Shown: positions 1 to 64,000 of the stretch, piece by piece
How positions within the stretch are numbered: the stretch's first letter is position 1
Layout of the letters: every line of letters starts with the position of its first letter
From: a virus
Taxonomy: Duplodnaviria > Caudoviricetes
DNA length: 64,000 nucleotides
IMG/VR virus record: IMGVR_UViG_3300012827_000001
Span: 1 to 64,000 of that record
Reading direction: 5' to 3' (one strand)
Notes under the pieces: generated by a model
Databases searched by the model: none
Seen by the model: only the letters and a program-made list of their open reading frames with translations
What the model was told of the DNA's origin: nothing
Made by a program: the position numbers and the translations under genes

Positions 1-22
1 ACGCTCTGACCTGCATGTTTAC

Positions 23-47
23 GTGCGCCCGAAAGGATTCGAACCTT
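23..47 (-). other. att core: 3' fragment of a tRNA (Arg-like; T-arm plus acceptor 3' strand)
   Basis: Reverse complement AAGGTTCGAATCCTTTCGGGCGCAC has the GGTTCGAATCC T-loop and a CGGGCGC-A acceptor strand; no 5' tRNA half; about 150 bp upstream of the integrase. Confidence 0.85.
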
Positions 48-197
48 CACTGCGGCCTCTGTGGCATGTGACACGAGTGGACGCAAGTGGTCATCTACCT
101 GCGTGAACGCGAAGGATCCGTCCTTCGGTTAGGACGCGAGAGGACACGTCTGTACCCTCCTAGTGACACGGTAGTGACACGACGAGAGGACCCAGCG

Positions 198-1307
198 GTG
201 GCGGGCAGACGCGACTTCGGGCAGGTACGGACCCTCCCCTCGGGCAGGTATCAGGCCCGCTACAGGGCACCCGGGACGGACCGGTGGGTCAACGCCCCCG
301 ACACGTTCGAGACGAAGGACCTGGCATCAACCTGGCTGTCACGCCAGCGTGTGGCCATAGCCGATCGCAGACTCAACCCACAGGCGTCCGTGGAGACGTT
401 CGGGGAGTACGCGCAGGCTTGGCTTGATGGGCGAGACTTGAAGGAGTCCACAAGGACGCTGTACCAGCGACAGTTGACGCGTGACCTGTTGCCCGCGTGG
501 GGGGACGTGACCTTGGCACAGATCACGCCGGCGAAGGTGCGCGCGTGGCAGTCGAAGTTGTTGCCGGACCGCCCAACGCAGAGAGCGCACGTGTACGCTC
601 TACTACGCACGATCATGAACACCGCCGTCCAGGATGACTTGATCCAGGCGAACCCGTGCAGGGTGCGTGGTGCTGGTTCCACGAAGCGTGCGCGCAAGAT
701 CGTGCCCGCGACACTGGAGGAGCTGGATCTTCTGGTGGCACACACCCCGGAGCGTTATCGGGTGATGGTGTTGCTGGGCGCGTGGTGCCAGTTGCGTTTC
801 GGTGAAGCGTCAGCGTTGCAGCGTGGTGATGTGCTGGTTGCCGAGCGGTGCGTTGTCCAGGTGCGTCGTGGCGTCACGTGGATGACGGGCACGCCGTTGG
901 TGGACACGCCGAAGTCGGAGGCGGGTGTGCGTGACGTGGTGGCACCTCCGCATTTGACACCCTTGCTGAAGGCACACCTTGGCAGCGACCTCTTGGGGGT
1001 TGGGGCGCAGGGGTGGCTGTTCCCGTCGGAGCGGGATCCGAAGAACCCGGTGTCCCCGCATGAGTTCCGCCCGATCTTCGACCAGGCAAAGGAAAAGGCG
1101 GGGCGGCGTGACCTGACGTTCCACCAGCTCCGGCACACGGGCGCTGTGCTTGCTGCACTGTCGGGCGCCACAGTGAAAGAACTGATGGGGCGTCTGGGTC
1201 ACACCACCCCGGCGATGTCGTTGCACTACCAGCATGTTGCGGCTGGTCGTGATCGCGTTGTCGCTGATGCGTTGTCTCGTCTTGCTACAGGTGTTGGATC
1301 GGAGTGA
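198..1307 (+). CDS. int: Tyrosine integrase
   Basis: N-terminal arm-binding GQVRTLPSGRYQARY; catalytic motifs QLRFGEA, HQLRH, LGH and Y in SLHYQH; GAGAGGA RBS before GTG198 (ORF track starts at 87). Confidence 0.95.
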   Translation: MAGRRDFGQVRTLPSGRYQARYRAPGTDRWVNAPDTFETKDLASTWLSRQRVAIADRRLNPQASVETFGEYAQAWLDGRDLKESTRTLYQRQLTRDLLPAWGDVTLAQITPAKVRAWQSKLLPDRPTQRAHVYALLRTIMNTAVQDDLIQANPCRVRGAGSTKRARKIVPATLEELDLLVAHTPERYRVMVLLGAWCQLRFGEASALQRGDVLVAERCVVQVRRGVTWMTGTPLVDTPKSEAGVRDVVAPPHLTPLLKAHLGSDLLGVGAQGWLFPSERDPKNPVSPHEFRPIFDQAKEKAGRRDLTFHQLRHTGAVLAALSGATVKELMGRLGHTTPAMSLHYQHVAAGRDRVVADALSRLATGVGSE

Positions 1308-1485
1308 AGAGCCTCTCGACGTCTTCACGCTTGACCCTCACCCAGCGCTCTCCGACGCGGTAGGCGGGGAGTTTGCCTTCGGTGACGTACCGCCGCACGC
1401 TTCGGGTTGTGATCCGGAGCAGTGCGGCGGTTTCGTTGATGGTGAGGAACTCATGGTTGTCGGCCTTGGCGTGATTTTTGTTCAT
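1285..1485 (-). CDS. xis: Excisionase / HTH_17-type DNA-binding protein
   Basis: FLTINETAALLRITTRSVRRYVTEGKLPAYRVG motif; convergent with int. Confidence 0.85.
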   Translation of the reverse strand: MNKNHAKADNHEFLTINETAALLRITTRSVRRYVTEGKLPAYRVGERWVRVKREDVERLFTPIQHL

Positions 1486-1754
1486 GCCTCATCCTCGCTA
1501 TCGAGCTCCAGTGCGCGGGAGGCAACCCACGCGAAGCTCTTGTCCTCGGCCACCACCAGGTTGTCCTGTCGTCTGTCGATGGCGAGCCACCAGGTCCTCA
1601 GGCCCCCGGATAGGTCCTTTCGGACCCACACGTTTCCGGAGGGGGTCTGGTAGCCGCCGCCATCGGCAGGGTGCAACCCGTTCCGGCCGACTCGCCTCCT
1701 CGGCGATTCCTGCGCTAGCACGTTTCGCGTCACGCTTTCGGGGTTCACTTCCAC
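1482..1754 (-). CDS. Hypothetical protein (start uncertain)
   Basis: Fills the gap in the leftward operon; ATGA overlap with xis. Confidence 0.5.
   Translation of the reverse strand: MEVNPESVTRNVLAQESPRRRVGRNGLHPADGGGYQTPSGNVWVRKDLSGGLRTWWLAIDRRQDNLVVAEDKSFAWVASRALELDSEDEA
1705..1726. promoter_or_regulatory. Dispersed palindrome copy (GATTCCTGC GCTA GCACGTTTC)
   Basis: Matches the 22-bp motif found elsewhere in the window. Confidence 0.7.
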
Positions 1755-1987
1755 CCTCTCTCTCGGGCCAGGTTGGTCACAGCCTCCACGATAGGGGCTG
1801 TGTTGATGTCAGGCGCCACCTCGGCGACGGCCTCTTCGATCTGCTGCCTCAGGTCCTTGGGTCGCTTCAGCGAGGAGGCCCGCCGGAGAACCGGGATGGC
1901 AACTTCTTCCATCTCCACGTCTCCGGCGGGCCTCTTGCTGCCGACCTGGACCAGCCAGGACTCAGCCACTTCGCTCCTCTCGGTCAT
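1745..1987 (-). CDS. Hypothetical protein
   Basis: GGAAAAGG RBS before ATG1987 (MTERSEV); C-terminal part of track ORF 1745..2440. Confidence 0.6.
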   Translation of the reverse strand: MTERSEVAESWLVQVGSKRPAGDVEMEEVAIPVLRRASSLKRPKDLRQQIEEAVAEVAPDINTAPIVEAVTNLARERGWK

Positions 1988-2465
1988 GTGCCTTTTCCAG
2001 TGCTTCCTGGCGCGCTTTTGCGAGTTCACCGGCGAGCCATCGGTCGAACTGGGCCTTGATGCCCGGTCGCAGGCCCGGGATTGGCCAGTCGATGTCGCGG
2101 AGAAGTTTCTCCATCTCTGGATCTGGCGTCCGCTTGGCGTAGGAAGCGCATGCCGCCCCGAAGGCCATGTTGTTGCGCACCTGCTCTGTGGTTGGGGTGT
2201 AGCCGGTCCCGATTCCAGGCGCCTTGAGCGCCTCAGCCACCGCTTGGGCCTTGTCGAGCCGCCGTAGCATCGCATTGATGAGGATGGGACCGTCGTCGTA
2301 GCACTCCAAGAAGAAGGGGTGCTTGACGATGGTGCGCCATGCTGTGATTCGCTCGTCCTCGGGCGAGTTACGGGAGCAGCGAGGGTTGCCTTCGCAGGTG
2401 CAGTCGTACCCGCCACCCCAGATGGGCGGGCACTTCCCACAGCACTGGACCGGTCGGCCAGTCAT
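1962..2465 (-). CDS. Hypothetical protein with Cys-rich N-terminus
   Basis: GAGGAG RBS; CCGKC...CTCEGNPRC; coupled to the upstream stop. Confidence 0.65.
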   Translation of the reverse strand: MTGRPVQCCGKCPPIWGGGYDCTCEGNPRCSRNSPEDERITAWRTIVKHPFFLECYDDGPILINAMLRRLDKAQAVAEALKAPGIGTGYTPTTEQVRNNMAFGAACASYAKRTPDPEMEKLLRDIDWPIPGLRPGIKAQFDRWLAGELAKARQEALEKAHDREERSG

Positions 2466-2746
2466 GACTGCGCTCCTCGTGCGGCCTGCCACCCGGCGAC
2501 AAAGCCGCTCACGCGGGCGCCCCGCAGGCTGGGCTCGAAGCCATTTTCCGCAAGTTTGTCGGCATAGGCGATGGCCGCGAGCCGACTGTCTTCGTTGTCC
2601 TTGGACTTCTGCAGCCTCAGCGTCAGTGCGTCCGTGCGAGCGTCCCAGCCCGCGTCGAAGCCGCGCGAGTACCCGCGCTGCTCTGCCAATTCCTGCAGGC
2701 GCTTCATGGCGGCGGTGAGGTCATCGGGGTCCAGGTCGTCAGTCAC
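2462..2746 (-). CDS. Hypothetical protein
   Basis: GGGAGG RBS; typical codon usage. Confidence 0.65.
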   Translation of the reverse strand: MTDDLDPDDLTAAMKRLQELAEQRGYSRGFDAGWDARTDALTLRLQKSKDNEDSRLAAIAYADKLAENGFEPSLRGARVSGFVAGWQAARGAQS

Positions 2747-2751
2747 AATCT

Positions 2752-2988
2752 CTACCTCCCTTCAAGAGCGATGTAGTAGTCCTTGCGCGACTCCGTGACG
2801 CCGCAGGTGATGCACGCGGAGTACATTGTTGACCCCGAGATTGAGCCGTTAGGGCCGGGTCTGCCGTGCGCACGGAAGAAGTGCAAACGGCCGACCTGCC
2901 CGCAGCAGGAGGTGACCCGCTTGATGTGTTCCTCCTGCTCGGCAATGGCGGTCTCGACCAGGGTGTGCTCCTCTCGGTCGTCAGACAT
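2752..2988 (-). CDS. Small CxxC protein
   Basis: GGAGG RBS; CCG...CITC. Confidence 0.6.
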   Translation of the reverse strand: MSDDREEHTLVETAIAEQEEHIKRVTSCCGQVGRLHFFRAHGRPGPNGSISGSTMYSACITCGVTESRKDYYIALEGR

Positions 2989-3202
2989 CTCGTACCTCCT
3001 TCCATTCGGTGGCCGTGACCTGACGGGTAACGACCACTGCGTCGGGTGCGGGCTTGCCCCGCTCCCGGTCCCCTGCGCGAAGCCGTTCCGCGTGCCCGAG
3101 TGCACCAGCCCTGGTGGGGTGTTCGGCGAGCATGCGTTCGCCGGAGTAGGGAAAGGTGAAGCGCACAGCCCACTCGGTGTAGACCTCGAAGCGATCAGAC
3201 AT
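2981..3202 (-). CDS. Hypothetical protein, paralogous to the C-terminus of 3195..4031
   Basis: EWAVRF...AVVVTRQVTATEWKEVRDV versus QWGVRF...AVVVSREVTEWKEVHDV. Confidence 0.7.
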   Translation of the reverse strand: MSDRFEVYTEWAVRFTFPYSGERMLAEHPTRAGALGHAERLRAGDRERGKPAPDAVVVTRQVTATEWKEVRDV

Positions 3203-3225
3203 CGTGGACCTCCTTCCATTCGGTG
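2981..3225. repeat. 31-bp near-identical gene-junction repeat (2981-3011 and 3195-3225)
   Basis: TCAGACATC-N4-ACCTCCTTCCATTCGGTG, 27/31 identical. Confidence 0.9.
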
Positions 3226-4031
3226 ACCTCACGGGAGACGACTACTGCATTGCTGCGCACGACCCCGTCGTAGATTGTTGGATGCCCCGCGTTGATGCTG
3301 TCAGCGAACTCCTCGGCGCCGTCGGCATCGTGTGAGGTTGCGTAACCTACGCCGGGCCTGCCGAGACGGGACACGTCGAAACGCACACCCCACTGGGTCG
3401 TCGTCTCGGGCTGACGGGAGGCGAACCACGCCAGGGCGGCGTCGGTGAGCCTGGCGCCGACGCCGATGAGGTCGCCGTCGCCGATCGTGCCGTTCTGCCG
3501 CGCGGTGTCGAGCACGTCGTAGAGCACGTCGTCCAGCTCGCTCGCCAGAGACTCCCGGTCCTCGGCGGACGGGGCAGGGTCGCCCGTCCGCTCGGCCTCA
3601 GCGCGAGCGCGGAGCCATGCCTCGGCGATCGGATCGTCGTAGAGCGTGTCGTCGAGGTCCAGGAGCACGTCGTGGATGCGGTCGATGGTGCCGCCGCGCT
3701 TCTGTGCGGTCTGCAGGTCTGTGTCTGTCTCGTCGTACTGCTCGTGATCCTCGTAGGCGAGTGCAGCGATCCGCGCCAGGGCCATCCGGTAGCCAGGGCC
3801 GTCCTTGTCCTCCCGGTCCAGCGCGTCCACGTCGTCGGGGCGGTACAGGACCGTCACGGGTCCGTGATGCATGACGTACTCGGCGGTCACCCACCCGCTA
3901 CGCCCCGCCACCAGGTACTCGCGCTGCTCGTCGTCACCGTCCACCACTGCGACTCGACCGTAGCGATCCGACACGACTGCGCCTACCGGCAGGGCGTTCA
4001 ACTCTTCGAGGGTTCGGATCTGCTCGCTCAT
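3195..4031 (-). CDS. Multi-module hypothetical phage protein
   Basis: LEELNALPVGAVV...GPVTVLYRP module common in actinophages; GGAGG RBS. Confidence 0.7.
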   Translation of the reverse strand: MSEQIRTLEELNALPVGAVVSDRYGRVAVVDGDDEQREYLVAGRSGWVTAEYVMHHGPVTVLYRPDDVDALDREDKDGPGYRMALARIAALAYEDHEQYDETDTDLQTAQKRGGTIDRIHDVLLDLDDTLYDDPIAEAWLRARAEAERTGDPAPSAEDRESLASELDDVLYDVLDTARQNGTIGDGDLIGVGARLTDAALAWFASRQPETTTQWGVRFDVSRLGRPGVGYATSHDADGAEEFADSINAGHPTIYDGVVRSNAVVVSREVTEWKEVHDV

Positions 4032-4423
4032 CGCCGGAACACCTCCCCGACGGGGGTGACCTCGGCGAGTTGCCACGCGCTGACGCGGTGGCGACCCACC
4101 CAGGCGCCGTCGGGAAAGATCCCCATAGGGTCGCCTTCGCCGTCGAGGATGGCGGGCACGGGCGGCTCCTGCGCAACGCTGCCGACCTCGTGCACGAGGA
4201 TCACGGTCCCCGGCTTGGTCGGCAGGGCGGGGGTCGGACGCTCGGCGGAGACGAACTTCGCGACGGGTCCCGGCCCCCGGTCATCGGAGCGCAGCAACCA
4301 GCCCGCCACGGACAGCGCATTGTCGCTGTCGCCCGCGTAGCACGGACCGGTGTACTCATGACCGTGGTGGCGCCAGGTGACGATGTCACCGGGGCGGACG
4401 TCGGCCAGGTTGGTAATCTTCAT
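4028..4423 (-). CDS. Hypothetical protein
   Basis: Translationally coupled at both ends. Confidence 0.7.
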   Translation of the reverse strand: MKITNLADVRPGDIVTWRHHGHEYTGPCYAGDSDNALSVAGWLLRSDDRGPGPVAKFVSAERPTPALPTKPGTVILVHEVGSVAQEPPVPAILDGEGDPMGIFPDGAWVGRHRVSAWQLAEVTPVGEVFRR

Positions 4424-5448
4424 GCTTCCTCCATCTCGTTGAGAAGTTCATTGGCGCGGACCACGCCATCGGATGTGAGCTGCCGGCCGCGGGCACATAC
4501 CTGCACCAGCCCCTTCTGAATGAGGAGCTTCTCGGTGTGTCGAGGCGGGGTTGCCTCGTTGAGCGCCTGGGCGATGGTCTTCTCGCCTGCGGTGAAGTTC
4601 GGCGCGTAGAAGAGCTGCATCAGGTAGTCCTGGGCGACCCTGTCTAGCCCGTCGGGGGTCAAGCCGGACCAGGTGAACATGTCGTCCATCGGGAAGTCGC
4701 TGACCCCGTCCCAGTCCTGCCCCGACCCGATGACGGATGTGAGCAGGACCCGGGCGAGCTGGGTGATCTGCCGCGGGTTGCGGTTCGCGGCCTCGACGAT
4801 GGCTTCGCGGTTCCACTCCCCAGGGGAGTGCAGGCCCACCTCGGAGAAGATCCGCCGCGCGTTGAGGTCGAAGATCTTGCCCGCCTCCTCGGCTGTGTAG
4901 GACTCCAGGACGGGCTTGACGGTGAAGCGGGACAGGATCGCCTCGGGGAGCTTCTGTGCGTCGGTCGACGCCGCGATGACAGTGATGCTCGGGACTGCGG
5001 TCACTCCCTGCGAGGTGACGATGACGCCGTCCTGCAGGAATGGGAGCAGCCACTCGGCCTTCGCCTTCCCGCCAGCGACCGCGTTGTGGATCTCGTCCCA
5101 GAAGAGGATGTCGCCGTCCTGCATCCCGTTGAGGATGCGGACCGCGTCGGAGACCTCGACGACGCCCTGGACCTCCACGAGGCCGGCGTCCATCTCCTGG
5201 GCGATCAGCCGGGCCAGCGCGGACTTGCCGATGCCGGCCTGGCCGGAGGCGATCAGGACGTGGTCCATGCGCTTGCCGCGGGCCTTCGCGGTCACCGCGG
5301 ACGCTCGCAGGAACGCCTTCGCCTCGGCCTGCCCGACGTAGTCGCTCCAGGTGCGCGGGTAGTCGGTGCCGTCGAACAGCGCCTCGCCTCGCTTCGGGGT
5401 TGCTACCGCAGCCTGGCGCTTGCGGATCATGTCTCGGGTCGTGCTCAT
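4420..5448 (-). CDS. ruvB: RuvB-like AAA+ ATPase (Holliday junction branch-migration motor family)
   Basis: PRTWSDYVGQ, DHVLI.SG..GIGKS (Walker A), ILFWDEIH (Walker B), SRF arginine finger, NPR sensor II, C-terminal winged helix EKLLIQKGLV...RGR. Confidence 0.85.
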   Translation of the reverse strand: MSTTRDMIRKRQAAVATPKRGEALFDGTDYPRTWSDYVGQAEAKAFLRASAVTAKARGKRMDHVLIASGQAGIGKSALARLIAQEMDAGLVEVQGVVEVSDAVRILNGMQDGDILFWDEIHNAVAGGKAKAEWLLPFLQDGVIVTSQGVTAVPSITVIAASTDAQKLPEAILSRFTVKPVLESYTAEEAGKIFDLNARRIFSEVGLHSPGEWNREAIVEAANRNPRQITQLARVLLTSVIGSGQDWDGVSDFPMDDMFTWSGLTPDGLDRVAQDYLMQLFYAPNFTAGEKTIAQALNEATPPRHTEKLLIQKGLVQVCARGRQLTSDGVVRANELLNEMEEA

Positions 5449-6419
5449 GTGTCTCCCTTCAGGAGGTTGCCAGCGAGTGCGGCGAGGGACGCCTGGGCGA
5501 CGTCGGCCGCCGCGCTGACGGTGATGGTCTGGTCGTTGAGGAGGTCTGCGTAGTCCTGGGCTCGGCCCGTGAGCTCGTCGTAGCGGGCCCGGAGTTGGGA
5601 GTAGACGAGGGGGCTGACGTTCTTCTTGCGCGCCTCCTGCATCTTCGTGACGAGGTCGGCCATGTCGGTGGCGTGCTCGTCGGAGAACGCCTCCAGGAGT
5701 CGCTCGCGCTGGTTGGCGAGGTCGACGAGCGGGATGAGGTCGACGCGGCAGCCTTCGAGCACGCTGATCGCGTCGGCGAGGCCGTGCAGCTCTTCTGCGT
5801 GTGCCACGGGCACGAAGTTGACGCTCGGCTTGAGCTGGATCGCCTGGAGGTGCTTGATGTAGTCGAGCAGGAGGGTGCGGACCTTCACGCCATCCAGGGA
5901 TGAGCGGAACCGGTCGAACTTCGTCTTGATCTGTCCCACCATGTGGATGACACGCTCACGCTCGATGGGGACGAGCTTTGGGTCGACGACGAGCTGGAGC
6001 CGGGCGCTGCTCTCGTCCACCCGGTCGCCGACGCGGGCGGCGCGGAACAGACGGATCTCGCCCAGCCGCTCCCACTCGTCGAGGGTGTCGTGGACGTCGT
6101 CCCGCTTGTGTCGCATGATGACGCGGAGTTCAACCTCCGCGTTCCGGGACTTCGCCTCTTCGAGGCGTGCAACAGCGGTCACTCCCTGCCCGAGGGGCCA
6201 GGAGGACCGCTCGTGTGCACGCGTTGCCTTCTTGAACGCGTCGATGGAGCGCGACGGCTGGGGGATGCGCTTGACGTCGAGGCCGTTCTTCTGGAACGCC
6301 TCCACGAGCGCGTCACGGTCGTGGGCCCCGTCGACCCCTGTTGTGAGGGCCAGGTAGCCCAGCAGCGCGTCTTCGGGCAGCCGCCCGGATGAGTCCAGGT
6401 ATGTACGCAGTTCGCTCAC
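5445..6419 (-). CDS. Conserved phage hypothetical protein (DUF6744-like), coiled-coil C-terminus
   Basis: LLGYLA...PSRSIDAFKKAT pattern recalled for this family; lies beside the AAA/VWA genes. Confidence 0.5.
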   Translation of the reverse strand: MSELRTYLDSSGRLPEDALLGYLALTTGVDGAHDRDALVEAFQKNGLDVKRIPQPSRSIDAFKKATRAHERSSWPLGQGVTAVARLEEAKSRNAEVELRVIMRHKRDDVHDTLDEWERLGEIRLFRAARVGDRVDESSARLQLVVDPKLVPIERERVIHMVGQIKTKFDRFRSSLDGVKVRTLLLDYIKHLQAIQLKPSVNFVPVAHAEELHGLADAISVLEGCRVDLIPLVDLANQRERLLEAFSDEHATDMADLVTKMQEARKKNVSPLVYSQLRARYDELTGRAQDYADLLNDQTITVSAAADVAQASLAALAGNLLKGDT

Positions 6420-6442
6420 TGTCGCCTCCTTTCGGGCGCAAC

Positions 6443-6476
6443 AAAAAGACCCCCCGGGCTCTCCGGGGGGTCTTTC
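6443..6476. terminator. Intrinsic terminator (possibly bidirectional)
   Basis: AAAGACCCCCCGG/CCGGGGGGTCTTT 13-bp stem with flanking A/T runs. Confidence 0.8.
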
Positions 6477-6487
6477 AGGGGGTGGGG

Positions 6488-6973
6488 TCAGTCGACGGGG
6501 CGCAACCAGGGGCTGTCGGCCTCAGTCGCCCACGTCGAGGCGTCCACCTGACCGGTCACGGCCACCTGAATGGCCCAGGCGATGATGTCCACCAGGTGGA
6601 CCGGGGTGAGGTCGCCACCTCGACCAGACGTGCGCACCACATCGAACGGGACCCGGTCCAGGGCCTCGATCGCAGCCTGCACCCGCTGCCGCGCTGGCTG
6701 GTTGAACTGGGCGAAGTACCCAGCGCTCTCCAGGGCGTCGTACACATCGGGCAGGGTGCTGATGACTGCCCGCTCACGGTGGAGTGCCCGCGGGGTCACA
6801 TCCAGGCCAGTACCGGGCTTCAGGGCCTCCGGGGCGTGCGCGAACAGGGACGTGAGGAGCGCGTCCGCGTTCGCGTTGACGATGTCCACGTCCAGCTCGG
6901 ACAGGGGCCGGGAGCCGATGGCCCGTAGGTTGCGGGCGAAGTCCTCCGCGCGCTGGGCGAGCTCCTCGTACAC
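6488..6973 (-). CDS. Hypothetical protein
   Basis: GGAGG RBS before GTG6973. Confidence 0.65.
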   Translation of the reverse strand: MYEELAQRAEDFARNLRAIGSRPLSELDVDIVNANADALLTSLFAHAPEALKPGTGLDVTPRALHRERAVISTLPDVYDALESAGYFAQFNQPARQRVQAAIEALDRVPFDVVRTSGRGGDLTPVHLVDIIAWAIQVAVTGQVDASTWATEADSPWLRPVD

Positions 6974-7072
6974 GATGCCTCCGACTGCTGTAGTCAACTA
7001 GGTCTCCTTTGCCAGTAGAACGTTAGGGGGTGGGTCAGGCGTGCTGCATGTCGGTCAGGTAACCAACTCGGG

Positions 7073-8533
7073 TCATGCCTGCCGCATGATGTCCGCCGCC
7101 TGGGTGACGTCCGTGAGGTCCGCCACCGTGCGGACGTTGTCCGCGATCTGCTGCAGCGAGGCCGGTCGTCCGCCGTATCCCGATGACACGTAGATGCCGT
7201 AGCACCGCACGGCCAGCCGGTTGCGGGTCTCCATCCACTCGTCCTGGAACGAGATGGCGGGGGCCTCTCCGTCTGTGACGAACACAATGTCCGGCTTGTG
7301 GAGAGTTGACGCCTTCACGAGGTCCAGTGCGCGACGCAGGGGCTTCTCGAACGACGTGCCGCCGTTGAGGAATCCCTCCGCCATGTCGAGGACCTGCTCG
7401 CGGATGACCCGCCCGCCGGGGAAGGAGAACTCCCTCAGCGGCTCGTAGTTCGAGCCGAAGCCGATGTAGTGGAAGTCCCGCTTCTGCCGGGTGGCCTGGT
7501 CCAGGAGCGCCAGCGCTAGGCCCTTCGCCCACATCTCGCCGGCCCCGCCCATCGAGCCGGACTCGTCTGCCACGACGATGATCGGGCCCTTGCCGTCACG
7601 CTCACGACCGCGGAGCTTCTTGATGAGCAGCCCACGCTCGACATACCGACGCCAGAAGTCCTTCCTCGTCTCGTCCGATGCGAGCGAAATCATCTCCTGG
7701 GTCGTCAGCCGCGTGAGGTCGTCGCCGAGTTCGACGCCAACCACCTCGTCTGAACCGTCCACGCTGCGCCGCCGGTACTCCGCCGACGCGAGCTGCTTGA
7801 ACGCTCCGATGAGCTGGGCGAACTTCTTGAGCTTGGACCCAGACAGCCGCTTCGCGAGCGCCGCCCGGTCCTTGAAGTTCATGCGCCGCAGGTCGCCGGG
7901 CTCCACCCCGTATGAGGACGCAGTCTCGCTCTCCTCCTCTGCCTGCTTGGTGGCGTCGTTGATGGCCTTGCGCATCTGGCTGCGCGCAGCCGCCGATGCC
8001 TGCTGCGACTGCTGCTGGAGGTCCTCCAGTGCCTGCTGTGCCTGTTGTGCGGCCTGGTCGGCTGCGTCCTGGTCTCCACCGTTCGCAGCGTCTTGCTGTG
8101 CCTGCCGCGCGTCTTCCACGGCCTGCTGTGCGGCGTCGGCTTGCTCCTTGAGGTCCGCGGCCTTGCTGAGTGCGTTCTCGACAGCCCCCTCCAGGGCCAT
8201 GAAGCCCGCGGCGGAGGCGTAGTTGTCACCGACGGTGTACTCGCGCAGCCGCTCCAGCTCGGGGAGTCTTGCGACATCCTCGATGACCTGCCGGTTCGGG
8301 ATGTGCGTCGCCTTCATGTGCTGCGGGTCCCGGAATGTGGGGTCCCCCTTGGCCAGCAGGTTGAAGGCGTCCTGGGTGAAGTCCTCCGCGTAGTCGTAGT
8401 TCTGCTGGAGCTTCTTGACGATGTCGTCGAGCGTGGACGACTCCTCACGGACCTCGTCCCACATGGCCTTGTCGAACCGGTCATGTGGGACGGCGTCCGT
8501 GTGCTCCTGGTCGGGGTCGAGGAAGTCGAACAT
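7073..8533 (-). CDS. VWA/MIDAS-domain protein (ViaA/YieM-like)
   Basis: VVADESGSMGG (DxSxS), GGTSF, VFVTDG; Gln/Ala-rich linker. Confidence 0.88.
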   Translation of the reverse strand: MFDFLDPDQEHTDAVPHDRFDKAMWDEVREESSTLDDIVKKLQQNYDYAEDFTQDAFNLLAKGDPTFRDPQHMKATHIPNRQVIEDVARLPELERLREYTVGDNYASAAGFMALEGAVENALSKAADLKEQADAAQQAVEDARQAQQDAANGGDQDAADQAAQQAQQALEDLQQQSQQASAAARSQMRKAINDATKQAEEESETASSYGVEPGDLRRMNFKDRAALAKRLSGSKLKKFAQLIGAFKQLASAEYRRRSVDGSDEVVGVELGDDLTRLTTQEMISLASDETRKDFWRRYVERGLLIKKLRGRERDGKGPIIVVADESGSMGGAGEMWAKGLALALLDQATRQKRDFHYIGFGSNYEPLREFSFPGGRVIREQVLDMAEGFLNGGTSFEKPLRRALDLVKASTLHKPDIVFVTDGEAPAISFQDEWMETRNRLAVRCYGIYVSSGYGGRPASLQQIADNVRTVADLTDVTQAADIMRQA

Positions 8534-9693
8534 CAGAACGAGCCCGGCTCGGTGGAGTCGATCCCCAGCAGCGCCAGACCCTCCCGGCGGATCTGTCCGG
8601 TCATGCGCTTCACCTTTGTGAGCGTCGGGGAGTCGGGCGACTTCTTGAGGAGCTCGGCCACCTTCTTGTCGACCTTGCCAGCCTTACCGTTCGCCTCGGT
8701 GATGAAGGCTGCAAGGTTCGCGCCCGCCTCACCCTTGCGCGCTGCGATCTGCTCTAGCAGCTCCTGGACCGAGTCCAGCAGCTCCAGTGCCTCCTCCTCG
8801 ACGGGGGAGGCGACCGAGAGGATGGTCCGCTCGACCTTCTTCTTCTGGGCGAGGTCCTCCCACAGCGTGTAGCGCAGTGCACGCAGGTCGTCGACCTCTG
8901 CGATGAGGCGGTCCGCGAGGAACGCGGAGGCCCGCACCACGGACATGCTGGCTCGCCAGCGTCGGTCGGAGACCGTGATCCCCTCCTTGCGCAGCGCGCG
9001 CCGGATCTCCAGGACCCCGTCGAGGACGTTGTCCGGGACGATGACCTGCGCCACCTGGGTCACGGCCTCGTTGAGGTCGTCGTAGGTGAGGGTCGTGCCG
9101 ACGCCGTCACGGTTGGGGCGCTCCATGAGCTCCTTGAAGTGCGCGTCCGACGACAGGTAGTCCACCGTGGAGCGAACCAGGAACCGGTCCCACAGCGCCG
9201 CTGCGTCCTCCGACTCGCCTGCGGGGTGCTCGTTCGACGCAGCGAAGATGCTGTGCAGCGGGATCGGGTGCGCGGATCGCCCGTCCACCACCTCGTGCTT
9301 GAGGCGCTCGTTCGCCGCCGCGAGGAGGTCGTGCCCCAGGGTCGGGGACATCTTCCCGGCCTCGTCCAGGAACGCGAAGTGCGCCGTGGTGAGGAAGCCA
9401 GCGTCCTTGCGCCGAAACTCGCCCTTCTCGGACAGTAGGGGCAGATCGTAGGGGCCGAGCACGGCCTGATCGGGTCGGTTCTTGGACAGGAGCTGCTCGA
9501 AGTAGGCGGCCCCTGTGATGCGGGACGAGAAGTCCCGGACGATCTCGGACTTCGCCGTGCCGGGGGGGCCCAGAATGAACGCGTGCTGCCGGGTCAGTGC
9601 AGCGAACAGCATGCCGTCGATGACGTCCTCACGCTCGTAGAACGCCTCGTTCAGCTCAGCGCGGATCCTCCCGAGCGTCGTTGCGGTGCTCAT
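8533..9693 (-). CDS. MoxR-family AAA+ ATPase (RavA-like)
   Basis: YEREDVI, LGPPGTAKS (Walker A), FLDEAGK (Walker B), ASNE, ALWDRF; TGATG-coupled to the VWA gene. Confidence 0.9.
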   Translation of the reverse strand: MSTATTLGRIRAELNEAFYEREDVIDGMLFAALTRQHAFILGPPGTAKSEIVRDFSSRITGAAYFEQLLSKNRPDQAVLGPYDLPLLSEKGEFRRKDAGFLTTAHFAFLDEAGKMSPTLGHDLLAAANERLKHEVVDGRSAHPIPLHSIFAASNEHPAGESEDAAALWDRFLVRSTVDYLSSDAHFKELMERPNRDGVGTTLTYDDLNEAVTQVAQVIVPDNVLDGVLEIRRALRKEGITVSDRRWRASMSVVRASAFLADRLIAEVDDLRALRYTLWEDLAQKKKVERTILSVASPVEEEALELLDSVQELLEQIAARKGEAGANLAAFITEANGKAGKVDKKVAELLKKSPDSPTLTKVKRMTGQIRREGLALLGIDSTEPGSF

Positions 9694-9780
9694 GGACCTC
9701 CTTCGGGTTTGTGGTGTTCTTGGGTGCGGGGATGATGTTCAACCGCTTGATGCGGTGGTTGGGCAGCGGTACGTCGAAGG

Positions 9781-10068
9781 TCAGAGCCATGTGCGCCCCT
9801 CGTCGTGCGCAGACCATGCGTCCTCGACCACGCGGTCCTCCTCGTCGGAGAGCCACTGCTCGAAGAGGCCGTCGTCGCGTGCGTACTCGCGGGCGAGCTC
9901 CTCGTCGTCGGACTCGTCCCACTGCCGGGCGAGCTCTTCCTCGTCGGGCTCGCCCTCCATGTACAGGGGCCAGCCGTCGGTCTTCTCGAAGAACTTGGAC
10001 TCCTCGGCGAGGGAGTTGGTGATCCCGTCTGCGATGTTGTTTGTGATCTCGTCTGCGATGTTTCCCAT
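9781..10068 (-). CDS. Highly acidic small protein
   Basis: 31 Asp/Glu versus 7 Lys/Arg in 95 aa; GGAGG RBS. Confidence 0.7.
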   Translation of the reverse strand: MGNIADEITNNIADGITNSLAEESKFFEKTDGWPLYMEGEPDEEELARQWDESDDEELAREYARDDGLFEQWLSDEEDRVVEDAWSAHDEGRTWL

Positions 10069-10313
10069 CAGTCCTCCTTGCCAGGAAACTTGGGTCGCGT
10101 CGCGATGCACTCGAAGCTCTCCTCAGGAAAGGAGAGATCAACCACCCATTCTCGACCGTTGCTGCGGTCGACAACTTCATAGACGGCGGCCTTGGCGCGC
10201 TCGCCGGCCCAGTCGAGAAAGGACTGAACCGCCTCCCGGGGTGTGATCCCGACGGGGTCAAAGATGTCGACGGTAAGGGACACCTTGTACTCGGTCCCCG
10301 TGTGGTTGCTCAT
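10068..10313 (-). CDS. Hypothetical protein
   Basis: AAGGAG RBS before ATG10313. Confidence 0.65.
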   Translation of the reverse strand: MSNHTGTEYKVSLTVDIFDPVGITPREAVQSFLDWAGERAKAAVYEVVDRSNGREWVVDLSFPEESFECIATRPKFPGKED

Positions 10314-10323
10314 GGTGCTCCTT

Positions 10324-11217
10324 TCAAGAAAGGGGGAGGTCGGCGAGTTGCTCGACCTTTGCGTCCGTGAGGACCAGGTCGCTGCGCACGCCCATGTAGA
10401 CAGCACTGCGGAGTCGGTTGTCGGCCGACCTGCCGAGGGCCTGCACCTCCACGAGGAAGGGCTTGCCGGCGCTGAGCGACTCCCGCAGGGAACGCTCCTC
10501 GTCTACGGTCCAGCCCGTGCCGACCCGACCGATGGGCACCGGCCGAAAGTCGTCCAGCAGGGCGAGCTCGATGCTCAGGCCCCTCGTGGACCCTGCCCCT
10601 GCTGCGATGGCCGTGACACGGCGCAACGCCTTGAACTTGATCCAGGACTCGCACCGCTTGCCGGGGATGTACAGCGACGACTTCTGCTTGACGACGATGC
10701 CCTCGCCGCCAGCCTCGACGACCTCGCGCCACAGCCCGAGGGTGTCCTTCGACGCCTTGACGGGGCGGATGTTGCGTCGCTTGCGGAGGATCCCCTCCAG
10801 GAGGACTCGGCGCTGCCGGTAGCGGATCTTCGTGAGGTCCTGCCCGCCGCACGACAGGATGTCGAACGCGCGGAACTCGCACGGGTCGGCCTTCGCGGCC
10901 GTGTCGAATCCTGATGTGCGCTTGTCCCGCTTCAGCACCGTGCTGAGCGTGCCGTCACGGGGGACGATCTCGCCGTCCAGGACCATCGCACTGAGTCGCT
11001 GCCGGGCGATCTCCGGGTACTTCTCGGTGACCTCCACGCCGTTGCGGTTCCAGATGCGACAAGAGCGGCCGTCCGATTCGACGACCGCTCTGATTCCATC
11101 TTCCTTGACCTCGGCCATCCAGTCGGCCCGTGAGGCGATCTCCGTCAGGAGGATGGGCCGCCTACCACTGGCGCCGGTGCTCGGCACCGCCAGCATGGGG
11201 GAGTAGGGGCTACTCAT
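10324..11217 (-). CDS. ATP-dependent DNA ligase (stand-alone LigD-ligase/LigC-like: adenylation plus OB domains)
   Basis: Motif I EVKEDGIRA, III LDGEIV, IIIa FRAFDIL, IV EGIVVK, V YIPGKR..SWIKFK. Confidence 0.93.
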   Translation of the reverse strand: MSSPYSPMLAVPSTGASGRRPILLTEIASRADWMAEVKEDGIRAVVESDGRSCRIWNRNGVEVTEKYPEIARQRLSAMVLDGEIVPRDGTLSTVLKRDKRTSGFDTAAKADPCEFRAFDILSCGGQDLTKIRYRQRRVLLEGILRKRRNIRPVKASKDTLGLWREVVEAGGEGIVVKQKSSLYIPGKRCESWIKFKALRRVTAIAAGAGSTRGLSIELALLDDFRPVPIGRVGTGWTVDEERSLRESLSAGKPFLVEVQALGRSADNRLRSAVYMGVRSDLVLTDAKVEQLADLPLS

Positions 11218-11404
11218 TTGCCTTCCAGAGGAGGTTCGCCAGCGTGGTTGCGTCGTCACCCTCCAGCAGTGGGACGTGGATGATGGGCCCGCCGCGGAGG
11301 AAGACTCTCACGTAGTTGAGGCCCAAATCGATTGCGTCCACGGCCCCGGCGCTCAGCCAGACACCGTTGTAGCGGATGTACCGGTTCGTGGTGCTAGACC
11401 ACAT
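11210..11404 (-). CDS. Hypothetical protein
   Basis: GGAGG RBS; coupled. Confidence 0.55.
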   Translation of the reverse strand: MWSSTTNRYIRYNGVWLSAGAVDAIDLGLNYVRVFLRGGPIIHVPLLEGDDATTLANLLWKANE

Positions 11405-11630
11405 CTATGCCACCTCCTTCTGAGTCTCCGCACTCGTGCTTGTTGAGTCGCCGCTGGATGTACAGCAGCTCGGAGATCGGAACCATGTAGTACGACGGGA
11501 TGAACATCGGCCTCCCCTCCACAACCAGTCCGTTGTGCACGGCGATGACGACGGGAATCAGCTCTTCCGGGTCGCCCTCAAGGTCGGCCAGGTCAGCGGC
11601 CGTGGGCTCGGAAATATTCACCCCGGTCAC
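11394..11630 (-). CDS. Hypothetical protein
   Basis: Coupled small ORF. Confidence 0.55.
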   Translation of the reverse strand: MTGVNISEPTAADLADLEGDPEELIPVVIAVHNGLVVEGRPMFIPSYYMVPISELLYIQRRLNKHECGDSEGGGIDVV

Positions 11631-11803
11631 GGTGCGCGCCCCTCAGCAATGAGGGCTGCGTAGAGCGCGCCCGAAAGGAACGCCTCGTTCATCGCCTGGC
11701 GCTCGCGAAAGCTGAAACCCTCGTCCTGCCACTCTCCCCGGAGGAACCCCGCCTGATCTTCGATCAGGTCTTCAAAGTCGTGCGGACGCTTCCAATTGCT
11801 CAT
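11627..11803 (-). CDS. Hypothetical protein
   Basis: AAGGAGG RBS before ATG11803. Confidence 0.6.
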   Translation of the reverse strand: MSNWKRPHDFEDLIEDQAGFLRGEWQDEGFSFRERQAMNEAFLSGALYAALIAEGRAP

Positions 11804-11969
11804 GTAGTGATGACCTCCTTGTTGAGTCGGACGCGGAGTCGACCAATGCACGCCTCGTCGTTGCACACGTAGCCGGTGATGACTGAGCCGTTGGCTGGGA
11901 TGGGGATCCGGGACTTCGCCAGGGGGCGCTGGACGGTGCCGCAGAAGTGACACTGCGGGCCGTGGGGGA

Positions 11970-12266
11970 TCACTTGACCAGATCCATGAAGTAGCGGTAC
12001 GCCTCGCGGCCCGTCACGAAGTGCGTGACGTCCTCGTGCTCATCGACGACATCGAGGGCGTATCGGTGAACGACAACGGTATTGGGCTCGTCGTCTGGAC
12101 CCCACGAGTCGTGCATCTTCACGTGCTGGTTCGCGTCGTACCACGTGGGCCCTCCCAGGACCATGAGCCCACCCGCGTAGTGCTTGACAAACGGCATGAT
12201 CTCGTACGAGGAAAGGGTCTGTGCGCAGATCGGGTTCTGTGCGCTGAATGCATCTACCTCGTTCAC
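11970..12266 (-). CDS. Hypothetical protein
   Basis: GTGA overlap with the Ku stop. Confidence 0.65.
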   Translation of the reverse strand: MNEVDAFSAQNPICAQTLSSYEIMPFVKHYAGGLMVLGGPTWYDANQHVKMHDSWGPDDEPNTVVVHRYALDVVDEHEDVTHFVTGREAYRYFMDLVK

Positions 12267-13069
12267 GCGCTCACCTTCTTCCTGGATCGGGTCGGCTTCT
12301 TCGTGGAGGCCACCTGTGCGGCGAGCTTCTCCATCAGGTCAGAAACGTTCGTCGCGGCGACAGTGGTCGAGGTGTCGGACTTGCCGACAACCGGCCGGCC
12401 CTTGATGAGGTCAGCCAGGCGAGACTCGACGTCGTCCATGTAGACCGCCGGGTCGTAGTCGCCCACCGTGAGCACCTGCTCAGCGAGAGCGACGAGTTGG
12501 TCGTTGCGCTCCAGCGCCACCTCGGGCGCCTCACGGACGTTGGCCGCGTTGACGCGCTCCTGAAGAACAAGGACGCCGCCGTACTGCCGCAGCCGGAACT
12601 GACCGACCGACGAACGGGGAGTCCAGCGCGCCATGAACGCCAACTCGGGGTGGTTGGTCACCAGCGCCAGGAGGGTGGTGTACGCGGCCTCGTGCCCCGG
12701 CTCCGGGGTGAGGTGGTACATCTTCTCCCCGACGGCGGTCAGGACCTCGACCTGCTCGGCGGGGTGGACGGTAACGTCGGCCTTCTTCTTGAAGCGGTTC
12801 GCGACCTCGGCGAGGACGTCCAGGTCCTCTGCCTCCAGGACCACCAAGCCGTCGTCAACGGGGCGAGCCTTCTTGAGTTGCTGGAAGGGAACCTCGCCGT
12901 GGGTGGGGCAGACCCTGGGCTGCCGGATCTGCGTGGGCTCGTGGTCGAGGTCGCACACCATCACGTTGCCGGACGCGCGGGGCTTGTCCAGGGCGGCGAA
13001 CATCGAGACCGATGCAGAGATGAGTCCCATGCTCAGGGCCACACCCTGAGCGACGCTACGTGGCGCCAT
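12263..13069 (-). CDS. ku: Ku (NHEJ DNA end-binding) protein
   Basis: Prokaryotic Ku pattern: MGLISASVSMFAA, QIRQPRVCPTHGEVPFQQLKKA, VVLEAEDLD, AYTTLLAL, C-terminal DLMEKL plus basic tail. Confidence 0.85.
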   Translation of the reverse strand: MAPRSVAQGVALSMGLISASVSMFAALDKPRASGNVMVCDLDHEPTQIRQPRVCPTHGEVPFQQLKKARPVDDGLVVLEAEDLDVLAEVANRFKKKADVTVHPAEQVEVLTAVGEKMYHLTPEPGHEAAYTTLLALVTNHPELAFMARWTPRSSVGQFRLRQYGGVLVLQERVNAANVREAPEVALERNDQLVALAEQVLTVGDYDPAVYMDDVESRLADLIKGRPVVGKSDTSTTVAATNVSDLMEKLAAQVASTKKPTRSRKKVSA

Positions 13070-13307
13070 TCTCGCCTCCTATCAAATAGTTGATGCTGTC
13101 GTCAACGTGCACATGCGCAACCACCACGCCTGAGTGTGATTCGCCGGTCTCGGCTGACGCGAGAGGCCAAATTCGGTATGCATCAATTCCATCACCGAGA
13201 TGCATAGTAACGGCGTACCCATGCCAGTAATCCGGGGGCACTAGTTCGCGCTGGCCACGGACCGCCGCGCGGGCGACTTCGATTGCCTCATTCAGGGTGG
13301 CTGACAT
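13056..13307 (-). CDS. Hypothetical protein, visibly lower GC
   Basis: GGAGG RBS; many A/T-ending codons. Confidence 0.55.
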   Translation of the reverse strand: MSATLNEAIEVARAAVRGQRELVPPDYWHGYAVTMHLGDGIDAYRIWPLASAETGESHSGVVVAHVHVDDSINYLIGGENGAT

Positions 13308-13333
13308 TGCACCTCCAATCTCTCGTTGGGCAC

Positions 13334-13369
13334 AAAGAAGCCCCTCGTCCCGTAGGGGACGAGGGGCTT
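13334..13369 (-). terminator. Intrinsic terminator
   Basis: AAGCCCCTCGTCCC/GGGACGAGGGGCTT 14-bp stem. Confidence 0.8.
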
Positions 13370-13390
13370 GAAGGGCTGAGGGGGGTGGCG

Positions 13391-13681
13391 CTACGGCGCG
13401 GGCGGCGGATCGGGAAGGACGACGGACAGGTTCCCCCGCACGATGGAGCCAGGGTTGGCGCGCTTGATCTCGTGGACAGCGCTCCAGTCGGCATTCTCAA
13501 GCTCTACGTACTGTCCGGAGACGATCGCGGCCGGCACGGAGGCGTCGCTGCTCGTCCACACCCGGGTCGTCCAGACCAGGCCTGGCTGGTGCTCGCTGCC
13601 CGCCTGGTTGGCGTCGATGACCAGGTCGTCCCTGTGGCCGCTCCTGCGGACCAGGTGCTGAAGGTGCTCGGGGATGTGCAC
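13391..13681 (-). CDS. Hypothetical protein
   Basis: GGAGG RBS; ends just before the terminator. Confidence 0.6.
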   Translation of the reverse strand: MHIPEHLQHLVRRSGHRDDLVIDANQAGSEHQPGLVWTTRVWTSSDASVPAAIVSGQYVELENADWSAVHEIKRANPGSIVRGNLSVVLPDPPPAP

Positions 13682-13748
13682 GGGGGGCCTCCTTCGTCGT
13701 CTAGGGCTCTCGTGGTGATCGTAGGGGAAGTGTGCCCCGTCCCGGGGG

Positions 13749-13979
13749 TCACACAGGGAGCGGGTTGCCCACCAGGCTCGGGTCGTTCACGGCCGCGCTC
13801 AGTTTCTGAAGCAACTGAGCCGCCGTGTGGTGGTGCATGTAGATGACCAGGGAGCCGTAGTGGATATGCACCTGAAGGTCCCCGAGGACGGGGTCGCCCC
13901 GGTTGGAGACGTTGTTGACGGTGGCGCTCACGTGGTCGCCTTCGGAGGCATAGACGGTGAACGAACCCTGAAGGCTCAC
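13749..13979 (-). CDS. Hypothetical protein
   Basis: GAGGAGG RBS; GTG start coupled to the upstream stop. Confidence 0.6.
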   Translation of the reverse strand: MSLQGSFTVYASEGDHVSATVNNVSNRGDPVLGDLQVHIHYGSLVIYMHHHTAAQLLQKLSAAVNDPSLVGNPLPV

Positions 13980-14152
13980 ACCGGAACCTCCTCTCTTTTG
14001 TCCACGGCGATCTGCCAGCCCGCAGCCAGAAGGGCGAGCTCGTGCTTGTTGTAGTGGTGGTTGCAGAAGTGCAGTTCCAGGTTGTCCTGGGTCATCACCA
14101 CGTAGGCGACGACGGCCGGCCCGCACCGGTCACAGTGAAGGCGTGCGGTCAC
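13976..14152 (-). CDS. 58-aa Cys/His zinc-binding protein (not in ORF track)
   Basis: MTARLHCDRCG...LHFCNHHYNKHE; GGGAGG RBS; coupled at both ends. Confidence 0.7.
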   Translation of the reverse strand: MTARLHCDRCGPAVVAYVVMTQDNLELHFCNHHYNKHELALLAAGWQIAVDKREEVPV

Positions 14153-14472
14153 TCGTCATCCTCCCCGTCAACCGCGGACACGGTCTCGGCGTGCTTGTCG
14201 CAGACGCGAACCCACACCTCCACGCCCACCGGCATTCGGTTGATGTCGCACACCTCGTCTGTGGCGGGTGCGCCGCACACTTCGCAGGCCTCGACGGGCG
14301 TAGGAATGTCACCGTAGTCAGCACGCTCGAAGAGGTTGCGGATCGCGTCCAGCACTGTATCCCCGAAGCCGCTTGCCACGACGCTGCCGTCCACGGTCGC
14401 CGTCCACGGGGCCTCCGGGCAGGACTCGCGGTCGTAATCGTCCACCGTGATCGTGTAGGTGATCTTCGCCAT
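14149..14472 (-). CDS. Hypothetical protein with CxxC...C zinc motif
   Basis: CEVCG...C...VCDKH. Confidence 0.65.
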   Translation of the reverse strand: MAKITYTITVDDYDRESCPEAPWTATVDGSVVASGFGDTVLDAIRNLFERADYGDIPTPVEACEVCGAPATDEVCDINRMPVGVEVWVRVCDKHAETVSAVDGEDDE

Positions 14473-14475
14473 GGC

Positions 14476-14775
14476 TCAGTCCTCCAGCAGGGAGGCGGCG
14501 ACCTCGGACCAGTCCACCCGCCACAGGGAGCCGACCTCGACCATCATGCGCCGCAGATCCTCGGGCTGCTCGGTGTCGAACTCGCACCGGTACCAGTAGG
14601 GGTCGAAAAGCGCCTTGACCAGGTCCTCCACCTCCTCGGCCACATTTTCGTCATCGCCCGCCCACTGCCGTGCGTTCTCCCGGAAGAGCTCGTACAGGCC
14701 ATGGTCGTTGTTAATGTGCAGCGCGAGGGCCCACGTCTCGCGGTTCGCCCAGCCCTGGTATGTCTCGTCGCTCAC
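14476..14775 (-). CDS. Acidic phage early protein
   Basis: [19 protein letters not shown] motif typical of phage early genes. Confidence 0.7.
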
Positions 14776-14884
14776 AGCCCCTCCCTCACAATGTGATAGC
14801 CGCAGATGTAACGCGGCTCAACGGAACCTGAATAGACCTCCACGAGGTCGTCGGAATGGTGCGAACTGACCGAACTATCGCAGG

Positions 14885-15172
14885 TCACGGACGGCCTCCT
14901 TTCAGCCAGTCGTCCAGGTAGGACTGGATGGCGTTGCCCCATGCGATCCATTCATCATGGCTCATGGGACCCCCTGCGGGACCTGGCTCGCGGACACAGA
15001 TGCCGCCGTATTCGTTCGCATCCGTGTAGTCGTGGAGCGAAGGAAAGTCCGGAATGTCCGGGGGGACAATTCCCCGGCGAATGTCGTAGCGGATCTCGCC
15101 CTTTGCGCGCTCGATCGCGAGGTACAGGCCAGGGAAGTCGTACCCGTGGCGCAAGGAAGTGTCGCGGCTCAT
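14885..15172 (-). CDS. Hypothetical phage early protein
   Basis: FPSLHDYTDANEYGG motif; GGAAAGG RBS. Confidence 0.65.
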   Translation of the reverse strand: MSRDTSLRHGYDFPGLYLAIERAKGEIRYDIRRGIVPPDIPDFPSLHDYTDANEYGGICVREPGPAGGPMSHDEWIAWGNAIQSYLDDWLKGGRP

Positions 15173-15348
15173 TCGAGAGCCTTTCCGTGGGAGATGGGAA
15201 GCCTCTCGTCGAGGTAGGCGATGAAGCGCTGACGTTCCTCCCCGTCGACCTCCTCGGCGAGGAAGTCCCACGCCACCTGGTCCAGAGCGGCGTAGTTGTA
15301 CCCGCGCCCCCAGATGAGGGTTTCTACAGCCTTTTCGAGGTCACTCAT
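15169..15348 (-). CDS. Hypothetical protein
   Basis: GAGG RBS; coupled. Confidence 0.55.
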   Translation of the reverse strand: MSDLEKAVETLIWGRGYNYAALDQVAWDFLAEEVDGEERQRFIAYLDERLPISHGKALE

Positions 15349-15364
15349 TGGCCTCATCTCAAGG

Positions 15365-15727
15365 TCACCCACTGGACACCTCCGTTCCGAAGTATTCGGC
15401 CGCCTTTGCGGGCGTCCAGAGGAGGGCAATGGCACGATCGCGCACATCGAGGTGGTAACCCCAGGCCTCCTCATCGCCCCCGTCGTCATCCTCAACGAGG
15501 TAGAGGAGGTAGTCGCGCACATCCTCCGGAAGGAGGGCGTAGATGAGGGCTGCACGGTCGTAGTAGGCGTCCAGCATGGTCTCGGGGAAGTCCTGGCTGA
15601 CGCCGACCTGGGCCTCGACACTGACGATGTCGCCAAAGTCACCGGCGAGGGCCGGAATGGGCTCGCAGATGATGAGCCGGAAGGGCGGCAAGGTGCCGTC
15701 GGATGCGGCCTCAGGAACCACGGTCAT
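15365..15727 (-). CDS. Acidic hypothetical protein
   Basis: GAGGAG RBS; EDDDGGDEE tract. Confidence 0.65.
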   Translation of the reverse strand: MTVVPEAASDGTLPPFRLIICEPIPALAGDFGDIVSVEAQVGVSQDFPETMLDAYYDRAALIYALLPEDVRDYLLYLVEDDDGGDEEAWGYHLDVRDRAIALLWTPAKAAEYFGTEVSSG

Positions 15728-16368
15728 GACTCCTCCTCTTGGTAGCGCTTGAAATCCCATAGCGCCTCACTCACGGCATACTCATAGCCGATGAGTCCCC
15801 AGCACGAATCCACCTCGTCCCACGCCTCCTGGTCGGTCTCGCGGAGAATGTCGCCAGCGAGGTTGGTGACGATGACATGCTCGGTGACCTTGCGCTCGAT
15901 CACGTAGCCGTAGGTGTCGCCCGCAGCCCACTTCCCATACTCGGAAATTTCGGCTGTAGTCGTCTCAGGACCCATCGGAGCCCCGATATTCTCGCAGAGT
16001 TCCGGGTCGGAGTACCAGACAAGGCCGTCCTGCTCGATCACACCCAGGTCCCAGCCGTGGAAGATCCGCGCCCACCGGGCGAAGACCTCCCGGGCCTCGG
16101 AGAATCGGTCGGCGAAGTACTCATAGGCATACCCGAGGGAGTTGTGGTTATTCTCGTAGCCCTTACGCGACTCTCCAGGCTTGAGGCTGTTCCAGGGGAA
16201 GGCGGAGGTGACGATGTATGACGTGGCGACGTCGTAGTCGAGGCGCGGGTTCTCAGTGTTCTCGTCCTGGTGCAGGATGAGCCGGTGCGCGTCTGTCGCT
16301 TCGAGGAGGTAGGCGTCCGCGAACACGTCAGCGCGCCCGGAAGGGGTAGCGGAAGTACCTGCCCTCAT
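15724..16368 (-). CDS. Acidic phage protein (start uncertain, possibly GTG16326)
   Basis: EYGKWAAGDTYGYVIE...DSCWGLIG motif seen in phage/plasmid early genes. Confidence 0.65.
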   Translation of the reverse strand: MRAGTSATPSGRADVFADAYLLEATDAHRLILHQDENTENPRLDYDVATSYIVTSAFPWNSLKPGESRKGYENNHNSLGYAYEYFADRFSEAREVFARWARIFHGWDLGVIEQDGLVWYSDPELCENIGAPMGPETTTAEISEYGKWAAGDTYGYVIERKVTEHVIVTNLAGDILRETDQEAWDEVDSCWGLIGYEYAVSEALWDFKRYQEEES

Positions 16369-16525
16369 GGAAGCCGTAGCGAACGGGGTCGAGCTCGTGC
16401 GCGCGGGCCTTGCGACCCATGCGGGGGTTACTGACCTCCTCGCGAATGGCGGAGTACGCCTCCTGCCGGCGCTTGGCGTCCGCGCGGCGCTCCTGGCGCC
16501 GTGCGGGGGAGTTGTTCTTGGGCAT
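16328..16525 (-). CDS. Small basic protein
   Basis: GAGGAG RBS; Arg/Lys-rich. Confidence 0.6.
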   Translation of the reverse strand: MPKNNSPARRQERRADAKRRQEAYSAIREEVSNPRMGRKARAHELDPVRYGFHEGRYFRYPFRAR

Positions 16526-16811
16526 GGGAAGTGCTCCTCTCGTCGGAGGCGAGTAGAGGGCCGCCCCCCGCCGGTGTCAGCGACGGCGGGGGGCGGCGGT
16601 GTGGCGCGCTCGTGCTAGCGCGCGTTCCGGCGGGAAGGTGCCGGAAGCTGTGAACCACTAAAGGCAATCAGGGCATTGCAGGGTCTTCTGGCAGTGCGCA
16701 TTCTTCGCAAATGACGAAGACATGAATCGCATCACCGATGTTGATCACCGCCCGACCCAGAAAGTAACTGTGGCCACAATCCAAGTGGTGGCCGTAGAAA
16801 GTCGCCATCGG

Positions 16812-17093
16812 TCAGTCCTTCGCATTCATCGCGGCCACGCCCCACGCCAGCGCGGCGTCGTCGAAGCGGAGTCGCATTTCGGGCGGGCCGTATGCGCGCC
16901 AGGTGGCGAGATTGGCGCGCATCCCGGAAGGGCGCGCCTCGTGGCTCCAGACCAGGGCCTCGTCGGCCTCGTCGCCGCGATGCAGGTGATCGAACGGTGC
17001 GATGCCCTCGCTCGTGTCGAAGTCGCTCACGGCGGCGTTCGGCTCGACGAACAGGTGGCAGTCGGCGCACTTCTCGTAGAAGTACGTACTCAT
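16812..17093 (-). CDS. Hypothetical protein (CxxC...H motif)
   Basis: GGAGGAGG RBS. Confidence 0.6.
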   Translation of the reverse strand: MSTYFYEKCADCHLFVEPNAAVSDFDTSEGIAPFDHLHRGDEADEALVWSHEARPSGMRANLATWRAYGPPEMRLRFDDAALAWGVAAMNAKD

Positions 17094-17506
17094 GGTGTGA
17101 CCTCCTCCAACTCGTATTGAAGAATGGAAAGTTCGTCGGAGTACTGGTACGCCCACTCCACGACGTACAGCGGGAAGCCGTACGGGTCGGAGTCATAGCC
17201 GAAGGGAACCGCGTCCATCATGAAGTATCGGTAACGGCCCGCGTCGTCCAGGAGGAAGGACAGGAAGGCGGCGAATGCTCGGCGGAGCACGTCCTCTTCG
17301 GTGACACCCCCGATGAGGGGTGCGTAGAGATCGTCACCCTCGTGGGACTCCTGCCCAGGGATGTCGAAGTGGTAGCGGAAGCCCAGCGCGCCGCGGTCGT
17401 CCCACTTGCCGGAGAAGCCCAGGCTGATCCAGCCGTCGCCGACGCGAAGTCCTGGCATGAGGCGCGGGCTGATCTGAAGCGGAAAGTTGAGCCTCACGTG
17501 AACCAC
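17090..17506 (-). CDS. Hypothetical phage early protein
   Basis: GGGAGG RBS; acidic C-terminus. Confidence 0.7.
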   Translation of the reverse strand: MVHVRLNFPLQISPRLMPGLRVGDGWISLGFSGKWDDRGALGFRYHFDIPGQESHEGDDLYAPLIGGVTEEDVLRRAFAAFLSFLLDDAGRYRYFMMDAVPFGYDSDPYGFPLYVVEWAYQYSDELSILQYELEEVTP

Positions 17507-17820
17507 CTCCCGACGATGACGTAGCCATAGTGATCGGAGTAGAACTCCGCATGGCGCTCGCCGATCCAGCGAATGATGGTGGCGCTGAAGTAGGAGTCGG
17601 TAAGGAAGCCATCCCAGCCCTTGAACTCGTGGTCATCCGAAAGGCCGGAGACCCCCTCGAACTCGCCGAGGTGGTACCACGAGCCTCGGTAGTGGAAGAA
17701 GTCGCTGCCGTAGCGCTCCTCTTCGTCCAGGTAGTCGAAGTCTGGCTTGACGTCGGCAGGAAGGCCCTGCCAGGACACCAGCGGCCGGGCGTGGCCGTTC
17801 GTGATGATGGTCATGGTCAT
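17494..17820 (-). CDS. Hypothetical aromatic/acidic phage early protein
   Basis: GGAGGG RBS; FFHYRGSWYHLGEF...WDGFLTDSYFS. Confidence 0.7.
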   Translation of the reverse strand: MTMTIITNGHARPLVSWQGLPADVKPDFDYLDEEERYGSDFFHYRGSWYHLGEFEGVSGLSDDHEFKGWDGFLTDSYFSATIIRWIGERHAEFYSDHYGYVIVGRWFT

Positions 17821-17962
17821 GCGCCCTCCGTTCTGGGAAGGAGTTGGGCGAGGAGAGGCCGGTCGCAACTCGGGCACCTTGAAGATGTGCTCAAGCCGCC
17901 GGAAGTGTGGAGGCTGCCACATTCGCAACGGAAGAACCGGGGGAGTGTGAAGGCGCGCTCAT

Positions 17963-18223
17963 TCACGCGAAGACCACGGCCTTGTGACGACCGCCGCCGA
18001 GGGTGGAACCGCACCCGTCACACCGGCGCCACGAGAAGTAGTCGCACTCATCCTCGTCGTCGCCGCACGCGAGGGTCAGGCCGATGGCCAACTCGCCCCA
18101 CTGCTCCACCTGCGCGTCGGCAATTTGCTGGCCACGGTCCGTGCCGTCGTCGATCTCGCCGTTGGCGATGACCAGGGCGCATTCGTCGCAGACCATGAGG
18201 TTGTCATAAAGGATGGCAGTCAT
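17963..18223 (-). CDS. Acidic Cys-rich phage protein
   Basis: VCDEC...FSWRRCDGCGSTLGGGR motif. Confidence 0.7.
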   Translation of the reverse strand: MTAILYDNLMVCDECALVIANGEIDDGTDRGQQIADAQVEQWGELAIGLTLACGDDEDECDYFSWRRCDGCGSTLGGGRHKAVVFA

Positions 18224-18227
18224 CGCG

Positions 18228-18482
18228 TCACACCCCCACCGAGGCGAAGGTGGCCGTGCCGGGGAAAAGCCGGTTCCAGCCCGAGAGGTGGACGTCACCA
18301 CCGAGGGCGAGGCGTGCAGCAGCCTCGGCGTACTTGTAGCCGTGGCTGAGCTCGACGACGACCCGCTCGGCTGCGGGGTAGAGGTACGCCCGGCCGCGCA
18401 GGTAGTTCACCGTGCGCACGTCCAGCGCCCCGGAAGGGTCGACGTGGGACGGAAGGGTGGGGTCACCCTTGCGCGGGCTCAT
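18228..18482 (-). CDS. Hypothetical protein
   Basis: ATGA coupling. Confidence 0.6.
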   Translation of the reverse strand: MSPRKGDPTLPSHVDPSGALDVRTVNYLRGRAYLYPAAERVVVELSHGYKYAEAAARLALGGDVHLSGWNRLFPGTATFASVGV

Positions 18483-18583
18483 CGCAGCTCACCCGTGGCG
18501 TACTTGAAGCGGCGGACCTCGCGCCGGCGCAGGGTCTCCTGGCGGCCGTCGATGGTGCGCTTGTGCGTGGCGAACTTGGCCAT
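18479..18583 (-). CDS. 34-aa basic peptide (not in ORF track)
   Basis: MAKFATHKRTIDGRQETLRRREVRRFKYATGELR; CAGGGAG RBS. Confidence 0.65.
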   Translation of the reverse strand: MAKFATHKRTIDGRQETLRRREVRRFKYATGELR

Positions 18584-18717
18584 GATGACTCCCTGAAGAG
18601 ATTGAAGGAATGGTGGTTGTTCCCCTGAAGGAACAAAAGCCACCACGACCCTGCATCCACCTTGCCGCCCATTCGCAGGGGGGAGTGGTGGGAGTCGTTC
18701 GTGGTGGCGATGAACTG

Positions 18718-18969
18718 TCAGGAGTGGGTGCTGCCGTAGGTCTCCGCCCTGAGGTGGGCCCAGACCAGGAGGTCCGGCAAGTTCTTGCCGGGGGTTGCGT
18801 GGCGCCCATGCTTGGCGGCCGCGTCGAAGCGGCGCCTGGCCTCGGCGAGCGGGAAGTCGATGTCGTCGTCGTCGTAGGCGGCGACGTAGCCGTGGGCGTT
18901 GACGCCCGCGTCGCCCGGGGCGCGGAACCAGCGCGGGTCGTCGTACGCGGCGTGCTTCGGGACACGCAT
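18718..18969 (-). CDS. Hypothetical protein
   Basis: CAGGAG RBS before ATG18969. Confidence 0.6.
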   Translation of the reverse strand: MRVPKHAAYDDPRWFRAPGDAGVNAHGYVAAYDDDDIDFPLAEARRRFDAAAKHGRHATPGKNLPDLLVWAHLRAETYGSTHS

Positions 18970-18994
18970 GGCAGCTCCTGAAGAACTCGAAGGG

Positions 18995-19024
18995 ACGCGA
19001 TTCCTGCTAGCGCAGGAATCGCGT
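18995..19024. promoter_or_regulatory. Best copy of the dispersed palindrome (ACGCGATTCCTGC TAGC GCAGGAATCGCGT)
   Basis: 13-bp perfect arms with a 4-nt centre, about 25 bp upstream of ATG18969. Confidence 0.85.
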
Positions 19025-19131
19025 GAGGGAAGGCGGGGTTGTCCGACCCGACCCCCTGCCTGAAGGTGGCAGGGACGCACCAGGCCAAACGGCTGTTTAG
19101 AGTCGCCTGGTCGACTGTCTGAAGGGTGTGG

Positions 19132-19329
19132 TTACGCGCCGATCCACCGGTCGGACGGCTCCCACGGATCGGTGGCGTCCGACAGGTCGTCGAAGTCGCA
19201 CGTGAGGGCGATCCAGAAGAAGCCGGGGCCGTCGCGGTAGGAGCATTTGGGGCAGTAGGCGTTGACGTAATGCATGAGGTAGCGGTGGCCGCGCGCAACT
19301 GCGTCGTCGTCGATCACAGCGCGATCCAC
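19132..19329 (-). CDS. Small Cys-containing protein
   Basis: YCPKC...C motif; start assigned to GTG19329. Confidence 0.55.
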   Translation of the reverse strand: MDRAVIDDDAVARGHRYLMHYVNAYCPKCSYRDGPGFFWIALTCDFDDLSDATDPWEPSDRWIGA

Positions 19330-19448
19330 CCGTTGCCCTGAAGAACGCCCGCGGCCCACGGGTCGTCGGTCCAGCCAACGGCCTTACCGGTGGCGACACT
19401 GAAGATGGTCACCGGCTCGCGGAGCTGTGGCTGCGTCGGGGTGCGCAT
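19314..19448 (-). CDS. 44-aa hypothetical protein
   Basis: TGATG coupling to the upstream ORF. Confidence 0.45.
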   Translation of the reverse strand: MRTPTQPQLREPVTIFSVATGKAVGWTDDPWAAGVLQGNGWIAL

Positions 19449-19621
19449 CACACACGCTCCACCGTGTAGCCAGCCTTGCGCCACTGGCTGACGACCTCCG
19501 GGTCGTCCGTGGTCGCGAGGTAGCGGCCGGACGGGGTGAGGACGTTGTGCGGGACGATCTTCGGCGTGTAGGCGTCCGGCGCGGGCGCGGGGCCCTCCGG
19601 CAGCCATGCGTTGTCGAACAT
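19448..19621 (-). CDS. Hypothetical protein, probable first gene of the leftward operon
   Basis: CAGGAGG RBS before ATG19621. Confidence 0.65.
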   Translation of the reverse strand: MFDNAWLPEGPAPAPDAYTPKIVPHNVLTPSGRYLATTDDPEVVSQWRKAGYTVERV

Positions 19622-19867
19622 GGCATTCCTCCTGAAGGTCGGAGCTGTGGCAGCTCTGAAGGTGGGTCGTTCCTTGAAGGTGGACATGGCCGGCCCCCTG
19701 GGGGTTGGCGTGTGGCGTGGCGAGCTGGCAACCGTGGCTGCCGGCTCAGCTCGTGCCCGTGACCGAGTAGGTGGTGGGCCGACCGCGTCCGTGCCGCGTC
19801 GGCGCGTATGCGCTAGCGGCTACCCGCGCGAGTGCGCGGGAGTGTGTGTGAGGGACCGCGTCCCTCT

Positions 19868-20198
19868 CTCTCACCTACTAAAGCGTGAGCGTCCGAACCT
19901 TTCCGGTCCGGGGTGAGAGGGTTCGACGCGCTACCGCGCCCGTCCCTCTCATCTACTAAAGCGAATCCGCGCGGACCTTTCCGGCCCGGGGTGAGCGGGG
20001 ACCGTGCGCGCGACCTACTGTCACGCGGCTTACCGTCCCGCCTCTCACCTACTAAAGCGGGCTCGCGCGAACCTTTCCGGTCCGGCGCGGGTGAGTCTGC
20101 GGGGACGTGTGAGCGTCGTCCGTGCGTCGCTCTCTCTCGTCCCTGCCTCACACACTAAAGCGGGCCCGTGCCGACCATTCCGGTGCCGCACGTGACCG
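19868..20198. repeat. Array of four bipartite 52-56 bp units
   Basis: Units at 19868-19919, 19946-19997, 20042-20097, 20145-20198: CTCTCACCTACTAAAGCG-N9-GAACCTTTCCGGTCCGG..GGTGAG. Confidence 0.9.
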
Positions 20199-20223
20199 CG
20201 TGCACGCCTGCCTGCGGGCACAG

Positions 20224-20255
20224 AAAAGGCCCCACCTACCGGAGTAGGTGGGGCC
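20224..20255 (-). terminator. Intrinsic terminator after the 455-aa gene
   Basis: GGCCCCACCTAC/GTAGGTGGGGCC stem followed by TTTT on the minus strand. Confidence 0.85.
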
Positions 20256-20269
20256 CGATCCGTGGGCCG

Positions 20270-21637
20270 CTAGGCGCCGATAGCGGCGTCTCGTGCGACG
20301 TCGGCTGCGAGTGCGGCCTCGCGTGCCGCGCGGTACGCGATCACCGCAGCGCGCTCGTCGGGCGTCGCGCGTCCGGCGGGCGCCCGCCCGGCCGTGCGGG
20401 CTGCGCGTCCGGCCGCGCGGGCGTCGGCCAGGCGACCGTAGGCGTCGGCCTCGCGACGCCACGCGGCGAGCGCGTCACGGATGGCGTCGCGGACGACGTA
20501 CTCACGCTGCCCGCCGTCCGGACGGCCCACCGGCACGTCCGTAGGTCCGCCGATGAATCCGTCGTGCAACGGCCCGTGGTCGCGCGTGACCGTGGGCATC
20601 GGCGCGGCACTCTCACCCGCCAGCCGCTCACGGTCACGGTAGACGCCGACACCACCACCGGCGCGGACACCGGCACCGGGCGCGCCCGACATCGCGCCCG
20701 ACCGCCCCTTGGCGCCCGTGTTGGCACGCGGCCCGCGCGGCGCCGACACCGTGCCCGCGACCCCCTTGACGTCGGTCCGCATGATGCCCCGCATGTCCGC
20801 GCCCGACAATGCGCCCGTGACCGCGCGGATCATCTCGACCCGGTCGGCGTCGCCCTGCCACCCGTAGCGACGGATCGTCGCGCCACCGTCAATGAGTACC
20901 GATGCCACACGCCGGTATGCCGTACGCCCGGACGGGTCCGAGACGATCCTCCCGGCGTCGTGAGCGCGGGACACGATGTCGTCCCGGCACGCCGCCCACA
21001 TGTGCAGCGCGTCACGCACCCGCTGGCCGCGCGTGTCCCGATCCGTCGTGTCCGCGTGCGGCAGCAGGGTCCCCGTGGCAGGCATGCCGCCGCGCCCGAT
21101 CGGGCAGTACGTCGCCCACACGGCCAGCCGGTACGCGGCCACGTCCCGCCGCGCGAGCGCCGCCCACGCCAGCGCGTCCACGTCCGCGTAGTGCACGACG
21201 ACATCCGTCGTGCCCGTGCCCACGATGCCGCCCGCGCTATCCGGCGCCGACGGCAGATCACCCGTCATCTGCGCACGCTCCACACCACGGGACCGCAGCG
21301 TCCTTCCCTCCCACATGACGGCCTGCCGTGCCGCCGACGTGTCCGCCGACATGTCCGCACCGCGCGCCAGCAGATTCACGACGATGTCCTGCGACACATC
21401 GTCCGCCGTGAGCCCCGGCACGCCCGACGCCACCCGGTACGCCGTACGCCGCACGTACGTGTACAGGTCCGCCGACAGTCCCGCCGGTGCCACCGTGCAC
21501 GTACCGTCGTCCGACCCCACCACTCGCGCCGACGCGTGCGCCCGGGCCATCGCCCGCCGCATGCCCGTCGTCCCGTTGTCCGCCTGCCGCGTCGCCTCGC
21601 GTGCCGCCGCGTCGGCGGTCACCACTGTTCCACGCAT
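20270..21637 (-). CDS. Very GC-rich 455-aa protein with a sigma-70 region-2-like segment
   Basis: GGAAGGA RBS; own terminator; LYTYVRRTAYRVA...ADDVSQDIVVNLL resembles ECF sigma region 2; remainder unrecognised. Confidence 0.55.
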   Translation of the reverse strand: MRGTVVTADAAAREATRQADNGTTGMRRAMARAHASARVVGSDDGTCTVAPAGLSADLYTYVRRTAYRVASGVPGLTADDVSQDIVVNLLARGADMSADTSAARQAVMWEGRTLRSRGVERAQMTGDLPSAPDSAGGIVGTGTTDVVVHYADVDALAWAALARRDVAAYRLAVWATYCPIGRGGMPATGTLLPHADTTDRDTRGQRVRDALHMWAACRDDIVSRAHDAGRIVSDPSGRTAYRRVASVLIDGGATIRRYGWQGDADRVEMIRAVTGALSGADMRGIMRTDVKGVAGTVSAPRGPRANTGAKGRSGAMSGAPGAGVRAGGGVGVYRDRERLAGESAAPMPTVTRDHGPLHDGFIGGPTDVPVGRPDGGQREYVVRDAIRDALAAWRREADAYGRLADARAAGRAARTAGRAPAGRATPDERAAVIAYRAAREAALAADVARDAAIGA

Positions 21638-21747
21638 GGTCCCGTTCCTTCCCTATGTCCGGATCACCTGTTGTGACCGAATCACGTGCACTAGTGGTCC
21701 GCGACGACCGTGAGCACCTACGTGCCGCTAGTGCTGACCGTCAGCCG

Positions 21748-21870
21748 TCACATTCCGACCCATCGGCCGACGACCCCTAGTGCCCACACGATGCCGAGCA
21801 CCGTGACCGGCAGTGCTGCGACCGCGACGACGACGACGACCTGGCCGATCCTGCGAGCAATGGCGAACAT
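21748..21870 (-). CDS. 40-aa single-pass membrane peptide (not in ORF track)
   Basis: MFAIARRIGQVVVVVAVAALPVTVLGIVWALGVVGRWVGM; GAGAGGA RBS. Confidence 0.65.
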   Translation of the reverse strand: MFAIARRIGQVVVVVAVAALPVTVLGIVWALGVVGRWVGM

Positions 21871-22315
21871 GGTTGGTTCCTCTCATCCGCGCACGCGTTG
21901 TGCGTGCACATACAGTGTCGGCCACATATAGCGACACCTAGAGCCCTAATCCGAGTTCGTTATACAACCGTGACCCAACATCACCCGTGACCGGTCCGCC
22001 CGAGCCGTCCCGAGCTGCGAGCTCTCACCCGCTACGACCGATACGTCGAGCCGGCCCCACCGTCATGTCCGAAACGCCCGACCAGCTCACATCCCCCCCG
22101 GTTAGTCGTGCAATGTCCGAAACAAGTGAAATTCCTAACGGCAGGTCTTCTCTCGCGATAGGACCGCCACGGATTTTCGATAACGGGTTCTTGCGCCCGC
22201 TCTGAGGGTGGCTTGTGGTCGTCGATGCCGGAGGCATCGTTGCTGGTGGGGTCTGATCGCCCGTGTTCTGGCGACGCTTGATCAGACTCGGGTCAGACTC
22301 TGGTGCCGCTTCCGA

Positions 22316-22337
22316 GATTCCTGCGCTAGCAGTAATC
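22316..22337. promoter_or_regulatory. Dispersed palindrome copy
   Basis: GATTCCTGC GCTA GCAGTAATC, upstream of lsr2. Confidence 0.8.
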
Positions 22338-22594
22338 GTGGAGGGTTGCCCGTTCAGCCAGGGTTGACGGATGGTGGGTGGCGTTGGGTGCACGAGCGCC
22401 TCATGGCAGGCCAAGGAGTCAACGCCTCATCTCCGGCGAAGGCACATGCTAGGTCGGGCCCCTGGCCTGGCCGGAGGGTTCCTTTCCCCTCCTCAGGGAG
22501 TGACCTGCTCCGCGGCCAACGAGAGCCTCTCCGGGCTGTACGCCGGGGGGGCTTTCGTTTACCCTGGGGCCCTTCCCTCACGAAAGGAGATGTC

Positions 22595-22948
22595 ATGGCG
22601 ACGAGGGTCATCAAGCTGCTGACCGACGACCTCACTGGAGAGGAGGGTGCGACGACGTACCAGTTCTCTCTCGGGACCGCGAGCTACGAGATCGATCTGG
22701 CCGATGGTGGTGTAGAGCTGAGGAAGGCGCTGGAGCCGTTCATCGCTGCCGGCCGCCGGTCGTCGGCGGCGGCACGGTTCCGCCGGTCGGAGCCGGCGCC
22801 GGATCGCACGGAGTACCTCGCGAAGCTGCGGGCCTGGGCGAAGGATGCCGGGATCCACGTCAGTGCTCGGGGCCGTGTGCCGCGGGAGGTCGAGGAGAAG
22901 TACGAGGCTCACCTTCGCGAGCCGGTGAAGGCCGGCAAGCGCAAGTAG
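22595..22948 (+). CDS. lsr2: Lsr2-family nucleoid-associated protein
   Basis: LTDDLTG...FSLGTASYEIDL...LRKALEPFIAAGR; C-terminal LRAWAKDAGIHVSARGRVP (RGR AT-hook). Confidence 0.93.
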   Translation: MATRVIKLLTDDLTGEEGATTYQFSLGTASYEIDLADGGVELRKALEPFIAAGRRSSAAARFRRSEPAPDRTEYLAKLRAWAKDAGIHVSARGRVPREVEEKYEAHLREPVKAGKRK

Positions 22949-23259
22949 TTCTTCTCGCCCCACCGGGACGAATCCACTCACCCCGGGGCGCATGGTGTCA
23001 GCAATGAGACCGCGCGCCCTGGGGTGTTTTCGTGTGCTCTGGCCTGGTCCCACGGTTCCCCCCCGTGTCAAGCCGCGTCGTTGCGGCGGGGTGAACGTAC
23101 GTCCTCCGATCGGCACAGCGCTTCACCCTCAAGTTCTGGTGGCAACGTGCCGAGTAGGCGCTGGACGTTTGCCCAGGACGTGTGGCCTGGCTGTGACCAG
23201 GAGGTCCACCCGTAGGAGTGAGCGCGGGTTGTGCAACGCGCGACACTCCATGCGTCTCG

Positions 23260-23289
23260 CCGCGATTCCTGCTAGCGCACGAATCGCGG
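23260..23289. promoter_or_regulatory. Dispersed palindrome copy
   Basis: CCGCGATTCCTGC TAGC GCACGAATCGCGG, about 50 bp before ATG23342. Confidence 0.8.
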
Positions 23290-23341
23290 AGTCGCGACTT
23301 CATGGCCTTCCACGCGGTGGACTTGGTGGATGGGACGCCGC

Positions 23342-23626
23342 ATGAAGGAGCCACGGTTCGAGCCGACGTGGGGTGAGCGACTGTTCAGTCGGTTGCCGCG
23401 GAGCTTTGGCTGGATCCATTTCGCCACCCGTGAGGACTTTGAGCGCGGCGATGGGTCGACGTTCGTGCGCAAGGCGTACGTGGTGCCGGTCTTCGAGAAC
23501 GAGTCGTCGCTCATCATGTTCCCTGGCATGTACATCCCCGGAACGAAGACGTTCGTGGAGTACATGAATCTGGATGCCCTGACGGAGATCATCGAAGAGG
23601 AGTGGGATGTCGACGGAGAGGATTGA
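23342..23626 (+). CDS. Hypothetical protein
   Basis: ORF overlapping the sigma gene start. Confidence 0.6.
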   Translation: MKEPRFEPTWGERLFSRLPRSFGWIHFATREDFERGDGSTFVRKAYVVPVFENESSLIMFPGMYIPGTKTFVEYMNLDALTEIIEEEWDVDGED

Positions 23627-24368
23627 CCCGGATCGACCACTGCTCCCAGCCAAGTGGGCGGCGGCGAAGGCGGGCGACGACAAGGCTGTGGCCTGGCTCG
23701 TGGAGAGGTACCACTGGCTGGCGTTGAAGGTGGCGCGGGCGAAGAACGTGCCACCCCACTTCGACCGCGAGGACGTGGTGTCGTGGGCGAACTGGGGGCT
23801 GTTCGACGCCGTCCGGAAGTTCAAGCCGGAGGCGAACACGGACGGCAAGCTCCACGAGCATTTCATCGGCTTCGGGACGTTGCGGATCCACGGCGCGATC
23901 CTGGATGGGATGAAGGCTCCGGGTCAGTCCTGGGCAACGCGCGAGGTGTGGCGCCAGATGCGTGAGATGAAGACGACGACCGAGCTGCTGGAGCAGTCGC
24001 TGGGTCGGCCGGTGACTCGTCGGGACGTCGCGGAACAGCTTGGAGTGCCGGAGTCGTCCCTCCCGGTGTTCCAGCAGCAGATCCCGCTGACAGCGGTGGG
24101 TACGCCGAACGACGACGACATCATGGAGTACGACTTCTTCCATGACCCGGCGACCGCGGACGCTTCTGCGGAGGTCGCCGTGATGGTCCACCGGGTCGCA
24201 GCAGCCCTGGCGGCGCTGCCCGAGGAGAGTCAGGAGTTCCTGGCTGAGACGTATCTGGGTTCGGGTGTGGTGGACGCGCCTGCGGCTGTGCGCAAGCGCC
24301 GGCGCCAGGAATCACTCCTTGCGCTGCGTGACGTGCTGCAGCGGACTCAGGTCGATCCCACGAGGTAA
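23607..24368 (+). CDS. Sigma-70 family factor, FliA/WhiG-like, with shortened region 4
   Basis: LVERYHWLALKVAR, DREDVVSWANWGLFDAVRKF, LRIHGAILDGMK, region 3 TRRDVAEQLGV. Confidence 0.88.
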   Translation: MSTERIDPDRPLLPAKWAAAKAGDDKAVAWLVERYHWLALKVARAKNVPPHFDREDVVSWANWGLFDAVRKFKPEANTDGKLHEHFIGFGTLRIHGAILDGMKAPGQSWATREVWRQMREMKTTTELLEQSLGRPVTRRDVAEQLGVPESSLPVFQQQIPLTAVGTPNDDDIMEYDFFHDPATADASAEVAVMVHRVAAALAALPEESQEFLAETYLGSGVVDAPAAVRKRRRQESLLALRDVLQRTQVDPTR

Positions 24369-24385
24369 CCGGAAGGAGAACCGAG

Positions 24386-24604
24386 ATGGCTAGACGCAGG
24401 CCGCAGGTGGTGCCACTGGACCCGCCTGTCGTGGATGTCGAGCAGGCTGTGGTGCTCACGGGGGACTGTGACGAGCCCCTGCCTGAGCGCGAGGTCGGCA
24501 CTCACGTCGAGGAGGCTGTTGTCCCGTTCGAGGTTCGTCCCGACGGGTCCATTGCGCACTTCGCCCATGAGGCGGGGCGGGCTCAGCGAGAGATGGGGAG
24601 CTGA
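24386..24604 (+). CDS. Hypothetical protein
   Basis: GAAGGAG RBS; coupled to the next gene. Confidence 0.6.
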   Translation: MARRRPQVVPLDPPVVDVEQAVVLTGDCDEPLPEREVGTHVEEAVVPFEVRPDGSIAHFAHEAGRAQREMGS

Positions 24605-25005
24605 TGACGGACTATCCGTACAAGGACACGACGAAGCCGGAGGTGACCGTCGGCCGGACTTCGCATGTCGGCGCGGCGGTCCTCAATCCGGGCTTCGCCA
24701 CGGACCAGCCGGCTGACGTGCCGGGCCGGTTCCGGACGTACAAGCCGACCCTGGAGATCAGTGGTGGGTCGACGGTGGGGGTCGAGGAAGAGCTGGAGCT
24801 GACTCTCACGGCCACCTATGTCGACGCTCACGGTGAGGATGTGGAGGTCGACGCCACCGCGCGGGCGACCTGGTATTCGTCGGATGTGACGAAGGCGACT
24901 GTCGAGGCCGGCGTGGTGACGGGTGTCGCCGCGGGCTCGACGACCATCACGGCAGTGTTCGACGGTGTGACGCAGACGCAGGAAGTCACGGTGACCGCCG
25001 ACTGA
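24604..25005 (+). CDS. Ig-like (Big_2) domain protein, possible virion decoration
   Basis: ATWYSSDVTKATVEAGVVTGVAAGSTTITAVF. Confidence 0.8.
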   Translation: MTDYPYKDTTKPEVTVGRTSHVGAAVLNPGFATDQPADVPGRFRTYKPTLEISGGSTVGVEEELELTLTATYVDAHGEDVEVDATARATWYSSDVTKATVEAGVVTGVAAGSTTITAVFDGVTQTQEVTVTAD

Positions 25006-25086
25006 CCTGGGAGGTGATCCCCATCTGCCTTGAGCCCCCGCTCGACGGGGGCTCAAGTGCGTGAGGGGTAAGTCGCTTCATGACGA

Positions 25087-25113
25087 GGCCCCGACTTCGG
25101 TCGGGGCCTTTGT
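25087..25113 (+). terminator. Intrinsic terminator
   Basis: AGGCCCCGAC-TTCG-GTCGGGGCCT followed by TTGT. Confidence 0.75.
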
Positions 25114-25167
25114 CGCGTCGAGTGCGATGAGCAGGATCGGCGAGGGGGACGCGATGGAGCTCACGGC

Positions 25168-25620
25168 ATGACTGAGCAGAAGATGTCGGCGCGAGCACGC
25201 GCCTATCTGGGCATCACGGCAGGGTTCCACCTGTCGCTAGGTAGTTTCTGCCTTCTGGCGCCTCATGCGTTCATGTCGCCTTCGTATGAGGGTCTGCGAA
25301 ACGCGATGCCTGTGCCGTATTCGTTGGATCTGGCCGCGTGGGGGGCGGTGTTCGCCCTCGTCGGCATCGCGTGCGCGTTCGCGGCGGTCTTCGGGCGCGA
25401 ATCCACAGCCAGGACGTCTCTGCTGCTTTCCGTCATTGTCACGGGAGCGGTAGCGGGGTCGTTCCTCGCCAGCTGGGTGTCAGGGACGCTTCAGGGGCCG
25501 ACTGGTCCGCTCGTCTGGTTGACCTTGGCGTTCAAGGACATGACGATGCTGCGCAACCCGCTCCGCAATCCGTTCGAGCCTGTCGTACAGAGGGTGCTCG
25601 CCAACACCAACGAGGGGTGA
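25168..25620 (+). CDS. Multi-pass membrane protein (lysis cassette)
   Basis: About 4 hydrophobic segments. Confidence 0.75.
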   Translation: MTEQKMSARARAYLGITAGFHLSLGSFCLLAPHAFMSPSYEGLRNAMPVPYSLDLAAWGAVFALVGIACAFAAVFGRESTARTSLLLSVIVTGAVAGSFLASWVSGTLQGPTGPLVWLTLAFKDMTMLRNPLRNPFEPVVQRVLANTNEG

Positions 25621-25626
25621 TCCCTG

Positions 25627-26160
25627 GTGCACGTCGCCGTTGTGGGCCAGGAGATCGCAATGCAGCCGGGAGATGTTGCCCCCATCCTCACTGCGGCCGG
25701 GGTGATTGTCCTCGGCGTGCTGGGTGTGTTTCAGAACCGCGCCGGCCGCCGAGAGACACGTGAGCAGCAGATCGCCGCGCGCAAGCTTGAGGAGCGCGAG
25801 CAGAAGTTCGAGGAGATCATCGCCGCGAAGGACACGTACAAGGAACTCACTGAGGAGCTCCGATCAGAGCTTGATGCTCTGCGTGTTCGCCGCGACAAGG
25901 AGATCGCTGACACCCAGTCGCGTCATGACACCCAGGTGGAGCGCCTCAAGGACCGCTTGGACATGAAGGATTCGGAGGTGCGTGCCGCGCGTGCTTCCGA
26001 GGAGGCCCAGCGCGTTGCGTGCGGGTTGGAGCGTCAGCGCATGGCTGAGGTGGTCGCGCTGTTGACGGGTGCTCTGCGCTCGGAGGTCCACACGGAAATG
26101 GTGCGGCTGTCACACGAGGCGGCGGATGTGCATGGGGACTCCACGGAGCCTCCTCACTGA
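25627..26160 (+). CDS. Single-TM coiled-coil protein (lysis cassette)
   Basis: N-terminal ILTAAGVIVLGVLGVF followed by a charged coiled coil. Confidence 0.75.
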   Translation: MHVAVVGQEIAMQPGDVAPILTAAGVIVLGVLGVFQNRAGRRETREQQIAARKLEEREQKFEEIIAAKDTYKELTEELRSELDALRVRRDKEIADTQSRHDTQVERLKDRLDMKDSEVRAARASEEAQRVACGLERQRMAEVVALLTGALRSEVHTEMVRLSHEAADVHGDSTEPPH

Positions 26161-26208
26161 AGCCCGGTCGAGCGGTCCAGGTGAAACGGAGACTCACCTG
26201 GAGGCATC

Positions 26209-26313
26209 ATGTCTGGTCCCGAAGACCCCGAGTTCCCCATCATCCTCGATGAGGACCTGCCCGAGGGGTTCGACCCCGACGCGCTGGATGCGGACGAGGC
26301 GGACCCCTCGTGA
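26209..26313 (+). CDS. 34-aa acidic peptide coupled to the endolysin (not in ORF track)
   Basis: GGAGG RBS; MSGPEDPEFPIILDEDLPEGFDPDALDADEADPS; GTGA overlap with the lysin. Confidence 0.65.
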   Translation: MSGPEDPEFPIILDEDLPEGFDPDALDADEADPS

Positions 26314-27323
26314 GCCGCATCATCCCCCGCAGCGAGTGGGGCGCGACCCAGCCGGACGGGTTCGGCGCTCGCCCTGTCGGCTCCCTGGACAAGTGGCTTC
26401 ACCACTCGGTGACCCTGGACCTTCCCGCCCCAGCATCTGAGGAGCAGGAGAAGGCACAGATGCGCCACATCGAGAAGGTGCGTCCCGACCTCGGCAGCCG
26501 GTTCCCGTACACGTTTGCGATCTTCCGCTCTGGTCGCATCTACCAGGGGCACACGGTGGGTCGTATCGGTGCGCACACGGGTGGGCGCAACAGCACCTCG
26601 GTCGGCATCGTCCTGGTTGGCAACTACCAGACGGCTGGCCCGTCGGATGCGCAGCGTCAGGCGCTTGCGTGGCTTCTTCGTCACGGCACAGACAACGGCT
26701 GGTGGAAGGTGGCGGCACTCACGGGCGGCCACCGTGACACCAAGTCGACAGCATGCCCCGGCAATGCGGCGTACGCGGCCATCCCGGGAATCAACACGCT
26801 GGCGCTCGGCGGGAGTCCGGTTTCTACGCCCTCTCCCGCTCCGACCACCCCTTCCTCGGGACGTCGGGTCCTGACGTATGGGTCGAAGGGTGAGGACGTC
26901 AGGTTCCTGCAGTCGTTCCTCGGCCTGGCGACCGATGGGTCCTTCGGTCCTGCGACGCTGGCTGGCGTCAAGAAGTACCAGGCTGCGGTGGGCCTCGTCG
27001 CGGACGGGTCGGTTGGCCCGCTGACCTGGGCGAAGATCGGCGCCGGTGTGCGGCCCGGCGCCCCCGCTCCGGCCCCCGCTCCGGCTCCGAGCCCGAGTTC
27101 CCCGGTGCTTCGTCGTGGTTCTACGGGCCAGGCGGTGCGCAACCTGCAGGCGGGCCTGAACCGGGCCTTCCCTGCTTACTCGAAGCTCTCCGTGGATGGA
27201 AGCTTCGGCCCCGCCACCGAGAAGGTGGTCAAGGAGTTCCAGCGCCGAGTCAGCATCGCGCAGGACGGCTCGGTCGGCCCTGTGACGCGCGGCAAGCTCG
27301 CGGCGCACGGCGTCACGTTCTGA
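26310..27323 (+). CDS. Endolysin: N-acetylmuramoyl-L-alanine amidase plus two peptidoglycan-binding domains
   Basis: WLHHS, GAHTGGRN, GGHRD...STACPG; L.YGSKGEDVRFLQ and LRRGSTGQAVRNLQ...DGSFGPAT. Confidence 0.93.
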   Translation: MSRIIPRSEWGATQPDGFGARPVGSLDKWLHHSVTLDLPAPASEEQEKAQMRHIEKVRPDLGSRFPYTFAIFRSGRIYQGHTVGRIGAHTGGRNSTSVGIVLVGNYQTAGPSDAQRQALAWLLRHGTDNGWWKVAALTGGHRDTKSTACPGNAAYAAIPGINTLALGGSPVSTPSPAPTTPSSGRRVLTYGSKGEDVRFLQSFLGLATDGSFGPATLAGVKKYQAAVGLVADGSVGPLTWAKIGAGVRPGAPAPAPAPAPSPSSPVLRRGSTGQAVRNLQAGLNRAFPAYSKLSVDGSFGPATEKVVKEFQRRVSIAQDGSVGPVTRGKLAAHGVTF

Positions 27324-27327
27324 GGAG

Positions 27328-27576
27328 ATGATCTGCATGGTGTGGACCAAGAAGTTCTGGCAGGGTGCGGCGGAACGTGCCTTGAAGACGTTCCTGCAGA
27401 CGGGCGTGGCTGTTCTTGTTGCCCAGGTGGGGGCGGAGACGATCGGGGTGACTGCGGGGCTGACGGATGTCAACGCGCTGTCTGCGCTGAACGTTGCCGG
27501 CCTGGCGGCGTTCCTGTCGCTGGCGACGTCGGTGGGCAATGCGGACTTCACGGCGGGCCCCGACAGCGAGTGGTGA
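27328..27576 (+). CDS. Holin (r1t-like)
   Basis: KFWQGAAERALKTFLQT plus two hydrophobic helices. Confidence 0.85.
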   Translation: MICMVWTKKFWQGAAERALKTFLQTGVAVLVAQVGAETIGVTAGLTDVNALSALNVAGLAAFLSLATSVGNADFTAGPDSEW

Positions 27577-27600
27577 TGTTTGCTCGCTAGGCAAGCCAGA

Positions 27601-27641
27601 TCGACCCCCTCATCCTGGGTAGGCGCCCGGGTGAGGGGGTC
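27601..27641 (+). terminator. Hairpin after the holin
   Basis: TCGACCCCCTCA...TGAGGGGGTCGA. Confidence 0.6.
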
Positions 27642-27663
27642 GATTGCTGCTAGCGCAGGAATC
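27642..27663. promoter_or_regulatory. Dispersed palindrome copy
   Basis: GATTGCTGC TAGC GCAGGAATC, 25 bp before GTG27689. Confidence 0.8.
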
Positions 27664-27688
27664 TCGTGCCGGAGTGAGGAGTGACCAC

Positions 27689-28090
27689 GTGGCGCAGACC
27701 ATCGGCCGCCGGGCCCTGATCGAGGATGTCACCTGGGTCATCAGCCAGGGCGCGACCAACACCTTCGCGATCCAGTGGAACATCGGCCCCGCTGGTGAGC
27801 CCGAGCTCTACGACTTCTCCGACCACACGGCGCGGTGTCAGGCGCGACGCAAGCCTGGCATGGACCCGTGGTTCACCCTGACCGACGAGGCTGGACCTGA
27901 CGGCCAGATCGAGCTGGATGGCGACACGCTCACGGTCACGCTTCTGCCGGAGGCGTCCTCCGAGTGGCGTCAGGCCAACAAGTCTGGTCAGTGGGACCTC
28001 GAAGTCGTGGATCCCGCCGGTGAGGTCATCCGCATGGCGATGGGGCCGGTGGAGGTTTCGCTCGAAGTGACCGTGACTGAGGAGATCTGA
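27689..28090 (+). CDS. Fibre adaptor-like (BppU-N/LtfC-like) beta protein
   Basis: YDFSDHTARCQAR...GQWDLEVVDPAGEVIR pattern; GAGGAG RBS. Confidence 0.6.
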   Translation: MAQTIGRRALIEDVTWVISQGATNTFAIQWNIGPAGEPELYDFSDHTARCQARRKPGMDPWFTLTDEAGPDGQIELDGDTLTVTLLPEASSEWRQANKSGQWDLEVVDPAGEVIRMAMGPVEVSLEVTVTEEI

Positions 28091-29694
28091 TGGGCATCGT
28101 CATCGATGGGGCCCATGGGGGCACCCTGCTCATCGAGCAGCCTGCCGAGGTCGAGGGCATTACCGTCTATGCCGGCCCCCGCGGTGCGCGTGGTGAGCCC
28201 GGCGCCGACGGATCTCCTGGTGCTGACGGTGCGCCTGGGGCGTCCGCTTACGAGGTGTGGCTCGCGGCTGGAAACACCGGCTCTGAGGTCGAGTTCCTGC
28301 AGTCCCTGCAGGGGGATCCGGGGGAACGGGGCGAGGCGGGGGATCAGGGACCAGCGGGAGATGACGGCCAGGACGGACTCAGTGCCTACGAGGTCGCTCT
28401 CCAGCACGGCTTCGATGGGACCGAGGAAGACTGGCTCGCGTCGCTGGTCGGTGCTGAAGGTGCGCCCGGCGAGCCTGGCCCCAAGGGAGACCAGGGAGAC
28501 ACCGGCCCCGCGGGCGAGCCTGGGCCGAAGGGCGATCCGGGGGAGCCTGCTGACGAGGCCGCGCTCCTCGCGCTGCGAGACGACGTCGACTCGCAGGCCA
28601 TCGCGATCTCCAACCTGGGGAGCGACGTGGGGTCGCTCGCCAGCCGGGTTGGTGACGCGGAGGGGCAGATCACCACCCTTGGATCCAACGCCGACTCCAT
28701 GTTCACGCGTGTGGGCGAGGTTGAGGACGAGGTCGAGGGCCTGTCCGACAGGGTGACAGAAGTTGAGGAGGCTGACACCGGGCGAGTCCTGGGTGGGGCC
28801 GCCGAGACGTGGACGGGATCGGATGGAGCTGTTGCAGTCGGCCCTGGCTCCAAGGTGTCGGCGGGCAGCCAGCGGGGGTCCGCGGTGGGTGAGGACGCGC
28901 TGGTGACAGCGAGTCCTGACTCGCTCGCAGTGGGTCACGGGGCGCAGGCCACTGCTGGCGCCTCTACAACCGTGGTGGGCGCTGGGGCGCAGGCATCCCA
29001 GTCGGCGTCCAGCTCTGTCGTTGTCGGCCAGGGCGCCCAGGCCAACCAGGGCTCTACGGGCGCCACCGTTGTGGGTAAGGGGGCGCGTGCGCAGAGCGGC
29101 GCACAGGGAGCGGTCGCGCTGGGCCTCAACGCTGCCGCTGTCCACCCCGGCGCGATCGTGATCGGATCCGCCGAGAGCACGGCTGCAGGCCAGGCCACCG
29201 TGGGCGCTGGCGCTCTACGCGTTGCACGCCCCGTTGGCCTTGGAGAGGGGCCAACCGTTCTTGAGTTGCAGGGGCCCGACGGCGAGTTCGTCGAGGTTGG
29301 CATTGACGAGGACGGCCTGCTGTACCCCGTGCCGTCCGGCGGTGGCGGCGGTGTGCCGTCGGTGCAGGAGACGACCCTCGCGGAGGCCGACGGTGACGGG
29401 ACGGTGGCGCTCGCAGCCGCGGCGACGGTCCTCGCGGTTGAGGTGCAGGACGCGGCCCGTGTTCGCCTGTACCGCACGGCGGCGGGCAGGGCTGCGGACG
29501 CGGCTCGCGGCCCGGGTGTGGCCTACGACCCGGCGACGGGGGCCGGGCTGCTGATCGCGACCGCAGGACCGGGTGTGGACCTTGAGCGGCCGGTCGATGT
29601 CGCGTGGGCACCTGGCGAGACCACCTACTACTACCGGGTCGACGGCGGCCCGACGGACGTCACCCTGACCTGGGTGCAGACGGGGAGCATCTGA
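28090..29694 (+). CDS. Collagen-like fibre protein with coiled coil and YadA-head-like repeats
   Basis: G-X-Y tracts, two SAYEV...SL.G units, heptads, xxVVGxGAQA repeats. Confidence 0.85.
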   Translation: MGIVIDGAHGGTLLIEQPAEVEGITVYAGPRGARGEPGADGSPGADGAPGASAYEVWLAAGNTGSEVEFLQSLQGDPGERGEAGDQGPAGDDGQDGLSAYEVALQHGFDGTEEDWLASLVGAEGAPGEPGPKGDQGDTGPAGEPGPKGDPGEPADEAALLALRDDVDSQAIAISNLGSDVGSLASRVGDAEGQITTLGSNADSMFTRVGEVEDEVEGLSDRVTEVEEADTGRVLGGAAETWTGSDGAVAVGPGSKVSAGSQRGSAVGEDALVTASPDSLAVGHGAQATAGASTTVVGAGAQASQSASSSVVVGQGAQANQGSTGATVVGKGARAQSGAQGAVALGLNAAAVHPGAIVIGSAESTAAGQATVGAGALRVARPVGLGEGPTVLELQGPDGEFVEVGIDEDGLLYPVPSGGGGGVPSVQETTLAEADGDGTVALAAAATVLAVEVQDAARVRLYRTAAGRAADAARGPGVAYDPATGAGLLIATAGPGVDLERPVDVAWAPGETTYYYRVDGGPTDVTLTWVQTGSI

Positions 29695-30650
29695 TGGGCA
29701 AGGCCACGTTCAGCAGCTCGTTCACCAACGCCTCCGACGCGACCTTCCGAGCATGGGTGGGGGCATTCCTTGGGGCGCTGGACGCAGCCGGTGCGGCAAG
29801 AGCGCCGGACACCGGTCAGATCGACCCGAGCACGATCACGGTGCCGGGCTCAGTGAATGGCGTTGCTGGATACGCCATGTACTTTCTCGACGACGCGCTC
29901 CACGCCACACACCCGGTGTACATCAGGCTGCAGTTCGGTCGCGGCGCAACGACGGCGTCTCGTCCAGCGATGTGGCTGACGATCGGGAAGGCGACGGATG
30001 GAGCCGGGGGAATGAGCCAAATCCTCCTGCCGGAAACGAATGTGTCCGGGGTGGGGGTCTCTACTGAGTCAACCACCGTGTTTGACGGCATTGCCGTTGC
30101 TGGCGACGGTTATCTGGCGCTCATGCCTGGCATCAACGACTCGACGACGGATATTCGCACCAACTACGTGCTGGTGGAACGGTCCCGCACGCATGATGGT
30201 GCACCCTATGGGGATGCGCTACTGGTGGCAGGGGGCGCGCCCACCAGTGCTCAGAGCCATGGGCACTTCGCGTATGTGCCACCCATCCGAGCGATCACCT
30301 ACAGCGCGGGCGGCAGCATGGAGTGGACGGCGCCCGTGGTGCTCCCGGCTCGCGTGAACGGTAATGTGATCGGGTCCGGGTCGTCGCTTGCGGCGGGCGG
30401 GATCGGGCCGGTGTTTCCCTGGGTTCTCATGGCACCGTCCGTCGCGCCCTGGCAGTCTTGCGTGTTCGTGACCTATCCTCCGGGCGACTTCCCAGGCGGC
30501 GACTTCGAGACAACTCTGTGCGGCGGCACTGCGACCTTTCGGCCGGTCGCTTTGTCGGTTCGCTATGCGTTCGGGATCACTGCCCAGCCGAATGCCCAGA
30601 CGGCTACCTACAACAGGACGGGCGGCCTTGCTGTTCGGTGGGAGGACTGA
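29694..30650 (+). CDS. Putative virion/fibre-associated protein
   Basis: Coupled; Gly/Thr/Ala-rich beta composition. Confidence 0.6.
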   Translation: MGKATFSSSFTNASDATFRAWVGAFLGALDAAGAARAPDTGQIDPSTITVPGSVNGVAGYAMYFLDDALHATHPVYIRLQFGRGATTASRPAMWLTIGKATDGAGGMSQILLPETNVSGVGVSTESTTVFDGIAVAGDGYLALMPGINDSTTDIRTNYVLVERSRTHDGAPYGDALLVAGGAPTSAQSHGHFAYVPPIRAITYSAGGSMEWTAPVVLPARVNGNVIGSGSSLAAGGIGPVFPWVLMAPSVAPWQSCVFVTYPPGDFPGGDFETTLCGGTATFRPVALSVRYAFGITAQPNAQTATYNRTGGLAVRWED

Positions 30651-30862
30651 TGGCTGACTCCTGGGCTCCCGCCTACGAGCTGAGCGGCGCGATCTCGACT
30701 GTGACCTCCGCCTATGTCGTCACCGGGCTCCTGGACAGGTGGTTCCTGCAGGGGGCGCTCCCGGTGTCCAACACGTCCGCGGGGCAGTGGCTCATGGACC
30801 AGGTCGGATACGCGCCCCCGCGTGACCGCCTCACCCCCGGACGCGAGTACCCCCGCACCTAA
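30650..30862 (+). CDS. Hypothetical protein
   Basis: GGAGG RBS; TGATG coupling. Confidence 0.55.
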   Translation: MADSWAPAYELSGAISTVTSAYVVTGLLDRWFLQGALPVSNTSAGQWLMDQVGYAPPRDRLTPGREYPRT

Positions 30863-30934
30863 TGCCGAAGCCCAGGGGCCCCACACACCACCAAGTGTGC
30901 GGGGCCCCTCGCATACCCAGTCGATCCAAGAGGC

Positions 30935-31429
30935 ATGTCATACCACGTCCAGTCTTTCTCCTACGCGGAGTCAGTCTCTATGCACCCCGCGCCCGATGGC
31001 GTGGTTGCCTTCACGGGGGGCGAGCCGCTCATCTGCCTGGATGGCGACTGGGCGCCGCTCCGCTGGCATGACGCCGGCGCGGTACTGGACGACTACTACG
31101 TGGCCACAGAGACCCCCGGACCTACGTGGTGGAACATCCTCCCAGACAGAAGCACTGTCTATCTGTTCCCGCTCGAAGATGACATCACGATCAACTTCAT
31201 GTCCGCCTCGGCCGAAGACACTGGCTGGAGGTCGCCCAGGGTGACGTTCGAGTTGATTCAGGATGCCACGGGGGGTCGTGCTGTCGCTCTCGCAGGTGAT
31301 GTTCTCGTCCCCGGTGGGAGCTTGCCGACGGTGGACACGACTGCAGAGACGAGCACCGTGATGACGTTCCTGTTCGTCGGGCGATGCTGGGTCCTGGAGT
31401 CTTTCCAGACAGGCCTCGCGCCGGTCTAG
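30935..31429 (+). CDS. Putative fibre tip protein
   Basis: LIQDATGGRAV...GGSLPTVDTT motif typical of phage fibre C-terminal domains. Confidence 0.55.
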   Translation: MSYHVQSFSYAESVSMHPAPDGVVAFTGGEPLICLDGDWAPLRWHDAGAVLDDYYVATETPGPTWWNILPDRSTVYLFPLEDDITINFMSASAEDTGWRSPRVTFELIQDATGGRAVALAGDVLVPGGSLPTVDTTAETSTVMTFLFVGRCWVLESFQTGLAPV

Positions 31430-32250
31430 TCCACGCCCTTGGGGCGCTCCCGAGGCGAGTCGATGTCGTCCCACGCCGCGCCAGGCACCCACCCCTGCTT
31501 CCGCGCCCACTGCTGGTAGCGCTCGCGCCCCCACCTTCCCTTCCCGGAGGGGAGTAGGGGCGCTTGCTGCTTGCTGAGCTCCCGGTACAGGGCGTCGACC
31601 CGTCGGATGGTGTCCGCGTAGCCCTTCGTCCTGAAGCCGTGGAGTTCTCTTTCCAGGACGCGCCGATTGATCCCGAGACGGTCGGCCAGGTAGGGGACGG
31701 ACCAGCCCTCCGCCACGAGGGCCTGGAGGCGCCTCTGCATCCCCAGCGCGGGCAGGTAGCCGTTGTGCTTGGGGGGAGCCGGCCTGACGCCCAGGAGGGC
31801 CTCTGCGGTCGTCTGGGTGACGCTCTTGCGGTGCCCGTTGAGCACCTTGGAGATGGTCTCCAGGCAGACGCCGGACCGTGCCGCGATGTCCTGCCGAGTC
31901 ATACTTGTGACTAGAGAATTCAGATGCTTCTCGACGGGCTGCACCGGGAGGTACCCCCCGGTGCCTTTCAGTCGCTTGTCCCTGTACCAGAGGTTCCGAT
32001 CTACCCTGTAGGCGGCACTGCAGGCCGGGCAGTGGCAGTCGTCCCGGCGGTACATGGTCGCAGTGCCGTGTTCGTGGATGCCGCCGTGCGCGCAGACCTT
32101 CGGTGTGGTGTCGATCCGTGCACGCCTGGCGGCGCCCCGTTCCCGACTTGCCGCCAGGGCAATCTGCGTCTCGCACTTGTGCTTGGCCATGCCGAGCTTG
32201 CTGCCCTCGTATGGGCACGTCGGGCATCTCAGGGTTGTAGTGGTCGGCAT
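31426..32250 (-). CDS. Zn-finger plus double HTH DNA-binding protein
   Basis: CPTC..KHKC, HGTATMY..DCHCPAC, MTRQDIAARSGVCLETISKV, WSVPYLADRLGI. Confidence 0.8.
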   Translation of the reverse strand: MPTTTTLRCPTCPYEGSKLGMAKHKCETQIALAASRERGAARRARIDTTPKVCAHGGIHEHGTATMYRRDDCHCPACSAAYRVDRNLWYRDKRLKGTGGYLPVQPVEKHLNSLVTSMTRQDIAARSGVCLETISKVLNGHRKSVTQTTAEALLGVRPAPPKHNGYLPALGMQRRLQALVAEGWSVPYLADRLGINRRVLERELHGFRTKGYADTIRRVDALYRELSKQQAPLLPSGKGRWGRERYQQWARKQGWVPGAAWDDIDSPRERPKGVD

Positions 32251-32287
32251 CTGTCCATGATGGGAGGGGCCGCGCGTGGAGGTCCAG

Positions 32288-32323
32288 CCGACGCGATTCC
32301 TGCTAGCGCACAGATCGCGTCGG
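32288..32323. promoter_or_regulatory. Dispersed palindrome copy with extended arms
   Basis: CCGACGCGATTCCTGC TAGC GCACAGATCGCGTCGG. Confidence 0.8.
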
Positions 32324-32425
32324 TGCGCGCGCGGCGCCGGGGCCCGTGATCTCCACGTGATCGTCGGAGCTCACCCATGTCTCTCTAACTACTGCTGCAC
32401 AAGAGTGAAGGGTAGGGGTGTACGA

Positions 32426-32447
32426 GATACCTGCTAGCGCAGGAATC
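32426..32447. promoter_or_regulatory. Dispersed palindrome copy
   Basis: GATACCTGC TAGC GCAGGAATC. Confidence 0.8.
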
Positions 32448-32455
32448 GTAGTGTG

Positions 32456-32485
32456 TTGACAGAGTCTCTGATGGACAACCACGAT
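32456..32485 (+). promoter_or_regulatory. Possible SigA-type promoter
   Basis: TTGACA-18 bp-CACGAT upstream of the HTH gene. Confidence 0.4.
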
Positions 32486-32595
32486 TTGAACTCCCCTGGT
32501 TCTCTTCCATCAAGCATGTCACCCCCGGGACTGAATCAGGGGATCCCTATCGACTTCAACTGTTAACGCGTGCGCGCGCGCGTGAGGAGACCGCC

Positions 32596-32844
32596 ATGCC
32601 CACAGCGACTGCGACCGATGGTCGAGCGGACCGTACGTACATCCGAGCCTGGACTCCCGCAGAGTGGCGCGAGGCATCGGCCCGGGGCGGCCGGCAGTCC
32701 GGAGTGACGCAGAGGGCCAAGTGGCAGCCTCAGCGGGAGGAAGCGTTGCGCCTGGTGGCCCACGGCACCCACCCGGAGGATGCGGCGCGAGCAGTCGGAG
32801 TCTCGCGGCGCACTGTGTCACGCTGGATCAAGGCTGCTCACTGA
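32596..32844 (+). CDS. Small HTH protein
   Basis: THPEDAARAVGVSRRTVSRWIK; GAGGAG RBS. Confidence 0.8.
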   Translation: MPTATATDGRADRTYIRAWTPAEWREASARGGRQSGVTQRAKWQPQREEALRLVAHGTHPEDAARAVGVSRRTVSRWIKAAH

Positions 32845-33716
32845 TGGCAGCCCGCTTCCGTCACCCCACGGGGGCCCAGTTGCCGCCAAGCAGCACGCTG
32901 CGTGGCGCCCGAGCCCAGGTGCCGGTTGCTGCAGCGGCCCGGCCGGAGCGGCAGGTTGCTCCAGCGATCAAGGTGGCGCCGGTGAAGATGGATGCCTGGT
33001 TCGAGGGCGCGGTGGGTTACGCGGCCGACAAGCTGCTGTCGCCCCTGGCTCGTGACTGGATGAATCTGAGCCTGGCGAATCAGGACATCGTGGTGGTGTT
33101 GTGGGAGCCGTTGGCGGATGCGCCGCAGGTGTGGTCGTCGTCGGAGTATCTGGATGCGCTGCGGCGGCGGGCGAATCCTCTGACGAGGATGCAGGGGCTT
33201 GTGCCTGGGGTTGCCTACACGTTCATCCTGGGCGACTTGGTAGTCCCGGAGGATGGCCCTGCGGTGACGACCCTGCAGTCGGGTGTGGAGTTCATCGACA
33301 CCGTCCTGCGCAGCGAGGAGGGGGATCCGTCTGGTGGCATGACTCGCTGGGCGTCGCGACTCATCATCCCAGGCAGGGTCACTAGCCGGCCGCGGACGTT
33401 GGCCTACTACAGGGGCCTTGCGAAGGTGGTTGGCCGCGGCGGCCCTGAGCATGAGAAGACTTTCCTGCAGGTGATCTCTCGGTGGAGCGCAGCGATCGAT
33501 GAGGTTGAGGCGGCTGCTGAGATGGCCGGCTTGTCCCACCCCGGCAGCAGCATCTCGCCGGAGATGGAGAAGCGCGCGCGGGGGTGGGTGCTTCAGGACG
33601 TGCTGACGACGGGGTCCATCCAGCAGCTGGCGGCGTATTCGCAGGCGGCGACCCGCGAGTTGGCAGCAGCGAAGGTCGCGCGAGACCAGGCGGTGGCGGC
33701 CTACCTCGGGGACTGA
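32844..33716 (+). CDS. Hypothetical protein
   Basis: TGATG coupling; long ORF. Confidence 0.7.
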   Translation: MAARFRHPTGAQLPPSSTLRGARAQVPVAAAARPERQVAPAIKVAPVKMDAWFEGAVGYAADKLLSPLARDWMNLSLANQDIVVVLWEPLADAPQVWSSSEYLDALRRRANPLTRMQGLVPGVAYTFILGDLVVPEDGPAVTTLQSGVEFIDTVLRSEEGDPSGGMTRWASRLIIPGRVTSRPRTLAYYRGLAKVVGRGGPEHEKTFLQVISRWSAAIDEVEAAAEMAGLSHPGSSISPEMEKRARGWVLQDVLTTGSIQQLAAYSQAATRELAAAKVARDQAVAAYLGD

Positions 33717-33719
33717 CGC

Positions 33720-33741
33720 GATTTGTGCTAGCGCAGGAATC
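33720..33741. promoter_or_regulatory. Dispersed palindrome copy
   Basis: GATTTGTGC TAGC GCAGGAATC in the intergenic gap before 33786. Confidence 0.8.
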
Positions 33742-33785
33742 GTGGCGGCGAGATTGTTTGCGGGCCCGGCAAGCATGGTGTAGGT

Positions 33786-34514
33786 ATGGGTGGACGGGGC
33801 AGCGGGCGTAGGCCGCACGCGGAGACGTTGCAGAATCGCATCGAGGCTGCGCGCGAGGATGCGCAGGGCGTTGAGGTCAAGGAGTTCTCCGAGCCGATCG
33901 AGGTGCCGCCGTGCATCGTGAAGCAGCCGACAGGGTCGGAGATCACGGTCCAGGGCGAGGCCGAGGAGAAGTTTTACGCCCAGCAGCGCGACAAGTACGT
34001 CAACGAGTTCAAGTTCGAGTCGTCGGCTGACCTTGCTGACCTTGACGCCCTTCTCATGCATGAGTTGTTGGACTACCGGTACACCACCCAGCTCGCGTCG
34101 GGCAAGGCGTACGACGGTCGCCTCCTGGTGTACGGGGAGGAGGACCAGCTCCGGCAGAACAAGCTCGCTGAGGCGAAGGTCATCGCTGACCTGAAGAAGC
34201 AGCTCGGCATCTCAAGAGCCTCTCGGGACGGCACACAGAGTGATGTCTACGCCTACATTCAGAATCTTCTGAAGCGAGGGCGCGAATTCGGGGCCTACCG
34301 GAACGATCAGATCTACCGCGCGATCGTCCTCGCCAATGAGTTGACTTCGATCGTAGGGACGTTCGACCGCTCGAACGAGAACGAGCGACGCATCGTCGGC
34401 TACGAGACAGAAGCCGACATCGTCAACTGGGTGCGCGAGAAGTTCATCCCGCAATTTCGTGAAGTCGACGAGGCCTTTCAGCAGGGCCAGAAGTCATGGG
34501 TGGGGCAGCTGTGA
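33786..34514 (+). CDS. Hypothetical protein, candidate terminase small subunit
   Basis: Helical, charged; two genes upstream of the large terminase. Confidence 0.5.
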   Translation: MGGRGSGRRPHAETLQNRIEAAREDAQGVEVKEFSEPIEVPPCIVKQPTGSEITVQGEAEEKFYAQQRDKYVNEFKFESSADLADLDALLMHELLDYRYTTQLASGKAYDGRLLVYGEEDQLRQNKLAEAKVIADLKKQLGISRASRDGTQSDVYAYIQNLLKRGREFGAYRNDQIYRAIVLANELTSIVGTFDRSNENERRIVGYETEADIVNWVREKFIPQFREVDEAFQQGQKSWVGQL

Positions 34515-35086
34515 GCGCGGTCGACTGGGCTGCCGAGTTCAGCAACTTTCCCCCAGCCTTCCACAGGCTTCTGGCCGACCTTCTGGCGGAGATCGAGGCC
34601 GAGCGAGCCCGAGAGCAGGGCGTCAAGCTCGCGGGCGGCAGGAGGGCTCAGCAGCCGTCAGGGTCCATGCAGGACGTCGTGGACGTGGTCTACCCGCGGC
34701 GTTCGCAGAAGCCGTTCAGGGAGGCTCTGGCTGAGGCGACGGATCAGCCGCCGGCCACGGTCGCCGCCTTGGCTGGCATGAATCCGGGGACCATGTTCAG
34801 GCTGCGCAATGGACGCCGCCCGCTGACCAAGGACACCCTTGAGCAGATCGCTAGGGCCATTCACGTTGATCCGGGCTACTTCCATGAGTACCGGGTTCTG
34901 GTGGTTCATGAGGCGATCGATGCGCTGCTGACCCCGCTCCGCTCCCTGCAGGCGTACAGCTCGGTAGAGCGTGATCATCGTCGCAATCCGCGGCCCAAGA
35001 CGCCGAACGCACCGAACGGCTTCAGCACCACTGCGCGGGGAGTGCTTGCATATCCGACAAAGCAGGGTCGAGAGGCTGCAGAGTGA
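34511..35086 (+). CDS. XRE-like HTH protein
   Basis: TVAALAGMNPGTMFRLRNGRR..TKDTLEQIARAIHVDPGYF. Confidence 0.75.
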   Translation: MSAVDWAAEFSNFPPAFHRLLADLLAEIEAERAREQGVKLAGGRRAQQPSGSMQDVVDVVYPRRSQKPFREALAEATDQPPATVAALAGMNPGTMFRLRNGRRPLTKDTLEQIARAIHVDPGYFHEYRVLVVHEAIDALLTPLRSLQAYSSVERDHRRNPRPKTPNAPNGFSTTARGVLAYPTKQGREAAE

Positions 35087-36714
35087 CCGCTCTCGCCAAC
35101 CTCAGCCAGGAAGAGCTCTACCTCTGGGGGATCCTGAACGACCCCACCGGCGTGGACATCTATGAGTTCATCGGCGTGAACAATGAAGGCGACGGCCCTG
35201 AGCCAGCACGCCTGTGGGACTTCCAGTGGCCGTGGATGCATGCAGACGGCAAGTACCAGATCTCAGCAACCAGCCGGCAGCTGGGCAAGAGTTGGTCCGT
35301 GGCGTGGCGTGCGATGGCGTTCGCGTTTCAGGCCCCGCGTCAGGAGATGCTGTTCGTCGCGCCTCAGCAGGATCACCTTGATCTGTTGATGGCGAAGGTG
35401 GAGGAGGCATTCGACGCATACCGCCTGATGCGAGAGATGCGAGCTGCGGGGCCCACGGCAGGACTCAAGCGGGCCCCGCACTGGCAGCTTTCGCTGAAGA
35501 ACGGTGCCGTGATGATCACGCGCCTCGGGTCCAACCCGAACAGCGTCAAGGGACCGCACCCTGTGCGCATTGAGGTCGACGAGGTCCAGGACATCCCTGT
35601 CGCGACCTACATGGAGATGGTGGAGACCATCAAGACCCACGCCCCGGGCATGAAGTGGTGGATGCACGGCGTGACAAAGGGCGTCGGGCAGGACCTTCAT
35701 TATCGGCTGACGCAGAAGAAGAATCATGCCGAGGAGATCGAGGGCCCCGACTGGCGGGTTCACCACTACATCGCCGCGCACCGTCCCACATGGAACGATG
35801 AAGAGCGCGAAACCAAGATCCGCCAGTACGGCAGTGACGAGAACCATCCTGACTATCAGCGCAACGTCCTTGGGCTGCCAGCCGATGCGGGCAACTCGCT
35901 GTTCGTCATGGCGCGACTCATGGCCTGCGTGCGTCAGCGAGAGTCCGAGTGGGCTCTGGAGTACAACGAGCAGGTCTACACCAGGATCAAGATCGCTGAC
36001 AGTCTAGTTGCGCGCGTCAGTTCGATCGAGGCGCTGGTGGACATTCCTGTGTCGCACCTGCGTGATGAGTACATCTCTTACTGGGGTGGGGCTGACATCG
36101 GCTTCACCAATGACCCCACCGAGATCCTCATCTTCGGCACTACGAAGGCTGGCGTGGACCGCCTACTGACGCGCGTCCAGCTCGTGCGCGTCTCAGCCAA
36201 GGATCAGGTGGCCGTTATCCGGCATCTGTTCTCTGTGTACGGAGCGAAGTTGCGTCGGTTCGGCATGGACCGCACGGGCGTGGGCCTCCCGCTGTTCCAG
36301 GAGTTGCAGGAGGTCAAGGAGATCGCCGAGCGAGTGGCGGGCTACAACTTCAGCGAGAACCGGGCCGTTGGGTTTGAGGACAGGGAAATGAAGGCTGGGG
36401 AGAAGCAAGAAGACCTGGTCATCAAGCGAAACATCAAAGATTACGCCACGGACATTCTTCGCAAGTGGGTTGACCAGAAGAAGCTGGAGCTGCCACGAGA
36501 CGAAGAGCTGCTGCAGGAGTGGGGCGGGGCGACTTCGTACATCGTCAAGACCGCACCAGACCAGGACGGCGTGAAGCGAAAGTACGGCTCTGGCGCCCTC
36601 CACACCCTTGACGGCGCGCGCATGTACGCGGCAGCCAAGGACCTCATGGCCATCGAGGAGATCCTCAACGCTACCCCGAAGCAGGCTCCGGTGCTTGATC
36701 GGTTCGTCTTCTGA
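35083..36714 (+). CDS. terL: Terminase large subunit
   Basis: SRQLGKS (Walker A), IEVDE (Walker B), nuclease WGGADIGFTNDPT, GMDRTGVG, HTLDGARM. Confidence 0.9.
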   Translation: MTALANLSQEELYLWGILNDPTGVDIYEFIGVNNEGDGPEPARLWDFQWPWMHADGKYQISATSRQLGKSWSVAWRAMAFAFQAPRQEMLFVAPQQDHLDLLMAKVEEAFDAYRLMREMRAAGPTAGLKRAPHWQLSLKNGAVMITRLGSNPNSVKGPHPVRIEVDEVQDIPVATYMEMVETIKTHAPGMKWWMHGVTKGVGQDLHYRLTQKKNHAEEIEGPDWRVHHYIAAHRPTWNDEERETKIRQYGSDENHPDYQRNVLGLPADAGNSLFVMARLMACVRQRESEWALEYNEQVYTRIKIADSLVARVSSIEALVDIPVSHLRDEYISYWGGADIGFTNDPTEILIFGTTKAGVDRLLTRVQLVRVSAKDQVAVIRHLFSVYGAKLRRFGMDRTGVGLPLFQELQEVKEIAERVAGYNFSENRAVGFEDREMKAGEKQEDLVIKRNIKDYATDILRKWVDQKKLELPRDEELLQEWGGATSYIVKTAPDQDGVKRKYGSGALHTLDGARMYAAAKDLMAIEEILNATPKQAPVLDRFVF

Positions 36715-36780
36715 CGTTCGTTTCGCTTCGTTCTGGCTTCGTCGGCACGTTCTGTGCGCTGAGGTTCGAGTGGTAGTTGC

Positions 36781-37206
36781 ATGCCGACCGCCACCGTCTC
36801 TGCGGGCAACCCGTTCCGGCGCGACGTCCCGGCCGCTGCGGCGGATCCGACTCCGCCCCCGGCCTTCACGCCGACTCAGGGCGCCACGGCCAACACTGGC
36901 CTGGCGGTTCTGAACTACGGCCTGGGCACCCGGAATCAGATCGAGGACGAACTCGATCGGATCGCAGAGGCCGTCCGCGGTTTCTTCATGCTGCAGCCGG
37001 ACGAGGTCATGCGGTACTGCATGGCGTACACCGCCCGCCTCAGCGAACTGGCTGTGCTACTCCACCGCGCCGAGAGTTACGACAAGCAGTTCTGGCGTAT
37101 CCGGACGATGCAGGTGCAGGTGTACCTGGATGAACTTGACCGTCAGTTCAAGACGGCTAGCCGCATAGTTGAGGTGCTTCGGCAGGACTTGGAGATGTCG
37201 CGATGA
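36781..37206 (+). CDS. Hypothetical helical protein
   Basis: Between terminase and portal; coupled. Confidence 0.7.
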   Translation: MPTATVSAGNPFRRDVPAAAADPTPPPAFTPTQGATANTGLAVLNYGLGTRNQIEDELDRIAEAVRGFFMLQPDEVMRYCMAYTARLSELAVLLHRAESYDKQFWRIRTMQVQVYLDELDRQFKTASRIVEVLRQDLEMSR

Positions 37207-38873
37207 GTGTGCACAGCATTGACACGGGCTTCGTCGAGGTCGCCGCCGAGAACCTGTCCGGCCTGCCGAACCGCCTGGTGGCTTCCACCGTGCGCGAGCT
37301 CGCAGGCCAGCTCTCTCAGTGGACGCAGGAACAGCGCGCCCAGAAGGGCAAGCCGACACTCTTCAGCCGGACGAAGTATGTCTCGTCGGAGAACCCGTAC
37401 GACATGATGAAGACCGCGAAGCGCGCGGTGGTTGACGATGACGTGGTCTCTGCGACCGCTGACGTCACGGAAGGCCTGATCTTCCAGGGGTCCGCGTGGG
37501 AGTCCTCGGATGAGATCGCCTCCGCGATCATGAACAAGGTTGCCGAGGACCTGGACCTGGACAACTACTTCCGCATGGCCCACCGTGAGCTGTTCACGTA
37601 CAGCCAGGTCGTGACCGCCCTGTGGTGGGGGCGCAAGGAGATCCAGCCCAACGTCCGCCGGCCCTCAGGCAAGAAGAACAAGGACGGCTCGCCGCGCACC
37701 TACCCGTCGCGGTCGTCGTTCACGCTGAACGTGCCCACGAAGATCGTCCTGCTGGATCCGACGAAGGTCGTGCCGGTCGGCAACCGGGTGTTTGGCGAGG
37801 ACCGTCTCGCGTGGCACGCCACGGACGCGACGATCGAGGCGTGGGAGAAGGGCGAGGCGAACCCGTACGCTGCCCGCGACGAGACGATTGCCCAGCTCTT
37901 CATTGGTCGCTACCAGCCGTCGAAGGACGAAGAGGCCTGGATGGGCAGCCTCGGCATTGATCCTCGCAAGCTCATGGAGTTCAACCCTCAGGCGGTGTGG
38001 CGTCACTCGTTGACTCGCTCCTCTTACGAGGGGTTCCCTGACCTGCGCATGAAGAGTGCCTTCCGTCACCTGGACCTCAAGGCGCAGCTCATGGACTCCG
38101 ACCGGGTCATGCTCGTCGGTGCGGCGAACTATCTCCTGCTGGTGAAGAAGGGTTCCGACGACCATCCGGGCCTGCCTGAGGAGATTGACAACCTTCGGGA
38201 CAACTTCCAGGTGCTGGCGAAGCTGCCGGTGATCGTCTCCGACCATCGGCTGAGCATTGAGATCGTCGCGCCGAAGCTCGACACGACGCTGGACCCGAAG
38301 AAGTACGACCTGCTGGACAGCCGCATCGCAGCGCGCCTACTGGGGATCCCGCAGGTCGACACCGGCGCCCGGGGTGACCAGACAGCCGGCACGACATCTC
38401 GGATGATCGCGCGCCGCCTGGAGTCCGAGCGTCACATGCTGCGCCGCGCGACCGAGAAGCATCTCGCGAAGGCGATCTGGGAGCGCAACGAGCAGGCGCT
38501 GAGCAAGTACACCAACGTGCCCAGCTTGGCCTTCATGCCGCGCAACGTCCAGCTCGACAGCGACACGGTGATCCTGTCGGCCATCATCCAGGCGCGGAAC
38601 TCCCGTGACCTGTCGCGCGAGTCGTACCTGGAGTTCTTCGGGTTCGACCAGGCCGTCGAGGCGCAGCGCATGGAGCGCGAGGCCGAGATCTACGACGACA
38701 TCTTCCAGACCGCCGTACCGTTCAGCGCTGCCGGAGGCGATGGCAGTGGGGGAGGGGCTACCCCTCAGGGTGGCCGGCCGCAGGGGGGCGGGTCACCGAA
38801 GCAGTCGGCTCAGGGTGCAGTCAAGCAGCGGACGTCCACGGGGGCGCCGTCCACGGGGGGTGCAGGTAAGTGA
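37203..38873 (+). CDS. Portal protein
   Basis: 556 aa after the terminase; helical, low-complexity Gly-rich C-tail. Confidence 0.8.
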   Translation: MSVHSIDTGFVEVAAENLSGLPNRLVASTVRELAGQLSQWTQEQRAQKGKPTLFSRTKYVSSENPYDMMKTAKRAVVDDDVVSATADVTEGLIFQGSAWESSDEIASAIMNKVAEDLDLDNYFRMAHRELFTYSQVVTALWWGRKEIQPNVRRPSGKKNKDGSPRTYPSRSSFTLNVPTKIVLLDPTKVVPVGNRVFGEDRLAWHATDATIEAWEKGEANPYAARDETIAQLFIGRYQPSKDEEAWMGSLGIDPRKLMEFNPQAVWRHSLTRSSYEGFPDLRMKSAFRHLDLKAQLMDSDRVMLVGAANYLLLVKKGSDDHPGLPEEIDNLRDNFQVLAKLPVIVSDHRLSIEIVAPKLDTTLDPKKYDLLDSRIAARLLGIPQVDTGARGDQTAGTTSRMIARRLESERHMLRRATEKHLAKAIWERNEQALSKYTNVPSLAFMPRNVQLDSDTVILSAIIQARNSRDLSRESYLEFFGFDQAVEAQRMEREAEIYDDIFQTAVPFSAAGGDGSGGGATPQGGRPQGGGSPKQSAQGAVKQRTSTGAPSTGGAGK

Positions 38874-39691
38874 CAAGCTCGGTGGCGGATCTCCGGAACC
38901 AGTTCCGTGCGCAGTACGCCCGGCCGCGTGCAGTGCGTGCTGCCGCGATTCCTGCTGTAGCAGAAACCGCGCCGGAGGATCTGGCGTTCGCGCTGGAGGC
39001 CGAGGGTCGCGTCATCGTGTCGACGCCGGTCGAGGCTGCCGTGGAGGCCGCGTCGAAGTGGACCCTGGACTTCCGGGGTCGCCTCGTCGAGGCGGAGTCG
39101 GCCAACCTGAACGGCGCGTTCTGGACGCAGAAGGACCTGGAGTTCGGTCTGCCGACCGTTGCGCACGGCCCGTTGAACTGGGGTCATGACGCGAAGGAGA
39201 TCGTCGGCGCCCTGGTGGACCCGGTGATGGTGTCTGCCGAGCAGGCGGCGAACCAGAACGCGGGACCTCACATCCAGACCGGTGCTCGCTTCTGGTCCTA
39301 CCTCAACCCTGAGCGCGCGAACATGCTGCGCAAGTACATCGATGAGGGTCGTGCCTGGTTCTCGATGGAGTGCGTCGCGGAGAAGATCGAGTGCCGCGGG
39401 CCCAACGGGTGCGGTCAGGTCATGGAGTACGCGGACGCCGCGAATCGCACCGAGCGGGCCTGTGAGCACGTGCGTGAGCGTTCGTCGTACCGCCGGTTCG
39501 TCAACCCCGTGTTCCAGGGGGCCGCGGTCATCGTCCCCCCGCAGCGACCCGGGTGGTCGAACGCCAACATCACCGGCCTCGTCCAGAGTGCTGAGCGGCA
39601 GCTTGAGGCTGCCGACCTGAACGTGGACGGCCTGTCCGATGGGGACGCCGTCGCAATGGTCGCTGCGATCCTGCAGTGGGCCAAGCGCTGA
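38870..39691 (+). CDS. Probable capsid maturation protease-like head protein
   Basis: Position after the portal; NLNGAFW...WGH...FSMEC pattern. Confidence 0.55.
   Translation: MTSSVADLRNQFRAQYARPRAVRAAAIPAVAETAPEDLAFALEAEGRVIVSTPVEAAVEAASKWTLDFRGRLVEAESANLNGAFWTQKDLEFGLPTVAHGPLNWGHDAKEIVGALVDPVMVSAEQAANQNAGPHIQTGARFWSYLNPERANMLRKYIDEGRAWFSMECVAEKIECRGPNGCGQVMEYADAANRTERACEHVRERSSYRRFVNPVFQGAAVIVPPQRPGWSNANITGLVQSAERQLEAADLNVDGLSDGDAVAMVAAILQWAKR
38947..38968. promoter_or_regulatory. Intragenic degenerate palindrome copy
   Basis: GATTCCTGC TGTA GCAGAAACC. Confidence 0.5.
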
Positions 39692-39707
39692 GTTAGGGAG
39701 CAATATC

Positions 39708-39974
39708 GTGGGACTCATCGAAGCCGCAGAGGCGGGCGCCCGAGGGCATTACCAGCGCCGGCCGTGCACCCTTGGTCAGCTCATCCAGAAGATGCCCGAG
39801 CAGGATCAGCGTGATATCCAGGATCTCCTCGGCCGGGATCCCAAGATCTTCACCAACAAGGTCATCTCGCAGGCTCTTGCCCAGAATGGGTACCTCTCGC
39901 CGGGCGGGTCGCCGCTGAACCACCAGATCATCGGGCGGCACCGCCGGGGGGACTGCTGCAGTGGGGATCGCTGA
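39708..39974 (+). CDS. Small hypothetical protein
   Basis: GGGAG RBS; CTLG...RHRRGDCC. Confidence 0.65.
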   Translation: MGLIEAAEAGARGHYQRRPCTLGQLIQKMPEQDQRDIQDLLGRDPKIFTNKVISQALAQNGYLSPGGSPLNHQIIGRHRRGDCCSGDR

Positions 39975-41208
39975 CGCCGCAGACGACATGGCGGCCGAGC
40001 GGACGGCGGCAGCGGAGCCAAGGCTCGTCGTGGACGCCTCGCCTCACGGTGGTGAGTTCACCGGCCTGGTGACGCAGAAGCCTGTCCGCCCTGACGAGTA
40101 TGAGGGTGCGTTCGCGAAGATCTACGAGCTCGCCGGCCTGAACCCCCAGGACTACCGCATCGTCGAGGACACCGTTCGCTTCTCCGCCTGGCAGCAGTCC
40201 AAGCGCCTGGAGAACGGTGACCGGGACACGATCACCCTGTACTCGTACCGGGCCAGGTTCCAGCGGATCAGCGACCTGGAGGCCCGCACGGAGGAGGTCG
40301 TCGCAGCCCTGGCTGAGCAACTTCGCCAGCGCCGGCTCACACCCCGACGAACCCCGGGCACGGGCCTCGGTGAGCCAGCGACGTACTCGGCCCTCCTCGC
40401 CGACTGGCAGCTCGGGAAGGACACAATCCGCCCCTGCGACGCGGAGCACGGCCTGACGGGCGTTGAGCAGACTCAGTGGCGGGTGGAGCGTGCCGTTGAG
40501 CTGTCGCGCGCGCGGATCAAGAACCTGCGTCGGGTCGGTCGGAACATCAACGGTGTCGCCTTGGGCATGATGGGTGACATCACGGAGAACATCGCTGACA
40601 GCTACGAGAACCAGGCGCACTCCGTGACTCTCAACCTCACGGACCAGATCCTGCGCGGCCTCGACCTGATGGTGTGGGTCTGCGAGGAACTTCTTCCGCT
40701 GGCGTCTGAGGCAGACGTCTTCGCGGTTCTCTGCAACCACGGTCAGCTCGCACGCCGGGGAACGAAGACGAACATCACGAACGACGCGGACAACGTGCAG
40801 AACCTGTTGATTCGCCTCCTGCGTGACAGGATTGTTGGTCCCAAGCTCCCGCACGTCCGCTGGCATGAGCCCGGTGAGAACATGATCACGACGCTGGAGC
40901 TCTCAGGTGTTCCGACTGCCGCGGCCCACGGGCATAAGATCAAGGGCGGGGAGGACGCCTGGCTTCTGAAGCAGACCGCCAATCTCGCAGCCACGCGGGG
41001 GGTCGCCCCAAGGGTCTGGCTGACAGCGCACCGGCACTCGCAGAACGTGGTCGACCTTGGCGCGATCCACAGGATCCAGGCAGCCACCGCGGACGGCGGA
41101 AGCAAGTTCTTCACCGACCAGTCTGCGATCTACTCCACACCCGGAACAACGACGCTGCTCATTGGCAATCACGACGAACGCGGGTTCTCTGACCTCGAAC
41201 TTCTCTGA
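39961..41208 (+). CDS. Calcineurin-like metallophosphoesterase
   Basis: ADWQLGK, MGDITE, CNHG, AHGH, AHRH motifs. Confidence 0.8.
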   Translation: MGIADAADDMAAERTAAAEPRLVVDASPHGGEFTGLVTQKPVRPDEYEGAFAKIYELAGLNPQDYRIVEDTVRFSAWQQSKRLENGDRDTITLYSYRARFQRISDLEARTEEVVAALAEQLRQRRLTPRRTPGTGLGEPATYSALLADWQLGKDTIRPCDAEHGLTGVEQTQWRVERAVELSRARIKNLRRVGRNINGVALGMMGDITENIADSYENQAHSVTLNLTDQILRGLDLMVWVCEELLPLASEADVFAVLCNHGQLARRGTKTNITNDADNVQNLLIRLLRDRIVGPKLPHVRWHEPGENMITTLELSGVPTAAAHGHKIKGGEDAWLLKQTANLAATRGVAPRVWLTAHRHSQNVVDLGAIHRIQAATADGGSKFFTDQSAIYSTPGTTTLLIGNHDERGFSDLELL

Positions 41209-41215
41209 TCCTCAC

Positions 41216-41244
41216 GGGGGCTGTCGGCACAACGGCAGCCCCCG
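41216..41244 (+). terminator. Hairpin/terminator
   Basis: CGGGGGCTG...CAGCCCCCG followed by TTGT. Confidence 0.6.
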
Positions 41245-41327
41245 TTGTAGTTCTCCAGAACCCCCGTCGAGTGACTCCTCGTGAAGGCCCAGGGGCCTGA
41301 ACTTCACGACACGAGGAGGAATGGCTC

Positions 41328-41891
41328 ATGGCAGTTCGTGAGCAGCTCATCCCGCGAGAGACGGCGGAAGCGGCGCCGGCGCGGGAGGTGGCCGAGGACC
41401 GCACCTTCACCGAGGCGGAGCACCTCGCGATCCTGGCGGACCGCGTGGCGACCGAGACCGCCTCCCGGGACGCGGAGATCGCGAGCCTGAAGGCGAAGGT
41501 CACGGGCCTGGAGACCGAGAAGGCCGACCTGGAGACGCGACTGGATGTCGAGGTCGCCAAGGCTGAGAAGGCTGAGCAGGAGTTCGCCGACTACAAGACG
41601 GCGGAGACGGCCAAGGCCGAGGTGGCGGAGCGCCTCACGGCGCGTGCGGACAAGGTTCGCGAGGTCGCCACGCATGTCAAGGACGAGTTCTTCACCGACG
41701 AGCGCAAGCAGCGCTGGGCGGAGATGGCTCAGGCCGACTTCGACAACCTGGTCGCCGAGCTCGCGGCGGTCGCTGGCAAGCCGGCGACGCCCGCGGAGCA
41801 GGCGGCCGCGCAGACCTCGATGGACGGCGTCACGCCGCACAAGGTCGAGGGTTCCAAGTTCTTCGAGCTGACCCGTGGGGGTGCGCAGTGA
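41328..41891 (+). CDS. Capsid scaffolding protein
   Basis: Charged coiled coil before the capsid genes; GAGGAGG RBS. Confidence 0.7.
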   Translation: MAVREQLIPRETAEAAPAREVAEDRTFTEAEHLAILADRVATETASRDAEIASLKAKVTGLETEKADLETRLDVEVAKAEKAEQEFADYKTAETAKAEVAERLTARADKVREVATHVKDEFFTDERKQRWAEMAQADFDNLVAELAAVAGKPATPAEQAAAQTSMDGVTPHKVEGSKFFELTRGGAQ

Positions 41892-42403
41892 GCGACTACG
41901 GCCTGAACTTCGGCTTCCGCCGGGACGAGCCGTCCGTCAAGGAGGGGCGCCAGAAGGTGCCCGCGGCAGGCGAGTTCTACATCGGCGACCTCGTCACCCA
42001 CGACACGGCGAACCCGGGCTTCCTGAAGAAGGCACCCGAGAACGCTCGGTTCGAGGGCGGCTACACGGGTCTGCTGATTCAGGAGGAGGGCTGGACGGAG
42101 TCGTACTTCAACGCTCCGATCGTCGACTCCTTCGGTCGCGGCCGGGCCCTCAACGGCAAGCCGACGGCGATCTACACCGGCCAGGGCCTGAAGGTGTGGC
42201 TCAAGAACACCACGGGCGGGACCCGCTCGGATGGCCGCGAGGTCACCGGTCGGACGGTCGTCGACCTCACGAGTGTCGTCGCTGGCGACCTCCTGAAGTG
42301 GACGGGTACCGCATGGACCCGCACCACCACTGACAGCCAGGGTGCCCTCCGCGTCACGATCGTGGACGCGGCCAAGGGGTACGTCGAGGCAGTCGTTCGC
42401 TGA
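41888..42403 (+). CDS. Head decoration/cement-like protein
   Basis: Position between scaffold and capsid; beta-rich. Confidence 0.55.
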   Translation: MSDYGLNFGFRRDEPSVKEGRQKVPAAGEFYIGDLVTHDTANPGFLKKAPENARFEGGYTGLLIQEEGWTESYFNAPIVDSFGRGRALNGKPTAIYTGQGLKVWLKNTTGGTRSDGREVTGRTVVDLTSVVAGDLLKWTGTAWTRTTTDSQGALRVTIVDAAKGYVEAVVR

Positions 42404-42423
42404 TCCCGAGGAGGAGAAGACAG

Positions 42424-43389
42424 ATGAGTGTTCAGATCCTGTCGCGGGTGCTGCGAAACGCCCCCCGACGTGAGTTCGCCAGCGCTGACAAGGCGCGCGA
42501 TTACAAGGCTGCGGCTGATGCGCTGAACGCGGAGGCCAAGGAGAACTGGGGCGACCCGAAGTGGCACCGGGAGCAGGCTGCTCTCATCGCCGAGCGGATC
42601 GACTGGGGTTTCAAGAACGAGAACATCGTCTCGTCCTACATGCCCACCCAGAACGTCGCCTCCGACGAGCGCATCGTCCTGGAGGAGACCCGCGGCATGA
42701 AGGTCTTCTGGACCGCCCGCAACGGTCAGATCGACCAGTCGCAGCTCCGGACTGAGCAGTGGGAGCTCCCCCGGGAGACCCTCGGCTGGCACGTGTCGGA
42801 GTTCGAGGACAACTGGGAGAACGACTACGCGGCCACGGTCGAGAAGCTCGTCGCCTACGCGGGCCAGCGCGAGACGGCAGAGATCAACCGTCGTGTGTTC
42901 TCGGTGCTGCAGGAGGCCATCTCGGTCTCTTCGCCGTACTACGAGGACGCGTCGGCGACGGGCCTCACGCCGCAGGTGCTGAACCCGCTGCTGTCGGAGG
43001 TCGCTGACAACCCGCCGGCCAGCAACGCGGACTTCTCGCTGCCGCTGTCCATCGTGGGTCGCGCTGCGGCCATCGACCAGATCTCCGATTTCCCTGGGTT
43101 CGCACCCGAGGCGCTGGAGGAGATCCGCAAGCGGGGTCGTCTCGGCGTGTACCGCGCCGCGAACATCGTCCGCATCACGAACTACGTGGACGACGAGGGC
43201 CTGCCCTACATCCCCGAGGACGAGGTCTTCGTGCTCGGTGGTGACTTCGGTCGCTTCGTGAGCTACGGCAGCCCGAAGATGCGTGCGTGGAGCGAGAACG
43301 AGACCGCGCACTTCCACCACCTGCAGCGCAGGGATGTCGGTGTCAGCGTCTACCGGCCTCAGTACGTCCGGCGGATCAAGGTCGCCTGA
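42424..43389 (+). CDS. Major capsid protein
   Basis: 321 aa, strong RBS, highly biased codons, terminator downstream. Confidence 0.8.
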   Translation: MSVQILSRVLRNAPRREFASADKARDYKAAADALNAEAKENWGDPKWHREQAALIAERIDWGFKNENIVSSYMPTQNVASDERIVLEETRGMKVFWTARNGQIDQSQLRTEQWELPRETLGWHVSEFEDNWENDYAATVEKLVAYAGQRETAEINRRVFSVLQEAISVSSPYYEDASATGLTPQVLNPLLSEVADNPPASNADFSLPLSIVGRAAAIDQISDFPGFAPEALEEIRKRGRLGVYRAANIVRITNYVDDEGLPYIPEDEVFVLGGDFGRFVSYGSPKMRAWSENETAHFHHLQRRDVGVSVYRPQYVRRIKVA

Positions 43390-43404
43390 GTCGCGTCCTG
43401 AGCC

Positions 43405-43446
43405 ACAACGGCGGCCCTGCCTCTTCGGAGGCGGGGCCGCCGTTGT
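43405..43446 (+). terminator. Terminator after the capsid gene
   Basis: CACAACGGCGGCCC...GGGCCGCCGTTGTG. Confidence 0.75.
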
Positions 43447-43480
43447 GTGTCGATCTCTTTCCTTGACACAAGGAGGAATC

Positions 43481-43924
43481 ATGGCGCTTGTCGTGGTTGG
43501 CACGGAGCCGGTCCTGCTGGGGCATGGGTCTCTGCTTCTGCAGAACCTGGGCGAGGCGGACATCTACGTCGGTGGCTCTGATGTCTCGGATGAGAACGGT
43601 GTCCTGATCGAGGGCGGCGGCCTGGTGTCGATCGGTCTCGCGTCCGGCCGCATCTACGCGGTGGCGGATGAGGAGACGGAGCTTCGTGTTCAGCCGGGTG
43701 GCAGCATGGCCACGGCTGAGACTGCGTACCGGGCTGAGACGGCGCAGGTGTTGGCGGAGTCGGCGCGTGATGTTGCGCTTGTTGCCCGGAATGGGGCTGA
43801 GGCGGCCCGCGATGAGGCGGTTGTTGCTGCGGATTCGATGGTGACGATCTGGAAGGGCACGCAGGCCGCGTACGACGCGCTGGGGTCGTATGACGACAAC
43901 ACCTTGTACTTGGTGATCCCGTGA
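43481..43924 (+). CDS. Virion accessory/fibre-type protein
   Basis: AAGGAGG RBS; C-terminal IWKGTQAAYDAL..YDDNTLYLV motif of phage fibre proteins. Confidence 0.6.
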   Translation: MALVVVGTEPVLLGHGSLLLQNLGEADIYVGGSDVSDENGVLIEGGGLVSIGLASGRIYAVADEETELRVQPGGSMATAETAYRAETAQVLAESARDVALVARNGAEAARDEAVVAADSMVTIWKGTQAAYDALGSYDDNTLYLVIP

Positions 43925-44556
43925 CGACGTTGCTTGATGCTGCCCGTGTCTATGTTGATGGGCAGTGGGTGCAGGCGGCGTATCTCGGCCAGGACCGCCT
44001 TGCGCGCGTGCGGACGAATCTTCAGCCCACGCCGCGCCTGCAGGCCGCGTCGGGGTGGTTGTCGATCCTGTCGGCCCCAGCTTGGGGCACGTGGGAAGGC
44101 GGTTTCGGTGCCGTCCTGCGGAGAACGTCGACAGGGTCGGCGCGTTCAGGAATTCAGTCACAGAACGCTCTCGGTTCGGTGGGAGCATTTCCTACGGGTG
44201 TGCCCATGACGATAGGCGTGGATGCCGCTCGTGGCCCGCTCATGCTGGGGGGAGTGACGTTGCGCGTCATGCTTTTCGATGGCGGGACTACTCAGCGCGC
44301 AGTGGCTTCCACTCCTGCGTTGCTTGCATCGCGTCAGCGGTACACGATCACACTTACGCCGAACGGAGTGTGGAATCGTCTCTACCTCGATTTCATGGAT
44401 GCCGCCGGCAACGCCGATGACATCGCCGGATATCTCGACCGCCTCACCATCGAAGTCGGATCAAGTGGCGGTTCATATTTCGATGGCGACACTGACCGTG
44501 CTGAGTGGACGGGCACGCCGAGCGCCAGCCCGAGCACTCTCTGGTCGGCCGGCTGA
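43921..44556 (+). CDS. Carbohydrate-binding-like virion protein
   Basis: Beta-sandwich composition; YFDGDT..EWTGTPSAS motif. Confidence 0.5.
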   Translation: MTTLLDAARVYVDGQWVQAAYLGQDRLARVRTNLQPTPRLQAASGWLSILSAPAWGTWEGGFGAVLRRTSTGSARSGIQSQNALGSVGAFPTGVPMTIGVDAARGPLMLGGVTLRVMLFDGGTTQRAVASTPALLASRQRYTITLTPNGVWNRLYLDFMDAAGNADDIAGYLDRLTIEVGSSGGSYFDGDTDRAEWTGTPSASPSTLWSAG

Positions 44557-44627
44557 TCCGGAGTCGATGTCTGTTCGTGTAGCACCGAGTGCGGTGCTGG
44601 GAACAGAGATCCACCCTGGAGGAGCAG

Positions 44628-45110
44628 ATGAGCGAGACCCTTTCCCCGGAGACCTGGGAGAAGACGATCCCGGGCGGCGTGTGGGTGCTGACCGTGGACC
44701 ACGTCGGCAACGAGAAGCCGAAGCGACTCAAAGGCCCGTCGGGCTTCCGGTTCCGTGTCCACCCGCGTGAGCGCGAGGCGGTGAGCGCCAAGTACGCGTT
44801 CCCGGAGCAGGACCCGTTCCGCAATGGCATCCTCAAGCCGGTGAGCCTGACCCCGGATGAGGTCGACGAGCGCGTTCCGGATCATGACTCCGAGCAGGCT
44901 CTGAACAACGAGGACCTGGTCGCGCTGTTCGCGAAGAGCGGTATGGCGTTCCACTCCGCAGTGAAGAAGCTCAACGAGGTGAACGCCCGCCGGCTGCTGG
45001 ATCTGGCCGGCGAGAACGCTGAGGCGGTGACGACCGCTCAGAAGGAGTTTCTGGAGAAGCACGTCGCGGAGAACTTCCTCAAGCAGACCACGGGCCACGG
45101 CGTCGACTGA
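44628..45110 (+). CDS. Hypothetical head-tail region protein
   Basis: GGAGGAG RBS. Confidence 0.7.
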   Translation: MSETLSPETWEKTIPGGVWVLTVDHVGNEKPKRLKGPSGFRFRVHPREREAVSAKYAFPEQDPFRNGILKPVSLTPDEVDERVPDHDSEQALNNEDLVALFAKSGMAFHSAVKKLNEVNARRLLDLAGENAEAVTTAQKEFLEKHVAENFLKQTTGHGVD

Positions 45111-45184
45111 GGGGCTGAGGGCCCACCGGTCGTGCTGGGGGAATCCGGCCGGTGGGCCCTCGCCGTAGGTCGAGTGGAGGGGAC

Positions 45185-45682
45185 ATGACAGACGTCAGCG
45201 ACCTGGTGGGCGCCTACAAGCGCGAGGTGTCTGCCCTTGGTGATTTCGACGCGGCGTTCCCGAATGCCACCGATGCGGCGATCACCGGGCTCCTGATGGA
45301 CGCGTTCGGTGAGGCTCAGCTCGACGGGTTCTTCCAGACGATGACGCTGGACGTGGACCTGGAAGCCGTCACTCCGGATCTGTCGGCGGCGGGTGCGGCC
45401 CTTGTGGTTCTGTACGCCGGCATCAAGACCCTCCGCAACCAGATCCTCACCGCGGGCGCAGAGTCGCGCTACAAGGCTGGCCCGGTGGAGTACCTGACGA
45501 AGCAGAACTCGTACGCGCAGACCGAGCTGTTGAAGCAGCTTGAGCGTCGCCGTGACGGGCTCATCGAGCAGGCGCGGTACGGCCGGGGGACCCCGGTGTA
45601 CCAGATGGATGCGTACTCTGCGCGGGGCCTGGCCGCTATCGGCGGCTTCGCGTCCTATGAGACGGCCCTCGGGGGCTGGTGA
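45185..45682 (+). CDS. Head-tail adaptor-like protein
   Basis: Position; ESRYKAGPVEY pattern. Confidence 0.55.
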   Translation: MTDVSDLVGAYKREVSALGDFDAAFPNATDAAITGLLMDAFGEAQLDGFFQTMTLDVDLEAVTPDLSAAGAALVVLYAGIKTLRNQILTAGAESRYKAGPVEYLTKQNSYAQTELLKQLERRRDGLIEQARYGRGTPVYQMDAYSARGLAAIGGFASYETALGGW

Positions 45683-46140
45683 TGGCCACGGCGATTTCCG
45701 GCTTCGACGCCGCCGCCGTCCGCGAGGGGTTCCGCCTGCCGATGCGGATGGCGCTCCCGAATGACCCTGAGCGCCGCCCTGAGTTCGTGCGCGAGGAGAT
45801 TCCTGCGGGCGCAGGAATCGACGACGACGGCATCCCGCTGGATCCTACCCAGGAGGTGGACCCGGTCGAGCCGATCCGGAGCCGGGTCCTGTGCGCCATC
45901 GAGTGGCTGCGCCCCGGCCAGGAGGAGCAGAACTTCACGACGACGAGCCCGGCCGCTCTGCGCATCACGCTTCTCGATGAGGAGTACGAGCAGGTCGAGG
46001 GTTTCGACTACGTGAACATCTGGGCCAGCGCCACGGATGACAAGCCGGTGCGGTTCTACTTCCGCAGGATCTTCCAGCAGGTCAACCTCGACACGGTCGG
46101 GGTTTGGACCATTGAGGTGTCTACGGAGGATGCACAGTGA
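45682..46140 (+). CDS. Head-tail connector region protein
   Basis: Coupled; position. Confidence 0.55.
   Translation: MATAISGFDAAAVREGFRLPMRMALPNDPERRPEFVREEIPAGAGIDDDGIPLDPTQEVDPVEPIRSRVLCAIEWLRPGQEEQNFTTTSPAALRITLLDEEYEQVEGFDYVNIWASATDDKPVRFYFRRIFQQVNLDTVGVWTIEVSTEDAQ
45798..45819. promoter_or_regulatory. Intragenic palindrome copy
   Basis: GATTCCTGC GGGC GCAGGAATC, both arms perfect. Confidence 0.7.
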
Positions 46141-46283
46141 TGCTTCGTTGCTGCCCCGGCCCGCGCATGTTCGCGTGCTGGGTGGATGAGATCCTTCACG
46201 CGCTCGGCATTCATTGGTCCCTCGTGTGCGATTGGCATGACCGCATGATCTGGGGCGACTACTGGGATGAGGTCGACCAGTGA
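46140..46283 (+). CDS. 47-aa Cys/His/Trp-rich peptide (not in ORF track)
   Basis: Exactly fills the gap, with TGATG and GTGA couplings. Confidence 0.55.
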   Translation: MLRCCPGPRMFACWVDEILHALGIHWSLVCDWHDRMIWGDYWDEVDQ

Positions 46284-46777
46284 TTCGTTTCGCACGTCGC
46301 TACATCCAGCAGTCGTTCCGTGATGAGTTGCGTACGTTCCTCGGCGAGTACGGCTGGCTGGATGGTTCGGCTGTTCCTGCGGCTGGTGCCTTCGAGATGA
46401 AGGAGCGTGCCCCGAAGCCGTCGGACATGGAGACGACTGGCGAGAACACGATCTACGTGTCGTTCGGCGACGAGCCGGATGTTCGCCCTCTTCAGCTTGG
46501 CGGCGGGTTGCTGCGCACGGAGCGTGTGTTCTTCGTGGATGTCGTGGCCGAGCGTGAGTCTGTGGGCGACATGCTGGCGGGCGAGGTCAAGGATCGTCTG
46601 ACGGGTCTGTTCGGCGGGACTCGTTATCTGCGCCCGGTGGATCCTCAGGGCGCAGCACTGCCGGGTTACCTGGTCGAGTTCACGGATGTCGCGATGCGTC
46701 AGGCCGAGGGTGAGCGGCGTACGTGGTTCGTGGTCGACGGGACGCTGCAGATCGACTTTCCAGGGAGCGACGACTGA
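46280..46777 (+). CDS. Tail terminator/completion-like protein
   Basis: Position and size. Confidence 0.55.
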   Translation: MIRFARRYIQQSFRDELRTFLGEYGWLDGSAVPAAGAFEMKERAPKPSDMETTGENTIYVSFGDEPDVRPLQLGGGLLRTERVFFVDVVAERESVGDMLAGEVKDRLTGLFGGTRYLRPVDPQGAALPGYLVEFTDVAMRQAEGERRTWFVVDGTLQIDFPGSDD

Positions 46778-46935
46778 TGGCTTCTGTGTTGGAGGAGATC
46801 GTCCGCCCGCTGGTAATTCTGCGCGCTCGGTGCTGTCGGGACTGGCCGACCCTGGCGATGACGCGCATGGGTCGCTGTGGTTACTGCGGCGAGCGGCCGG
46901 CCGTGGTGGGCATGTGGGATGAGGAGGCGTCGTGA
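46777..46935 (+). CDS. 52-aa zinc-ribbon peptide
   Basis: RCCRDWP...RCGYCG; coupled at both ends. Confidence 0.6.
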   Translation: MASVLEEIVRPLVILRARCCRDWPTLAMTRMGRCGYCGERPAVVGMWDEEAS

Positions 46936-47156
46936 GCGCACGAGCGAAGCGGGCCGCTGGCTGGCGGGTCGACGCGGAGCTGGCCGACTTGGAGGTCCAC
47001 GTCCGCCCGGTGGGCGACGCGATCACGCATGACTTCCACCCGGACTGCCTGTGCGGCCCCATGCCCGAGCCGCACATCAACTCGGTCGACGACGTCGTGT
47101 GGATCTACACACATCACTCCTTGGATGGGCGCGAGAAGCGGGAGCGTGCGCGATGA
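46932..47156 (+). CDS. Small His/Cys protein
   Basis: HVRP...H...CLCGP...HHSLDGRE. Confidence 0.65.
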   Translation: MSARAKRAAGWRVDAELADLEVHVRPVGDAITHDFHPDCLCGPMPEPHINSVDDVVWIYTHHSLDGREKRERAR

Positions 47157-47434
47157 CTGAGGACCCGATGGCTGCGGCGGTCGTCCGGCAGCGCAGGCGC
47201 GTCGTGGCAGCCATCCTTGGGCATGTGGAGCGCGAGATCGTCCCGCTCCTGCCGGCCGGCAGCCGTGATGCCGCCTACCAGGATCTGCGCCAGAAGGTGT
47301 TGACGTCGACTGCGGCGTACCAGGACTTCATGCTTGATGCGATACGTGGGGCCACGCAGGGCGTGTGGGTGTCCGATGATGTGCTGGAGATGCTTGCGGA
47401 CATCTCGTCCCAGCTCCGCAACCAGGAGACCTGA
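47153..47434 (+). CDS. Hypothetical protein
   Basis: ATGA coupling. Confidence 0.65.
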   Translation: MTEDPMAAAVVRQRRRVVAAILGHVEREIVPLLPAGSRDAAYQDLRQKVLTSTAAYQDFMLDAIRGATQGVWVSDDVLEMLADISSQLRNQET

Positions 47435-48195
47435 TGGCCACCCCGCCGCGGTTGATCCGGCGGATCCCGATCTCCGACACGGGCTTGTTCCTGACGGTGT
47501 GGGTGCGATCCACCTCGAACAGCGGTGTGTTCGGCGCTTTGAACGAGCGGGCGTCAGCCGACCAGTGGCCGCGGATCTTGGCGTTCCTGTCGCGCTACTA
47601 CGAGGCGATGGCGAACGAGATTAACGACCTTGCGGTGTCGGAGTTCGAGAAGACCCGCCGGCGGGGGTGGGTTGCGACGAACCGTCTGAAGGCAGCGCTG
47701 ACGGATGAGCGGAACATGTTCATCCCGGGGTCGAAGGACGCGCTCTACGTGGGCGTGCCGGGGTTCCTTGACAACTCGCAGGCCAAGTACTGGCGCCAGA
47801 TCGAGGAGGGCTCGCGGGTTCACGTCGGCCGTCTCATCCACGGCGTCTGGGGGTCGAAGCTGTCAGGCGGGTGGGCACAGGGACGCACGGGACGTTACGC
47901 CCTAGCGTCGTCCCCGTACTCGCCGCACGGCAAGGGGTCGGGGCAGAAGTTCCAACCCCTGTCGACGATGGAGGGCACGCTCTCCGAGGTCAGGCGCAAG
48001 CACCCGGGGATGTCGACCGAGGCGCGCATCGGCAGGGCCATCCCGAAGTCGGACTACTACACGAAGGCGTGGGAGCAGTTCCGGCGCACGAACCGGCCGC
48101 TGCAGCTGCTCCGTGCAGCGTTCACGCAGCAGTTCGGGCTGAAGGCTCCGACGTCATACGAGGGCCTCATGAACGGCATCCTTGACAACACCTAG
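47434..48195 (+). CDS. Putative tail component (neck/gp10-like)
   Basis: YWRQIEEGSRV pattern; position before the tail tube. Confidence 0.45.
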   Translation: MATPPRLIRRIPISDTGLFLTVWVRSTSNSGVFGALNERASADQWPRILAFLSRYYEAMANEINDLAVSEFEKTRRRGWVATNRLKAALTDERNMFIPGSKDALYVGVPGFLDNSQAKYWRQIEEGSRVHVGRLIHGVWGSKLSGGWAQGRTGRYALASSPYSPHGKGSGQKFQPLSTMEGTLSEVRRKHPGMSTEARIGRAIPKSDYYTKAWEQFRRTNRPLQLLRAAFTQQFGLKAPTSYEGLMNGILDNT

Positions 48196-48801
48196 CTCGA
48201 TGGCCTTGGTGAGGTCGGCGCAGGACTGTGCGTAGGCGGCTCGATAGAGGGTGACCCACGCCTGGAGCTTCTTGCCCCGCAGTTGGTCCACTTGGGCGTG
48301 GGTCATGGTCTCCATCCTTGCGGTCCCTAGCTCGCCCTCTGGCAGGCTGGGGATGAACTTCAGGCCCTTCAGGACCTCCGCTGCCTCCCGGAGGATGGGG
48401 ATCCATGTCCCGTCGATCAACCAGCCCATCCGCCAGGGCAGATCGACGGGGTCAAGGCCGCCCAGCCAGGGGTCGGCGCCTTTAGGCCCGGTGGCCATCA
48501 GATCCTTCAGTGCAAGTGGGGCGCGGCGGAGCAAGTTGATCATTTCGCGGTCGTGGCGCAGGTTGACGATGCGGGTCACCACCTTCTGGCGAGCGACCCA
48601 GAGGGCTTGGTGCACATCCCGACCGTTCCAGGTCGGCTGAAGCGCCTCCGGGCAGGCGATGCCAGCCTCAACGCCCCACCCGGTGCAGGTCCGGTAGTCC
48701 CAGGCGATCTGGTCGGGCTCGTGCAGCCAGTCCATCGCCCGGCCCATGCCCCAGGCGTACACCTCTTCCTGGGTGGCGTAGGGGTTGTCGATCGTCGGCA
48801 T
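48154..48801 (-). CDS. Counter-oriented hypothetical protein (moron-like)
   Basis: Long ORF filling a gap with no + strand gene; start assigned to MPTIDNP. Confidence 0.65.
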   Translation of the reverse strand: MPTIDNPYATQEEVYAWGMGRAMDWLHEPDQIAWDYRTCTGWGVEAGIACPEALQPTWNGRDVHQALWVARQKVVTRIVNLRHDREMINLLRRAPLALKDLMATGPKGADPWLGGLDPVDLPWRMGWLIDGTWIPILREAAEVLKGLKFIPSLPEGELGTARMETMTHAQVDQLRGKKLQAWVTLYRAAYAQSCADLTKAIELGVVKDAVHEALV

Positions 48802-48942
48802 GTGCTCATGGTGCCTCTGGCGGCGCACGAGGTCCAGGTCCAGCGATTCCTGCGCCCGCAGAGATGTTGGCACTGTCGAGTGATGCCTCTGATGGGGCCA
48901 CTAGACGCTGCGCCCCTTGGACTCATCTAGGAGGGCGATCTA

Positions 48943-50445
48943 GTGGCGATCAAGGCCGGATCCATGATTACCGCCGGGAACGGCCAGGCGCTCATCGAGC
49001 GTCTGCAGTCCGGCGGCCCTGGGACGCTGAACATCCCCAAGGAGAAGATCTACGAGCTCGGCAACTACGAGTCGGTTGCGACCGTCTACGACACGCCCGA
49101 GCTGACGTTCACACTGGAGTCGTTCGACGTCTCCACGGACACCGAGCAGATGCTCGTGGACGCGACCACGGCTGATGTGCTGACGAACGGCATCGACCTG
49201 GCTGCCGCCAAGTCGCTCAACATCGCGCAGAACTTCAAGCCGGGCAAGAAGCTCGCGAACCCGTACGTTGCGGCGAACGGTGTCGCGATCCCGGCGCTGA
49301 TGATCGAGAGCGCTTCGTACCGTTTTGGTCTGCGCGAGAACGCGACCGAGACGTTCACACTGCGCGGCGACTCGATCTACTACTGCCCCGGCGCGGTGTA
49401 CGTCGACCAGTACACGGGTACGAACACGCCCGGCCAGACGGTCGTCACGACGCACCCGGGCTACCCGTACACGGACTCGAACGGCACGCGGCGCATTCTG
49501 GCCGTGACGGTTGGGACGAAGCGACTCACCGAGGGCCCTGACTTCACGGTGACCTACGGCACCATCACCGCTGACGCGGCCATCGCGACGGTGACGGTGA
49601 CTGAGGCGGTCCCGGTGACCGACACGATTCGCGTGATGTACCACTCGCCGGACACGATCACGTACCCGCAGGAGATCCACACTCCGGCGACGCTGAAGCC
49701 GGCGGCCGTCAAGGGCAAGGACATCGACATCTACGTCGGTGGCTATGACCCGGAGGACCCGGCGGCCTCGGCGGCGAACAAGCTCACGGGTGTCCAGGAT
49801 GTGACGCTGGAGTGGCGGGTGACGCAGGAGGAAGAGCGCGAGTTCGGCAACCCGAACGCAGTCTCGCGTGACTTCGACGTCCCGACGGTGAACGGCACGA
49901 TCGGGATCCTTCCGCGTGACGTCCCGGACCTGTACTCGAAGCTCCGCAAGATCACGGGTGTCTCCTCGACGACGGCTGCGATCGGCCCGGACCTGGCGGC
50001 ACTGCTTCCGCTGGACATCATCATCAAGGACGCGGAGTCCGGTGGGACCACGCTCAAGCGGTTCCACGTGCCGGACGTTCGGTTCTCTCTGCCTGGTTAC
50101 GCCCCGCGAGTCGAGCAGAACGTCACGCTGTCGCTGGAGTGGGAGTCCGACACGGGCGCCCTGACCATCCACCGCGACCTGGGCGACCCGGTCGTGACGG
50201 GTCTTGACCCGGCGACCGACGACGAGGCCGGCGGTGCGGAGGTCGTCATCACGGGTGCGAACTTTGTCGGCGTGACGGCTGTGGCGTTCGGTGCGGTCCC
50301 GGCGACGTCGTACACGGTGGACAACCACCGCCAGATCACGGCCATCGCCCCGGCGGGCACGGGCACGGTCGACGTCACCGTGACGACCGCGGCCGGCACC
50401 TCGGTCGCGAGCGACGACTCGGAGTTCGTCTACACCGACGACTGA
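48943..50445 (+). CDS. Major tail tube protein with C-terminal IPT/TIG Ig domain
   Basis: GGAGGG RBS; PVVTGLDP...GGAEVVITGANF...VAFG...ITAIAPAG. Confidence 0.85.
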   Translation: MAIKAGSMITAGNGQALIERLQSGGPGTLNIPKEKIYELGNYESVATVYDTPELTFTLESFDVSTDTEQMLVDATTADVLTNGIDLAAAKSLNIAQNFKPGKKLANPYVAANGVAIPALMIESASYRFGLRENATETFTLRGDSIYYCPGAVYVDQYTGTNTPGQTVVTTHPGYPYTDSNGTRRILAVTVGTKRLTEGPDFTVTYGTITADAAIATVTVTEAVPVTDTIRVMYHSPDTITYPQEIHTPATLKPAAVKGKDIDIYVGGYDPEDPAASAANKLTGVQDVTLEWRVTQEEEREFGNPNAVSRDFDVPTVNGTIGILPRDVPDLYSKLRKITGVSSTTAAIGPDLAALLPLDIIIKDAESGGTTLKRFHVPDVRFSLPGYAPRVEQNVTLSLEWESDTGALTIHRDLGDPVVTGLDPATDDEAGGAEVVITGANFVGVTAVAFGAVPATSYTVDNHRQITAIAPAGTGTVDVTVTTAAGTSVASDDSEFVYTDD

Positions 50446-50479
50446 TCCGCTCGTCCCGCTTGTTCAGCGGGAGGGCCAC

Positions 50480-50536
50480 CCAGAGGCCGGTCGAGTGCTC
50501 CTCGTGAAGAGGGGCCTCGACCGGCCTCTGTTCTTT
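50480..50536 (+). terminator. Terminator after the tail tube gene
   Basis: CAGAGGCCGGTCGAG...CTCGACCGGCCTCTG followed by TTCTTT. Confidence 0.75.
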
Positions 50537-50569
50537 GGACTGGGGCAGTACCGGGATTGGGAGGGCCTG

Positions 50570-51403
50570 ATGGCCAAGACGTTGCAGCGCATCCAGAGGT
50601 TGTTCCAGCGGGGCGAGGTTCTGCGACTTGGCGACGACGTCGTCGTGTGGGTCGGCAAGCTGAACGCCTTCGAGAAGGATGAGGCGCTGAAGGACGCCCG
50701 GCACGCGCGCGCGCTGCGGATGGTGGCGTTCGACCGGGACGAGGACCAGCAGGTGCAGGTCCAGGTGGTCCTGAACGAGTCGACGGATCGCGACCTGCAG
50801 GAGTCGCTGCTGCAGCGCAAGGCTGGCGAGCTTCTCGTCAGGGCGGACGACGAGGTCCGTGCGGACGAGAAGTGGAAGGAGCGCCTGGAGATCCTGGATC
50901 GCGCCCCTGTCGCAGATGACGGGCGGACGTCGGAGCAGGAGCAGAAGGTGCTGCTGGATCTCGTCGTGGAGTACGAGAAGGCCGTGAGCGTCCTGCACCA
51001 GCGGTTCATGCGAGACGAGCTCCAGGACCTGAAGAAGCAGTCCAGGGACGAGCTGGAGAAGGCGTACCTGGTTGCGTGGCGGGAGATGCTCGGCAACACC
51101 GCGTTCTACGAGGCGAAGCGTCAGAGCGAGCTGTGGTATTCGCTGCACGAGTGCACGGTGTCGTTTGACGAGGACGGCGATCCGCTGATGGAGACGCTTG
51201 TCGTGGGTGAGCGCCTGTGTGAAGGGCGCGAGGAGGTGAACACCCTCCCGGACGAGGTTGTCGTGAAGGCGTTGCGCGTGCTGGACGGCGAGATGACACC
51301 GCGTGAAGCGGGAAACTCGGACGCTCCGTCGGCTTCCTCCGGGTCGTCGGAGCAGCGAAGCGCGGCGGAGGAATCAGTTCCCTCTACCCCGACGGGGATG
51401 TGA
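50570..51403 (+). CDS. Tail assembly chaperone (G-like)
   Basis: Between tail tube and tape measure; slippery site near the 3' end. Confidence 0.8.
   Translation: MAKTLQRIQRLFQRGEVLRLGDDVVVWVGKLNAFEKDEALKDARHARALRMVAFDRDEDQQVQVQVVLNESTDRDLQESLLQRKAGELLVRADDEVRADEKWKERLEILDRAPVADDGRTSEQEQKVLLDLVVEYEKAVSVLHQRFMRDELQDLKKQSRDELEKAYLVAWREMLGNTAFYEAKRQSELWYSLHECTVSFDEDGDPLMETLVVGERLCEGREEVNTLPDEVVVKALRVLDGEMTPREAGNSDAPSASSGSSEQRSAAEESVPSTPTGM
51310..51316 (+). other. Programmed -1 frameshift site G GGA AAC
   Basis: X XXY YYZ in frame 0; the -1 frame is open (GKLGRSVG...) into ORF 51400..51645. Confidence 0.9.
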
Positions 51404-51645
51404 CGAAGGCCGGCTGGGACCTTATCGAGGCGGTCACCGCGGCGATGGGGGTGCTTGGCTGGTTCGAGCTCCCTGAGGACGAGTTGCCGCCGGAGAAGTA
51501 CTGGCATTCCACCGAGTTGGTGGAGGAGTGGTTCGAGGCCGTAAAGCGTCGCAGGCAGGACCGCGCCAAGGGTATCGAGTCGATCGAGATGCCTGAGGGT
51601 GAGGACGACTACGTGGATGACGAGGTCGCTGCTCTGCGTGGCTGA
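51400..51645 (+). CDS. Tail assembly chaperone frameshift extension (T-like)
   Basis: In the -1 frame relative to the chaperone. Confidence 0.8.
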   Translation: MTKAGWDLIEAVTAAMGVLGWFELPEDELPPEKYWHSTELVEEWFEAVKRRRQDRAKGIESIEMPEGEDDYVDDEVAALRG

Positions 51646-51665
51646 CGGGGAACGGGGGTGGCATC

Positions 51666-54600
51666 TTGGCTGAGGCTGAAGACGTCTACAAGGTCGGAAT
51701 CGAGTACCAGGGCGGCGCCGCCGTCAACAGTTTCGGCACCGACATGGACAAGGTCCAGCTCTCCGTTCAGGAGATGTTGGCCGGCCTCGGCAATTTGGGC
51801 GTCGACCAGAACCTTCTTCGGCGCAACGCCCAGCGTGCTGTCAACACTCTCAACACCGAGCTCAACCGGGCGATGGCGAGCGCCCAGAACCACGGCGGCG
51901 CCCAGCTTCCGGCGAACCTGGGTAGCCGGTTCGCGATGGCCGCAGGCATTCCGGAGCGCAACAACCGGCAGTTCGCCACGATGGCGTCGGCGGCGGAGCG
52001 GTACGCCCAGTCCATCATCCGCGCCGCGACGACGACGACGAACGCTTTCGGGCAGCGAACCCAGATGGATCCGCTGCGGCCGTTCCGCGAGGGGATCGTC
52101 CAGGCCGACCTGCAGACTGGACGGCTGAGCCGTTCCATTTCCGAGCTTCAGGCGAAGCAGGTCGCTCTCTCCCGGGTGCGCACCCCGCTGGAGAAGGACG
52201 TCAACACCCTCTCGCGGGCGAACCTTCAGCCGGAGACGAAGCAGATCCTGGCGCGGTCGTGGTCGGCTTCTGTCGCACCCGAGATCGCACGCGTTACGCC
52301 TCCGCGCCCGGCGCCGCAGCTCGATTCGGATGCTTTCCGGCTGGATGTCGCTCGCGCCCTGGCGGCCCCGCGGTCAGACGCAGAGCGCGCGATGGGTGCC
52401 ACCTGGCCCCGTCAGCGGGCCCAGGATGTTGCGGGCTCCTTCGGGTTCGAGAACACGCAGCAGCTCAATGCGTTTGCCCGCGCGAACCAGGACGTCGTTG
52501 TCGCGGCTCGCGAGGAGGTGCGGGCCCGCCAGGCGGCCATCGCGGCACTTCATGCCGAGCAGCGCGCCAGGGCGACCGTGCAGCCGGGACGCTACTACCA
52601 GGGTGGCGGGCGGACCGGTGCGGCATGGGACTTTTCGCTTGACCCGTCGGCGGCCGACCGGCAGAACTTTGCATTCGGGTCGTACCAGGCGAACATGCCT
52701 GCTTCGCTGCGTGCGACGAGCCAGGCTATCCGTGAGGGTCAGCGTCTGGCGCTGGACGACTTCTCCAAGAGCCTTCCCCGCGGAGAGTCTGTTCGCCTCG
52801 GCTCCGCAAGCGCCGGCCGCATGCAGCAGGCATACGCCTTCGGGAGTTACCGGGAGAACATCGAGTACAGCCGACTCCTGCGTCAGGCTGGTGCTGACAC
52901 CCCGGTCCTGAATGGTCTTGTTCGCTCGGGCGACTCTGTCCGCCTTGGCTCCACGCGTGCCGCACGCATGGAGCAGCAGTACAACTATGGCGGCTACCGG
53001 GAGAACATCGCGGCAGCCAGGGCCGCTCGGCGGGTTCCCTTCCGTGAGTCGTTCATGACCGGGTGGGGCTCGTCGGACGAGAAGCCGTTCGGGCAGATGG
53101 TGGGCCAGACGGCCCGCATCTCCCTGTTCTACGGTGTTGCGTATCGCGCACTCTCGACGCTGCAGCAGGTCCTCTCCGAGACTGTTACTGAGACCCTCGC
53201 CTACGAGGACGCACTCACCAACCTGAACCTGGTGACGAACCGGAGTCGGGAGTCGTCCGCTGCTCTGGCGTCGACGCTGACCGACATTGCTGCTAGCGCA
53301 GGTTTCACGTCATCGCAGGGTGTCGAGCTCGGGGCTCGCGCCGTGGGCCTGTACGGTGTCGCGTCCGCCGACGCGGCGACGCAGGAGCGCGCGATCGAGG
53401 TGTCGGCGCAGGTTGCAACCCGCATGGCCCGAGTCTCCGGCGGCGACCCGATCGCCACGCAGACCCAGCTCGCCGGCGCTCTGCGCTCGCTGGGCTGGGG
53501 GATCGAGCGACTCCCCGAGCTTGAGGACACGATCTCCTACCTGTCCCGCCAGACGGGCCAGTCGCCGGCGGAGCTCCTCGGGGCGTTCTCGAACGTCCAG
53601 ACCTTGGCCTCGCAGGGCGGGTTCACCCCGCAGCAGACGGCTGCCATCCTCGCGCAGGTCGCGACGACGACGGGCCAGAACCCTGAGGCCACGGCGGGCC
53701 AGTTCCGCCAGCTCTTCTCCCGTGGCGCTGACACGATCGCCCCTCGCGCGAGTGAGATCACCGGCGTCGACATGACGGGGATGGATCTCCAGCAGATCTT
53801 CGCCACGGTCTCCCAGCTCAACCTGTCTGCCAACCAGCTCAACCAGTTCGCGTCGCTCTTCGGCAAGGGCGGGTCTCAGCAGGTCGCCACCATCCTCACT
53901 CAGCAGTACGGGGCCGTCCAGGGCCTGGTGACGGGCGCAGAGGGCGCCCAGGGCTTCGGTCAGGACGCTTTCGACCGTGTGATGGAGTCCATCGGGAACC
54001 GTCTGCGCGTCCTCGGGTCGACGGCCGCTGAGTTCAGCGTCAACCTCGTCGAGACGGGCATCCTTGACTGGTTCGCCCTGGTGGTGGTGGCGGCGCAGAA
54101 CCTCGTCGACATCGGCAACAACGTCCTGGAGCTCTTCAACTCGCTGCCTCGCCCGCTGCGGGCTGTGGCGCTGGCCCTGGGCGAGGTGTACGCGGCTGCG
54201 TTGATCGCACAGCGCATGGGTTGGACGACTGCAGGGGCTCACGCCGCCGAGGGCTTGGCCCGGCCCTGGACAAGGGCTGCGACTCGTGTCCTGGCGGCCC
54301 CTGGGCAGATCTGGCGGGGCCTGAACGAGCCGATGACACGCGCTGGCGCGGTCCAGTTGCGGGGGCAGATCGGTGAGGCCCTGCGTGGGGTGCTCGCTGC
54401 TGGGGGCCCCCTGAAGCTCCCTGCGGGTCAGGTGCAGTCCGGTGTGCTTGGGCGCGTGCCCGGCCTGGGCCGACTGACGGGTCTGGGCACCTTGGGCGCT
54501 GTCGGCCTTGCGGCGGCCGGGGTGTATGGGGTTGGTACCGCGATCGGCAACACGATGCGCGGCGACACCTTGGTGCAGGAGGCACGGAATGCCTCTCTCG

Positions 54601-57095
54601 CGGCAGACACCGCGGAGGGCATGCGCGAGGCCGCAGCCCAGGCGCGGAACGTCGCTTCCGAACTTCGCAACATGGGCACCAGCGGGCTGCAGACTGGTGA
54701 CGTCGCCGGGCTGCTGCCTGCACTCATCAATCAGTTCACCGAGCGGACGTCCATCGCTGAGGCCGACCGCCTTGCGGACTTCAACTCGCGCCGCGCGGAC
54801 GCGCTGGAGCAGGCTCAGGCATTGGCCACGGCTCCCGCCAGCCGGTTCTTCCAGGGCGACTTCTCGGCTGAGGGTCTGGCCTCTGGACTGGAGCGGATGA
54901 CGGAGGCCGGGCTCTCTGCTCAGCAGCAGATCGATGCGCTCAGCGGAGTGTTCGAGGCGGTTGCCACGAACGCGTCTCTCGCTCGTGACGTTGTTGCTGT
55001 CATTGGCCCCGATCAGCGGGACTATTTCACGCAGCGAGTTGCTGTCGCGGCGTCGACAGGACTGGAGCAGGCGGGTCAGGCGACTGAAGACTGGCGCGCG
55101 GGTCAGGTATGGGCGGCGCGGACGGATCGCCTGGGAAATGTCAGCATTCCGGGCTACATCCAAGGCCTGTTTGAGGGCAAGGAGTTCGAGCGCTCGCGCA
55201 ACGAGTTCAGCCTGACGACGGAGGATCAGGAGAGGCTCAATCAGTTCCTTACGGAGCGCGTTGGCGCCGACCTGCAGTCATTCCTCGATGATGGCGTTGT
55301 CGACGACTACGAGTCGTCGCAGATTGTCTCGCGGGCGCTCGGGTCTGTGGGCGACGTTGCCGACATGTCCAAGGTTGACCCGACGTCGAAGAAGGCGCTC
55401 GAAACCTTCATCGCGTCAAACATTCGGAACCTGCTGCGGGAGTTCTCGCCGGAGGTCATTGCGCAGGACGTCGGCGGCCTTCTGGAACTGTCGACGGGCC
55501 TCATCGATCAGGAGGCCGAGACGCGGGGGGCGCTCGGCGGATCCAAATCGGGCGTCGCCAACTATCGGCTTGGTGAGCTTCGCGCGCTGCGACAGCGGGC
55601 TGTTGCTGCTGCGAATGGGAAGGATGGCGGCCTCACTGAGCAGGATGTTGCTGAGATCCGAAAATTCGACGTTCTCATCGCCCAGGCGACTACCGCTGCT
55701 GTGGACGCTCGCCTGCAGGATGCGGAGCGTCTGGCGAACCTGCAGATTGCCCGACTCTCCCCGGGTGACGTCAGCAGCCGGCTGGCGATCCAGCGAGGGC
55801 TGGTGGAGCAGCAGCTGGCGGCGGCGGACCAGCAGATCGCGACGGCTACTCGTGCGGCAGCGGCGGAGGCTTCTTCTGGTGGCACGTGGACGCCGGTCGA
55901 CACGTCTGCGCGCACGGAGGCGTTGACTGCACGCGCGAACCTGGAGCGCGAGGAGCAGGCGAACACCCTCGCGATCCGGCAGGGGCAGCGCACCACGAGT
56001 GTGGGCGCGAACAACGCCCTCGGGCAGTCGGCCGTGGCCATCGACAACGCCCGTGACGCGCTCTCGCAGGAGACAGTGGGGGAGGCGTCGTACTACTCGG
56101 CTCTCGCGTCGTATCGCCAGGCTCAGTTCTCGTACAGCCAGGCGCTGGTGCAGAACCAGAACGCTGCTGCGCTGTCTCGGGTGGACCCGCGTGACACGAT
56201 CGCGCGCCTGCAGACACAGGTGGCGAACGCCCGGCGCGAGGCCCGCCTGGTGCCCGCGAACCAGCGCGGCGCCCTCATGGACCAGATCAACCAGCTCAAC
56301 CAGCAGATCGCTGAGGCGGCGGTTTCGCAGGCGAACGCGGCCGATAGCGCGAACATCGCCGGCAACCGGTCCCAGCTGGCTCAGGCAGAGGTCGCGATCA
56401 GGAGCGCTCACCGAAACCTGGGGATCCAGCTTCCGGGCACGGAGGCCTACTACTCCGCGCTGGCGTCGCTGCGCTCGGCTCAGGCCGAGCTCGCCCAGGC
56501 TGAACTGACTCAGCAGGACCGGCTGCGGCGACTGGGCTCGGATCTGACGGATCCAGTGGCGCAGGCCCGCCTGGCCGTGCAGCAGGCGCGTGCTCAGCTC
56601 GCCGCCGACCAGGCGTCGGGGCAGGGCTCGGATGTCATCGCCCAGTCCCAGCTGGACCTGCGGAGCGCGCAGAACCAGGAGGAGGCTGCGGCGTTCAGCC
56701 AGCGCATCTCCGACCTGCAGACGGCGGAGGACTTGGGGCGCATCTCGCACTCGGCGTACATGTCGTATCTGCAGTCGGAGCACGATCGACTGACCGCGAT
56801 TGGGGCCCGGACCCGCCAGCAGCAGGAGCAGCTGGATCAGGTCGACAAGCTGATGAAGTCCGCGGCGGAGCAGCTCCAGGGGCAGTTCAACATCGGCGAC
56901 ATCGATCTGCCGACCGTGTACGAGGTGCGGCGCGCCATCGGGTCGAACGCTGCGACCCAGGTGTCTGACTACTCGAACTCGAACAATGTCGTGAACGTGA
57001 ACGGTGCGGATTTCGGGGCGGTCGTTCAGTGGCTCACCCAGTACCTGGGGACGGGCGCACAGGTTGTCACAGCGGCTACCCCTAGGAGGGTGTGA
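51666..57095 (+). CDS. Tape measure protein
   Basis: 1809 aa, Ala/Gln-rich, helical; AYEDALTNLNLV TMP core. Confidence 0.93.
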   Translation: MAEAEDVYKVGIEYQGGAAVNSFGTDMDKVQLSVQEMLAGLGNLGVDQNLLRRNAQRAVNTLNTELNRAMASAQNHGGAQLPANLGSRFAMAAGIPERNNRQFATMASAAERYAQSIIRAATTTTNAFGQRTQMDPLRPFREGIVQADLQTGRLSRSISELQAKQVALSRVRTPLEKDVNTLSRANLQPETKQILARSWSASVAPEIARVTPPRPAPQLDSDAFRLDVARALAAPRSDAERAMGATWPRQRAQDVAGSFGFENTQQLNAFARANQDVVVAAREEVRARQAAIAALHAEQRARATVQPGRYYQGGGRTGAAWDFSLDPSAADRQNFAFGSYQANMPASLRATSQAIREGQRLALDDFSKSLPRGESVRLGSASAGRMQQAYAFGSYRENIEYSRLLRQAGADTPVLNGLVRSGDSVRLGSTRAARMEQQYNYGGYRENIAAARAARRVPFRESFMTGWGSSDEKPFGQMVGQTARISLFYGVAYRALSTLQQVLSETVTETLAYEDALTNLNLVTNRSRESSAALASTLTDIAASAGFTSSQGVELGARAVGLYGVASADAATQERAIEVSAQVATRMARVSGGDPIATQTQLAGALRSLGWGIERLPELEDTISYLSRQTGQSPAELLGAFSNVQTLASQGGFTPQQTAAILAQVATTTGQNPEATAGQFRQLFSRGADTIAPRASEITGVDMTGMDLQQIFATVSQLNLSANQLNQFASLFGKGGSQQVATILTQQYGAVQGLVTGAEGAQGFGQDAFDRVMESIGNRLRVLGSTAAEFSVNLVETGILDWFALVVVAAQNLVDIGNNVLELFNSLPRPLRAVALALGEVYAAALIAQRMGWTTAGAHAAEGLARPWTRAATRVLAAPGQIWRGLNEPMTRAGAVQLRGQIGEALRGVLAAGGPLKLPAGQVQSGVLGRVPGLGRLTGLGTLGAVGLAAAGVYGVGTAIGNTMRGDTLVQEARNASLAADTAEGMREAAAQARNVASELRNMGTSGLQTGDVAGLLPALINQFTERTSIAEADRLADFNSRRADALEQAQALATAPASRFFQGDFSAEGLASGLERMTEAGLSAQQQIDALSGVFEAVATNASLARDVVAVIGPDQRDYFTQRVAVAASTGLEQAGQATEDWRAGQVWAARTDRLGNVSIPGYIQGLFEGKEFERSRNEFSLTTEDQERLNQFLTERVGADLQSFLDDGVVDDYESSQIVSRALGSVGDVADMSKVDPTSKKALETFIASNIRNLLREFSPEVIAQDVGGLLELSTGLIDQEAETRGALGGSKSGVANYRLGELRALRQRAVAAANGKDGGLTEQDVAEIRKFDVLIAQATTAAVDARLQDAERLANLQIARLSPGDVSSRLAIQRGLVEQQLAAADQQIATATRAAAAEASSGGTWTPVDTSARTEALTARANLEREEQANTLAIRQGQRTTSVGANNALGQSAVAIDNARDALSQETVGEASYYSALASYRQAQFSYSQALVQNQNAAALSRVDPRDTIARLQTQVANARREARLVPANQRGALMDQINQLNQQIAEAAVSQANAADSANIAGNRSQLAQAEVAIRSAHRNLGIQLPGTEAYYSALASLRSAQAELAQAELTQQDRLRRLGSDLTDPVAQARLAVQQARAQLAADQASGQGSDVIAQSQLDLRSAQNQEEAAAFSQRISDLQTAEDLGRISHSAYMSYLQSEHDRLTAIGARTRQQQEQLDQVDKLMKSAAEQLQGQFNIGDIDLPTVYEVRRAIGSNAATQVSDYSNSNNVVNVNGADFGAVVQWLTQYLGTGAQVVTAATPRRV
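53285..53306. promoter_or_regulatory. Intragenic degenerate palindrome copy
   Basis: CATTGCTGC TAGC GCAGGTTTC. Confidence 0.5.
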
Positions 57096-57517
57096 TGGCG
57101 GTTCTTCGTTGGAGACTGCAGGACCCGGCCAACCCGGGGGACGAGTACACCTTCCCCATCAGCCCGAATCGTATGTCGTCTCCGTTCCCGCAGCGCCTCG
57201 TGACCACCAAGGGGACGACAGCAGTGGATGGTCAGGTTCTGTTGTGGGAGGGGGCCACAGAGCCGACGAACTGGGAGTTCGGTGGCGCCATCTTGAACGC
57301 TGCGCACTATGAGGCGTTGCGGTCTTGGGTGTACGACAAGCCTGGCCGGATGTTCTTGTGGGACCACTTCGGCCGGCGGTACGACCTGGTGTTCAAGGAG
57401 TTCAAGCCGGAGGCGGAGAGGATGAAGGTGGGCCGTTACTGGTACCACGGCTACACGATCACTGCCTTGGTGGTGTCCATCTCTGCACCCACCATTGGCG
57501 ATGGAGGCCCTGCCTGA
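57092..57517 (+). CDS. Distal tail (Dit-like) protein
   Basis: Directly after the TMP; YTFPISPN pattern. Confidence 0.6.
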   Translation: MMAVLRWRLQDPANPGDEYTFPISPNRMSSPFPQRLVTTKGTTAVDGQVLLWEGATEPTNWEFGGAILNAAHYEALRSWVYDKPGRMFLWDHFGRRYDLVFKEFKPEAERMKVGRYWYHGYTITALVVSISAPTIGDGGPA

Positions 57518-59805
57518 TGCGTGATGACCTGCCTGACGGCATGGAGGCCATCTGGCGCTCCGGTAGCTACGTGGGCAAGAATCGCCGGGCGTTCGCGCGC
57601 GTGACCGTGCAGCACCCGCAGATGAGGTTGGAGACGTACGGGCTTCAGTCGACGTTCCGGCGCGTCCCGACCGTCTCCACGGGCGCGGCTTCGTTCAATC
57701 CTTACCCGACGGGCATTGATCCCACCCGCGGGGAGTCGGTGACGAACCAGTACGCGGACTACTTGTTCACCTCTCCCGAGCCGCCGAAGGAGTTGCCGAA
57801 CGTGGCGTCTGTCCAGTGGACAAGGTCCACGGACATCGACGCCGCAACGGCGACGATCACATTCTGGAACACGGCTCCGCTGCCGCTGGGTGAACTGCCC
57901 TTGGGCAAGGAGCTTGACCGCCCGGGTTGGTACACCGCGAACCGCGGCACCACATCGTTCTCGTCACGCTGGAACCACCTGCCGAACGAGTGGCAGAACA
58001 TGCTCATGCCTGACAACATCCTTCGTACGTACGAGGGGTATGGCTATGACGAAGAGGTTCCCCCGGAGCAGGACCCCCACCTGGTGCTGACGGGTGTCTG
58101 GATGATCGACGAGGTGCGACTGGATGCTTTTGGCCAGCTGATCTGCATCTGCCGCGACACGATGCGTCTCCTGCTGGACCACCAGCACTTCATCCCGGTC
58201 GTTCCCGAGGACTTCTACCCGGCCACGTTCCGGGACTGGTCGCAGAAGGTGACGGTCCAGAGCAAGCGCAACATCGTCATCGAGTCGAACAACGTGGAAC
58301 GCCTCGGCGTCACCCCCACGGGTTCCGGCAACGACCGGTGGCCGGAGTCGGCGTACACGGGGGCCCGCGTGTACGGGCACAGCCACATGCATGCTTTCGA
58401 CGGCGATCCGGGGACGTACTGGCTGTCCGTGGGCAACGCGACGCCGACTTACCGCAGCTCGTACGAGTACATCGAGTTCAACGCGAACGGCGCTGCACTC
58501 AGCCAGGTGAGGCTGCAGACGGTCGGCGCGGGGTACAACGCCTACATCTGCGTGGAGGTGGATGGTGTCGGCTGGATGCCGGGCCCCATCCTCGGGTACC
58601 ACCGCGACGGGCGTGGCCGCTACGACGAGGGCATGCCGTACATCCAGATGATCGGGATCGGCTCCGAGGGTGAGCATGCGTTCAACTTTGACAACCCGAT
58701 CCGCGGGGTGCGTCGCGTTCGCATCTGGTTCAACAACGTCCAGCACTTCCGGCTGCCTGGCGCACCGTACCGCGCGGCCGTCCGGGAGCTGAGTGCATGG
58801 GGCCCGGTGCACCGTCGTGAGGTGCGTGAGGTCATCGACGTGAACCAGGTGAACCTCAAGGAGGGACCGGCGGGGTCCAACCCGGGGATGTGCCAGGACT
58901 TCACGGACATCATCAAGCTGTTCTGCGCGTGGGCAGGCCTGTACTGGCCCATGTCCGCATACACGCGTCACAGCGACGGCTCGAAGGTGTTCGTCCCGCC
59001 CGGAGCGCCAGACTTTGCTGTGCTTGGCGAGGGTGTGATGGGCCGAGTGTGGGGGGACTTCCTTGCCACGGGGACGGCGCCTCCGAACGAGATCTTGGCC
59101 AGTGCATTCGACAAGAAGTCTCTGGCTGACGGCGTCCGGTATATCGCTGACATCGTCGGCTTCCTGGCGTACGTGGACGAGACGGGCGCTTTCCAGTGGC
59201 GTTTGCCGAACGTCTGGACGCTGGGTAACTGGATCGGGGGGATGTCCGCAAACCCGGGGCGCACCAATCGCATCCTGACGATCGATGAGCGGCAGGTTCT
59301 CATGGGCCTTGACGCGACCGTGCAGTCGCGCAATGTTCGTGAGGGCGTCTTCGTTGGGAATGCTGCGGGTAAGTTGGCGGCTCTGGTTGGCGGGTACAAC
59401 CCGAATCCGACGGGCTTGCGTCGCATCAGTGGCTTCACTGACCAGAACTTCTCTTCGGTCGCCGAGGCCAAGGTCATGGCAGACCTGATCGCCGTGCGCC
59501 AGCTCTTCCGTTATCGCGAAGATGTCGTGAAGATTCCCGCTTTCCCGGGCATTCAGGTCGACGATCAGGTGCGCATCTATGAGCGAGTCACCTCTGAGGG
59601 ATTTGTTCACTACGTCACCGGCATCTCGTCCAGCAACGATCTGACAACCGGGCAGTGGACGTACGATCTGCAGACGCACTGGCTGGGTGATGACCCCAAG
59701 GGGAAGTGGGTTGTTGACAAGTCCACCCTGAACAGCACCACCATCTCCTACGTCGATGCCTTGGAGCGAGGAGCCGTCACGGCTCGCGGAGTGACTGGGG
59801 TGTGA
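57517..59805 (+). CDS. Baseplate hub/Tal-like minor tail protein with inserted discoidin (F5/8 type C)-like domain
   Basis: Position; HAFDGDPGTYWLS signature. Confidence 0.7.
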   Translation: MRDDLPDGMEAIWRSGSYVGKNRRAFARVTVQHPQMRLETYGLQSTFRRVPTVSTGAASFNPYPTGIDPTRGESVTNQYADYLFTSPEPPKELPNVASVQWTRSTDIDAATATITFWNTAPLPLGELPLGKELDRPGWYTANRGTTSFSSRWNHLPNEWQNMLMPDNILRTYEGYGYDEEVPPEQDPHLVLTGVWMIDEVRLDAFGQLICICRDTMRLLLDHQHFIPVVPEDFYPATFRDWSQKVTVQSKRNIVIESNNVERLGVTPTGSGNDRWPESAYTGARVYGHSHMHAFDGDPGTYWLSVGNATPTYRSSYEYIEFNANGAALSQVRLQTVGAGYNAYICVEVDGVGWMPGPILGYHRDGRGRYDEGMPYIQMIGIGSEGEHAFNFDNPIRGVRRVRIWFNNVQHFRLPGAPYRAAVRELSAWGPVHRREVREVIDVNQVNLKEGPAGSNPGMCQDFTDIIKLFCAWAGLYWPMSAYTRHSDGSKVFVPPGAPDFAVLGEGVMGRVWGDFLATGTAPPNEILASAFDKKSLADGVRYIADIVGFLAYVDETGAFQWRLPNVWTLGNWIGGMSANPGRTNRILTIDERQVLMGLDATVQSRNVREGVFVGNAAGKLAALVGGYNPNPTGLRRISGFTDQNFSSVAEAKVMADLIAVRQLFRYREDVVKIPAFPGIQVDDQVRIYERVTSEGFVHYVTGISSSNDLTTGQWTYDLQTHWLGDDPKGKWVVDKSTLNSTTISYVDALERGAVTARGVTGV

Positions 59806-60260
59806 CTGGGATGGGTGGGTTCTTCGAAGTCGTGCGGGCGCAGGACGCGACCGCACAGGCGCGTGCCACCCAGGCTGAGAACTCGGCTCGTTGGGGGGTC
59901 TCCCAGCACGTCCTGGACACTCGCGGATCGACCTCTGTCAGGCGACAGCAGCCGATCATGTTCGAGACTCCGTTCTTGAGCCCGCCGTTCGTGTCGACCG
60001 GCGCCGTCATCAAGAAGGACTTCTCGCCCGAGGTGGCGTGGGTTCCGGAGACGAACGCCGGGGTGTGGCAGTGGCATCGCAACACTCGTGGCCACTACAC
60101 GGGCGCGTACGTCTTCCTGATGGTCAAGACGCCGCAGGTGCAGGCTGAGATCGAGCATCACTTCACGTTCTCTGGTGTGGCCTACAAGGATCTGGGTGAG
60201 CAGGTCTCAACTGACGCCCAGCTCTTGCAGTCGCGCCCCGTCGGCTTTGGAGGCGCATGA
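59802..60260 (+). CDS. Minor tail protein
   Basis: Coupled; position. Confidence 0.6.
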   Translation: MTGMGGFFEVVRAQDATAQARATQAENSARWGVSQHVLDTRGSTSVRRQQPIMFETPFLSPPFVSTGAVIKKDFSPEVAWVPETNAGVWQWHRNTRGHYTGAYVFLMVKTPQVQAEIEHHFTFSGVAYKDLGEQVSTDAQLLQSRPVGFGGA

Positions 60261-61453
60261 TGGCTGGCCGCACACCGAGGTTCCAGCTGAACTACTTCGA
60301 CGCGGGAACGCCTGGCACACCAAACGACGATGGGCAGAAGTTCTTCGGCCTTGACCGGATGGTGCTGGATCGTCTTCTTGCCGCCGTGGAGTCCCACGAT
60401 CACCGCTTCCGGCCGCCGGCGTTGGTCCCTGACGGGGCGCTGGTGCCGACGCTCAACGCCGGCGGGGGCGGCCTGCAGGGTGGCTACACGTACCACTACC
60501 GTTACGCGGTGGTGGACGCTCAGGGCAACGAGTCGATCGCCAGCCCCGAGACGGTTGTCGTGACGCCCGCCCTGCTTCCCAGGCCGCCTGCGCCGAGCGC
60601 CTACCACGACGAGGAGGCTGCGGCCGGCTCACTGTCCGCGGGCCTCTACTACTACGCGCTGACGGCCATCCGTGGCTCTGAGGAGACCCCGCTCGGCCCG
60701 ACGGTGATGGTTCAGCTTGTCGGGGCAGAGGATTCCGTCACGCTGGATCTCCCGCCGTTCGGCGATGCGGATTCGGTCCGTGTGTGGCGCATGGGTTCGA
60801 CTGAGCCGGGCTACACCAAGCTCGGCGTTGTCGCGAGCGACGTCGAGACGTTCTTCGACGACGGGAGCACTCCGGCCGACCCGTGCTCGTGCGATCCGGG
60901 CAACATGCCGCCGTCCAGCAACACGGGGATCTCTGCATACTCGGTGGACCTGGAGCTCCCCGGCGGCGTCGACCTGTCGGACTCTCAGGGGTGGCGGCTG
61001 TACCGCAGCATGACACCGGGGGTGTACCCGTCTGCTTCGCTGGTCCACTTCGTCGTGGAGCGCGAGGAGGAGTGGGACGACGACTCACCACTGCTGCGCA
61101 CCTGGACTGACATCGGCGGGTCGCTCGCCTCCGGCAAGCCCCTGACCACGGACGTCAACATGCGGTTCCAGCCGCTTGCGTTCGACACGGTTGGGGAGCT
61201 CCCGGATCCGGCCCCGTACCCGAGCGGGTATCCGATTGTCGCGGACGGGACGATGTATGTCCGGGTAGATGGGCAGTGGGAGGCCCTGGCTGGCGGCGGC
61301 GGTGGTGGCGGCATGAGCAGCGTCTTCACCTCGCCCAGTGGGTACCGGTTCATCTTGTCTGTTGACGACATGGGTGCCTTGGTGACGACACCGACCGACT
61401 TCCCTGGGCCGCCTCCGCAGCCCACGTCCTTTGGCCTGGATGGAGGCGAGTGA
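60257..61453 (+). CDS. Minor tail protein with Ig/FN3-like repeats
   Basis: YHYRYAVVDAQGNES.AS and YYYALTAIRGSEET.LG repeats. Confidence 0.65.
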   Translation: MMAGRTPRFQLNYFDAGTPGTPNDDGQKFFGLDRMVLDRLLAAVESHDHRFRPPALVPDGALVPTLNAGGGGLQGGYTYHYRYAVVDAQGNESIASPETVVVTPALLPRPPAPSAYHDEEAAAGSLSAGLYYYALTAIRGSEETPLGPTVMVQLVGAEDSVTLDLPPFGDADSVRVWRMGSTEPGYTKLGVVASDVETFFDDGSTPADPCSCDPGNMPPSSNTGISAYSVDLELPGGVDLSDSQGWRLYRSMTPGVYPSASLVHFVVEREEEWDDDSPLLRTWTDIGGSLASGKPLTTDVNMRFQPLAFDTVGELPDPAPYPSGYPIVADGTMYVRVDGQWEALAGGGGGGGMSSVFTSPSGYRFILSVDDMGALVTTPTDFPGPPPQPTSFGLDGGE

Positions 61454-62439
61454 TGGCTGTCCTCTGGCGGATCTCATTTGAGGATGCGGTGACTGACGGG
61501 GGTCGCCTTGTCAGTGCCCCCATTGCGGAGTCCGGTGGCGCCGAGATGGTGGTAGAGCCGTTCGCCGATGAGGCACCGTGGAACACGACGTTCAATGTCG
61601 CACCGCTGATCTCTGAGCCCGCCCCGGGGGTGTTCGTCGCCTCCCTCAATCACGGCACCCGGTTCAGGAGCGATGTAGACCTGAGCGTTCCCGACGTAGG
61701 TTCCATGACTGTCGTTGTCGGGTTCCCGGAGGGGTGGAACAGCGTCCCGTCAGAGTGGGACTACGATGTCCCGATCGTAGAGGTGGCCAATGCCTCGGTG
61801 AAGGCTATTAGTGACGGGGGGACGGACACTCTGGGGCTCATGACAGGCGTTCCCGACGGTTCAGGCAGGTATCACGACACAGGTCTGCCGTACCCGGTTC
61901 CTGAGGACTCGTGGCATGTCATCACGGTCACGTGGGATGCATCGGTCAGTGAGCGCAGATGGTTCCTGGACGGTGTCGGGCTTGATCCTATGGATGATCC
62001 TTGGGAGGCCGGCTCGTACCTGAGCGAGGGCCTTGCTGAGATCTACTTCGGCTCGTACCTGAGCGAACACGAGACGTTGTCCGGGACGTCGTTCCCCGCG
62101 CTGCACTCCATCGAGATGCAGGATGTGGTTCTGTCGTCCCTGGAGGTGGAGGGCCTGCACTCCGCCATCTTGGGCGACCTCGACGACGTACCTGTTCCGA
62201 CGGGGGAGAACGTTCCTGCGACGACGTTGACGTGGGAGCCTGACCTTGGTCACCACGGCCTGACCGGGTGGCGCCTGCGGCTGGCCGTGGACGGGGAGGT
62301 CGAGGAGCTGCGTCTCGCGCCGGAGGTGTCGAGCTTCGACCTGGCAGCCCACTTCGGCTCTGATGGCGTGCACGGGATCGCACACCTGTATGCGGTCAAC
62401 GCCAACGGCTGGTCCACGCCAGCGGAGGCGACGTTCTGA
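61450..62439 (+). CDS. Minor tail protein, LamG/concanavalin-like plus FN3-like
   Basis: WHVITVTWD...RWFLDGV. Confidence 0.6.
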   Translation: MMAVLWRISFEDAVTDGGRLVSAPIAESGGAEMVVEPFADEAPWNTTFNVAPLISEPAPGVFVASLNHGTRFRSDVDLSVPDVGSMTVVVGFPEGWNSVPSEWDYDVPIVEVANASVKAISDGGTDTLGLMTGVPDGSGRYHDTGLPYPVPEDSWHVITVTWDASVSERRWFLDGVGLDPMDDPWEAGSYLSEGLAEIYFGSYLSEHETLSGTSFPALHSIEMQDVVLSSLEVEGLHSAILGDLDDVPVPTGENVPATTLTWEPDLGHHGLTGWRLRLAVDGEVEELRLAPEVSSFDLAAHFGSDGVHGIAHLYAVNANGWSTPAEATF

Positions 62440-62666
62440 TGGCGGTGCACCGGCCGAAGATCATGCAGCAGGCGAACCTGCCGACGTCGTCAGACTTCGG
62501 ACTGGCGTTCAAGGACGGCTTGATGTACTACCCGGATGAGTCGGAGCCGCTGCAGCCGATCACCGCATCCGCAAGTCATTCGTTCACGCCCGGTATGTGG
62601 CAGTACGAGTTCACCGGGTCGCCGAACGCCGGCGTCGCCATCAGGGGGACTTATGGCATCTCGTGA
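62439..62666 (+). CDS. Small tail-region protein
   Basis: Coupled. Confidence 0.55.
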   Translation: MAVHRPKIMQQANLPTSSDFGLAFKDGLMYYPDESEPLQPITASASHSFTPGMWQYEFTGSPNAGVAIRGTYGIS

Positions 62667-62683
62667 GAGGGAGTGCTGATCTG

Positions 62684-63058
62684 ATGGCGATTCGCTTGTC
62701 GTTGCCTACGTACAACCCGTCGAAGCCGCTTCATGTGCGCGCTGAGTGCTCGGTTAGTTTCCACGGCATATACGGGGCGCCGATGTACTTCCGCGTCCAG
62801 CCTGACGAGTTCGTCGGACGCGTGCTGATTCCGTTCCATGAGAAGATGATCCCGCCGTTTGCGGTTGGCCCTGACCGGGTGTTTTTCACCGCCGAGCTGG
62901 ACATTGAGGACCCGCGTACCTATGGAATGAATGGTGGCGAGGGCTGGTTCGCTCTCACGGGCAGCCATCCGTACTTCGTGTTCGTCCACGACGTGCAGGT
63001 GTACTACACCCCGAACGATCAGGATGGGCTTGGTCGCCAGGAGGGCTTCTACTCGTGA
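62684..63058 (+). CDS. Tail-region hypothetical protein
   Basis: GAGGGAG RBS. Confidence 0.55.
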   Translation: MAIRLSLPTYNPSKPLHVRAECSVSFHGIYGAPMYFRVQPDEFVGRVLIPFHEKMIPPFAVGPDRVFFTAELDIEDPRTYGMNGGEGWFALTGSHPYFVFVHDVQVYYTPNDQDGLGRQEGFYS

Positions 63059-63714
63059 GGACTGTCCTGCTGGTTCCTCGTCGTGCCGATGGAGGCTGGC
63101 GGGACCGGGTGTGGGCACGCCTGCGTGAGGACTTCTGGCCACAGCTGGGGGTGGCCGTCGTCGAGGGGCATCACGACGACGGCCCGTTCAACCGGGCTGC
63201 TGCGCTCAACGCCGCTGCCGGCCTAGCGGGTGAGTGGGATCTCGCGGTCGTGGCGGACGCTGACGTGGTCGTCGAGCCTGACTCAGTGCGGCGCGCGATC
63301 TCGGCGGCGGCCCAGACTGGTGGAGGCCTTGTCTTCGCTCACGACTGCTGGCTCAACCTGTCGCAGAGGGACGCCCAGGACATCCTCGACGGTGATGATC
63401 TTCGCACCGTCCTCGCTCGTGGTGGCTTCACGAGCCGGACGCCGGTCGTCAGCGGGGTCTTCGTCGTCACCCGCGGGCTGTGGGACGCCGTCGGTGGGTT
63501 CGACGAAGCCTTTGTGGGGTACGGCGGGGAGGATCACGCGTTCTACCGGGCGTGCTCGTTGGTGCAGGCGGTCCGTCACATCCCTGGCGCACTGTGGCAC
63601 GTCTGGCACCCGAGGCCCGATCAGGCAGGCCCGTGGGTGCCGCGCAACGTGGCGCGCATGGAGCAGTACGCGCGAGCGGAGACCTTGGTGGAGTTGTCAT
63701 GGCTCCGGAGTTGA
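63055..63714 (+). CDS. GT-A fold glycosyltransferase (GT2/GT7-C-like)
   Basis: PFNRAAALN, VVADADV (DxD), VGGFDEAFVGYGGED, WHVWH. Confidence 0.88.
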   Translation: MRTVLLVPRRADGGWRDRVWARLREDFWPQLGVAVVEGHHDDGPFNRAAALNAAAGLAGEWDLAVVADADVVVEPDSVRRAISAAAQTGGGLVFAHDCWLNLSQRDAQDILDGDDLRTVLARGGFTSRTPVVSGVFVVTRGLWDAVGGFDEAFVGYGGEDHAFYRACSLVQAVRHIPGALWHVWHPRPDQAGPWVPRNVARMEQYARAETLVELSWLRS

Positions 63715-63950
63715 CGCGACTCCCTGACGGGTGGCTGGTCAAGGTCGTTGACGGCTGGCAGCTCCAGGTGCGACGTCGCCGGTTGTACCGGCTTGTCGAG
63801 GTGCCGGAGGCGAACCTCATGGATCAGGGTCGCTTCTGGTGCTACACCTCGTTCGAGGCGGCTGTCCTTGCTGCCGCGGCGTGGGATGCATCCCCGGACA
63901 CTGAGCCGGTCGGCTGGCTCAGGCGTGGAGGGGCGCGACTCTACTTGTAG
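63699..63950 (+). CDS. Hypothetical protein
   Basis: Overlaps the GT stop; RFWCYTSFEAAVLA..WD..EP.GW pattern. Confidence 0.6.
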   Translation: MAPELTRLPDGWLVKVVDGWQLQVRRRRLYRLVEVPEANLMDQGRFWCYTSFEAAVLAAAAWDASPDTEPVGWLRRGGARLYL

Positions 63951-64000
63951 GACGCGGAGGCGTACTCGATCTCCAGCGGAGCCCCTGTCTTGGCGGGGAT

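Follow-up and report, generated by a model that had tools for sequence, protein, structure and literature searches.

The window is the whole 64,000-nucleotide stretch of DNA that was analyzed (IMGVR_UViG_3300012827_000001:1-64000). It belongs to an uncultured soil phage of actinobacteria (G000) with a genome of 83,979 bp, and the presence of an integrase and an excisionase identifies the phage as temperate. A 22-bp palindrome, GATTCCTGC-N4-GCAGGAATC, has 12 copies in the window and 17 in the whole genome. The integration genes and the sites, with mismatches counted against the consensus, are as follows.

198-1307, + strand: tyrosine integrase
1285-1485, - strand: HTH_17 excisionase
1705..1726: site, 3 mismatches, GCTA center, 28.7 bits; within a small leftward ORF, toward its 5' end; ~220 nt upstream of the excisionase gene
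18999..19020: perfect site, 13-bp arms, 34.8 bits; after a terminator-like hairpin, 29 nt upstream of the leftward gene 18718-18969
22316..22337: site, 1 mismatch; where the left arm and the Lsr2 gene diverge; TTGCCC (22346-22351) begins 8 nt beyond
23264..23285: site, 1 mismatch; upstream of an operon with a sigma-like gene (23342-24368); position kept in relatives G001 and G002
27642..27663: site, 1 mismatch; immediately after a GC-rich hairpin, 25 nt before gene 27689-28090
32295..32316: site, 3 mismatches; precedes the leftward double-HTH gene (31426-32250); G001 and G003 have a site at the same position
32426..32447: site, 1 mismatch; ends 8 nt upstream of TTGACA (32456-32461), the -35-like hexamer of the rightward gene 32596-32844
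33720..33741: site, 2 mismatches; 3 nt past the 32919-33716 stop codon and 44 nt ahead of the start of 33786-34514
38947..38968: site, 2 mismatches; intragenic, 65 nt past the start of gene 38882-39691; a site at equal offset is present in G001 though the protein differs there
45798..45819: perfect site; intragenic, in a variable stretch of gene 45682-46140
48845..48866: site, 3 mismatches; its end lies 8 nt ahead of GTCGAGTG (48875-48882), a late-promoter-like element of gene 48943-50445
53285..53306: weakest site, 4 mismatches, 19.6 bits; within the tape-measure gene
64295, 64322, 70873, 76286 and 81353: sites past the window; 64295 and 64322 are in tandem at an early promoter, divergent from an 83-aa gene (63941-64192, - strand)

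Sequence and statistics of the sites

Shuffled sequence gave a mean of 0.00-0.02 matches to the palindrome. We trained a weight matrix solely on sites from related phages and then ran it on the genome studied here. It recovered exactly the same 17 sites, with scores of 19.6-34.8 bits, and its top score in 30 Markov shuffles was 16.2 bits. A matrix search of this kind had been proposed in a first-pass annotation of the window to complete its list of sites. The motif is present at all 11 of the coordinates given there; the annotation had overlooked the window site at 48845, and five more sites lie past the window. Even the weak site at 53285 retains the invariant TGC-TAGC-GCA.

The dyad spans 22-28 bp and one consensus is kept in both arms. 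Arms longer than the core had been described as reaching 13-16 bp, and we see 13 bp at 18999 and 23264 and, with mismatches, 16 bp at 32295. The center is TAGC or GCTA in 11 of the 17 sites and TGTA, GGGC/GCCC or TGGC in the rest. Centers flip between orthologous sites (TAGC at 33720, GCTA in its G001 counterpart), which bears out the earlier observation that center orientation is independent of the direction of transcription. The conserved center GCTAGC is asymmetric and lies 1 bp off the dyad axis, a feature that a simple homodimer leaves unexplained.

Eleven of the 17 sites are intergenic, against an intergenic share of 7.9% of the genome (binomial p = 6e-9). By the gene calls made in this analysis, seven window sites are intergenic and the others (1705, 38947, 45798, 48845 and 53285) are within ORFs, in agreement with the earlier division into seven intergenic and several intra-ORF sites.

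Placement and conservation

The sites have a regular geometry relative to promoters. At the conserved, host-type early promoter, TTGCGY-N19-TAGAGT, the proximal site lies 8-9 nt upstream of the -35 element in four genomes, and the sites at early promoters are often paired, 27 bp apart. TTG was found at offset 8 from a site 8 times, compared with ≤3 times at every other offset. The late GTCGAGTG promoter elements have a site upstream at a variable distance of 8-32 nt. A third placement is directly after terminators or stop codons and just before the next ribosome-binding site; sites also occur inside a few genes. A sigma-70 consensus scan at default stringency gave no matches, and an ECF-type promoter reading of GGAAT was rejected for want of a consistent -10 element in the flanks.

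The same site family occurs at the same positions in five related phages or fragments (G001, G002, G003, G006 and L011), whose TerL proteins are 51-66% identical to that of the phage studied here. In G001, a provirus with 63% TerL identity, 11 sites were detected at ≤3 mismatches and the reversed-pattern control gave 0. L011, G003 and G006 also carry sites, and G002 has the variant word GATTTSCGC-TAGC-GCG..ATC. A site is found 43-45 nt before the 33786 gene in six genomes, and orthologous sites also precede the primase gene by 12-14 nt and occupy the 3' end of the WhiB gene. The position of 48845 is kept in G002, G003 and G006, with spacings of 11-24 nt. Loss of the sites in relatives had been named as a finding that would count against a regulatory role; they are kept, and the fact that relatives keep the word at the same places makes it most likely the landing site of one genome-wide regulator.

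More distant relatives have a different palindrome at the same positions. At the point equivalent to 27642, G002 and G004 have another palindrome family, and at the spot of 45798 L011 and G002 have their own versions and G004 a different palindrome. Inside two genes, palindromes persist at points where the encoded protein sequence varies, and in G004 the same codons hold its different palindrome. Two palindrome families are found side by side in G002.

Searches for further relatives gave a sparse return. Megablast against GenBank phages found no close relative, single-protein scans of IMG/VR found nothing, and a TerL scan of genome contigs found no prophage. A TerL alignment scan returned 13 loci. 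A metagenome scan with the candidate protein described below returned 7 loci, among them two small contigs (L177 and L180) with a scorable site, both of the G003 type. A search for RNA data returned only six soil DNA runs, which may be where this DNA came from.

Candidate binders and alternative readings

We considered the following genes as possible sources of the protein that reads the palindrome.

34496..35086, + strand: best candidate binder; 196 aa, XRE/Cro-type HTH core, Pfam HTH_3; overlaps the large terminase gene start
63941-64192 (3' part, 63941..64000, in the window), - strand: 83-aa gene, second and weak candidate binder

The XRE-type HTH protein at 34496-35086 is a tentative prediction as the binder, and the only one of the earlier candidates that appears to track the motif across relatives. 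Its homologues have 51-67% identity and a C-terminal tail in motif-bearing relatives, compared with 32-36% identity and no tail in motif-lacking ones. The core of its AF2 model matches C.AhdI, ClgR, 434 Cro and lambda cI. Relatives with the same motif have different recognition helices (TMFRLRNG, TLHGLMNG, NLFRLVNG), so that this protein does not account cleanly for specificity. The 83-aa gene has tblastn matches in motif-bearing genomes only, and an HMM search gives a weak homologue in G004, which lacks the motif. It belongs to a tiny family whose matches include repeat domains of large proteins, and its AF2 model (pLDDT 72) has no PDB match.

The other binders named in the first-pass annotation did not hold up. 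The HTH protein at 32596-32844 and the 455-aa protein at 20270-21637 have no homologue in relatives that share the motif, and the double-HTH protein (31426-32250) is just 20-25% identical among motif-sharing genomes and is also present in G004. We also rejected Lsr2 (22595-22948), a non-specific binder of AT-rich DNA with a homologue in the motif-lacking G010. The phage and G001 have the motif in common but unrelated integration modules, and thus the binder is not a classical integrase-linked repressor. In keeping with the earlier remark that no canonical CI is visible, neither a canonical repressor nor a ParB match was found among 79 proteins scanned, with about 60 small proteins outside the scan.

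We searched for the motif in bacterial genomes. The exact word with TAGC, GCTA or other K-M-K-M centers gave 2 single chance matches in 185,579 species genomes. Loose matches, one or two per genome, were found in 27 of 401 Actinomycetes genomes, with no TAGC or GCTA center among the matches listed, and four Cellulomonas genomes and one Corynebacteriaceae genome gave 0-4 loose matches at ≤3 mismatches. The possibility raised earlier that the motif is a host repeat or belongs to a host regulon finds no support in the genomes sampled. The attP core resembles a tRNA 3' end. Its 27-nt version had no exact match; its 22-nt version matches many Cellulomonas and some Corynebacterium, and also proteobacteria, so that it offers a host hint only.

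Two readings do without a sequence-specific regulator. It is very unlikely that the palindromes act as RNA or single-stranded DNA hairpins, whether U-tract-less terminators, processing sites or stabilizers of mRNA between cistrons. Perfect copies would form stems of 9-13 bp, and 33720, 70873, 76286 and 27642 follow stop codons or precede ribosome-binding sites. However, the arms deviate from the consensus independently (73.3% of cells paired, compared with 74.2% in shuffles), the covariation score is not above the control, and there are no compensatory changes, which indicates a double-stranded DNA site for a symmetric protein and not a hairpin. Many sites have 2-3 unpaired mismatches in 9 bp, and the sites lack the base-pair covariation, U-tracts and T-runs of terminators or structured RNA. 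Separate strong hairpins immediately adjoin several sites, loop orientation is untied to transcription, and sites also occur upstream of promoters, at untranscribed positions. Least probable of all is a repeat that spread selfishly or by recombination (REP- or MITE-like) and has no part in regulation. Near-identical copies that include the conserved center could mean recent spread, but orthologous positions are shared by genomes whose TerL is just 50-66% identical, the distances to promoters and start codons are fixed, copies inside genes sit in frame, and the proteins scanned include no transposase-like partner.

The remaining alternatives change the identity or the task of the protein. A host-encoded transcription factor recruited by the phage lineage, such that motif presence follows the host and not phage genes, is unlikely but has points in its favor: motif presence departs from TerL phylogeny (G006, at 51%, has the motif; G004, at 50%, and G010, at 57%, do not), the motif is common to this phage and G001 and their integration and accessory modules are not, and no phage protein correlates cleanly with specificity. 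A host regulon should include several good sites, whereas the sampled actinobacterial genomes give the few loose matches described above, and the different palindrome families at the same points in related phages, two at once in G002, better fit a phage-borne specificity. Still less probable is the idea that a DNA-handling protein for packaging or partition docks at the sites, be it the terminase-adjacent HTH protein as small terminase or a ParB/KorB-like clamp. The stop of the candidate gene overlaps the TerL start, so its product may be a packaging protein, and its lone expression in a lysogen would not be easy. Against this, a fold search with the candidate returned transcription regulators and no small terminase, the ParB signature (GxRR box) is absent from every conserved protein of the phage, no cluster of sites lies near the terminase genes, and the fixed distance of 8-9 nt to -35 hexamers, like the late promoter association, points to transcription.

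A predicted operator network and known systems

The first-pass annotation had proposed one dimeric protein controlling both arms of the genome, and this reading is supported as the most likely, as a prediction from the sites. With slightly better than even confidence, we predict that the 22-bp palindromes are double-stranded operators of one sequence-specific, two-fold symmetric (dimeric) regulator, most likely phage-encoded, that would link transcription of the whole genome. The bound protein would silence or partition transcription units. At the late GTCGAGTG promoters it would cover the -35 region and act by occlusion. At unit boundaries and inside genes it could only block a passing polymerase, a roadblock as in other dispersed-operator phages; this part of the earlier proposal is plausible at the sites that adjoin ribosome-binding sites. 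It fits less well at the early promoters, where the sites are upstream of the -35. That is not where classical repressors bind, and is possibly an activator-type position; the sign of regulation is likewise a prediction.

A fuller version of this model, which we regard as speculative, would assign the role of genome-wide regulator to the XRE-type protein encoded between a YonG-like gene and the large terminase gene. The lineage would keep fixed regulatory points at early and late promoters, at unit boundaries and at two spots within structural genes, and each phage would write there the palindrome that its version of the regulator reads. This would amount to an immunity-like specificity system in the packaging operon, unlinked to the integrase module. 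For the 33786 gene the ESM Atlas gave viral hypothetical proteins only, with YonG_C in 26% of one cluster.

We compared the sites with known dispersed operators. The stoperators of Cluster A phages (L5 gp71, TipsytheTRex repressor) are asymmetric 13-14-mers, read by a monomer and oriented with transcription, and occur in dozens of copies, chiefly in short gaps between genes, at early promoters and inside operons, with a sequence that diverges between related phages (PMC9283540, PMC6550527). The phage studied here likewise has one operator dispersed over a temperate actinophage genome, with 11/17 copies intergenic. Unlike stoperators, its operator is a 22-bp dyad with independently conserved arms and irrelevant orientation, and its early-promoter site is upstream of the -35, whereas theirs is over it. 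Pfam and PHROG scans of the phage proteins detected no gp71-like repressor. The CIRs of the Streptomyces phage phiC31 are reportedly 17 bp long and bound by nested isoforms of a large repressor. They too are a palindromic operator at many loci of a temperate actinophage, but the site here is 22 bp and no large-repressor gene was found. Cluster O mycobacteriophages are said to have a dispersed intergenic 17-bp palindrome whose binder is not known. It resembles the present repeat in being a dispersed dyad in an actinophage and differs in sequence and lineage; for the present repeat we also document its geometry at promoters and the replacement of one palindrome family by another at fixed positions.

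Plasmid RK2 has 12 OB operators for KorB, and the P1 C1 operators are asymmetric. As with these proteins, the sites of one protein would fall into classes beside the -35, further off and far from any promoter; unlike KorB, no ParB-type protein was found here, and unlike the P1 sites the palindrome is symmetric. Upstream of its promoters, the actinobacterial XRE-type activator ClgR recognizes an imperfect palindrome of 18 bp with the core CGC-N5-GCG (PMC3613350). The candidate shares the HTH fold of ClgR (PDB 3f51/3f52), and the site layouts are alike (CGC-N5-GCG, compared with TGC-N4-GCA here). Unlike the candidate, ClgR is a host regulator of protease genes with few sites; the two are 14-21% identical, and the phage protein is extended at both its N- and its C-terminus.

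Operator networks with many sites have been described in a few model phages (L5, phiC31, P1). To our knowledge, their prevalence in uncultured phages and the evolution of their specificity are poorly known. The sites described here most likely represent this familiar kind of system in a new form. The lineage provides a clean comparative case in which regulatory points are kept while the operator word changes, even in coding sequence, and the sites show where the transcription units lie in an 84-kb actinophage that has no other annotation. The binder, once identified, would supply high-GC hosts with a new orthogonal regulator, whether repressor or activator, and its operator, and might account for immunity where phages have no recognizable cI.

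Palindromes in the phage genome

The window covers the opening 64 kb of an 83,979-bp phage record, whose ends overlap by 48 bp and whose G+C content is 66%. We called 141 genes in the record using a codon-usage model. Genes run leftward from ~1285 to ~21870 and nearly all others run rightward. Landmarks include an amidase endolysin, collagen-like fibre proteins, WhiB, a primase/helicase, Sak4, an exonuclease and a methyltransferase, as well as the following:

198-1307, tyrosine integrase
1285-1485, excisionase (HTH_17)
22595-22948, Lsr2
23607-24368, sigma-like protein
31426-32250, leftward, double-HTH protein
32596-32844, small HTH protein
34496-35086, XRE-HTH protein, overlapping the start of the large terminase (TerL)
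35083-36714, TerL

The integrase and HTH_17 excisionase show the phage to be temperate. Lsr2, WhiB, PG_binding_1 and the base composition place its host in the Actinomycetota. A probable attP lies at window 25-50 next to the integrase; its core resembles a tRNA 3' end on the minus strand and is flanked by GTGACACG arm-type repeats (window 68, 163 and 174; genome 83901 and 83912).

The first-pass annotation listed 11 copies of a 22-bp palindrome with 9-bp arms and a 4-bp centre. A pattern search of the window found all 11 coordinates to be correct, with the site at 53285 being weak (4 mismatches), and added a copy at 48845; five further sites lie beyond the window end. The pattern GATTCCTGC-N4-GCAGGAATC had 8 matches at ≤ 2 mismatches and 11 at ≤ 3, compared with 0.00-0.02 in shuffles. 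A weight matrix made solely from relatives' sites recovered exactly the 17 genome sites, at 19.6-34.8 bits (null maximum 16.2 bits). Eleven of the 17 are intergenic, whereas 7.9% of the genome is intergenic (p = 6e-9). Although CTAG is depleted five-fold in this genome (53 observed versus ~265 expected), the motif centres contain 12 of its 15 GCTAGC copies. The observation of a 22-bp palindrome set is confirmed as real.

Conservation in related phages and rarity in the bacterial genomes sampled

Relatives were found via TerL homologues, and their genomes or fragments were then fetched. Five of these homologues (P0012, P0014, P0028, P0035 and P0081), with lengths of 820-900 aa, have Hint and LAGLIDADG domains and therefore contain inteins. 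G001, a complete provirus within a 440-kb contig (TerL 63%), has 11 sites at ≤ 3 mismatches, and a reversed-pattern control gave 0. The core TTCCTGC-N4-GCAGGAA also occurs in the fragments L011, G003 and G006 (TerL 63, 61 and 51%, respectively), with altered outer bases in G003, and G002 (TerL 66%) has the variant word GATTTSCGC-TAGC-GCG..ATC. The motif is absent from G004, G005, G008, G009 and G010.

The site family is conserved at orthologous positions across these genomes. An early promoter, TTGCGY-N19-TAGAGT, precedes the replication genes in the phage, G001, G002 and G003; in all four, 8-9 nt separate the end of the proximal site from the downstream -35 element, and three of the four have a second site 27 bp farther upstream. 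Six genomes have a site 43-45 nt ahead of the 33786 gene start; three have one 12-14 nt ahead of the primase gene, and three have one at the WhiB gene's 3' end. Further orthologous positions follow the terminator that comes after the capsid gene, or precede the sigma-like operon and the double-HTH gene. At two intragenic sites the palindrome is kept where the protein sequences diverge. Site 70873 begins 4 nt after a tRNA-Leu(CAA) (genome 70795-70868; L012:6795-6868); G001 and G002 keep its counterpart without a tRNA there.

The first-pass annotation had raised the possibility of a host repeat or host regulator site. In the genomes sampled, the motif is not a host word. The exact word, taken with a TAGC, GCTA or other K-M-K-M centre, had two single, unrelated hits among 185,579 species genomes; other IMG/VR records gave none. 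At ≤ 2 mismatches, 27 of 401 Actinomycetes genomes had one or two matches, none of those listed having a TAGC/GCTA centre. Four Cellulomonas genomes and one Corynebacteriaceae genome (2.9-4.1 Mb) had 0-4 matches at ≤ 3 mismatches. Cellulomonas was chosen because the last 22 nt of the attP core match that genus among others: they match tRNA genes in many Cellulomonas and some Corynebacterium genomes, a weak hint that Cellulomonas may be the host.

Form and promoter geometry of the sites

A transcribed hairpin would predict paired changes in the two arms. When a 12-bp stem was imposed on 35 aligned sites from three genomes, 73.3% of the stem cells were paired, versus 74.2% when the 3' letters were shuffled among sites, and double changes were no commoner than in this control. 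TGC and GCA never vary, the outer GAT/ATC hardly does, and where a site deviates it mostly does so in one arm only. There are no T-runs at the sites, and a separate strong hairpin directly adjoins several of them. Together, these features are the signature expected of double-stranded DNA read by a symmetric protein. Strong GC-rich hairpins lie directly beside sites at window 27590-27641 and 19040-19080 and at G001 9020-9052 and 48160-48195, and the order terminator, site, ribosome-binding site recurs.

TTG begins exactly 8 nt after the site in eight flanks (for example, TTGACA at 32456 and TTGCCC at 22346) and in no more than three at any other offset. With the promoter spacers of 18-19 nt seen, this puts the site centre near -56 and off the core promoter; a protein bound there would be placed like an activator or would obstruct upstream contacts. 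In the structural region, GTCGAGTG occupies gaps between rightward genes (window 25117, 41266, 45169, 48875 and 50490, with TCGAGTG at 36766), and G001, G002, G003 and G006 keep it ahead of the same genes. The sigma-like protein probably reads it as the -10-like element of late promoters. For the homologues of 41328 and 48943, the distance from the site to the downstream late GTCGAGTG element is 8-32 nt. Because this spacing varies and the site would cover ~-32 to -56, occlusion fits the late promoters better than precise activation. Where sites adjoin a ribosome-binding site without room for a promoter, a bound protein could act on passing polymerase only. Since the geometry differs among early, late and ribosome-binding-site-adjacent sites, activation and repression are both possible. 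The leader GGACAGCGGGYCAGG (genome 64409; G001 67798; G003 32798), downstream of the early promoter and conserved in three genomes, may be a 5'-UTR element.

Candidate binders and proposed regulatory points

Among the binders proposed in the first-pass annotation, only the XRE-HTH protein at 34496-35086 was retained. The comparison of relatives speaks against the HTH protein at 32596 and the protein at 20270, which have no homologues in motif-sharing relatives, and against the double-HTH protein, whose sequence diverges too far between motif-sharing genomes and which is also present in G004, a genome lacking the motif. Across all six motif-bearing genomes, the XRE-HTH protein keeps 51-67% identity and has a basic, Pro-rich C-terminal tail of ~30 aa (motif like NPRPK..PNAP.GF); homologues in G004, G005 and G010 are 32-36% identical and lack the tail, whereas TerL there is still 46-57% identical. 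Its confident core has a fold like C.AhdI, ClgR, 434 Cro and lambda cI, and in two G003-type contigs an identical recognition helix goes with an identical outer-base variant of the site. However, the recognition helix differs between genomes with the same motif, and the gene runs into the start of TerL; we regard this protein as a tentative, rather doubtful candidate. The 83-aa gene diverging from the early promoter was detected by tblastn in motif-bearing genomes only, with a weak G004 homologue by HMM, and its protein model matched no known fold. No ParB signature was found among the conserved phage proteins.

The network resembles the phiC31 CIRs, the dyad repeat of Cluster O mycobacteriophages and, in its site classes, KorB. 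Its layout is similar to that of ClgR boxes upstream of promoters (PMC3613350). It would work like the stoperators of Cluster A mycobacteriophages (PMC9283540, PMC6550527), but lacks their defining asymmetry and orientation. The sites are supported in kind as a predicted genome-wide operator network, while the binder and mechanism stay at candidate level.

A second palindrome family, GTTGCGG-N3-5-CCGCAAC, occurs at the same regulatory points in relatives (G002 4258, 10836, 12152 and 39328; G004 8925, 19119 and 29484; loci L031-L033 and L036-L037), one copy being inside the homologue of 45682-46140. In G002 and G004 it takes the motif's place ahead of the 27689 homologue, and G002 has both families. 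At the 45798 position, G002 has its own variant and G004 has GTTGCGG-N3-CCGCAAC. Different words at the same points in relatives therefore suggest that the lineage keeps its regulatory points and swaps the word written there.

Follow-up and report, generated by a model that had tools for sequence, protein, structure and literature searches.

A divergent RuvB-like ATPase with a shortened RuvA-docking hairpin, encoded in a conserved Ku-ligase-MoxR-vWA gene cluster of uncultured soil phages

Introduction

What can a RuvB-type motor do in a phage whose genome offers no RuvA to place it on DNA? This question is raised by a reading frame of an uncultured soil phage, of which we analyzed bases 1-64000 of the complete 83,979-bp virus record (the window). 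The targeting, the loading and the ATPase cycle of RuvB are all thought to run via RuvA domain III on the presensor-1 β-hairpin. Domain III docks on helix α3 and on the presensor-1 hairpin of RuvB (PMC9477746; bioRxiv 10.1101/2022.09.22.509074). The initial annotation of this locus described a complete RuvB-like protein that apparently lacks part of this hairpin, with neither ruvA nor ruvC in the window, and proposed either a RuvA-independent DNA motor or one with a novel phage loader, possibly the adjacent 324-residue protein.

Results

The RuvB-like gene (4420-5448, minus strand) starts with ATG and encodes a protein of 342 residues (P0001). Both the AAA+ part and the winged helix seen in the initial annotation were recovered in profile searches, since Pfam RuvB_N matches with an E-value of 6e-20 (72 bits, cut-off 27) and RuvB_C with an E-value of 1e-5 (25.9 bits, cut-off 24.7). 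The best solved relatives of P0001 are RuvB in every case (E 5e-21, residues 30-326 aligned), and the AF2 model (pLDDT 91.3) displays the three-domain RuvB fold with a large ATPase domain, a lid and a C-terminal winged-helix head. A Foldseek search with this model returned RuvB as the top 46 matches, which superpose across about 315-325 residues with TM-scores of 0.7-0.84 for full-length chains, while later matches were far weaker and RuvB ranked first by ten orders of magnitude. The protein therefore has the features of the RuvB superfamily, namely the AAA+ motif set, the winged-helix head and a β-hairpin before sensor 1, here in reduced form, but it stays below the RuvB equivalog cut-offs of NCBIfam PRK00080 and TIGR00635 (113.7 bits versus 282 and 98.2 versus 299). 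Judged from its sequence and predicted fold, the gene product represents a branch of the RuvB AAA+ family that is divergent and specific to phages.

All ATPase motifs are intact. Their conservation was assessed in 37 diverse family sequences with identities down to 35%, and the invariant residues comprise G72, G74 and K75 of Walker A (GQAGIGKS, G69-S76; 5221-5244), E119 and H121 of Walker B (D118-E-I-H121; 5086-5097), T162 of sensor 1 and the arginine finger R174 (together 4927-4965), P225 and R226 of sensor 2 (4771-4776) and G321 of the winged-helix wing R320-G321-R322 (4483-4491), all on the minus strand; D118 and R322 are conserved in at least 90% of the sequences. Six homologues contain homing-endonuclease inteins, which are inserted precisely at Walker A and immediately behind the D-E of Walker B, and such sites are where inteins typically sit in indispensable enzymes. 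Because the motifs are invariant and inteins occupy the Walker sites, the idea of an inactive or decaying gene was rejected.

In comparison with bacterial RuvB (Thermus thermophilus 1IXR/8EFV, S. thermophilus 7PBL), the phage protein retains the three domains, the nucleotide motifs, the position of the presensor-1 insert and the G-R wing at 24-28% identity. It differs, however, by an N-terminal extension of 30 residues with a conserved PKRG motif, by a family-specific insertion of three residues (GGK) directly after Walker B relative to RuvB of four species, by a family-wide deletion of two residues before helix α3, by a hairpin that is shorter by eight residues and by a change from ATTR to ATTD, as D163 follows T162 in 92% of the family members whereas canonical RuvB has an arginine. 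With regard to the DNA-contact residues known from T. thermophilus RuvB (bioRxiv 10.1101/2022.09.22.509074), R320 and R322 align to the backbone-contacting arginines R300 and R302, and K128 is retained at the position of R104. R101 is replaced by N122, and S. thermophilus R291 falls within a gap of two residues. The loss of these positions (R101, the ATTR arginine and R291) suggests that DNA is perhaps engaged in another way, or that the substrate is a different one.

The presensor-1 hairpin (G141-V152; 4993-5028, minus strand) comprises exactly 12 residues between Q139-D140 and P153-S-I-T-V, as counted in the initial annotation, compared with 20 residues at the corresponding hairpin of T. thermophilus RuvB. 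The missing part was confirmed by alignment to bacterial RuvBs, which showed no intact hairpin in the phage protein: the segment is eight residues shorter than in five cellular RuvBs from four phyla, and the same eight-residue gap appears between the family profile and RuvB of four species. The AF2 model shows a short 4+4 hairpin with strands 142-145 and 148-151. Among the measurable members of the metagenomic phage family, to which this count was confined, 176 of 177 relatives have a segment of 15-18 residues from the acidic pair into the sensor-1 strand, and the one canonical RuvB matched has 24. G141, G148 and P153 are near-invariant, and the columns at the hairpin tip are among the most variable of the protein. 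According to these alignments, the eight-residue deletion is fixed in the phage family, being neither a matter of chance nor a local lesion, and it evidently took away most of the RuvA-docking hairpin. Thus, with eight residues deleted here and two before helix α3, the full-length hairpin of about 20 residues for docking of RuvA domain III is absent.

The profiles RuvA_N, RuvA_C and HHH_5 gave no match anywhere in the complete 83,979-bp record, so that no ruvA gene lies just outside the window either. Likewise, no match to RuvA_N was obtained in 10 further viral records in which a RuvB-like gene is present (four are 97-100% complete), which brings the total to 11 viral records without RuvA, five of them 97-100% complete. 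The same-genome RuvA partner that marks an orthologous RuvB of the RuvABC type is therefore lacking. The reported absence of ruvC holds for the window only and had to be corrected for the genome, because a RuvC-like resolvase gene is located at genome positions 75461-76006 (plus strand) on the replication arm. As this genome also encodes an AAA_24/Sak4-like ATPase and a PD-(D/E)XK nuclease, a role in junction processing is still conceivable. The RuvA-independent DNA motor proposed at the outset fits the comparative evidence, namely the absence of RuvA from the 11 records and the deletions in both docking elements.

The RuvB-like gene is part of a cluster of six co-oriented genes within about 10 kb (4420-13069, minus strand). 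Upstream of it lie the genes for a DUF6744 protein of 324 residues (5445-6419; Pfam E 3e-20), which is conserved in the cluster; a ViaA-like vWA-domain protein of 486 residues (7073-8533; Pfam VWA_2, NCBIfam ViaA below cut-off); a RavA-like MoxR-type AAA+ ATPase of 386 residues (8533-9693; Pfam bpMoxR, AAA_5 and AAA_lid_8, NCBIfam RavA below cut-off); an ATP-dependent DNA ligase (10324-11259; Pfam DNA_ligase_A_M E 2e-30, TIGR02779 E 2e-41 but below cut-off), which comes closest to the family of NHEJ ligase domains; and a Ku homologue of 268 residues (12263-13069; Pfam Ku, TIGR02772 Ku_bact E 3e-20 but below cut-off). Downstream, an ORF of 131 residues (4028-4423, minus strand) is start/stop-coupled to the RuvB-like gene; it has no family match, and related loci do not conserve it.

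About 20 independent loci, with identities as low as about 39%, share the cluster, and parts of it are still recognized at 27-33%; its genes occur in three different orders. Some short-hairpin RuvB-like genes at 26-38% identity (L049, L052 and L012-L018) lie outside such a cluster. The full set of six genes is also present in loci L003, L019-L022, L026, L029, L033, L035, L036, L040, L041 and L048, and several further loci carry part of it. The cluster occupies one arm of the genome, and the genes for replication and recombination lie on the other. No cluster protein matched a defense system in PADLOC, and we found no description of the cluster in the literature on DUF6744 or on MoxR, vWA and RuvB in phages. 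The clustering of these genes shows that they are functionally linked but does not reveal by which mechanism; the presence of the RuvB-like gene in such a conserved cluster suggests that a recombination motor may have a different job in phages.

The short-hairpin RuvB-like family is large in metagenomes, where 107 clusters at 50% identity reach an E-value of 1e-30 or better. In the metagenome scan, a broad alignment gave 598 pattern matches, none of which was confirmed, and a narrower alignment was then used. A tblastn search of 50,697 phage records with the RuvB-like protein gave only matches at 27-31% identity; no actinophage was among them, and no close relative turned up in a cultured phage. 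Similarly, a 7-kb query had no megablast match in cultured phages, and the best cultured relative of the large terminase has 33.5% identity. Only two family members were detected in GTDB species genomes, both on MAG contigs. Proteins identical or related to P0001 and P0010 were reported on contigs of 494 kb and 441 kb.

Discussion

On balance, the RuvB-like protein is probably a hexameric, ATP-driven dsDNA motor that has become independent of RuvA and would serve a phage module for DNA ends or repair. Without RuvA, the ring might thread itself onto DNA at a free end, or it might be recruited via another protein of the cluster. Ku and the ligase would protect and seal the ends of the phage genome or breaks in it, while the motor would travel along double-stranded DNA, either to remodel or clear protein-DNA complexes or to move branched structures near the ends. 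The classical role of the RuvAB junction motor would accordingly not be filled by this protein.

A different route onto DNA would be a substitute for RuvA, and the DUF6744 protein was put forward as the candidate that targets and loads the ring. The coupling of the two genes is real, since the stop codon of the DUF6744 gene overlaps the start of the RuvB-like gene by 4 nt (ATGA), and a further ATGA overlap joins the latter to the gene downstream. The two genes are close to each other in most loci, including the distant L064, L069, L070, L075 and L076, and the closest homologues of both proteins were reported on contigs of the same size. However, it is vWA that always precedes DUF6744 in the examined loci. 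Seven loci have an alternative order in which the RuvB-like gene directly follows MoxR, and in the four of these that reach further (L033, L035, L036 and L042) the order MoxR-RuvBL-vWA-DUF6744 places vWA between the two genes; in L003, L019, L040, L041 and L045 they are 0.3-4.6 kb apart. Moreover, Moorella phage MTATph1 carries a clear DUF6744-MoxR-vWA trio but neither Ku nor a RuvB-like gene over the cut-off. These alternative orders and the Moorella trio indicate that the tight coupling in the window is a local arrangement and not a family rule. Searches with the DUF6744 model (Foldseek and VIA), in which the β-rich N-terminal half was barely probed, gave no OB, helix-hairpin-helix or RuvA-like match and only a generic three-helix bundle for residues 232-324, and the predicted complex of the two proteins scored 0.00, which weighs neither way. 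As DUF6744 tracks vWA, can be separated from the RuvB-like gene and has no RuvA-like fold in its model, we consider a loader function of this protein unlikely.

The host RuvA could also load the phage ring onto Holliday junctions, feeding the phage RuvC-like resolvase as in RuvABC. The recombination genes of the replication arm would be in line with this, as would the persistence of a short hairpin and helix α3 in the model, and RuvA-RuvB complementation across species is known among cellular proteins (PMC9477746). Such a role is nevertheless very improbable, given that both parts of the interface with RuvA domain III carry fixed deletions and that the tip of the residual hairpin is not conserved. 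Furthermore, the RuvB-like gene never adjoins RuvC but travels with the six-gene cluster on the other arm, phage RuvC genes usually do without RuvB (PMC7824862), and the scores of 114 and 98 bits are far from those of RuvB equivalogs. We regard it as similarly doubtful that the protein is a RuvB-derived remodeller of proteins, clamp-loader-like or of the chaperone type, that acts beside MoxR-vWA and is not a DNA translocase. Its neighbors are chaperone-type proteins, substitutions affect a number of canonical DNA-contact arginines, among them the conserved change to aspartate after sensor 1, and in PHROG it matches only families with the name "clamp loader of DNA polymerase" (E-values of 2e-13 and 8e-11). 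These matches cover residues 22-231 only, however, and those to DnaX/δ' in NCBIfam are restricted to the Walker A region (residues 23-87; E 1e-4 to 5e-6), so that membership among the clamp-loader AAA+ proteins was rejected. The C-terminal RuvB winged helix with its conserved G-R wing and the wide lead of RuvB in the structural search likewise speak against a remodeller, and one homologue has an Mrr-type nuclease domain in place of the head domain, which points to DNA as the substrate.

Within the favored reading of a RuvA-independent motor at DNA ends, a bolder and quite improbable version can be formulated, in which the loader-free ring would thread on at phage DNA ends and strip Ku rings, or the entire end-joining complex, that are topologically trapped after ligation of the genome by the phage ligase, with MoxR, vWA and DUF6744 as the arm for assembly or recruitment. 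In eukaryotes, the AAA+ protein p97/VCP drives the extraction of Ku from repaired DNA, and the phage ring would be its viral counterpart. If true, this would provide a route for Ku removal in a prokaryotic setting and extend the logic of RuvB beyond Holliday junctions.

The known systems that come closest each share only part of these features. Bacterial RuvB, apart from the differences in sequence, works with a RuvA partner that is missing here and is found in another genomic context. A precedent for a RuvB-family motor without RuvA stimulation is RuvB(FH) of Mycoplasma pneumoniae, which has RuvA-independent helicase activity (PMC3364216). This is an analogy only, as RuvB(FH) is a cellular orthologue and its genome, unlike that of the phage, still encodes RuvA. 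MoxR and vWA of the cluster match the families of the RavA-ViaA pair and of the pairs in Bacillus phage 0305phi8-36 and Moorella phage MTATph1. Unlike the cluster phages, these two phages have neither a RuvB-like gene nor Ku, and 0305phi8-36 instead encodes a RecQ helicase and a WGR-domain protein upstream of MoxR-vWA. Bacterial Ku-LigD performs end joining, and the mycobacteriophages Corndog and Omega reportedly circularize their genomes in a Ku-dependent manner. As in these two phages, Ku is found among the accessory genes of the cluster phages, where it is joined by an NHEJ-type ligase domain; to our knowledge, Corndog and Omega have no RuvB-like, MoxR, vWA or DUF6744 companions.

The phage protein can be viewed as a natural separation-of-function variant, in which the docking element has been deleted and the engine left intact, and it therefore allows one to ask what RuvB does alone. 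The module may be of use as a compact toolkit, provided that it makes end joining or genome circularization more efficient. The association of this family with Ku, ligase, MoxR and vWA, and not with RuvA or RuvC, hints at a so far unstudied module for DNA ends or repair, widespread among uncultured soil phages of high GC content.

RuvB Identity of the Phage Protein

The RuvB-like gene (P0001) is a single ORF on the minus strand (4420-5448) that begins with ATG and encodes 342 amino acids. Its start codon is preceded by the Shine-Dalgarno-like GAAGGGAG and overlaps the stop codon of the upstream 324-aa gene (ATGA), and its stop codon likewise overlaps the start of a downstream 131-aa ORF. The 83,979-bp IMG/VR virus record, whose bases 1-64000 form the window, is rated 100% complete and has a 48-bp exact terminal repeat; GC content is ~66%.

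P0001 matched the Pfam families RuvB_N (E 6e-20) and RuvB C-terminal winged helix (E 1e-5), both over cut-off. The closest solved structures, with an alignment spanning residues 30-326, are all RuvB, and the family profile matched solved RuvBs with E-values down to 1e-31. A model of P0001 was generated with AlphaFold2 from an alignment of 22 sequences (mean pLDDT 91.3), and the first 46 Foldseek matches to it in the PDB were RuvB chains (TM 0.7-0.84 for full-length chains), past which the E-value drops ten orders of magnitude. Pfam, solved relatives and fold search thus agree with the initial annotation of a complete RuvB-like protein comprising AAA+ and winged-helix domains. Among 37 family members with identities down to 35%, the residues of Walker A (G72, G74, K75), Walker B (D118, E119, H121), sensor 1 (T162), the arginine finger (R174), sensor 2 (P225, R226) and the wing of the winged helix (G321, R322) are invariant or at least 90% conserved.

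P0001 therefore belongs to the RuvB superfamily and is no equivalog of RuvABC RuvB, since it scored 114 and 98 bits against the RuvB equivalog models (cut-offs 282 and 299), its docking hairpin is truncated and RuvA is absent. PHROG matches named 'clamp loader' span the ATPase half only, and this name is misleading. Residues 1-30 (5359-5448) form a family-specific N-terminal extension missing from cellular RuvB; it contains a conserved P-K-R-G ... F-x-G-T-x-Y-P motif and was modelled at low confidence (pLDDT 63-72).

Truncation of the RuvA-Docking Hairpin

In RuvB, domain III of RuvA sits on a hydrophobic surface formed by helix alpha3 and the presensor-1 hairpin, and from there both tethers the motor and activates it (PMC9477746; bioRxiv 10.1101/2022.09.22.509074). 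The count of 12 residues previously noted between QD and PSITV proved exact (G141-V152, between Q139-D140 and P153-S-I-T-V), whereas Thermus thermophilus RuvB has 20 at this position. The suspected truncation was also confirmed by family-profile alignment, which placed an 8-residue gap against the RuvBs of Campylobacter, S. thermophilus, Thermotoga and Thermus every time. Against the same four proteins, the family shows a 3-residue insertion directly past Walker B and a 2-residue deletion immediately ahead of helix alpha3. Four cellular RuvBs of candidate-phyla bacteria used for comparison have canonical spacing, and the two aligned residue by residue gave identical gaps.

The spacing from Walker B to the arginine finger is 55 in 148 of 199 relatives, compared with 60 in canonical RuvB. 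From the acidic pair into the sensor-1 strand, 176 of the 177 measurable relatives have 15-18 residues, the sole 24-residue case being a canonical RuvB. Judged from these alignments, the hairpin deletion is a family trait, and both RuvA-docking elements, alpha3 and the hairpin, are altered at the sequence level. The P0001 model retains a miniature 4+4 hairpin, whose length is constant throughout the family. G141, G148 and P153 are almost invariant, and the tip (144-147 and 149-152) is among the most variable positions of the protein (entropy 2.0-3.35 bits; mean 1.85). A conserved interface, whether for RuvA or for another partner, is not apparent in the residual hairpin.

Several other hairpin lengths occur among viral RuvB-like proteins of 26-30% identity. 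In IMG/VR contigs L012-L018, some of 230-393 kb, the truncations differ (Walker-B-to-arginine-finger spacing 56 or 48, or even less) and a profile search found no RuvA_N, which suggests that the RuvA dock was lost repeatedly in viruses.

Gene Cluster and Distribution

The gene shares a leftward block with Ku (12263-13069), an ATP-dependent ligase whose nearest relatives are NHEJ ligase domains (10324-11259), a MoxR/RavA-like AAA+ protein (8533-9693), a vWA/ViaA-like protein (7073-8533) and DUF6744 (5445-6419). Between vWA and DUF6744 lies a minus-strand 169-aa ORF (6488-6997) that related loci lack; its one family match, to DUF6308, is weak and below threshold.

The window's proteins served as queries against the ORFs of 70 loci, which were drawn from collections of viral, metagenome and genome sequences. 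The six-gene set recurs where RuvB-like identity is at least ~39% and the flank suffices (L003, L019-L022, L026, L029, L033, L035, L036, L040, L041, L048). It is partial in L023, L028, L030, L034, L042, L044, L045, L050, L051 and L056, where the contig is short or a member went undetected, and also in L064, L069, L070 and L076 at 27-39% identity. No cluster members were detected in L049 and L052 (35-38% identity). Three gene orders were found: Ku-Lig-MoxR-vWA-DUF6744-RuvBL, as in the window; Ku-Lig-MoxR-RuvBL-vWA-DUF6744; and Ku-RuvBL-Lig-DUF6744.

The RuvB-like family comprises 107 clusters (50% identity) at E <= 1e-30. It is nearly absent from 185,579 species genomes (two MAG contigs only) and absent from the cultured phages searched. 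In a Rhodothermales MAG, the short-hairpin gene lies on a separate 74-kb contig; the canonical ruvB, 250 kb from ruvA, is one 869-aa open frame (G011:C6:3186959-3188953; L077/L081) whose RuvB_N match is split by ~1.5 kb, and is probably interrupted by an intein. Literature searches found no publication on the six-gene cluster.

RuvA, DUF6744 and the Putative DNA Motor

Profiles of RuvA_N, RuvA_C and HHH_5 had no match in the whole 83,979-bp genome, while controls were positive; the reported lack of ruvA thus extends beyond the window, and the gene does not lie just outside it. Ten further viral records with RuvB-like genes, four of these records being 97-100% complete, likewise gave no RuvA_N match. 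The lack of ruvC holds for the window and not for the genome, where a RuvC-like resolvase gene (75461-76006) shares the rightward arm with primase-helicase, Sak4-like AAA_24 ATPase, PD-(D/E)XK nuclease and C5 methyltransferase genes. This stretch outside the window (64434-76006; L002:434-12006) encodes a C5 cytosine methyltransferase, the nuclease, the ATPase and the resolvase; the primase-helicase is a fused DnaG-DnaB, and the ten rightward-arm ORFs scanned include no recognisable DNA polymerase. A scheme in which the host supplies RuvA and the phage RuvC is possible and less well supported, given the altered docking elements.

The adjacent 324-aa DUF6744 protein had been proposed as a novel loader, which its overlap with the RuvB-like gene would allow; this reading too is possible and less well supported. 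DUF6744, a mostly viral family, invariably comes after vWA, and in the second gene order stands apart from the RuvB-like gene. The cultured 177-kb Moorella phage MTATph1 carries a clear DUF6744 (E 6e-61) adjoining MoxR and vWA (L073, 112731-116922), with no Ku and no RuvB-like gene over cut-off, and would make a tractable system for studying DUF6744. The DUF6744 model (pLDDT 80.7; a beta-rich N-terminal half, then a helical bundle) gave no RuvA match among known structures, only a generic three-helix-bundle match. Since it follows vWA, forms a trio without a RuvB-like gene in MTATph1 and lacks a RuvA match, DUF6744 seems less a loader dedicated to RuvB than the third component of the MoxR-vWA unit. 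Bacillus phage 0305phi8-36 (L074, 184863-192922) has a MoxR (gp66) and vWA (gp63) pair with a RecQ helicase (gp70) and a WGR-domain protein (gp71) just upstream, an arrangement that may be analogous to 'helicase plus MoxR-vWA', built from other parts.

A role in remodelling proteins, with no action on DNA, is likewise possible and less well supported. Of the DNA contacts reported for T. thermophilus RuvB, R300 and R302 align with R320 and R322, R104 with K128 and R101 with N122. The Arg past sensor 1 of canonical RuvB is a conserved Asp in the phage family. Since some contacts are kept and others changed, DNA engagement is plausible and probably modified. P0194 (763 aa) joins a RuvB-like ATPase domain to an Mrr_cat (Mrr-type) restriction-endonuclease domain at the C-terminus, in place of the winged-helix head, a fusion that points to DNA as the likely substrate. 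Six longer homologues (P0135, P0167, P0208, P0245, P0260 and L070:4171-6345; 640-724 aa) contain inteins of the LAGLIDADG or homing-endonuclease type, placed either at the Walker A lysine (GK) or directly past the Walker B D-E, and would support a functional motor.

Of the earlier proposal, the RuvA-independent motor is favoured by the lack of RuvA and the altered docking elements, and the novel loader, as far as DUF6744 is concerned, is not supported. RuvA-independent activity has a precedent in Mycoplasma RuvB (PMC3364216). We infer that the RuvB-like ring may thread over the free DNA ends on which Ku and ligase act, and likewise infer its task there; a junction-specific loader would therefore be unneeded. 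Most economically, the protein is read as a motor on duplex DNA that derives from RuvB, is no longer coupled to RuvA and serves in a phage DNA-end or repair module.

Follow-up and report, generated by a model that had tools for sequence, protein, structure and literature searches.

What is the function of four near-identical units that are stacked ahead of an 18-kb replication/recombination operon in the genome of an uncultured soil phage? The window, i.e., the whole stretch of DNA that was analyzed, comprises positions 1 to 64,000 of an IMG/VR record of 83,979 bp. The two ends of the record overlap by 48 bp, apparently as a result of assembly and not because of a physical terminal repeat. The phage DNA has a GC content of 65%. 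An Lsr2-like protein, an endolysin, tail proteins, a terminase and a portal are encoded in the window, which indicates a tailed phage with a high-GC actinobacterium as host. Its leftward genes occupy ~1.3 to 19.7 kb; among their products are a clamp-loader-like ATPase, a ligase, and further proteins that handle DNA. The rightward genes begin at 22.6 kb with Lsr2 and a sigma factor, followed by lysis and structural genes. The array precedes the leftward operon, and all genes flanking it are located on the minus strand. Judged from its sequence and that of its relatives, the array most likely represents a four-promoter stack that would drive the 18-kb DNA-replication operon.

Genome setting and boundaries of the array

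By sequence comparison, none of the cultured phages appears to be close to the phage of the window. A blastn search with positions 19600-20300 and a tblastn search with P0001, the protein encoded upstream of the array, gave no match among 50,697 phage records and among the phage records, respectively, and the sole match of the terminase is a mangrove-soil phage at 33% identity. Genome contigs contain neither a relative of the phage sigma factor nor the bipartite motif of the array, so that prophages give no clue to the host. Viral contigs queried with P0001 and its relative P0042 yielded nothing, and their sole motif match (L005) was dismissed as a chance match, as it is low in GC and lies inside a coding sequence. 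Two full-length relatives, G001 and G002, were reached via the sigma factor, which is 63% and 53% identical to that of the window, respectively. IMG/VR classes G002 as a provirus. P0001 and the sigma factor are each recorded on contigs of up to 493,725 bp, and one locus (L006) lies on a contig of 181,960 bp; the phage may exist in an integrated form, unless these long contigs are concatemers or chimeras.

In the direction of transcription, the terminator is followed by units 4, 3, 2, and 1, the leader, and the first operon gene. These features and the genes of the two candidate factors discussed below are:

23607-24368, plus strand: gene of the phage FliA/WhiG-like sigma factor (NCBIfam TIGR02479, 2.7e-17)
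20270..21637, minus strand: gene of P0001, 455 aa, upstream of the array, with high GC3 in frame; candidate sigma-like factor
20227..20256, minus strand: intrinsic terminator of the P0001 transcript, a 13-bp stem with 9 GC pairs, then TTTTCTGTG
20143..20198, minus strand: unit 4, the most diverged, with GGAAT at the -35-like position and the box GCTTTAGTG
20040..20095, minus strand: unit 3, CCGGAAAGG, then GCTTTAGTAGGTGAGAG
19944..19997, minus strand: unit 2, CCGGAAAGG, then GCTTTAGTAGATGAGAG
19866..19921, minus strand: unit 1, promoter-proximal, CCGGAAAGG, then GCTTTAGTAGGTGAGAG
19850-19866: 7-bp hairpin after unit 1
19622..19865, minus strand: structured leader of ~240 nt from unit 1 to the first gene, part of a 611-nt folded stretch
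19448..19621, minus strand: first gene of the leftward operon, 57 aa, with an AGGAGG ribosome-binding site

The initial annotation of this DNA had placed a strong terminator beside the array, and the 13-bp stem with its T-run is indeed found there on the minus strand, with counterparts in G001, G002, and a further relative, L007. Likewise, the start of the first operon gene at ATG 19621, with AGGAGG ahead, agrees with the gene call. A terminator scan revealed none inside the units, where only three T follow 1-8 nt after the unit hairpins, and the leader matches no Rfam family.

Only 28 nt separate the terminator from unit 4. Sites of the housekeeping sigma-70/SigA type (TTGACA-N16-18-TANNNT) do not occur between 19000 and 24000, and the hexamer TANNNT is seen in unit 4 only (TAGTGT). 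No other promoter candidate was found between the terminator and the operon, including the gap between the terminator and unit 4, and the array units are the sole conserved, partly A+T-rich elements in this interval. Since the terminator ends the upstream transcript and a sigma-70-type site is lacking in 19000-24000, the operon would need a promoter at the array.

The surroundings hold further non-coding elements. Ahead of a 40-aa ORF that precedes P0001, positions 21870-21980 (minus strand) carry an A+T-richer TATAACGAAC stretch and then a shortened box, CTCTAGGTG; in G001 and G002, equivalent ATAACGA repeats and a box stand before a 360-aa gene, and CCGATA(A/G) follows 17-18 nt after the box in both. 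A 22-bp palindrome, GATTCCTGC..GCAGGAATC, is present at 22317-22338 and 23265-23286 (plus strand), ahead of the Lsr2 gene and the sigma operon; the two copies have their 4-nt centre in opposite orientations, and the palindrome also precedes the sigma operon in the relative L015. An element of ~65 nt with TTTTCGATAACGGGT lies in the divergent region of three phages (22135-22200, plus strand, in the window; 1-50 in L012; ~8880-8945 in L015), where it is conserved nearly base for base, although protein identity among these phages is only 50-65%. The element might serve as a promoter or as part of an origin, or might encode a small RNA. Two repeats were noted in G001: two perfect-tandem 34-nt units, each a hairpin plus TATAGCGCTCATTAT, lie between coding regions of the leftward operon (L014 10946-11013) and have no counterpart in the window, and ~26 copies of an 18-nt period repeat (L014 6667-7332) presumably represent a repetitive coding segment.

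Conserved blocks in the units and in relatives

The four near-identical units, of 55 bases each, were all found where they had been described, between 19866 and 20198. A 16-nt left block starts at 19870, 19948, 20044, and 20147 with 0, 1, 0, and 2 mismatches, respectively, i.e., with 4 matches compared to 0.22 expected, a number that is reached in 0/100 shuffles. The bipartite pattern (ACTAAAGCG, 11 free bases, ACCWTTCCGG) gives exactly 4 matches versus 0.01 expected, and no further copy is present outside the array in the whole 83,979-bp genome. The finer details of the initial annotation were also recovered: the four 9-nt cores, the GTCCC ahead of each unit, the linkers between units (with start-to-start spacings of 78, 96, and 103 nt), and the inverted ends CTCACC/GGTGAG, which are degenerate in unit 4. 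On the minus strand, a GAAAGG-like block (GGAATGG in unit 4) lies 17 nt before TAGTAG in the four units, as had been claimed.

Read in this orientation, a unit consists of CTCACC, a palindrome centred on GGAAA (GGAAT in unit 4), 15 nt, GCTTTAGTA, GGTGAGAG, and GGGAC. The length of the palindrome depends on the unit (6-13 bp), and in unit 4 an imperfect hairpin of 13 bp spans the -35-like block. GGAA(A/T)-N15-GCTTTAG is kept exactly in all four units, with a spacer of varying sequence. The 9-nt variable core corresponds to the spacer that separates the two conserved blocks, and some of its bases belong to the 3' arm of the palindrome. The inverted ends pair best across linkers, GGTGAGAG with the CTCACC that precedes the next unit, and GCTTTAGTA is the sole A+T-rich patch of each unit. 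Two blocks at a fixed distance around a variable spacer are what a two-block promoter typically looks like.

Homologous boxes in relatives show where such elements are placed. G001 contains seven copies of the box CTAGAAGGTGA(A/G)GGCA, all in the orientation of the leftward operon: one after the equivalent terminator, four before the starts of small genes (47-95 nt), and two before the gene upstream of the terminator. One of the four copies before small genes lies 47 nt before the ATG of the ortholog of the first operon gene (BLASTP E = 1e-9), and another ends 2 nt before an ATG. In G002, two CTAGAAGGTGA-like copies occupy the two equivalent places. Altogether, the boxes of G001 and G002 are single copies in the transcribed orientation, 20-95 nt before start codons (22-95 nt in G001). 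Based on these positions, the box appears to be an orientation-specific, gene-proximal, intergenic signal. The four-copy pile-up occurs only in the phage of the window, whereas the relatives carry single copies. G001 and G002 have no GGAA at the equivalent position and keep a GGTGCSCG block 39 nt upstream instead; the inverted ends within units are absent from both.

The sole P0001 relative examined as DNA, L007 (41% identity, 1.6-kb Logan contigs), shows the order gene, terminator, ~100 nt, palindrome, GGAAC, 15 nt, GCTTTAGTA, and contig end. The contig stops inside its first box, in keeping with an assembly that breaks at a repeat. Its 5' end is probably an artefact, with positions 1-24 being what we take to be Illumina adapter-like sequence. 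GGAA at the -35-like position is seen only in the two phages with a P0001-type gene.

Probable promoter role and alternative functions of the units

Taken together, the array is probably a set of four tandem phage-specific promoters. The initial annotation had preferred tandem minus-strand promoters for a non-housekeeping sigma factor; this reading gives the best fit to the gene-proximal boxes of the relatives, while the assignment of the boxes was refined to a -35-like CCGGAAAGG and a -10-like GCTTTAGTA. All four promoters would fire leftward into the replication/recombination operon, with the array being used by host core RNA polymerase in conjunction with a phage-directed, non-housekeeping specificity factor. 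This factor would contact the -35-like CCGGAAAGG and then, past the fixed spacer, the -10-like GCTTTAGTA, and transcription would begin within GGTGAGAG or immediately behind it. Because GGTGAGAG pairs with the following linker, a transcript starting near GGTGAG would open with a stem-loop. Four copies might raise the output, as do the stacked early promoters of other phages, and the palindrome over the -35-like block could be an operator, or form a hairpin in read-through RNA. We infer all four elements of this scheme, i.e., the promoter nature of the boxes, the start sites, the reading factor, and the role of the palindrome.

Several features do not fit easily. The -10-like block agrees with none of TANNNT, the sigma-28 element GCCGATAA (2/8), and the usual CGT/GTC core of ECF promoters. 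Conservation extends beyond the expected start site into GGTGAGAG, which is atypical of sigma-dependent promoters, and so is the G001 copy that ends 2 nt before an ATG.

The initial annotation had offered two alternatives to promoters. According to the first, the units would be replication iterons that form an origin, and four direct repeats beside replication genes would be in line with this. However, their spacing is irregular, no A+T-rich unwinding region is adjacent (GC 0.61-0.78 per codon phase), and the boxes of G001 are dispersed over 4.3 kb, one per gene and in one orientation. According to the second, the units would form a processed guide or small-RNA array with the 9-nt core as variable payload. 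The cores do vary between constant flanks, but 9 nt are too short for a guide, the core is partly paired within the palindromic hairpin, and neither CRISPR nor any other Rfam match was obtained on the array, even at E <= 10. Both alternatives were therefore abandoned as extremely improbable: single oriented boxes before genes in the relatives argue for promoters rather than for iterons or a guide array.

Another possibility is that the units are not promoters but operators, i.e., asymmetric sites for a repressor or activator, with the palindrome GGACC-N5-GGTYC as a dimer site controlling entry into the operon. The apical sequence of the palindrome is kept in units 1-3, a palindrome with a shifted centre lies at the same place in L007, and the phage uses another dispersed palindromic operator. 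On the other hand, the block with the strongest conservation, GCTTTAGTAGGTGAG, lacks symmetry and keeps a strict orientation in all relatives. Unit 4 has only a degenerate form of the palindrome, the G001 units have none, and a pure operator function would leave the operon without a promoter. We consider this highly improbable.

The units might also act at the level of RNA, as modules of a long leader in which the single-stranded CGCUUUAGUA stands between two hairpins and serves for RNase processing, stabilization, or as a site for antitermination or RNA-binding proteins; the promoter would then be located elsewhere, or the terminator be read through. Indeed, the 611-nt stretch of the minus strand folds better than shuffled sequences (z = -4.26), and in the predicted fold the A+U-rich boxes are nearly the sole unpaired segments, between stable hairpins. 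In the -35 hairpins, all four non-Watson-Crick pairs are G-U on the minus strand, where they would be A-C on the plus strand, and conservation reaches into GGTGAGAG with its pairing to the next linker. RNA processing in this operon is indicated by a match to the Pistol ribozyme (RF02679) at 19047-19116 on the minus strand, where the ORF 18718-19080 begins, ~500 nt beyond the array. The match is full-length and scores 61.9 bits against a gathering threshold of 34.5 (E = 3.5e-10); an Rfam search of the relatives L014 and L015 gave no match, hence no Pistol ribozyme there. Against a purely RNA-based function, the short gap between the terminator and unit 4 holds no promoter candidate. Among the four units, not a single in-register pair is compensatory (0 with changes in both partners), and shuffled columns pair at least as well. 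Moreover, the hairpin energies are only mildly unusual for a GC-rich genome (genome fractions 0.014-0.28), no Rfam family matches the array, and G001 and G002 do without the inverted ends. We therefore regard this explanation as unlikely. Nevertheless, since transcripts from upstream units necessarily run through the downstream ones, the hairpins may matter in RNA also if the units are promoters, e.g., by affecting stability or processing of the transcript or by insulating one promoter from the next. The hairpin with a GNRNA-like loop, followed by CGCUUUA, would also allow a reading as boxB-boxA antitermination signals of the rrn type, but four tandem copies and the gene-proximal single copies of the relatives fit promoters better.

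As putative promoters, the units resemble the early promoters A1, A2, and A3 of phage T7, which are stacked, feed the same genes and are read by the host housekeeping sigma factor. In both cases, several strong tandem promoters ~80-130 nt apart would head one long early transcription unit. In contrast to the T7 promoters, which match the host housekeeping consensus, the array units match no housekeeping consensus, and each of them has a palindrome spanning its -35-like block as well as a start region that is conserved.

Candidate factors reading the boxes

Phage-specific promoters that are read by phage-encoded proteins are known as well: the sigma-like proteins gp55 of T4 and gp28 of SPO1 act on host core polymerase and read successive classes of phage-specific promoters. 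The predicted use of the array by a phage-encoded sigma-like protein would be similar, but the proteins are unrelated in sequence, and the class of the array is present only as a four-copy tandem. Two proteins of the phage are candidates for this role, the FliA/WhiG-like sigma factor and P0001.

The FliA/WhiG-like sigma factor belongs to a family of 17 metagenomic phage sigma factors, in which region 2 is near-invariant. The sigma-28 consensus is TAAAGTTT-n11-GCCGATAA (PMC2859248). The units share its 8+11+8 layout, with exactly 11 nt between the positions of GAAAGGTT and GCTTTAGT in the four units and in L007. In addition, the -35 part, GAAAGGTT in units 1 and 3, agrees with TAAAGTTT at 6/8 positions (5/8 in unit 2, 4/8 in unit 4); for comparison, E. 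coli fliC has TAAAGGTT. The box and a FliA/WhiG-like sigma factor also co-occur in all three phages for which the full region was examined. However, the -10 part, GCTTTAGT, has only its first two bases in common with GCCGATAA and lacks the CGA core. The sigma factor itself and its closest homolog, P0008, lack ~7 residues of the helix-turn-helix in region 4, i.e., in the part that reads the -35 element, whereas the other 15 members keep them.

A different box suits this sigma factor better. Exact copies of GTCGAGTG, which retains the CGA core, stand before late genes on the plus strand at 25117, 41266, 45169, 48875, and 50490, often right after a terminator. It is also found in relatives at L012 2006, L017 4296, and L019 737 (minus strand), where it directly follows the sigma gene (G001, L017, and L019). 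No canonical sigma-28 site (TAAA-N15-GCCGATAA) is present in any intergenic region of the genome. GTCGAGTG is likely a -10-only late promoter for the FliA/WhiG-like sigma factor. Because the invariant GTCGAGTG fits the near-invariant region 2 better than the array box, which differs between relatives, the sigma factor more likely reads GTCGAGTG than the array; that this factor, and not P0001, reads the array is quite unlikely. The variation of the array box next to a near-invariant region 2 rather suggests a faster-evolving reader, such as the product of the upstream gene.

The most likely factor would accordingly be sought in P0001, a putative divergent sigma-like protein that is encoded just upstream of the array and insulated by its own terminator. 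P0001 has only 4 relatives among 1.84 billion representatives, P0042, P0043, and P0044 among them, and the family alignment is highly variable. Its residues 50-235 are modelled at a pLDDT of 77. In an exhaustive structural comparison, the top four matches are actinobacterial sigma factors, to which residues 50-135 align over ~72-77 residues of domain 2 (9m98_F, Z 7.4; ShbA, 7.3; SigH, 6.7; SigL, 6.7), and sigma factors make up ~15 of the 50 best matches. Residues 146-227 reach a Z of only 4.9 against region 4 of sigma-E. Foldseek returned nothing below E = 0.3 for both P0001 models, and a VIA structure search with the whole protein was dominated by the C-terminal coiled coil. P0001 has no match in Pfam or NCBIfam, and five family members gave no Pfam match up to E = 10 with a Pfam set that may lack PF25684. 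The closest language-model neighbours of the P0001 segment are clusters of phage Gp53 (PF25684) and Sigma70_r2, at 0.93-0.95 (0.95 for Gp53). With middling Z scores (<8) and no Foldseek match, the models are suggestive of a fold like sigma domain 2, but are no proof.

As a reader of the array, P0001 is only weakly favoured, because G001 and G002 share the core of the box, yet carry an unrelated 360-aa protein at the same locus. Neither BLASTP nor hhalign related this protein to P0001, and it is only faintly similar to sigma region 4.

The -35-like block is reminiscent of promoters of ECF sigma factors, which have the -35 consensus GGAACTT with the hallmark GGAA(A/C) (PMC1540707). The units share a G-rich 5' side with GGAA(A/C) at -35, a fixed spacer, and a short second block, and they adjoin the gene of a protein whose N-terminal domain is modelled like domain 2 of ECF sigma factors. 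In L007, GGAACTC agrees with the consensus at 6/7 positions. The phage of the window has GGAAAGG three times and GGAATGG a single time; these retain the AA of the AAC motif without its C and without the T tail, and the -10-like block is GCTTTAGTA instead of a CGT/GTC core. P0001 also differs from ECF sigma factors in having ~220 additional C-terminal residues and no Pfam sigma domain.

A second comparison is offered by phage D29. As reported in a recent preprint, gp53 of the mycobacteriophage D29 displaces SigA from mycobacterial RNA polymerase and occupies its sigma-binding surface (bioRxiv 10.64898/2026.10.05.756390); the abstract describes no cognate promoter for gp53. P0001 can be compared with the D29 gp53-gp52 module, in which gp53 is a small helical actinophage protein, as the nearest language-model clusters of P0001 carry PF25684. 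P0001 differs in its lack of an HMM match to Pfam and in its length of 455 aa with a coiled-coil tail. A tentative proposal, which may well prove wrong, is that P0001 and its four relatives constitute a new ECF-like or gp53-like family of phage sigma factors with a long coiled-coil tail, which take over host core polymerase. The cognate promoter would be GGAA(A/C)-N15-GCTTTAGTA plus the conserved start region, and would be present here as a four-copy array with a hairpin-embedded -35 element.

As a biological phenomenon, the stacking of phage promoters is ordinary, since both it and the sigma cascades of phages are familiar. If confirmed, the array would represent a compact and apparently orthogonal promoter class for high-GC actinobacteria, with four natural strength variants. 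It would help to understand how actinophages take over host transcription, and would be usable as a genetic part, with a candidate cognate sigma-like protein encoded next to it. It would also open a way, from the side of the promoter, to study the sigma-displacing proteins recently described in mycobacteriophages. If P0001 is indeed the cognate factor, the two would form a self-contained and orthogonal pair of sigma factor and promoter that stems from an uncultured actinophage.
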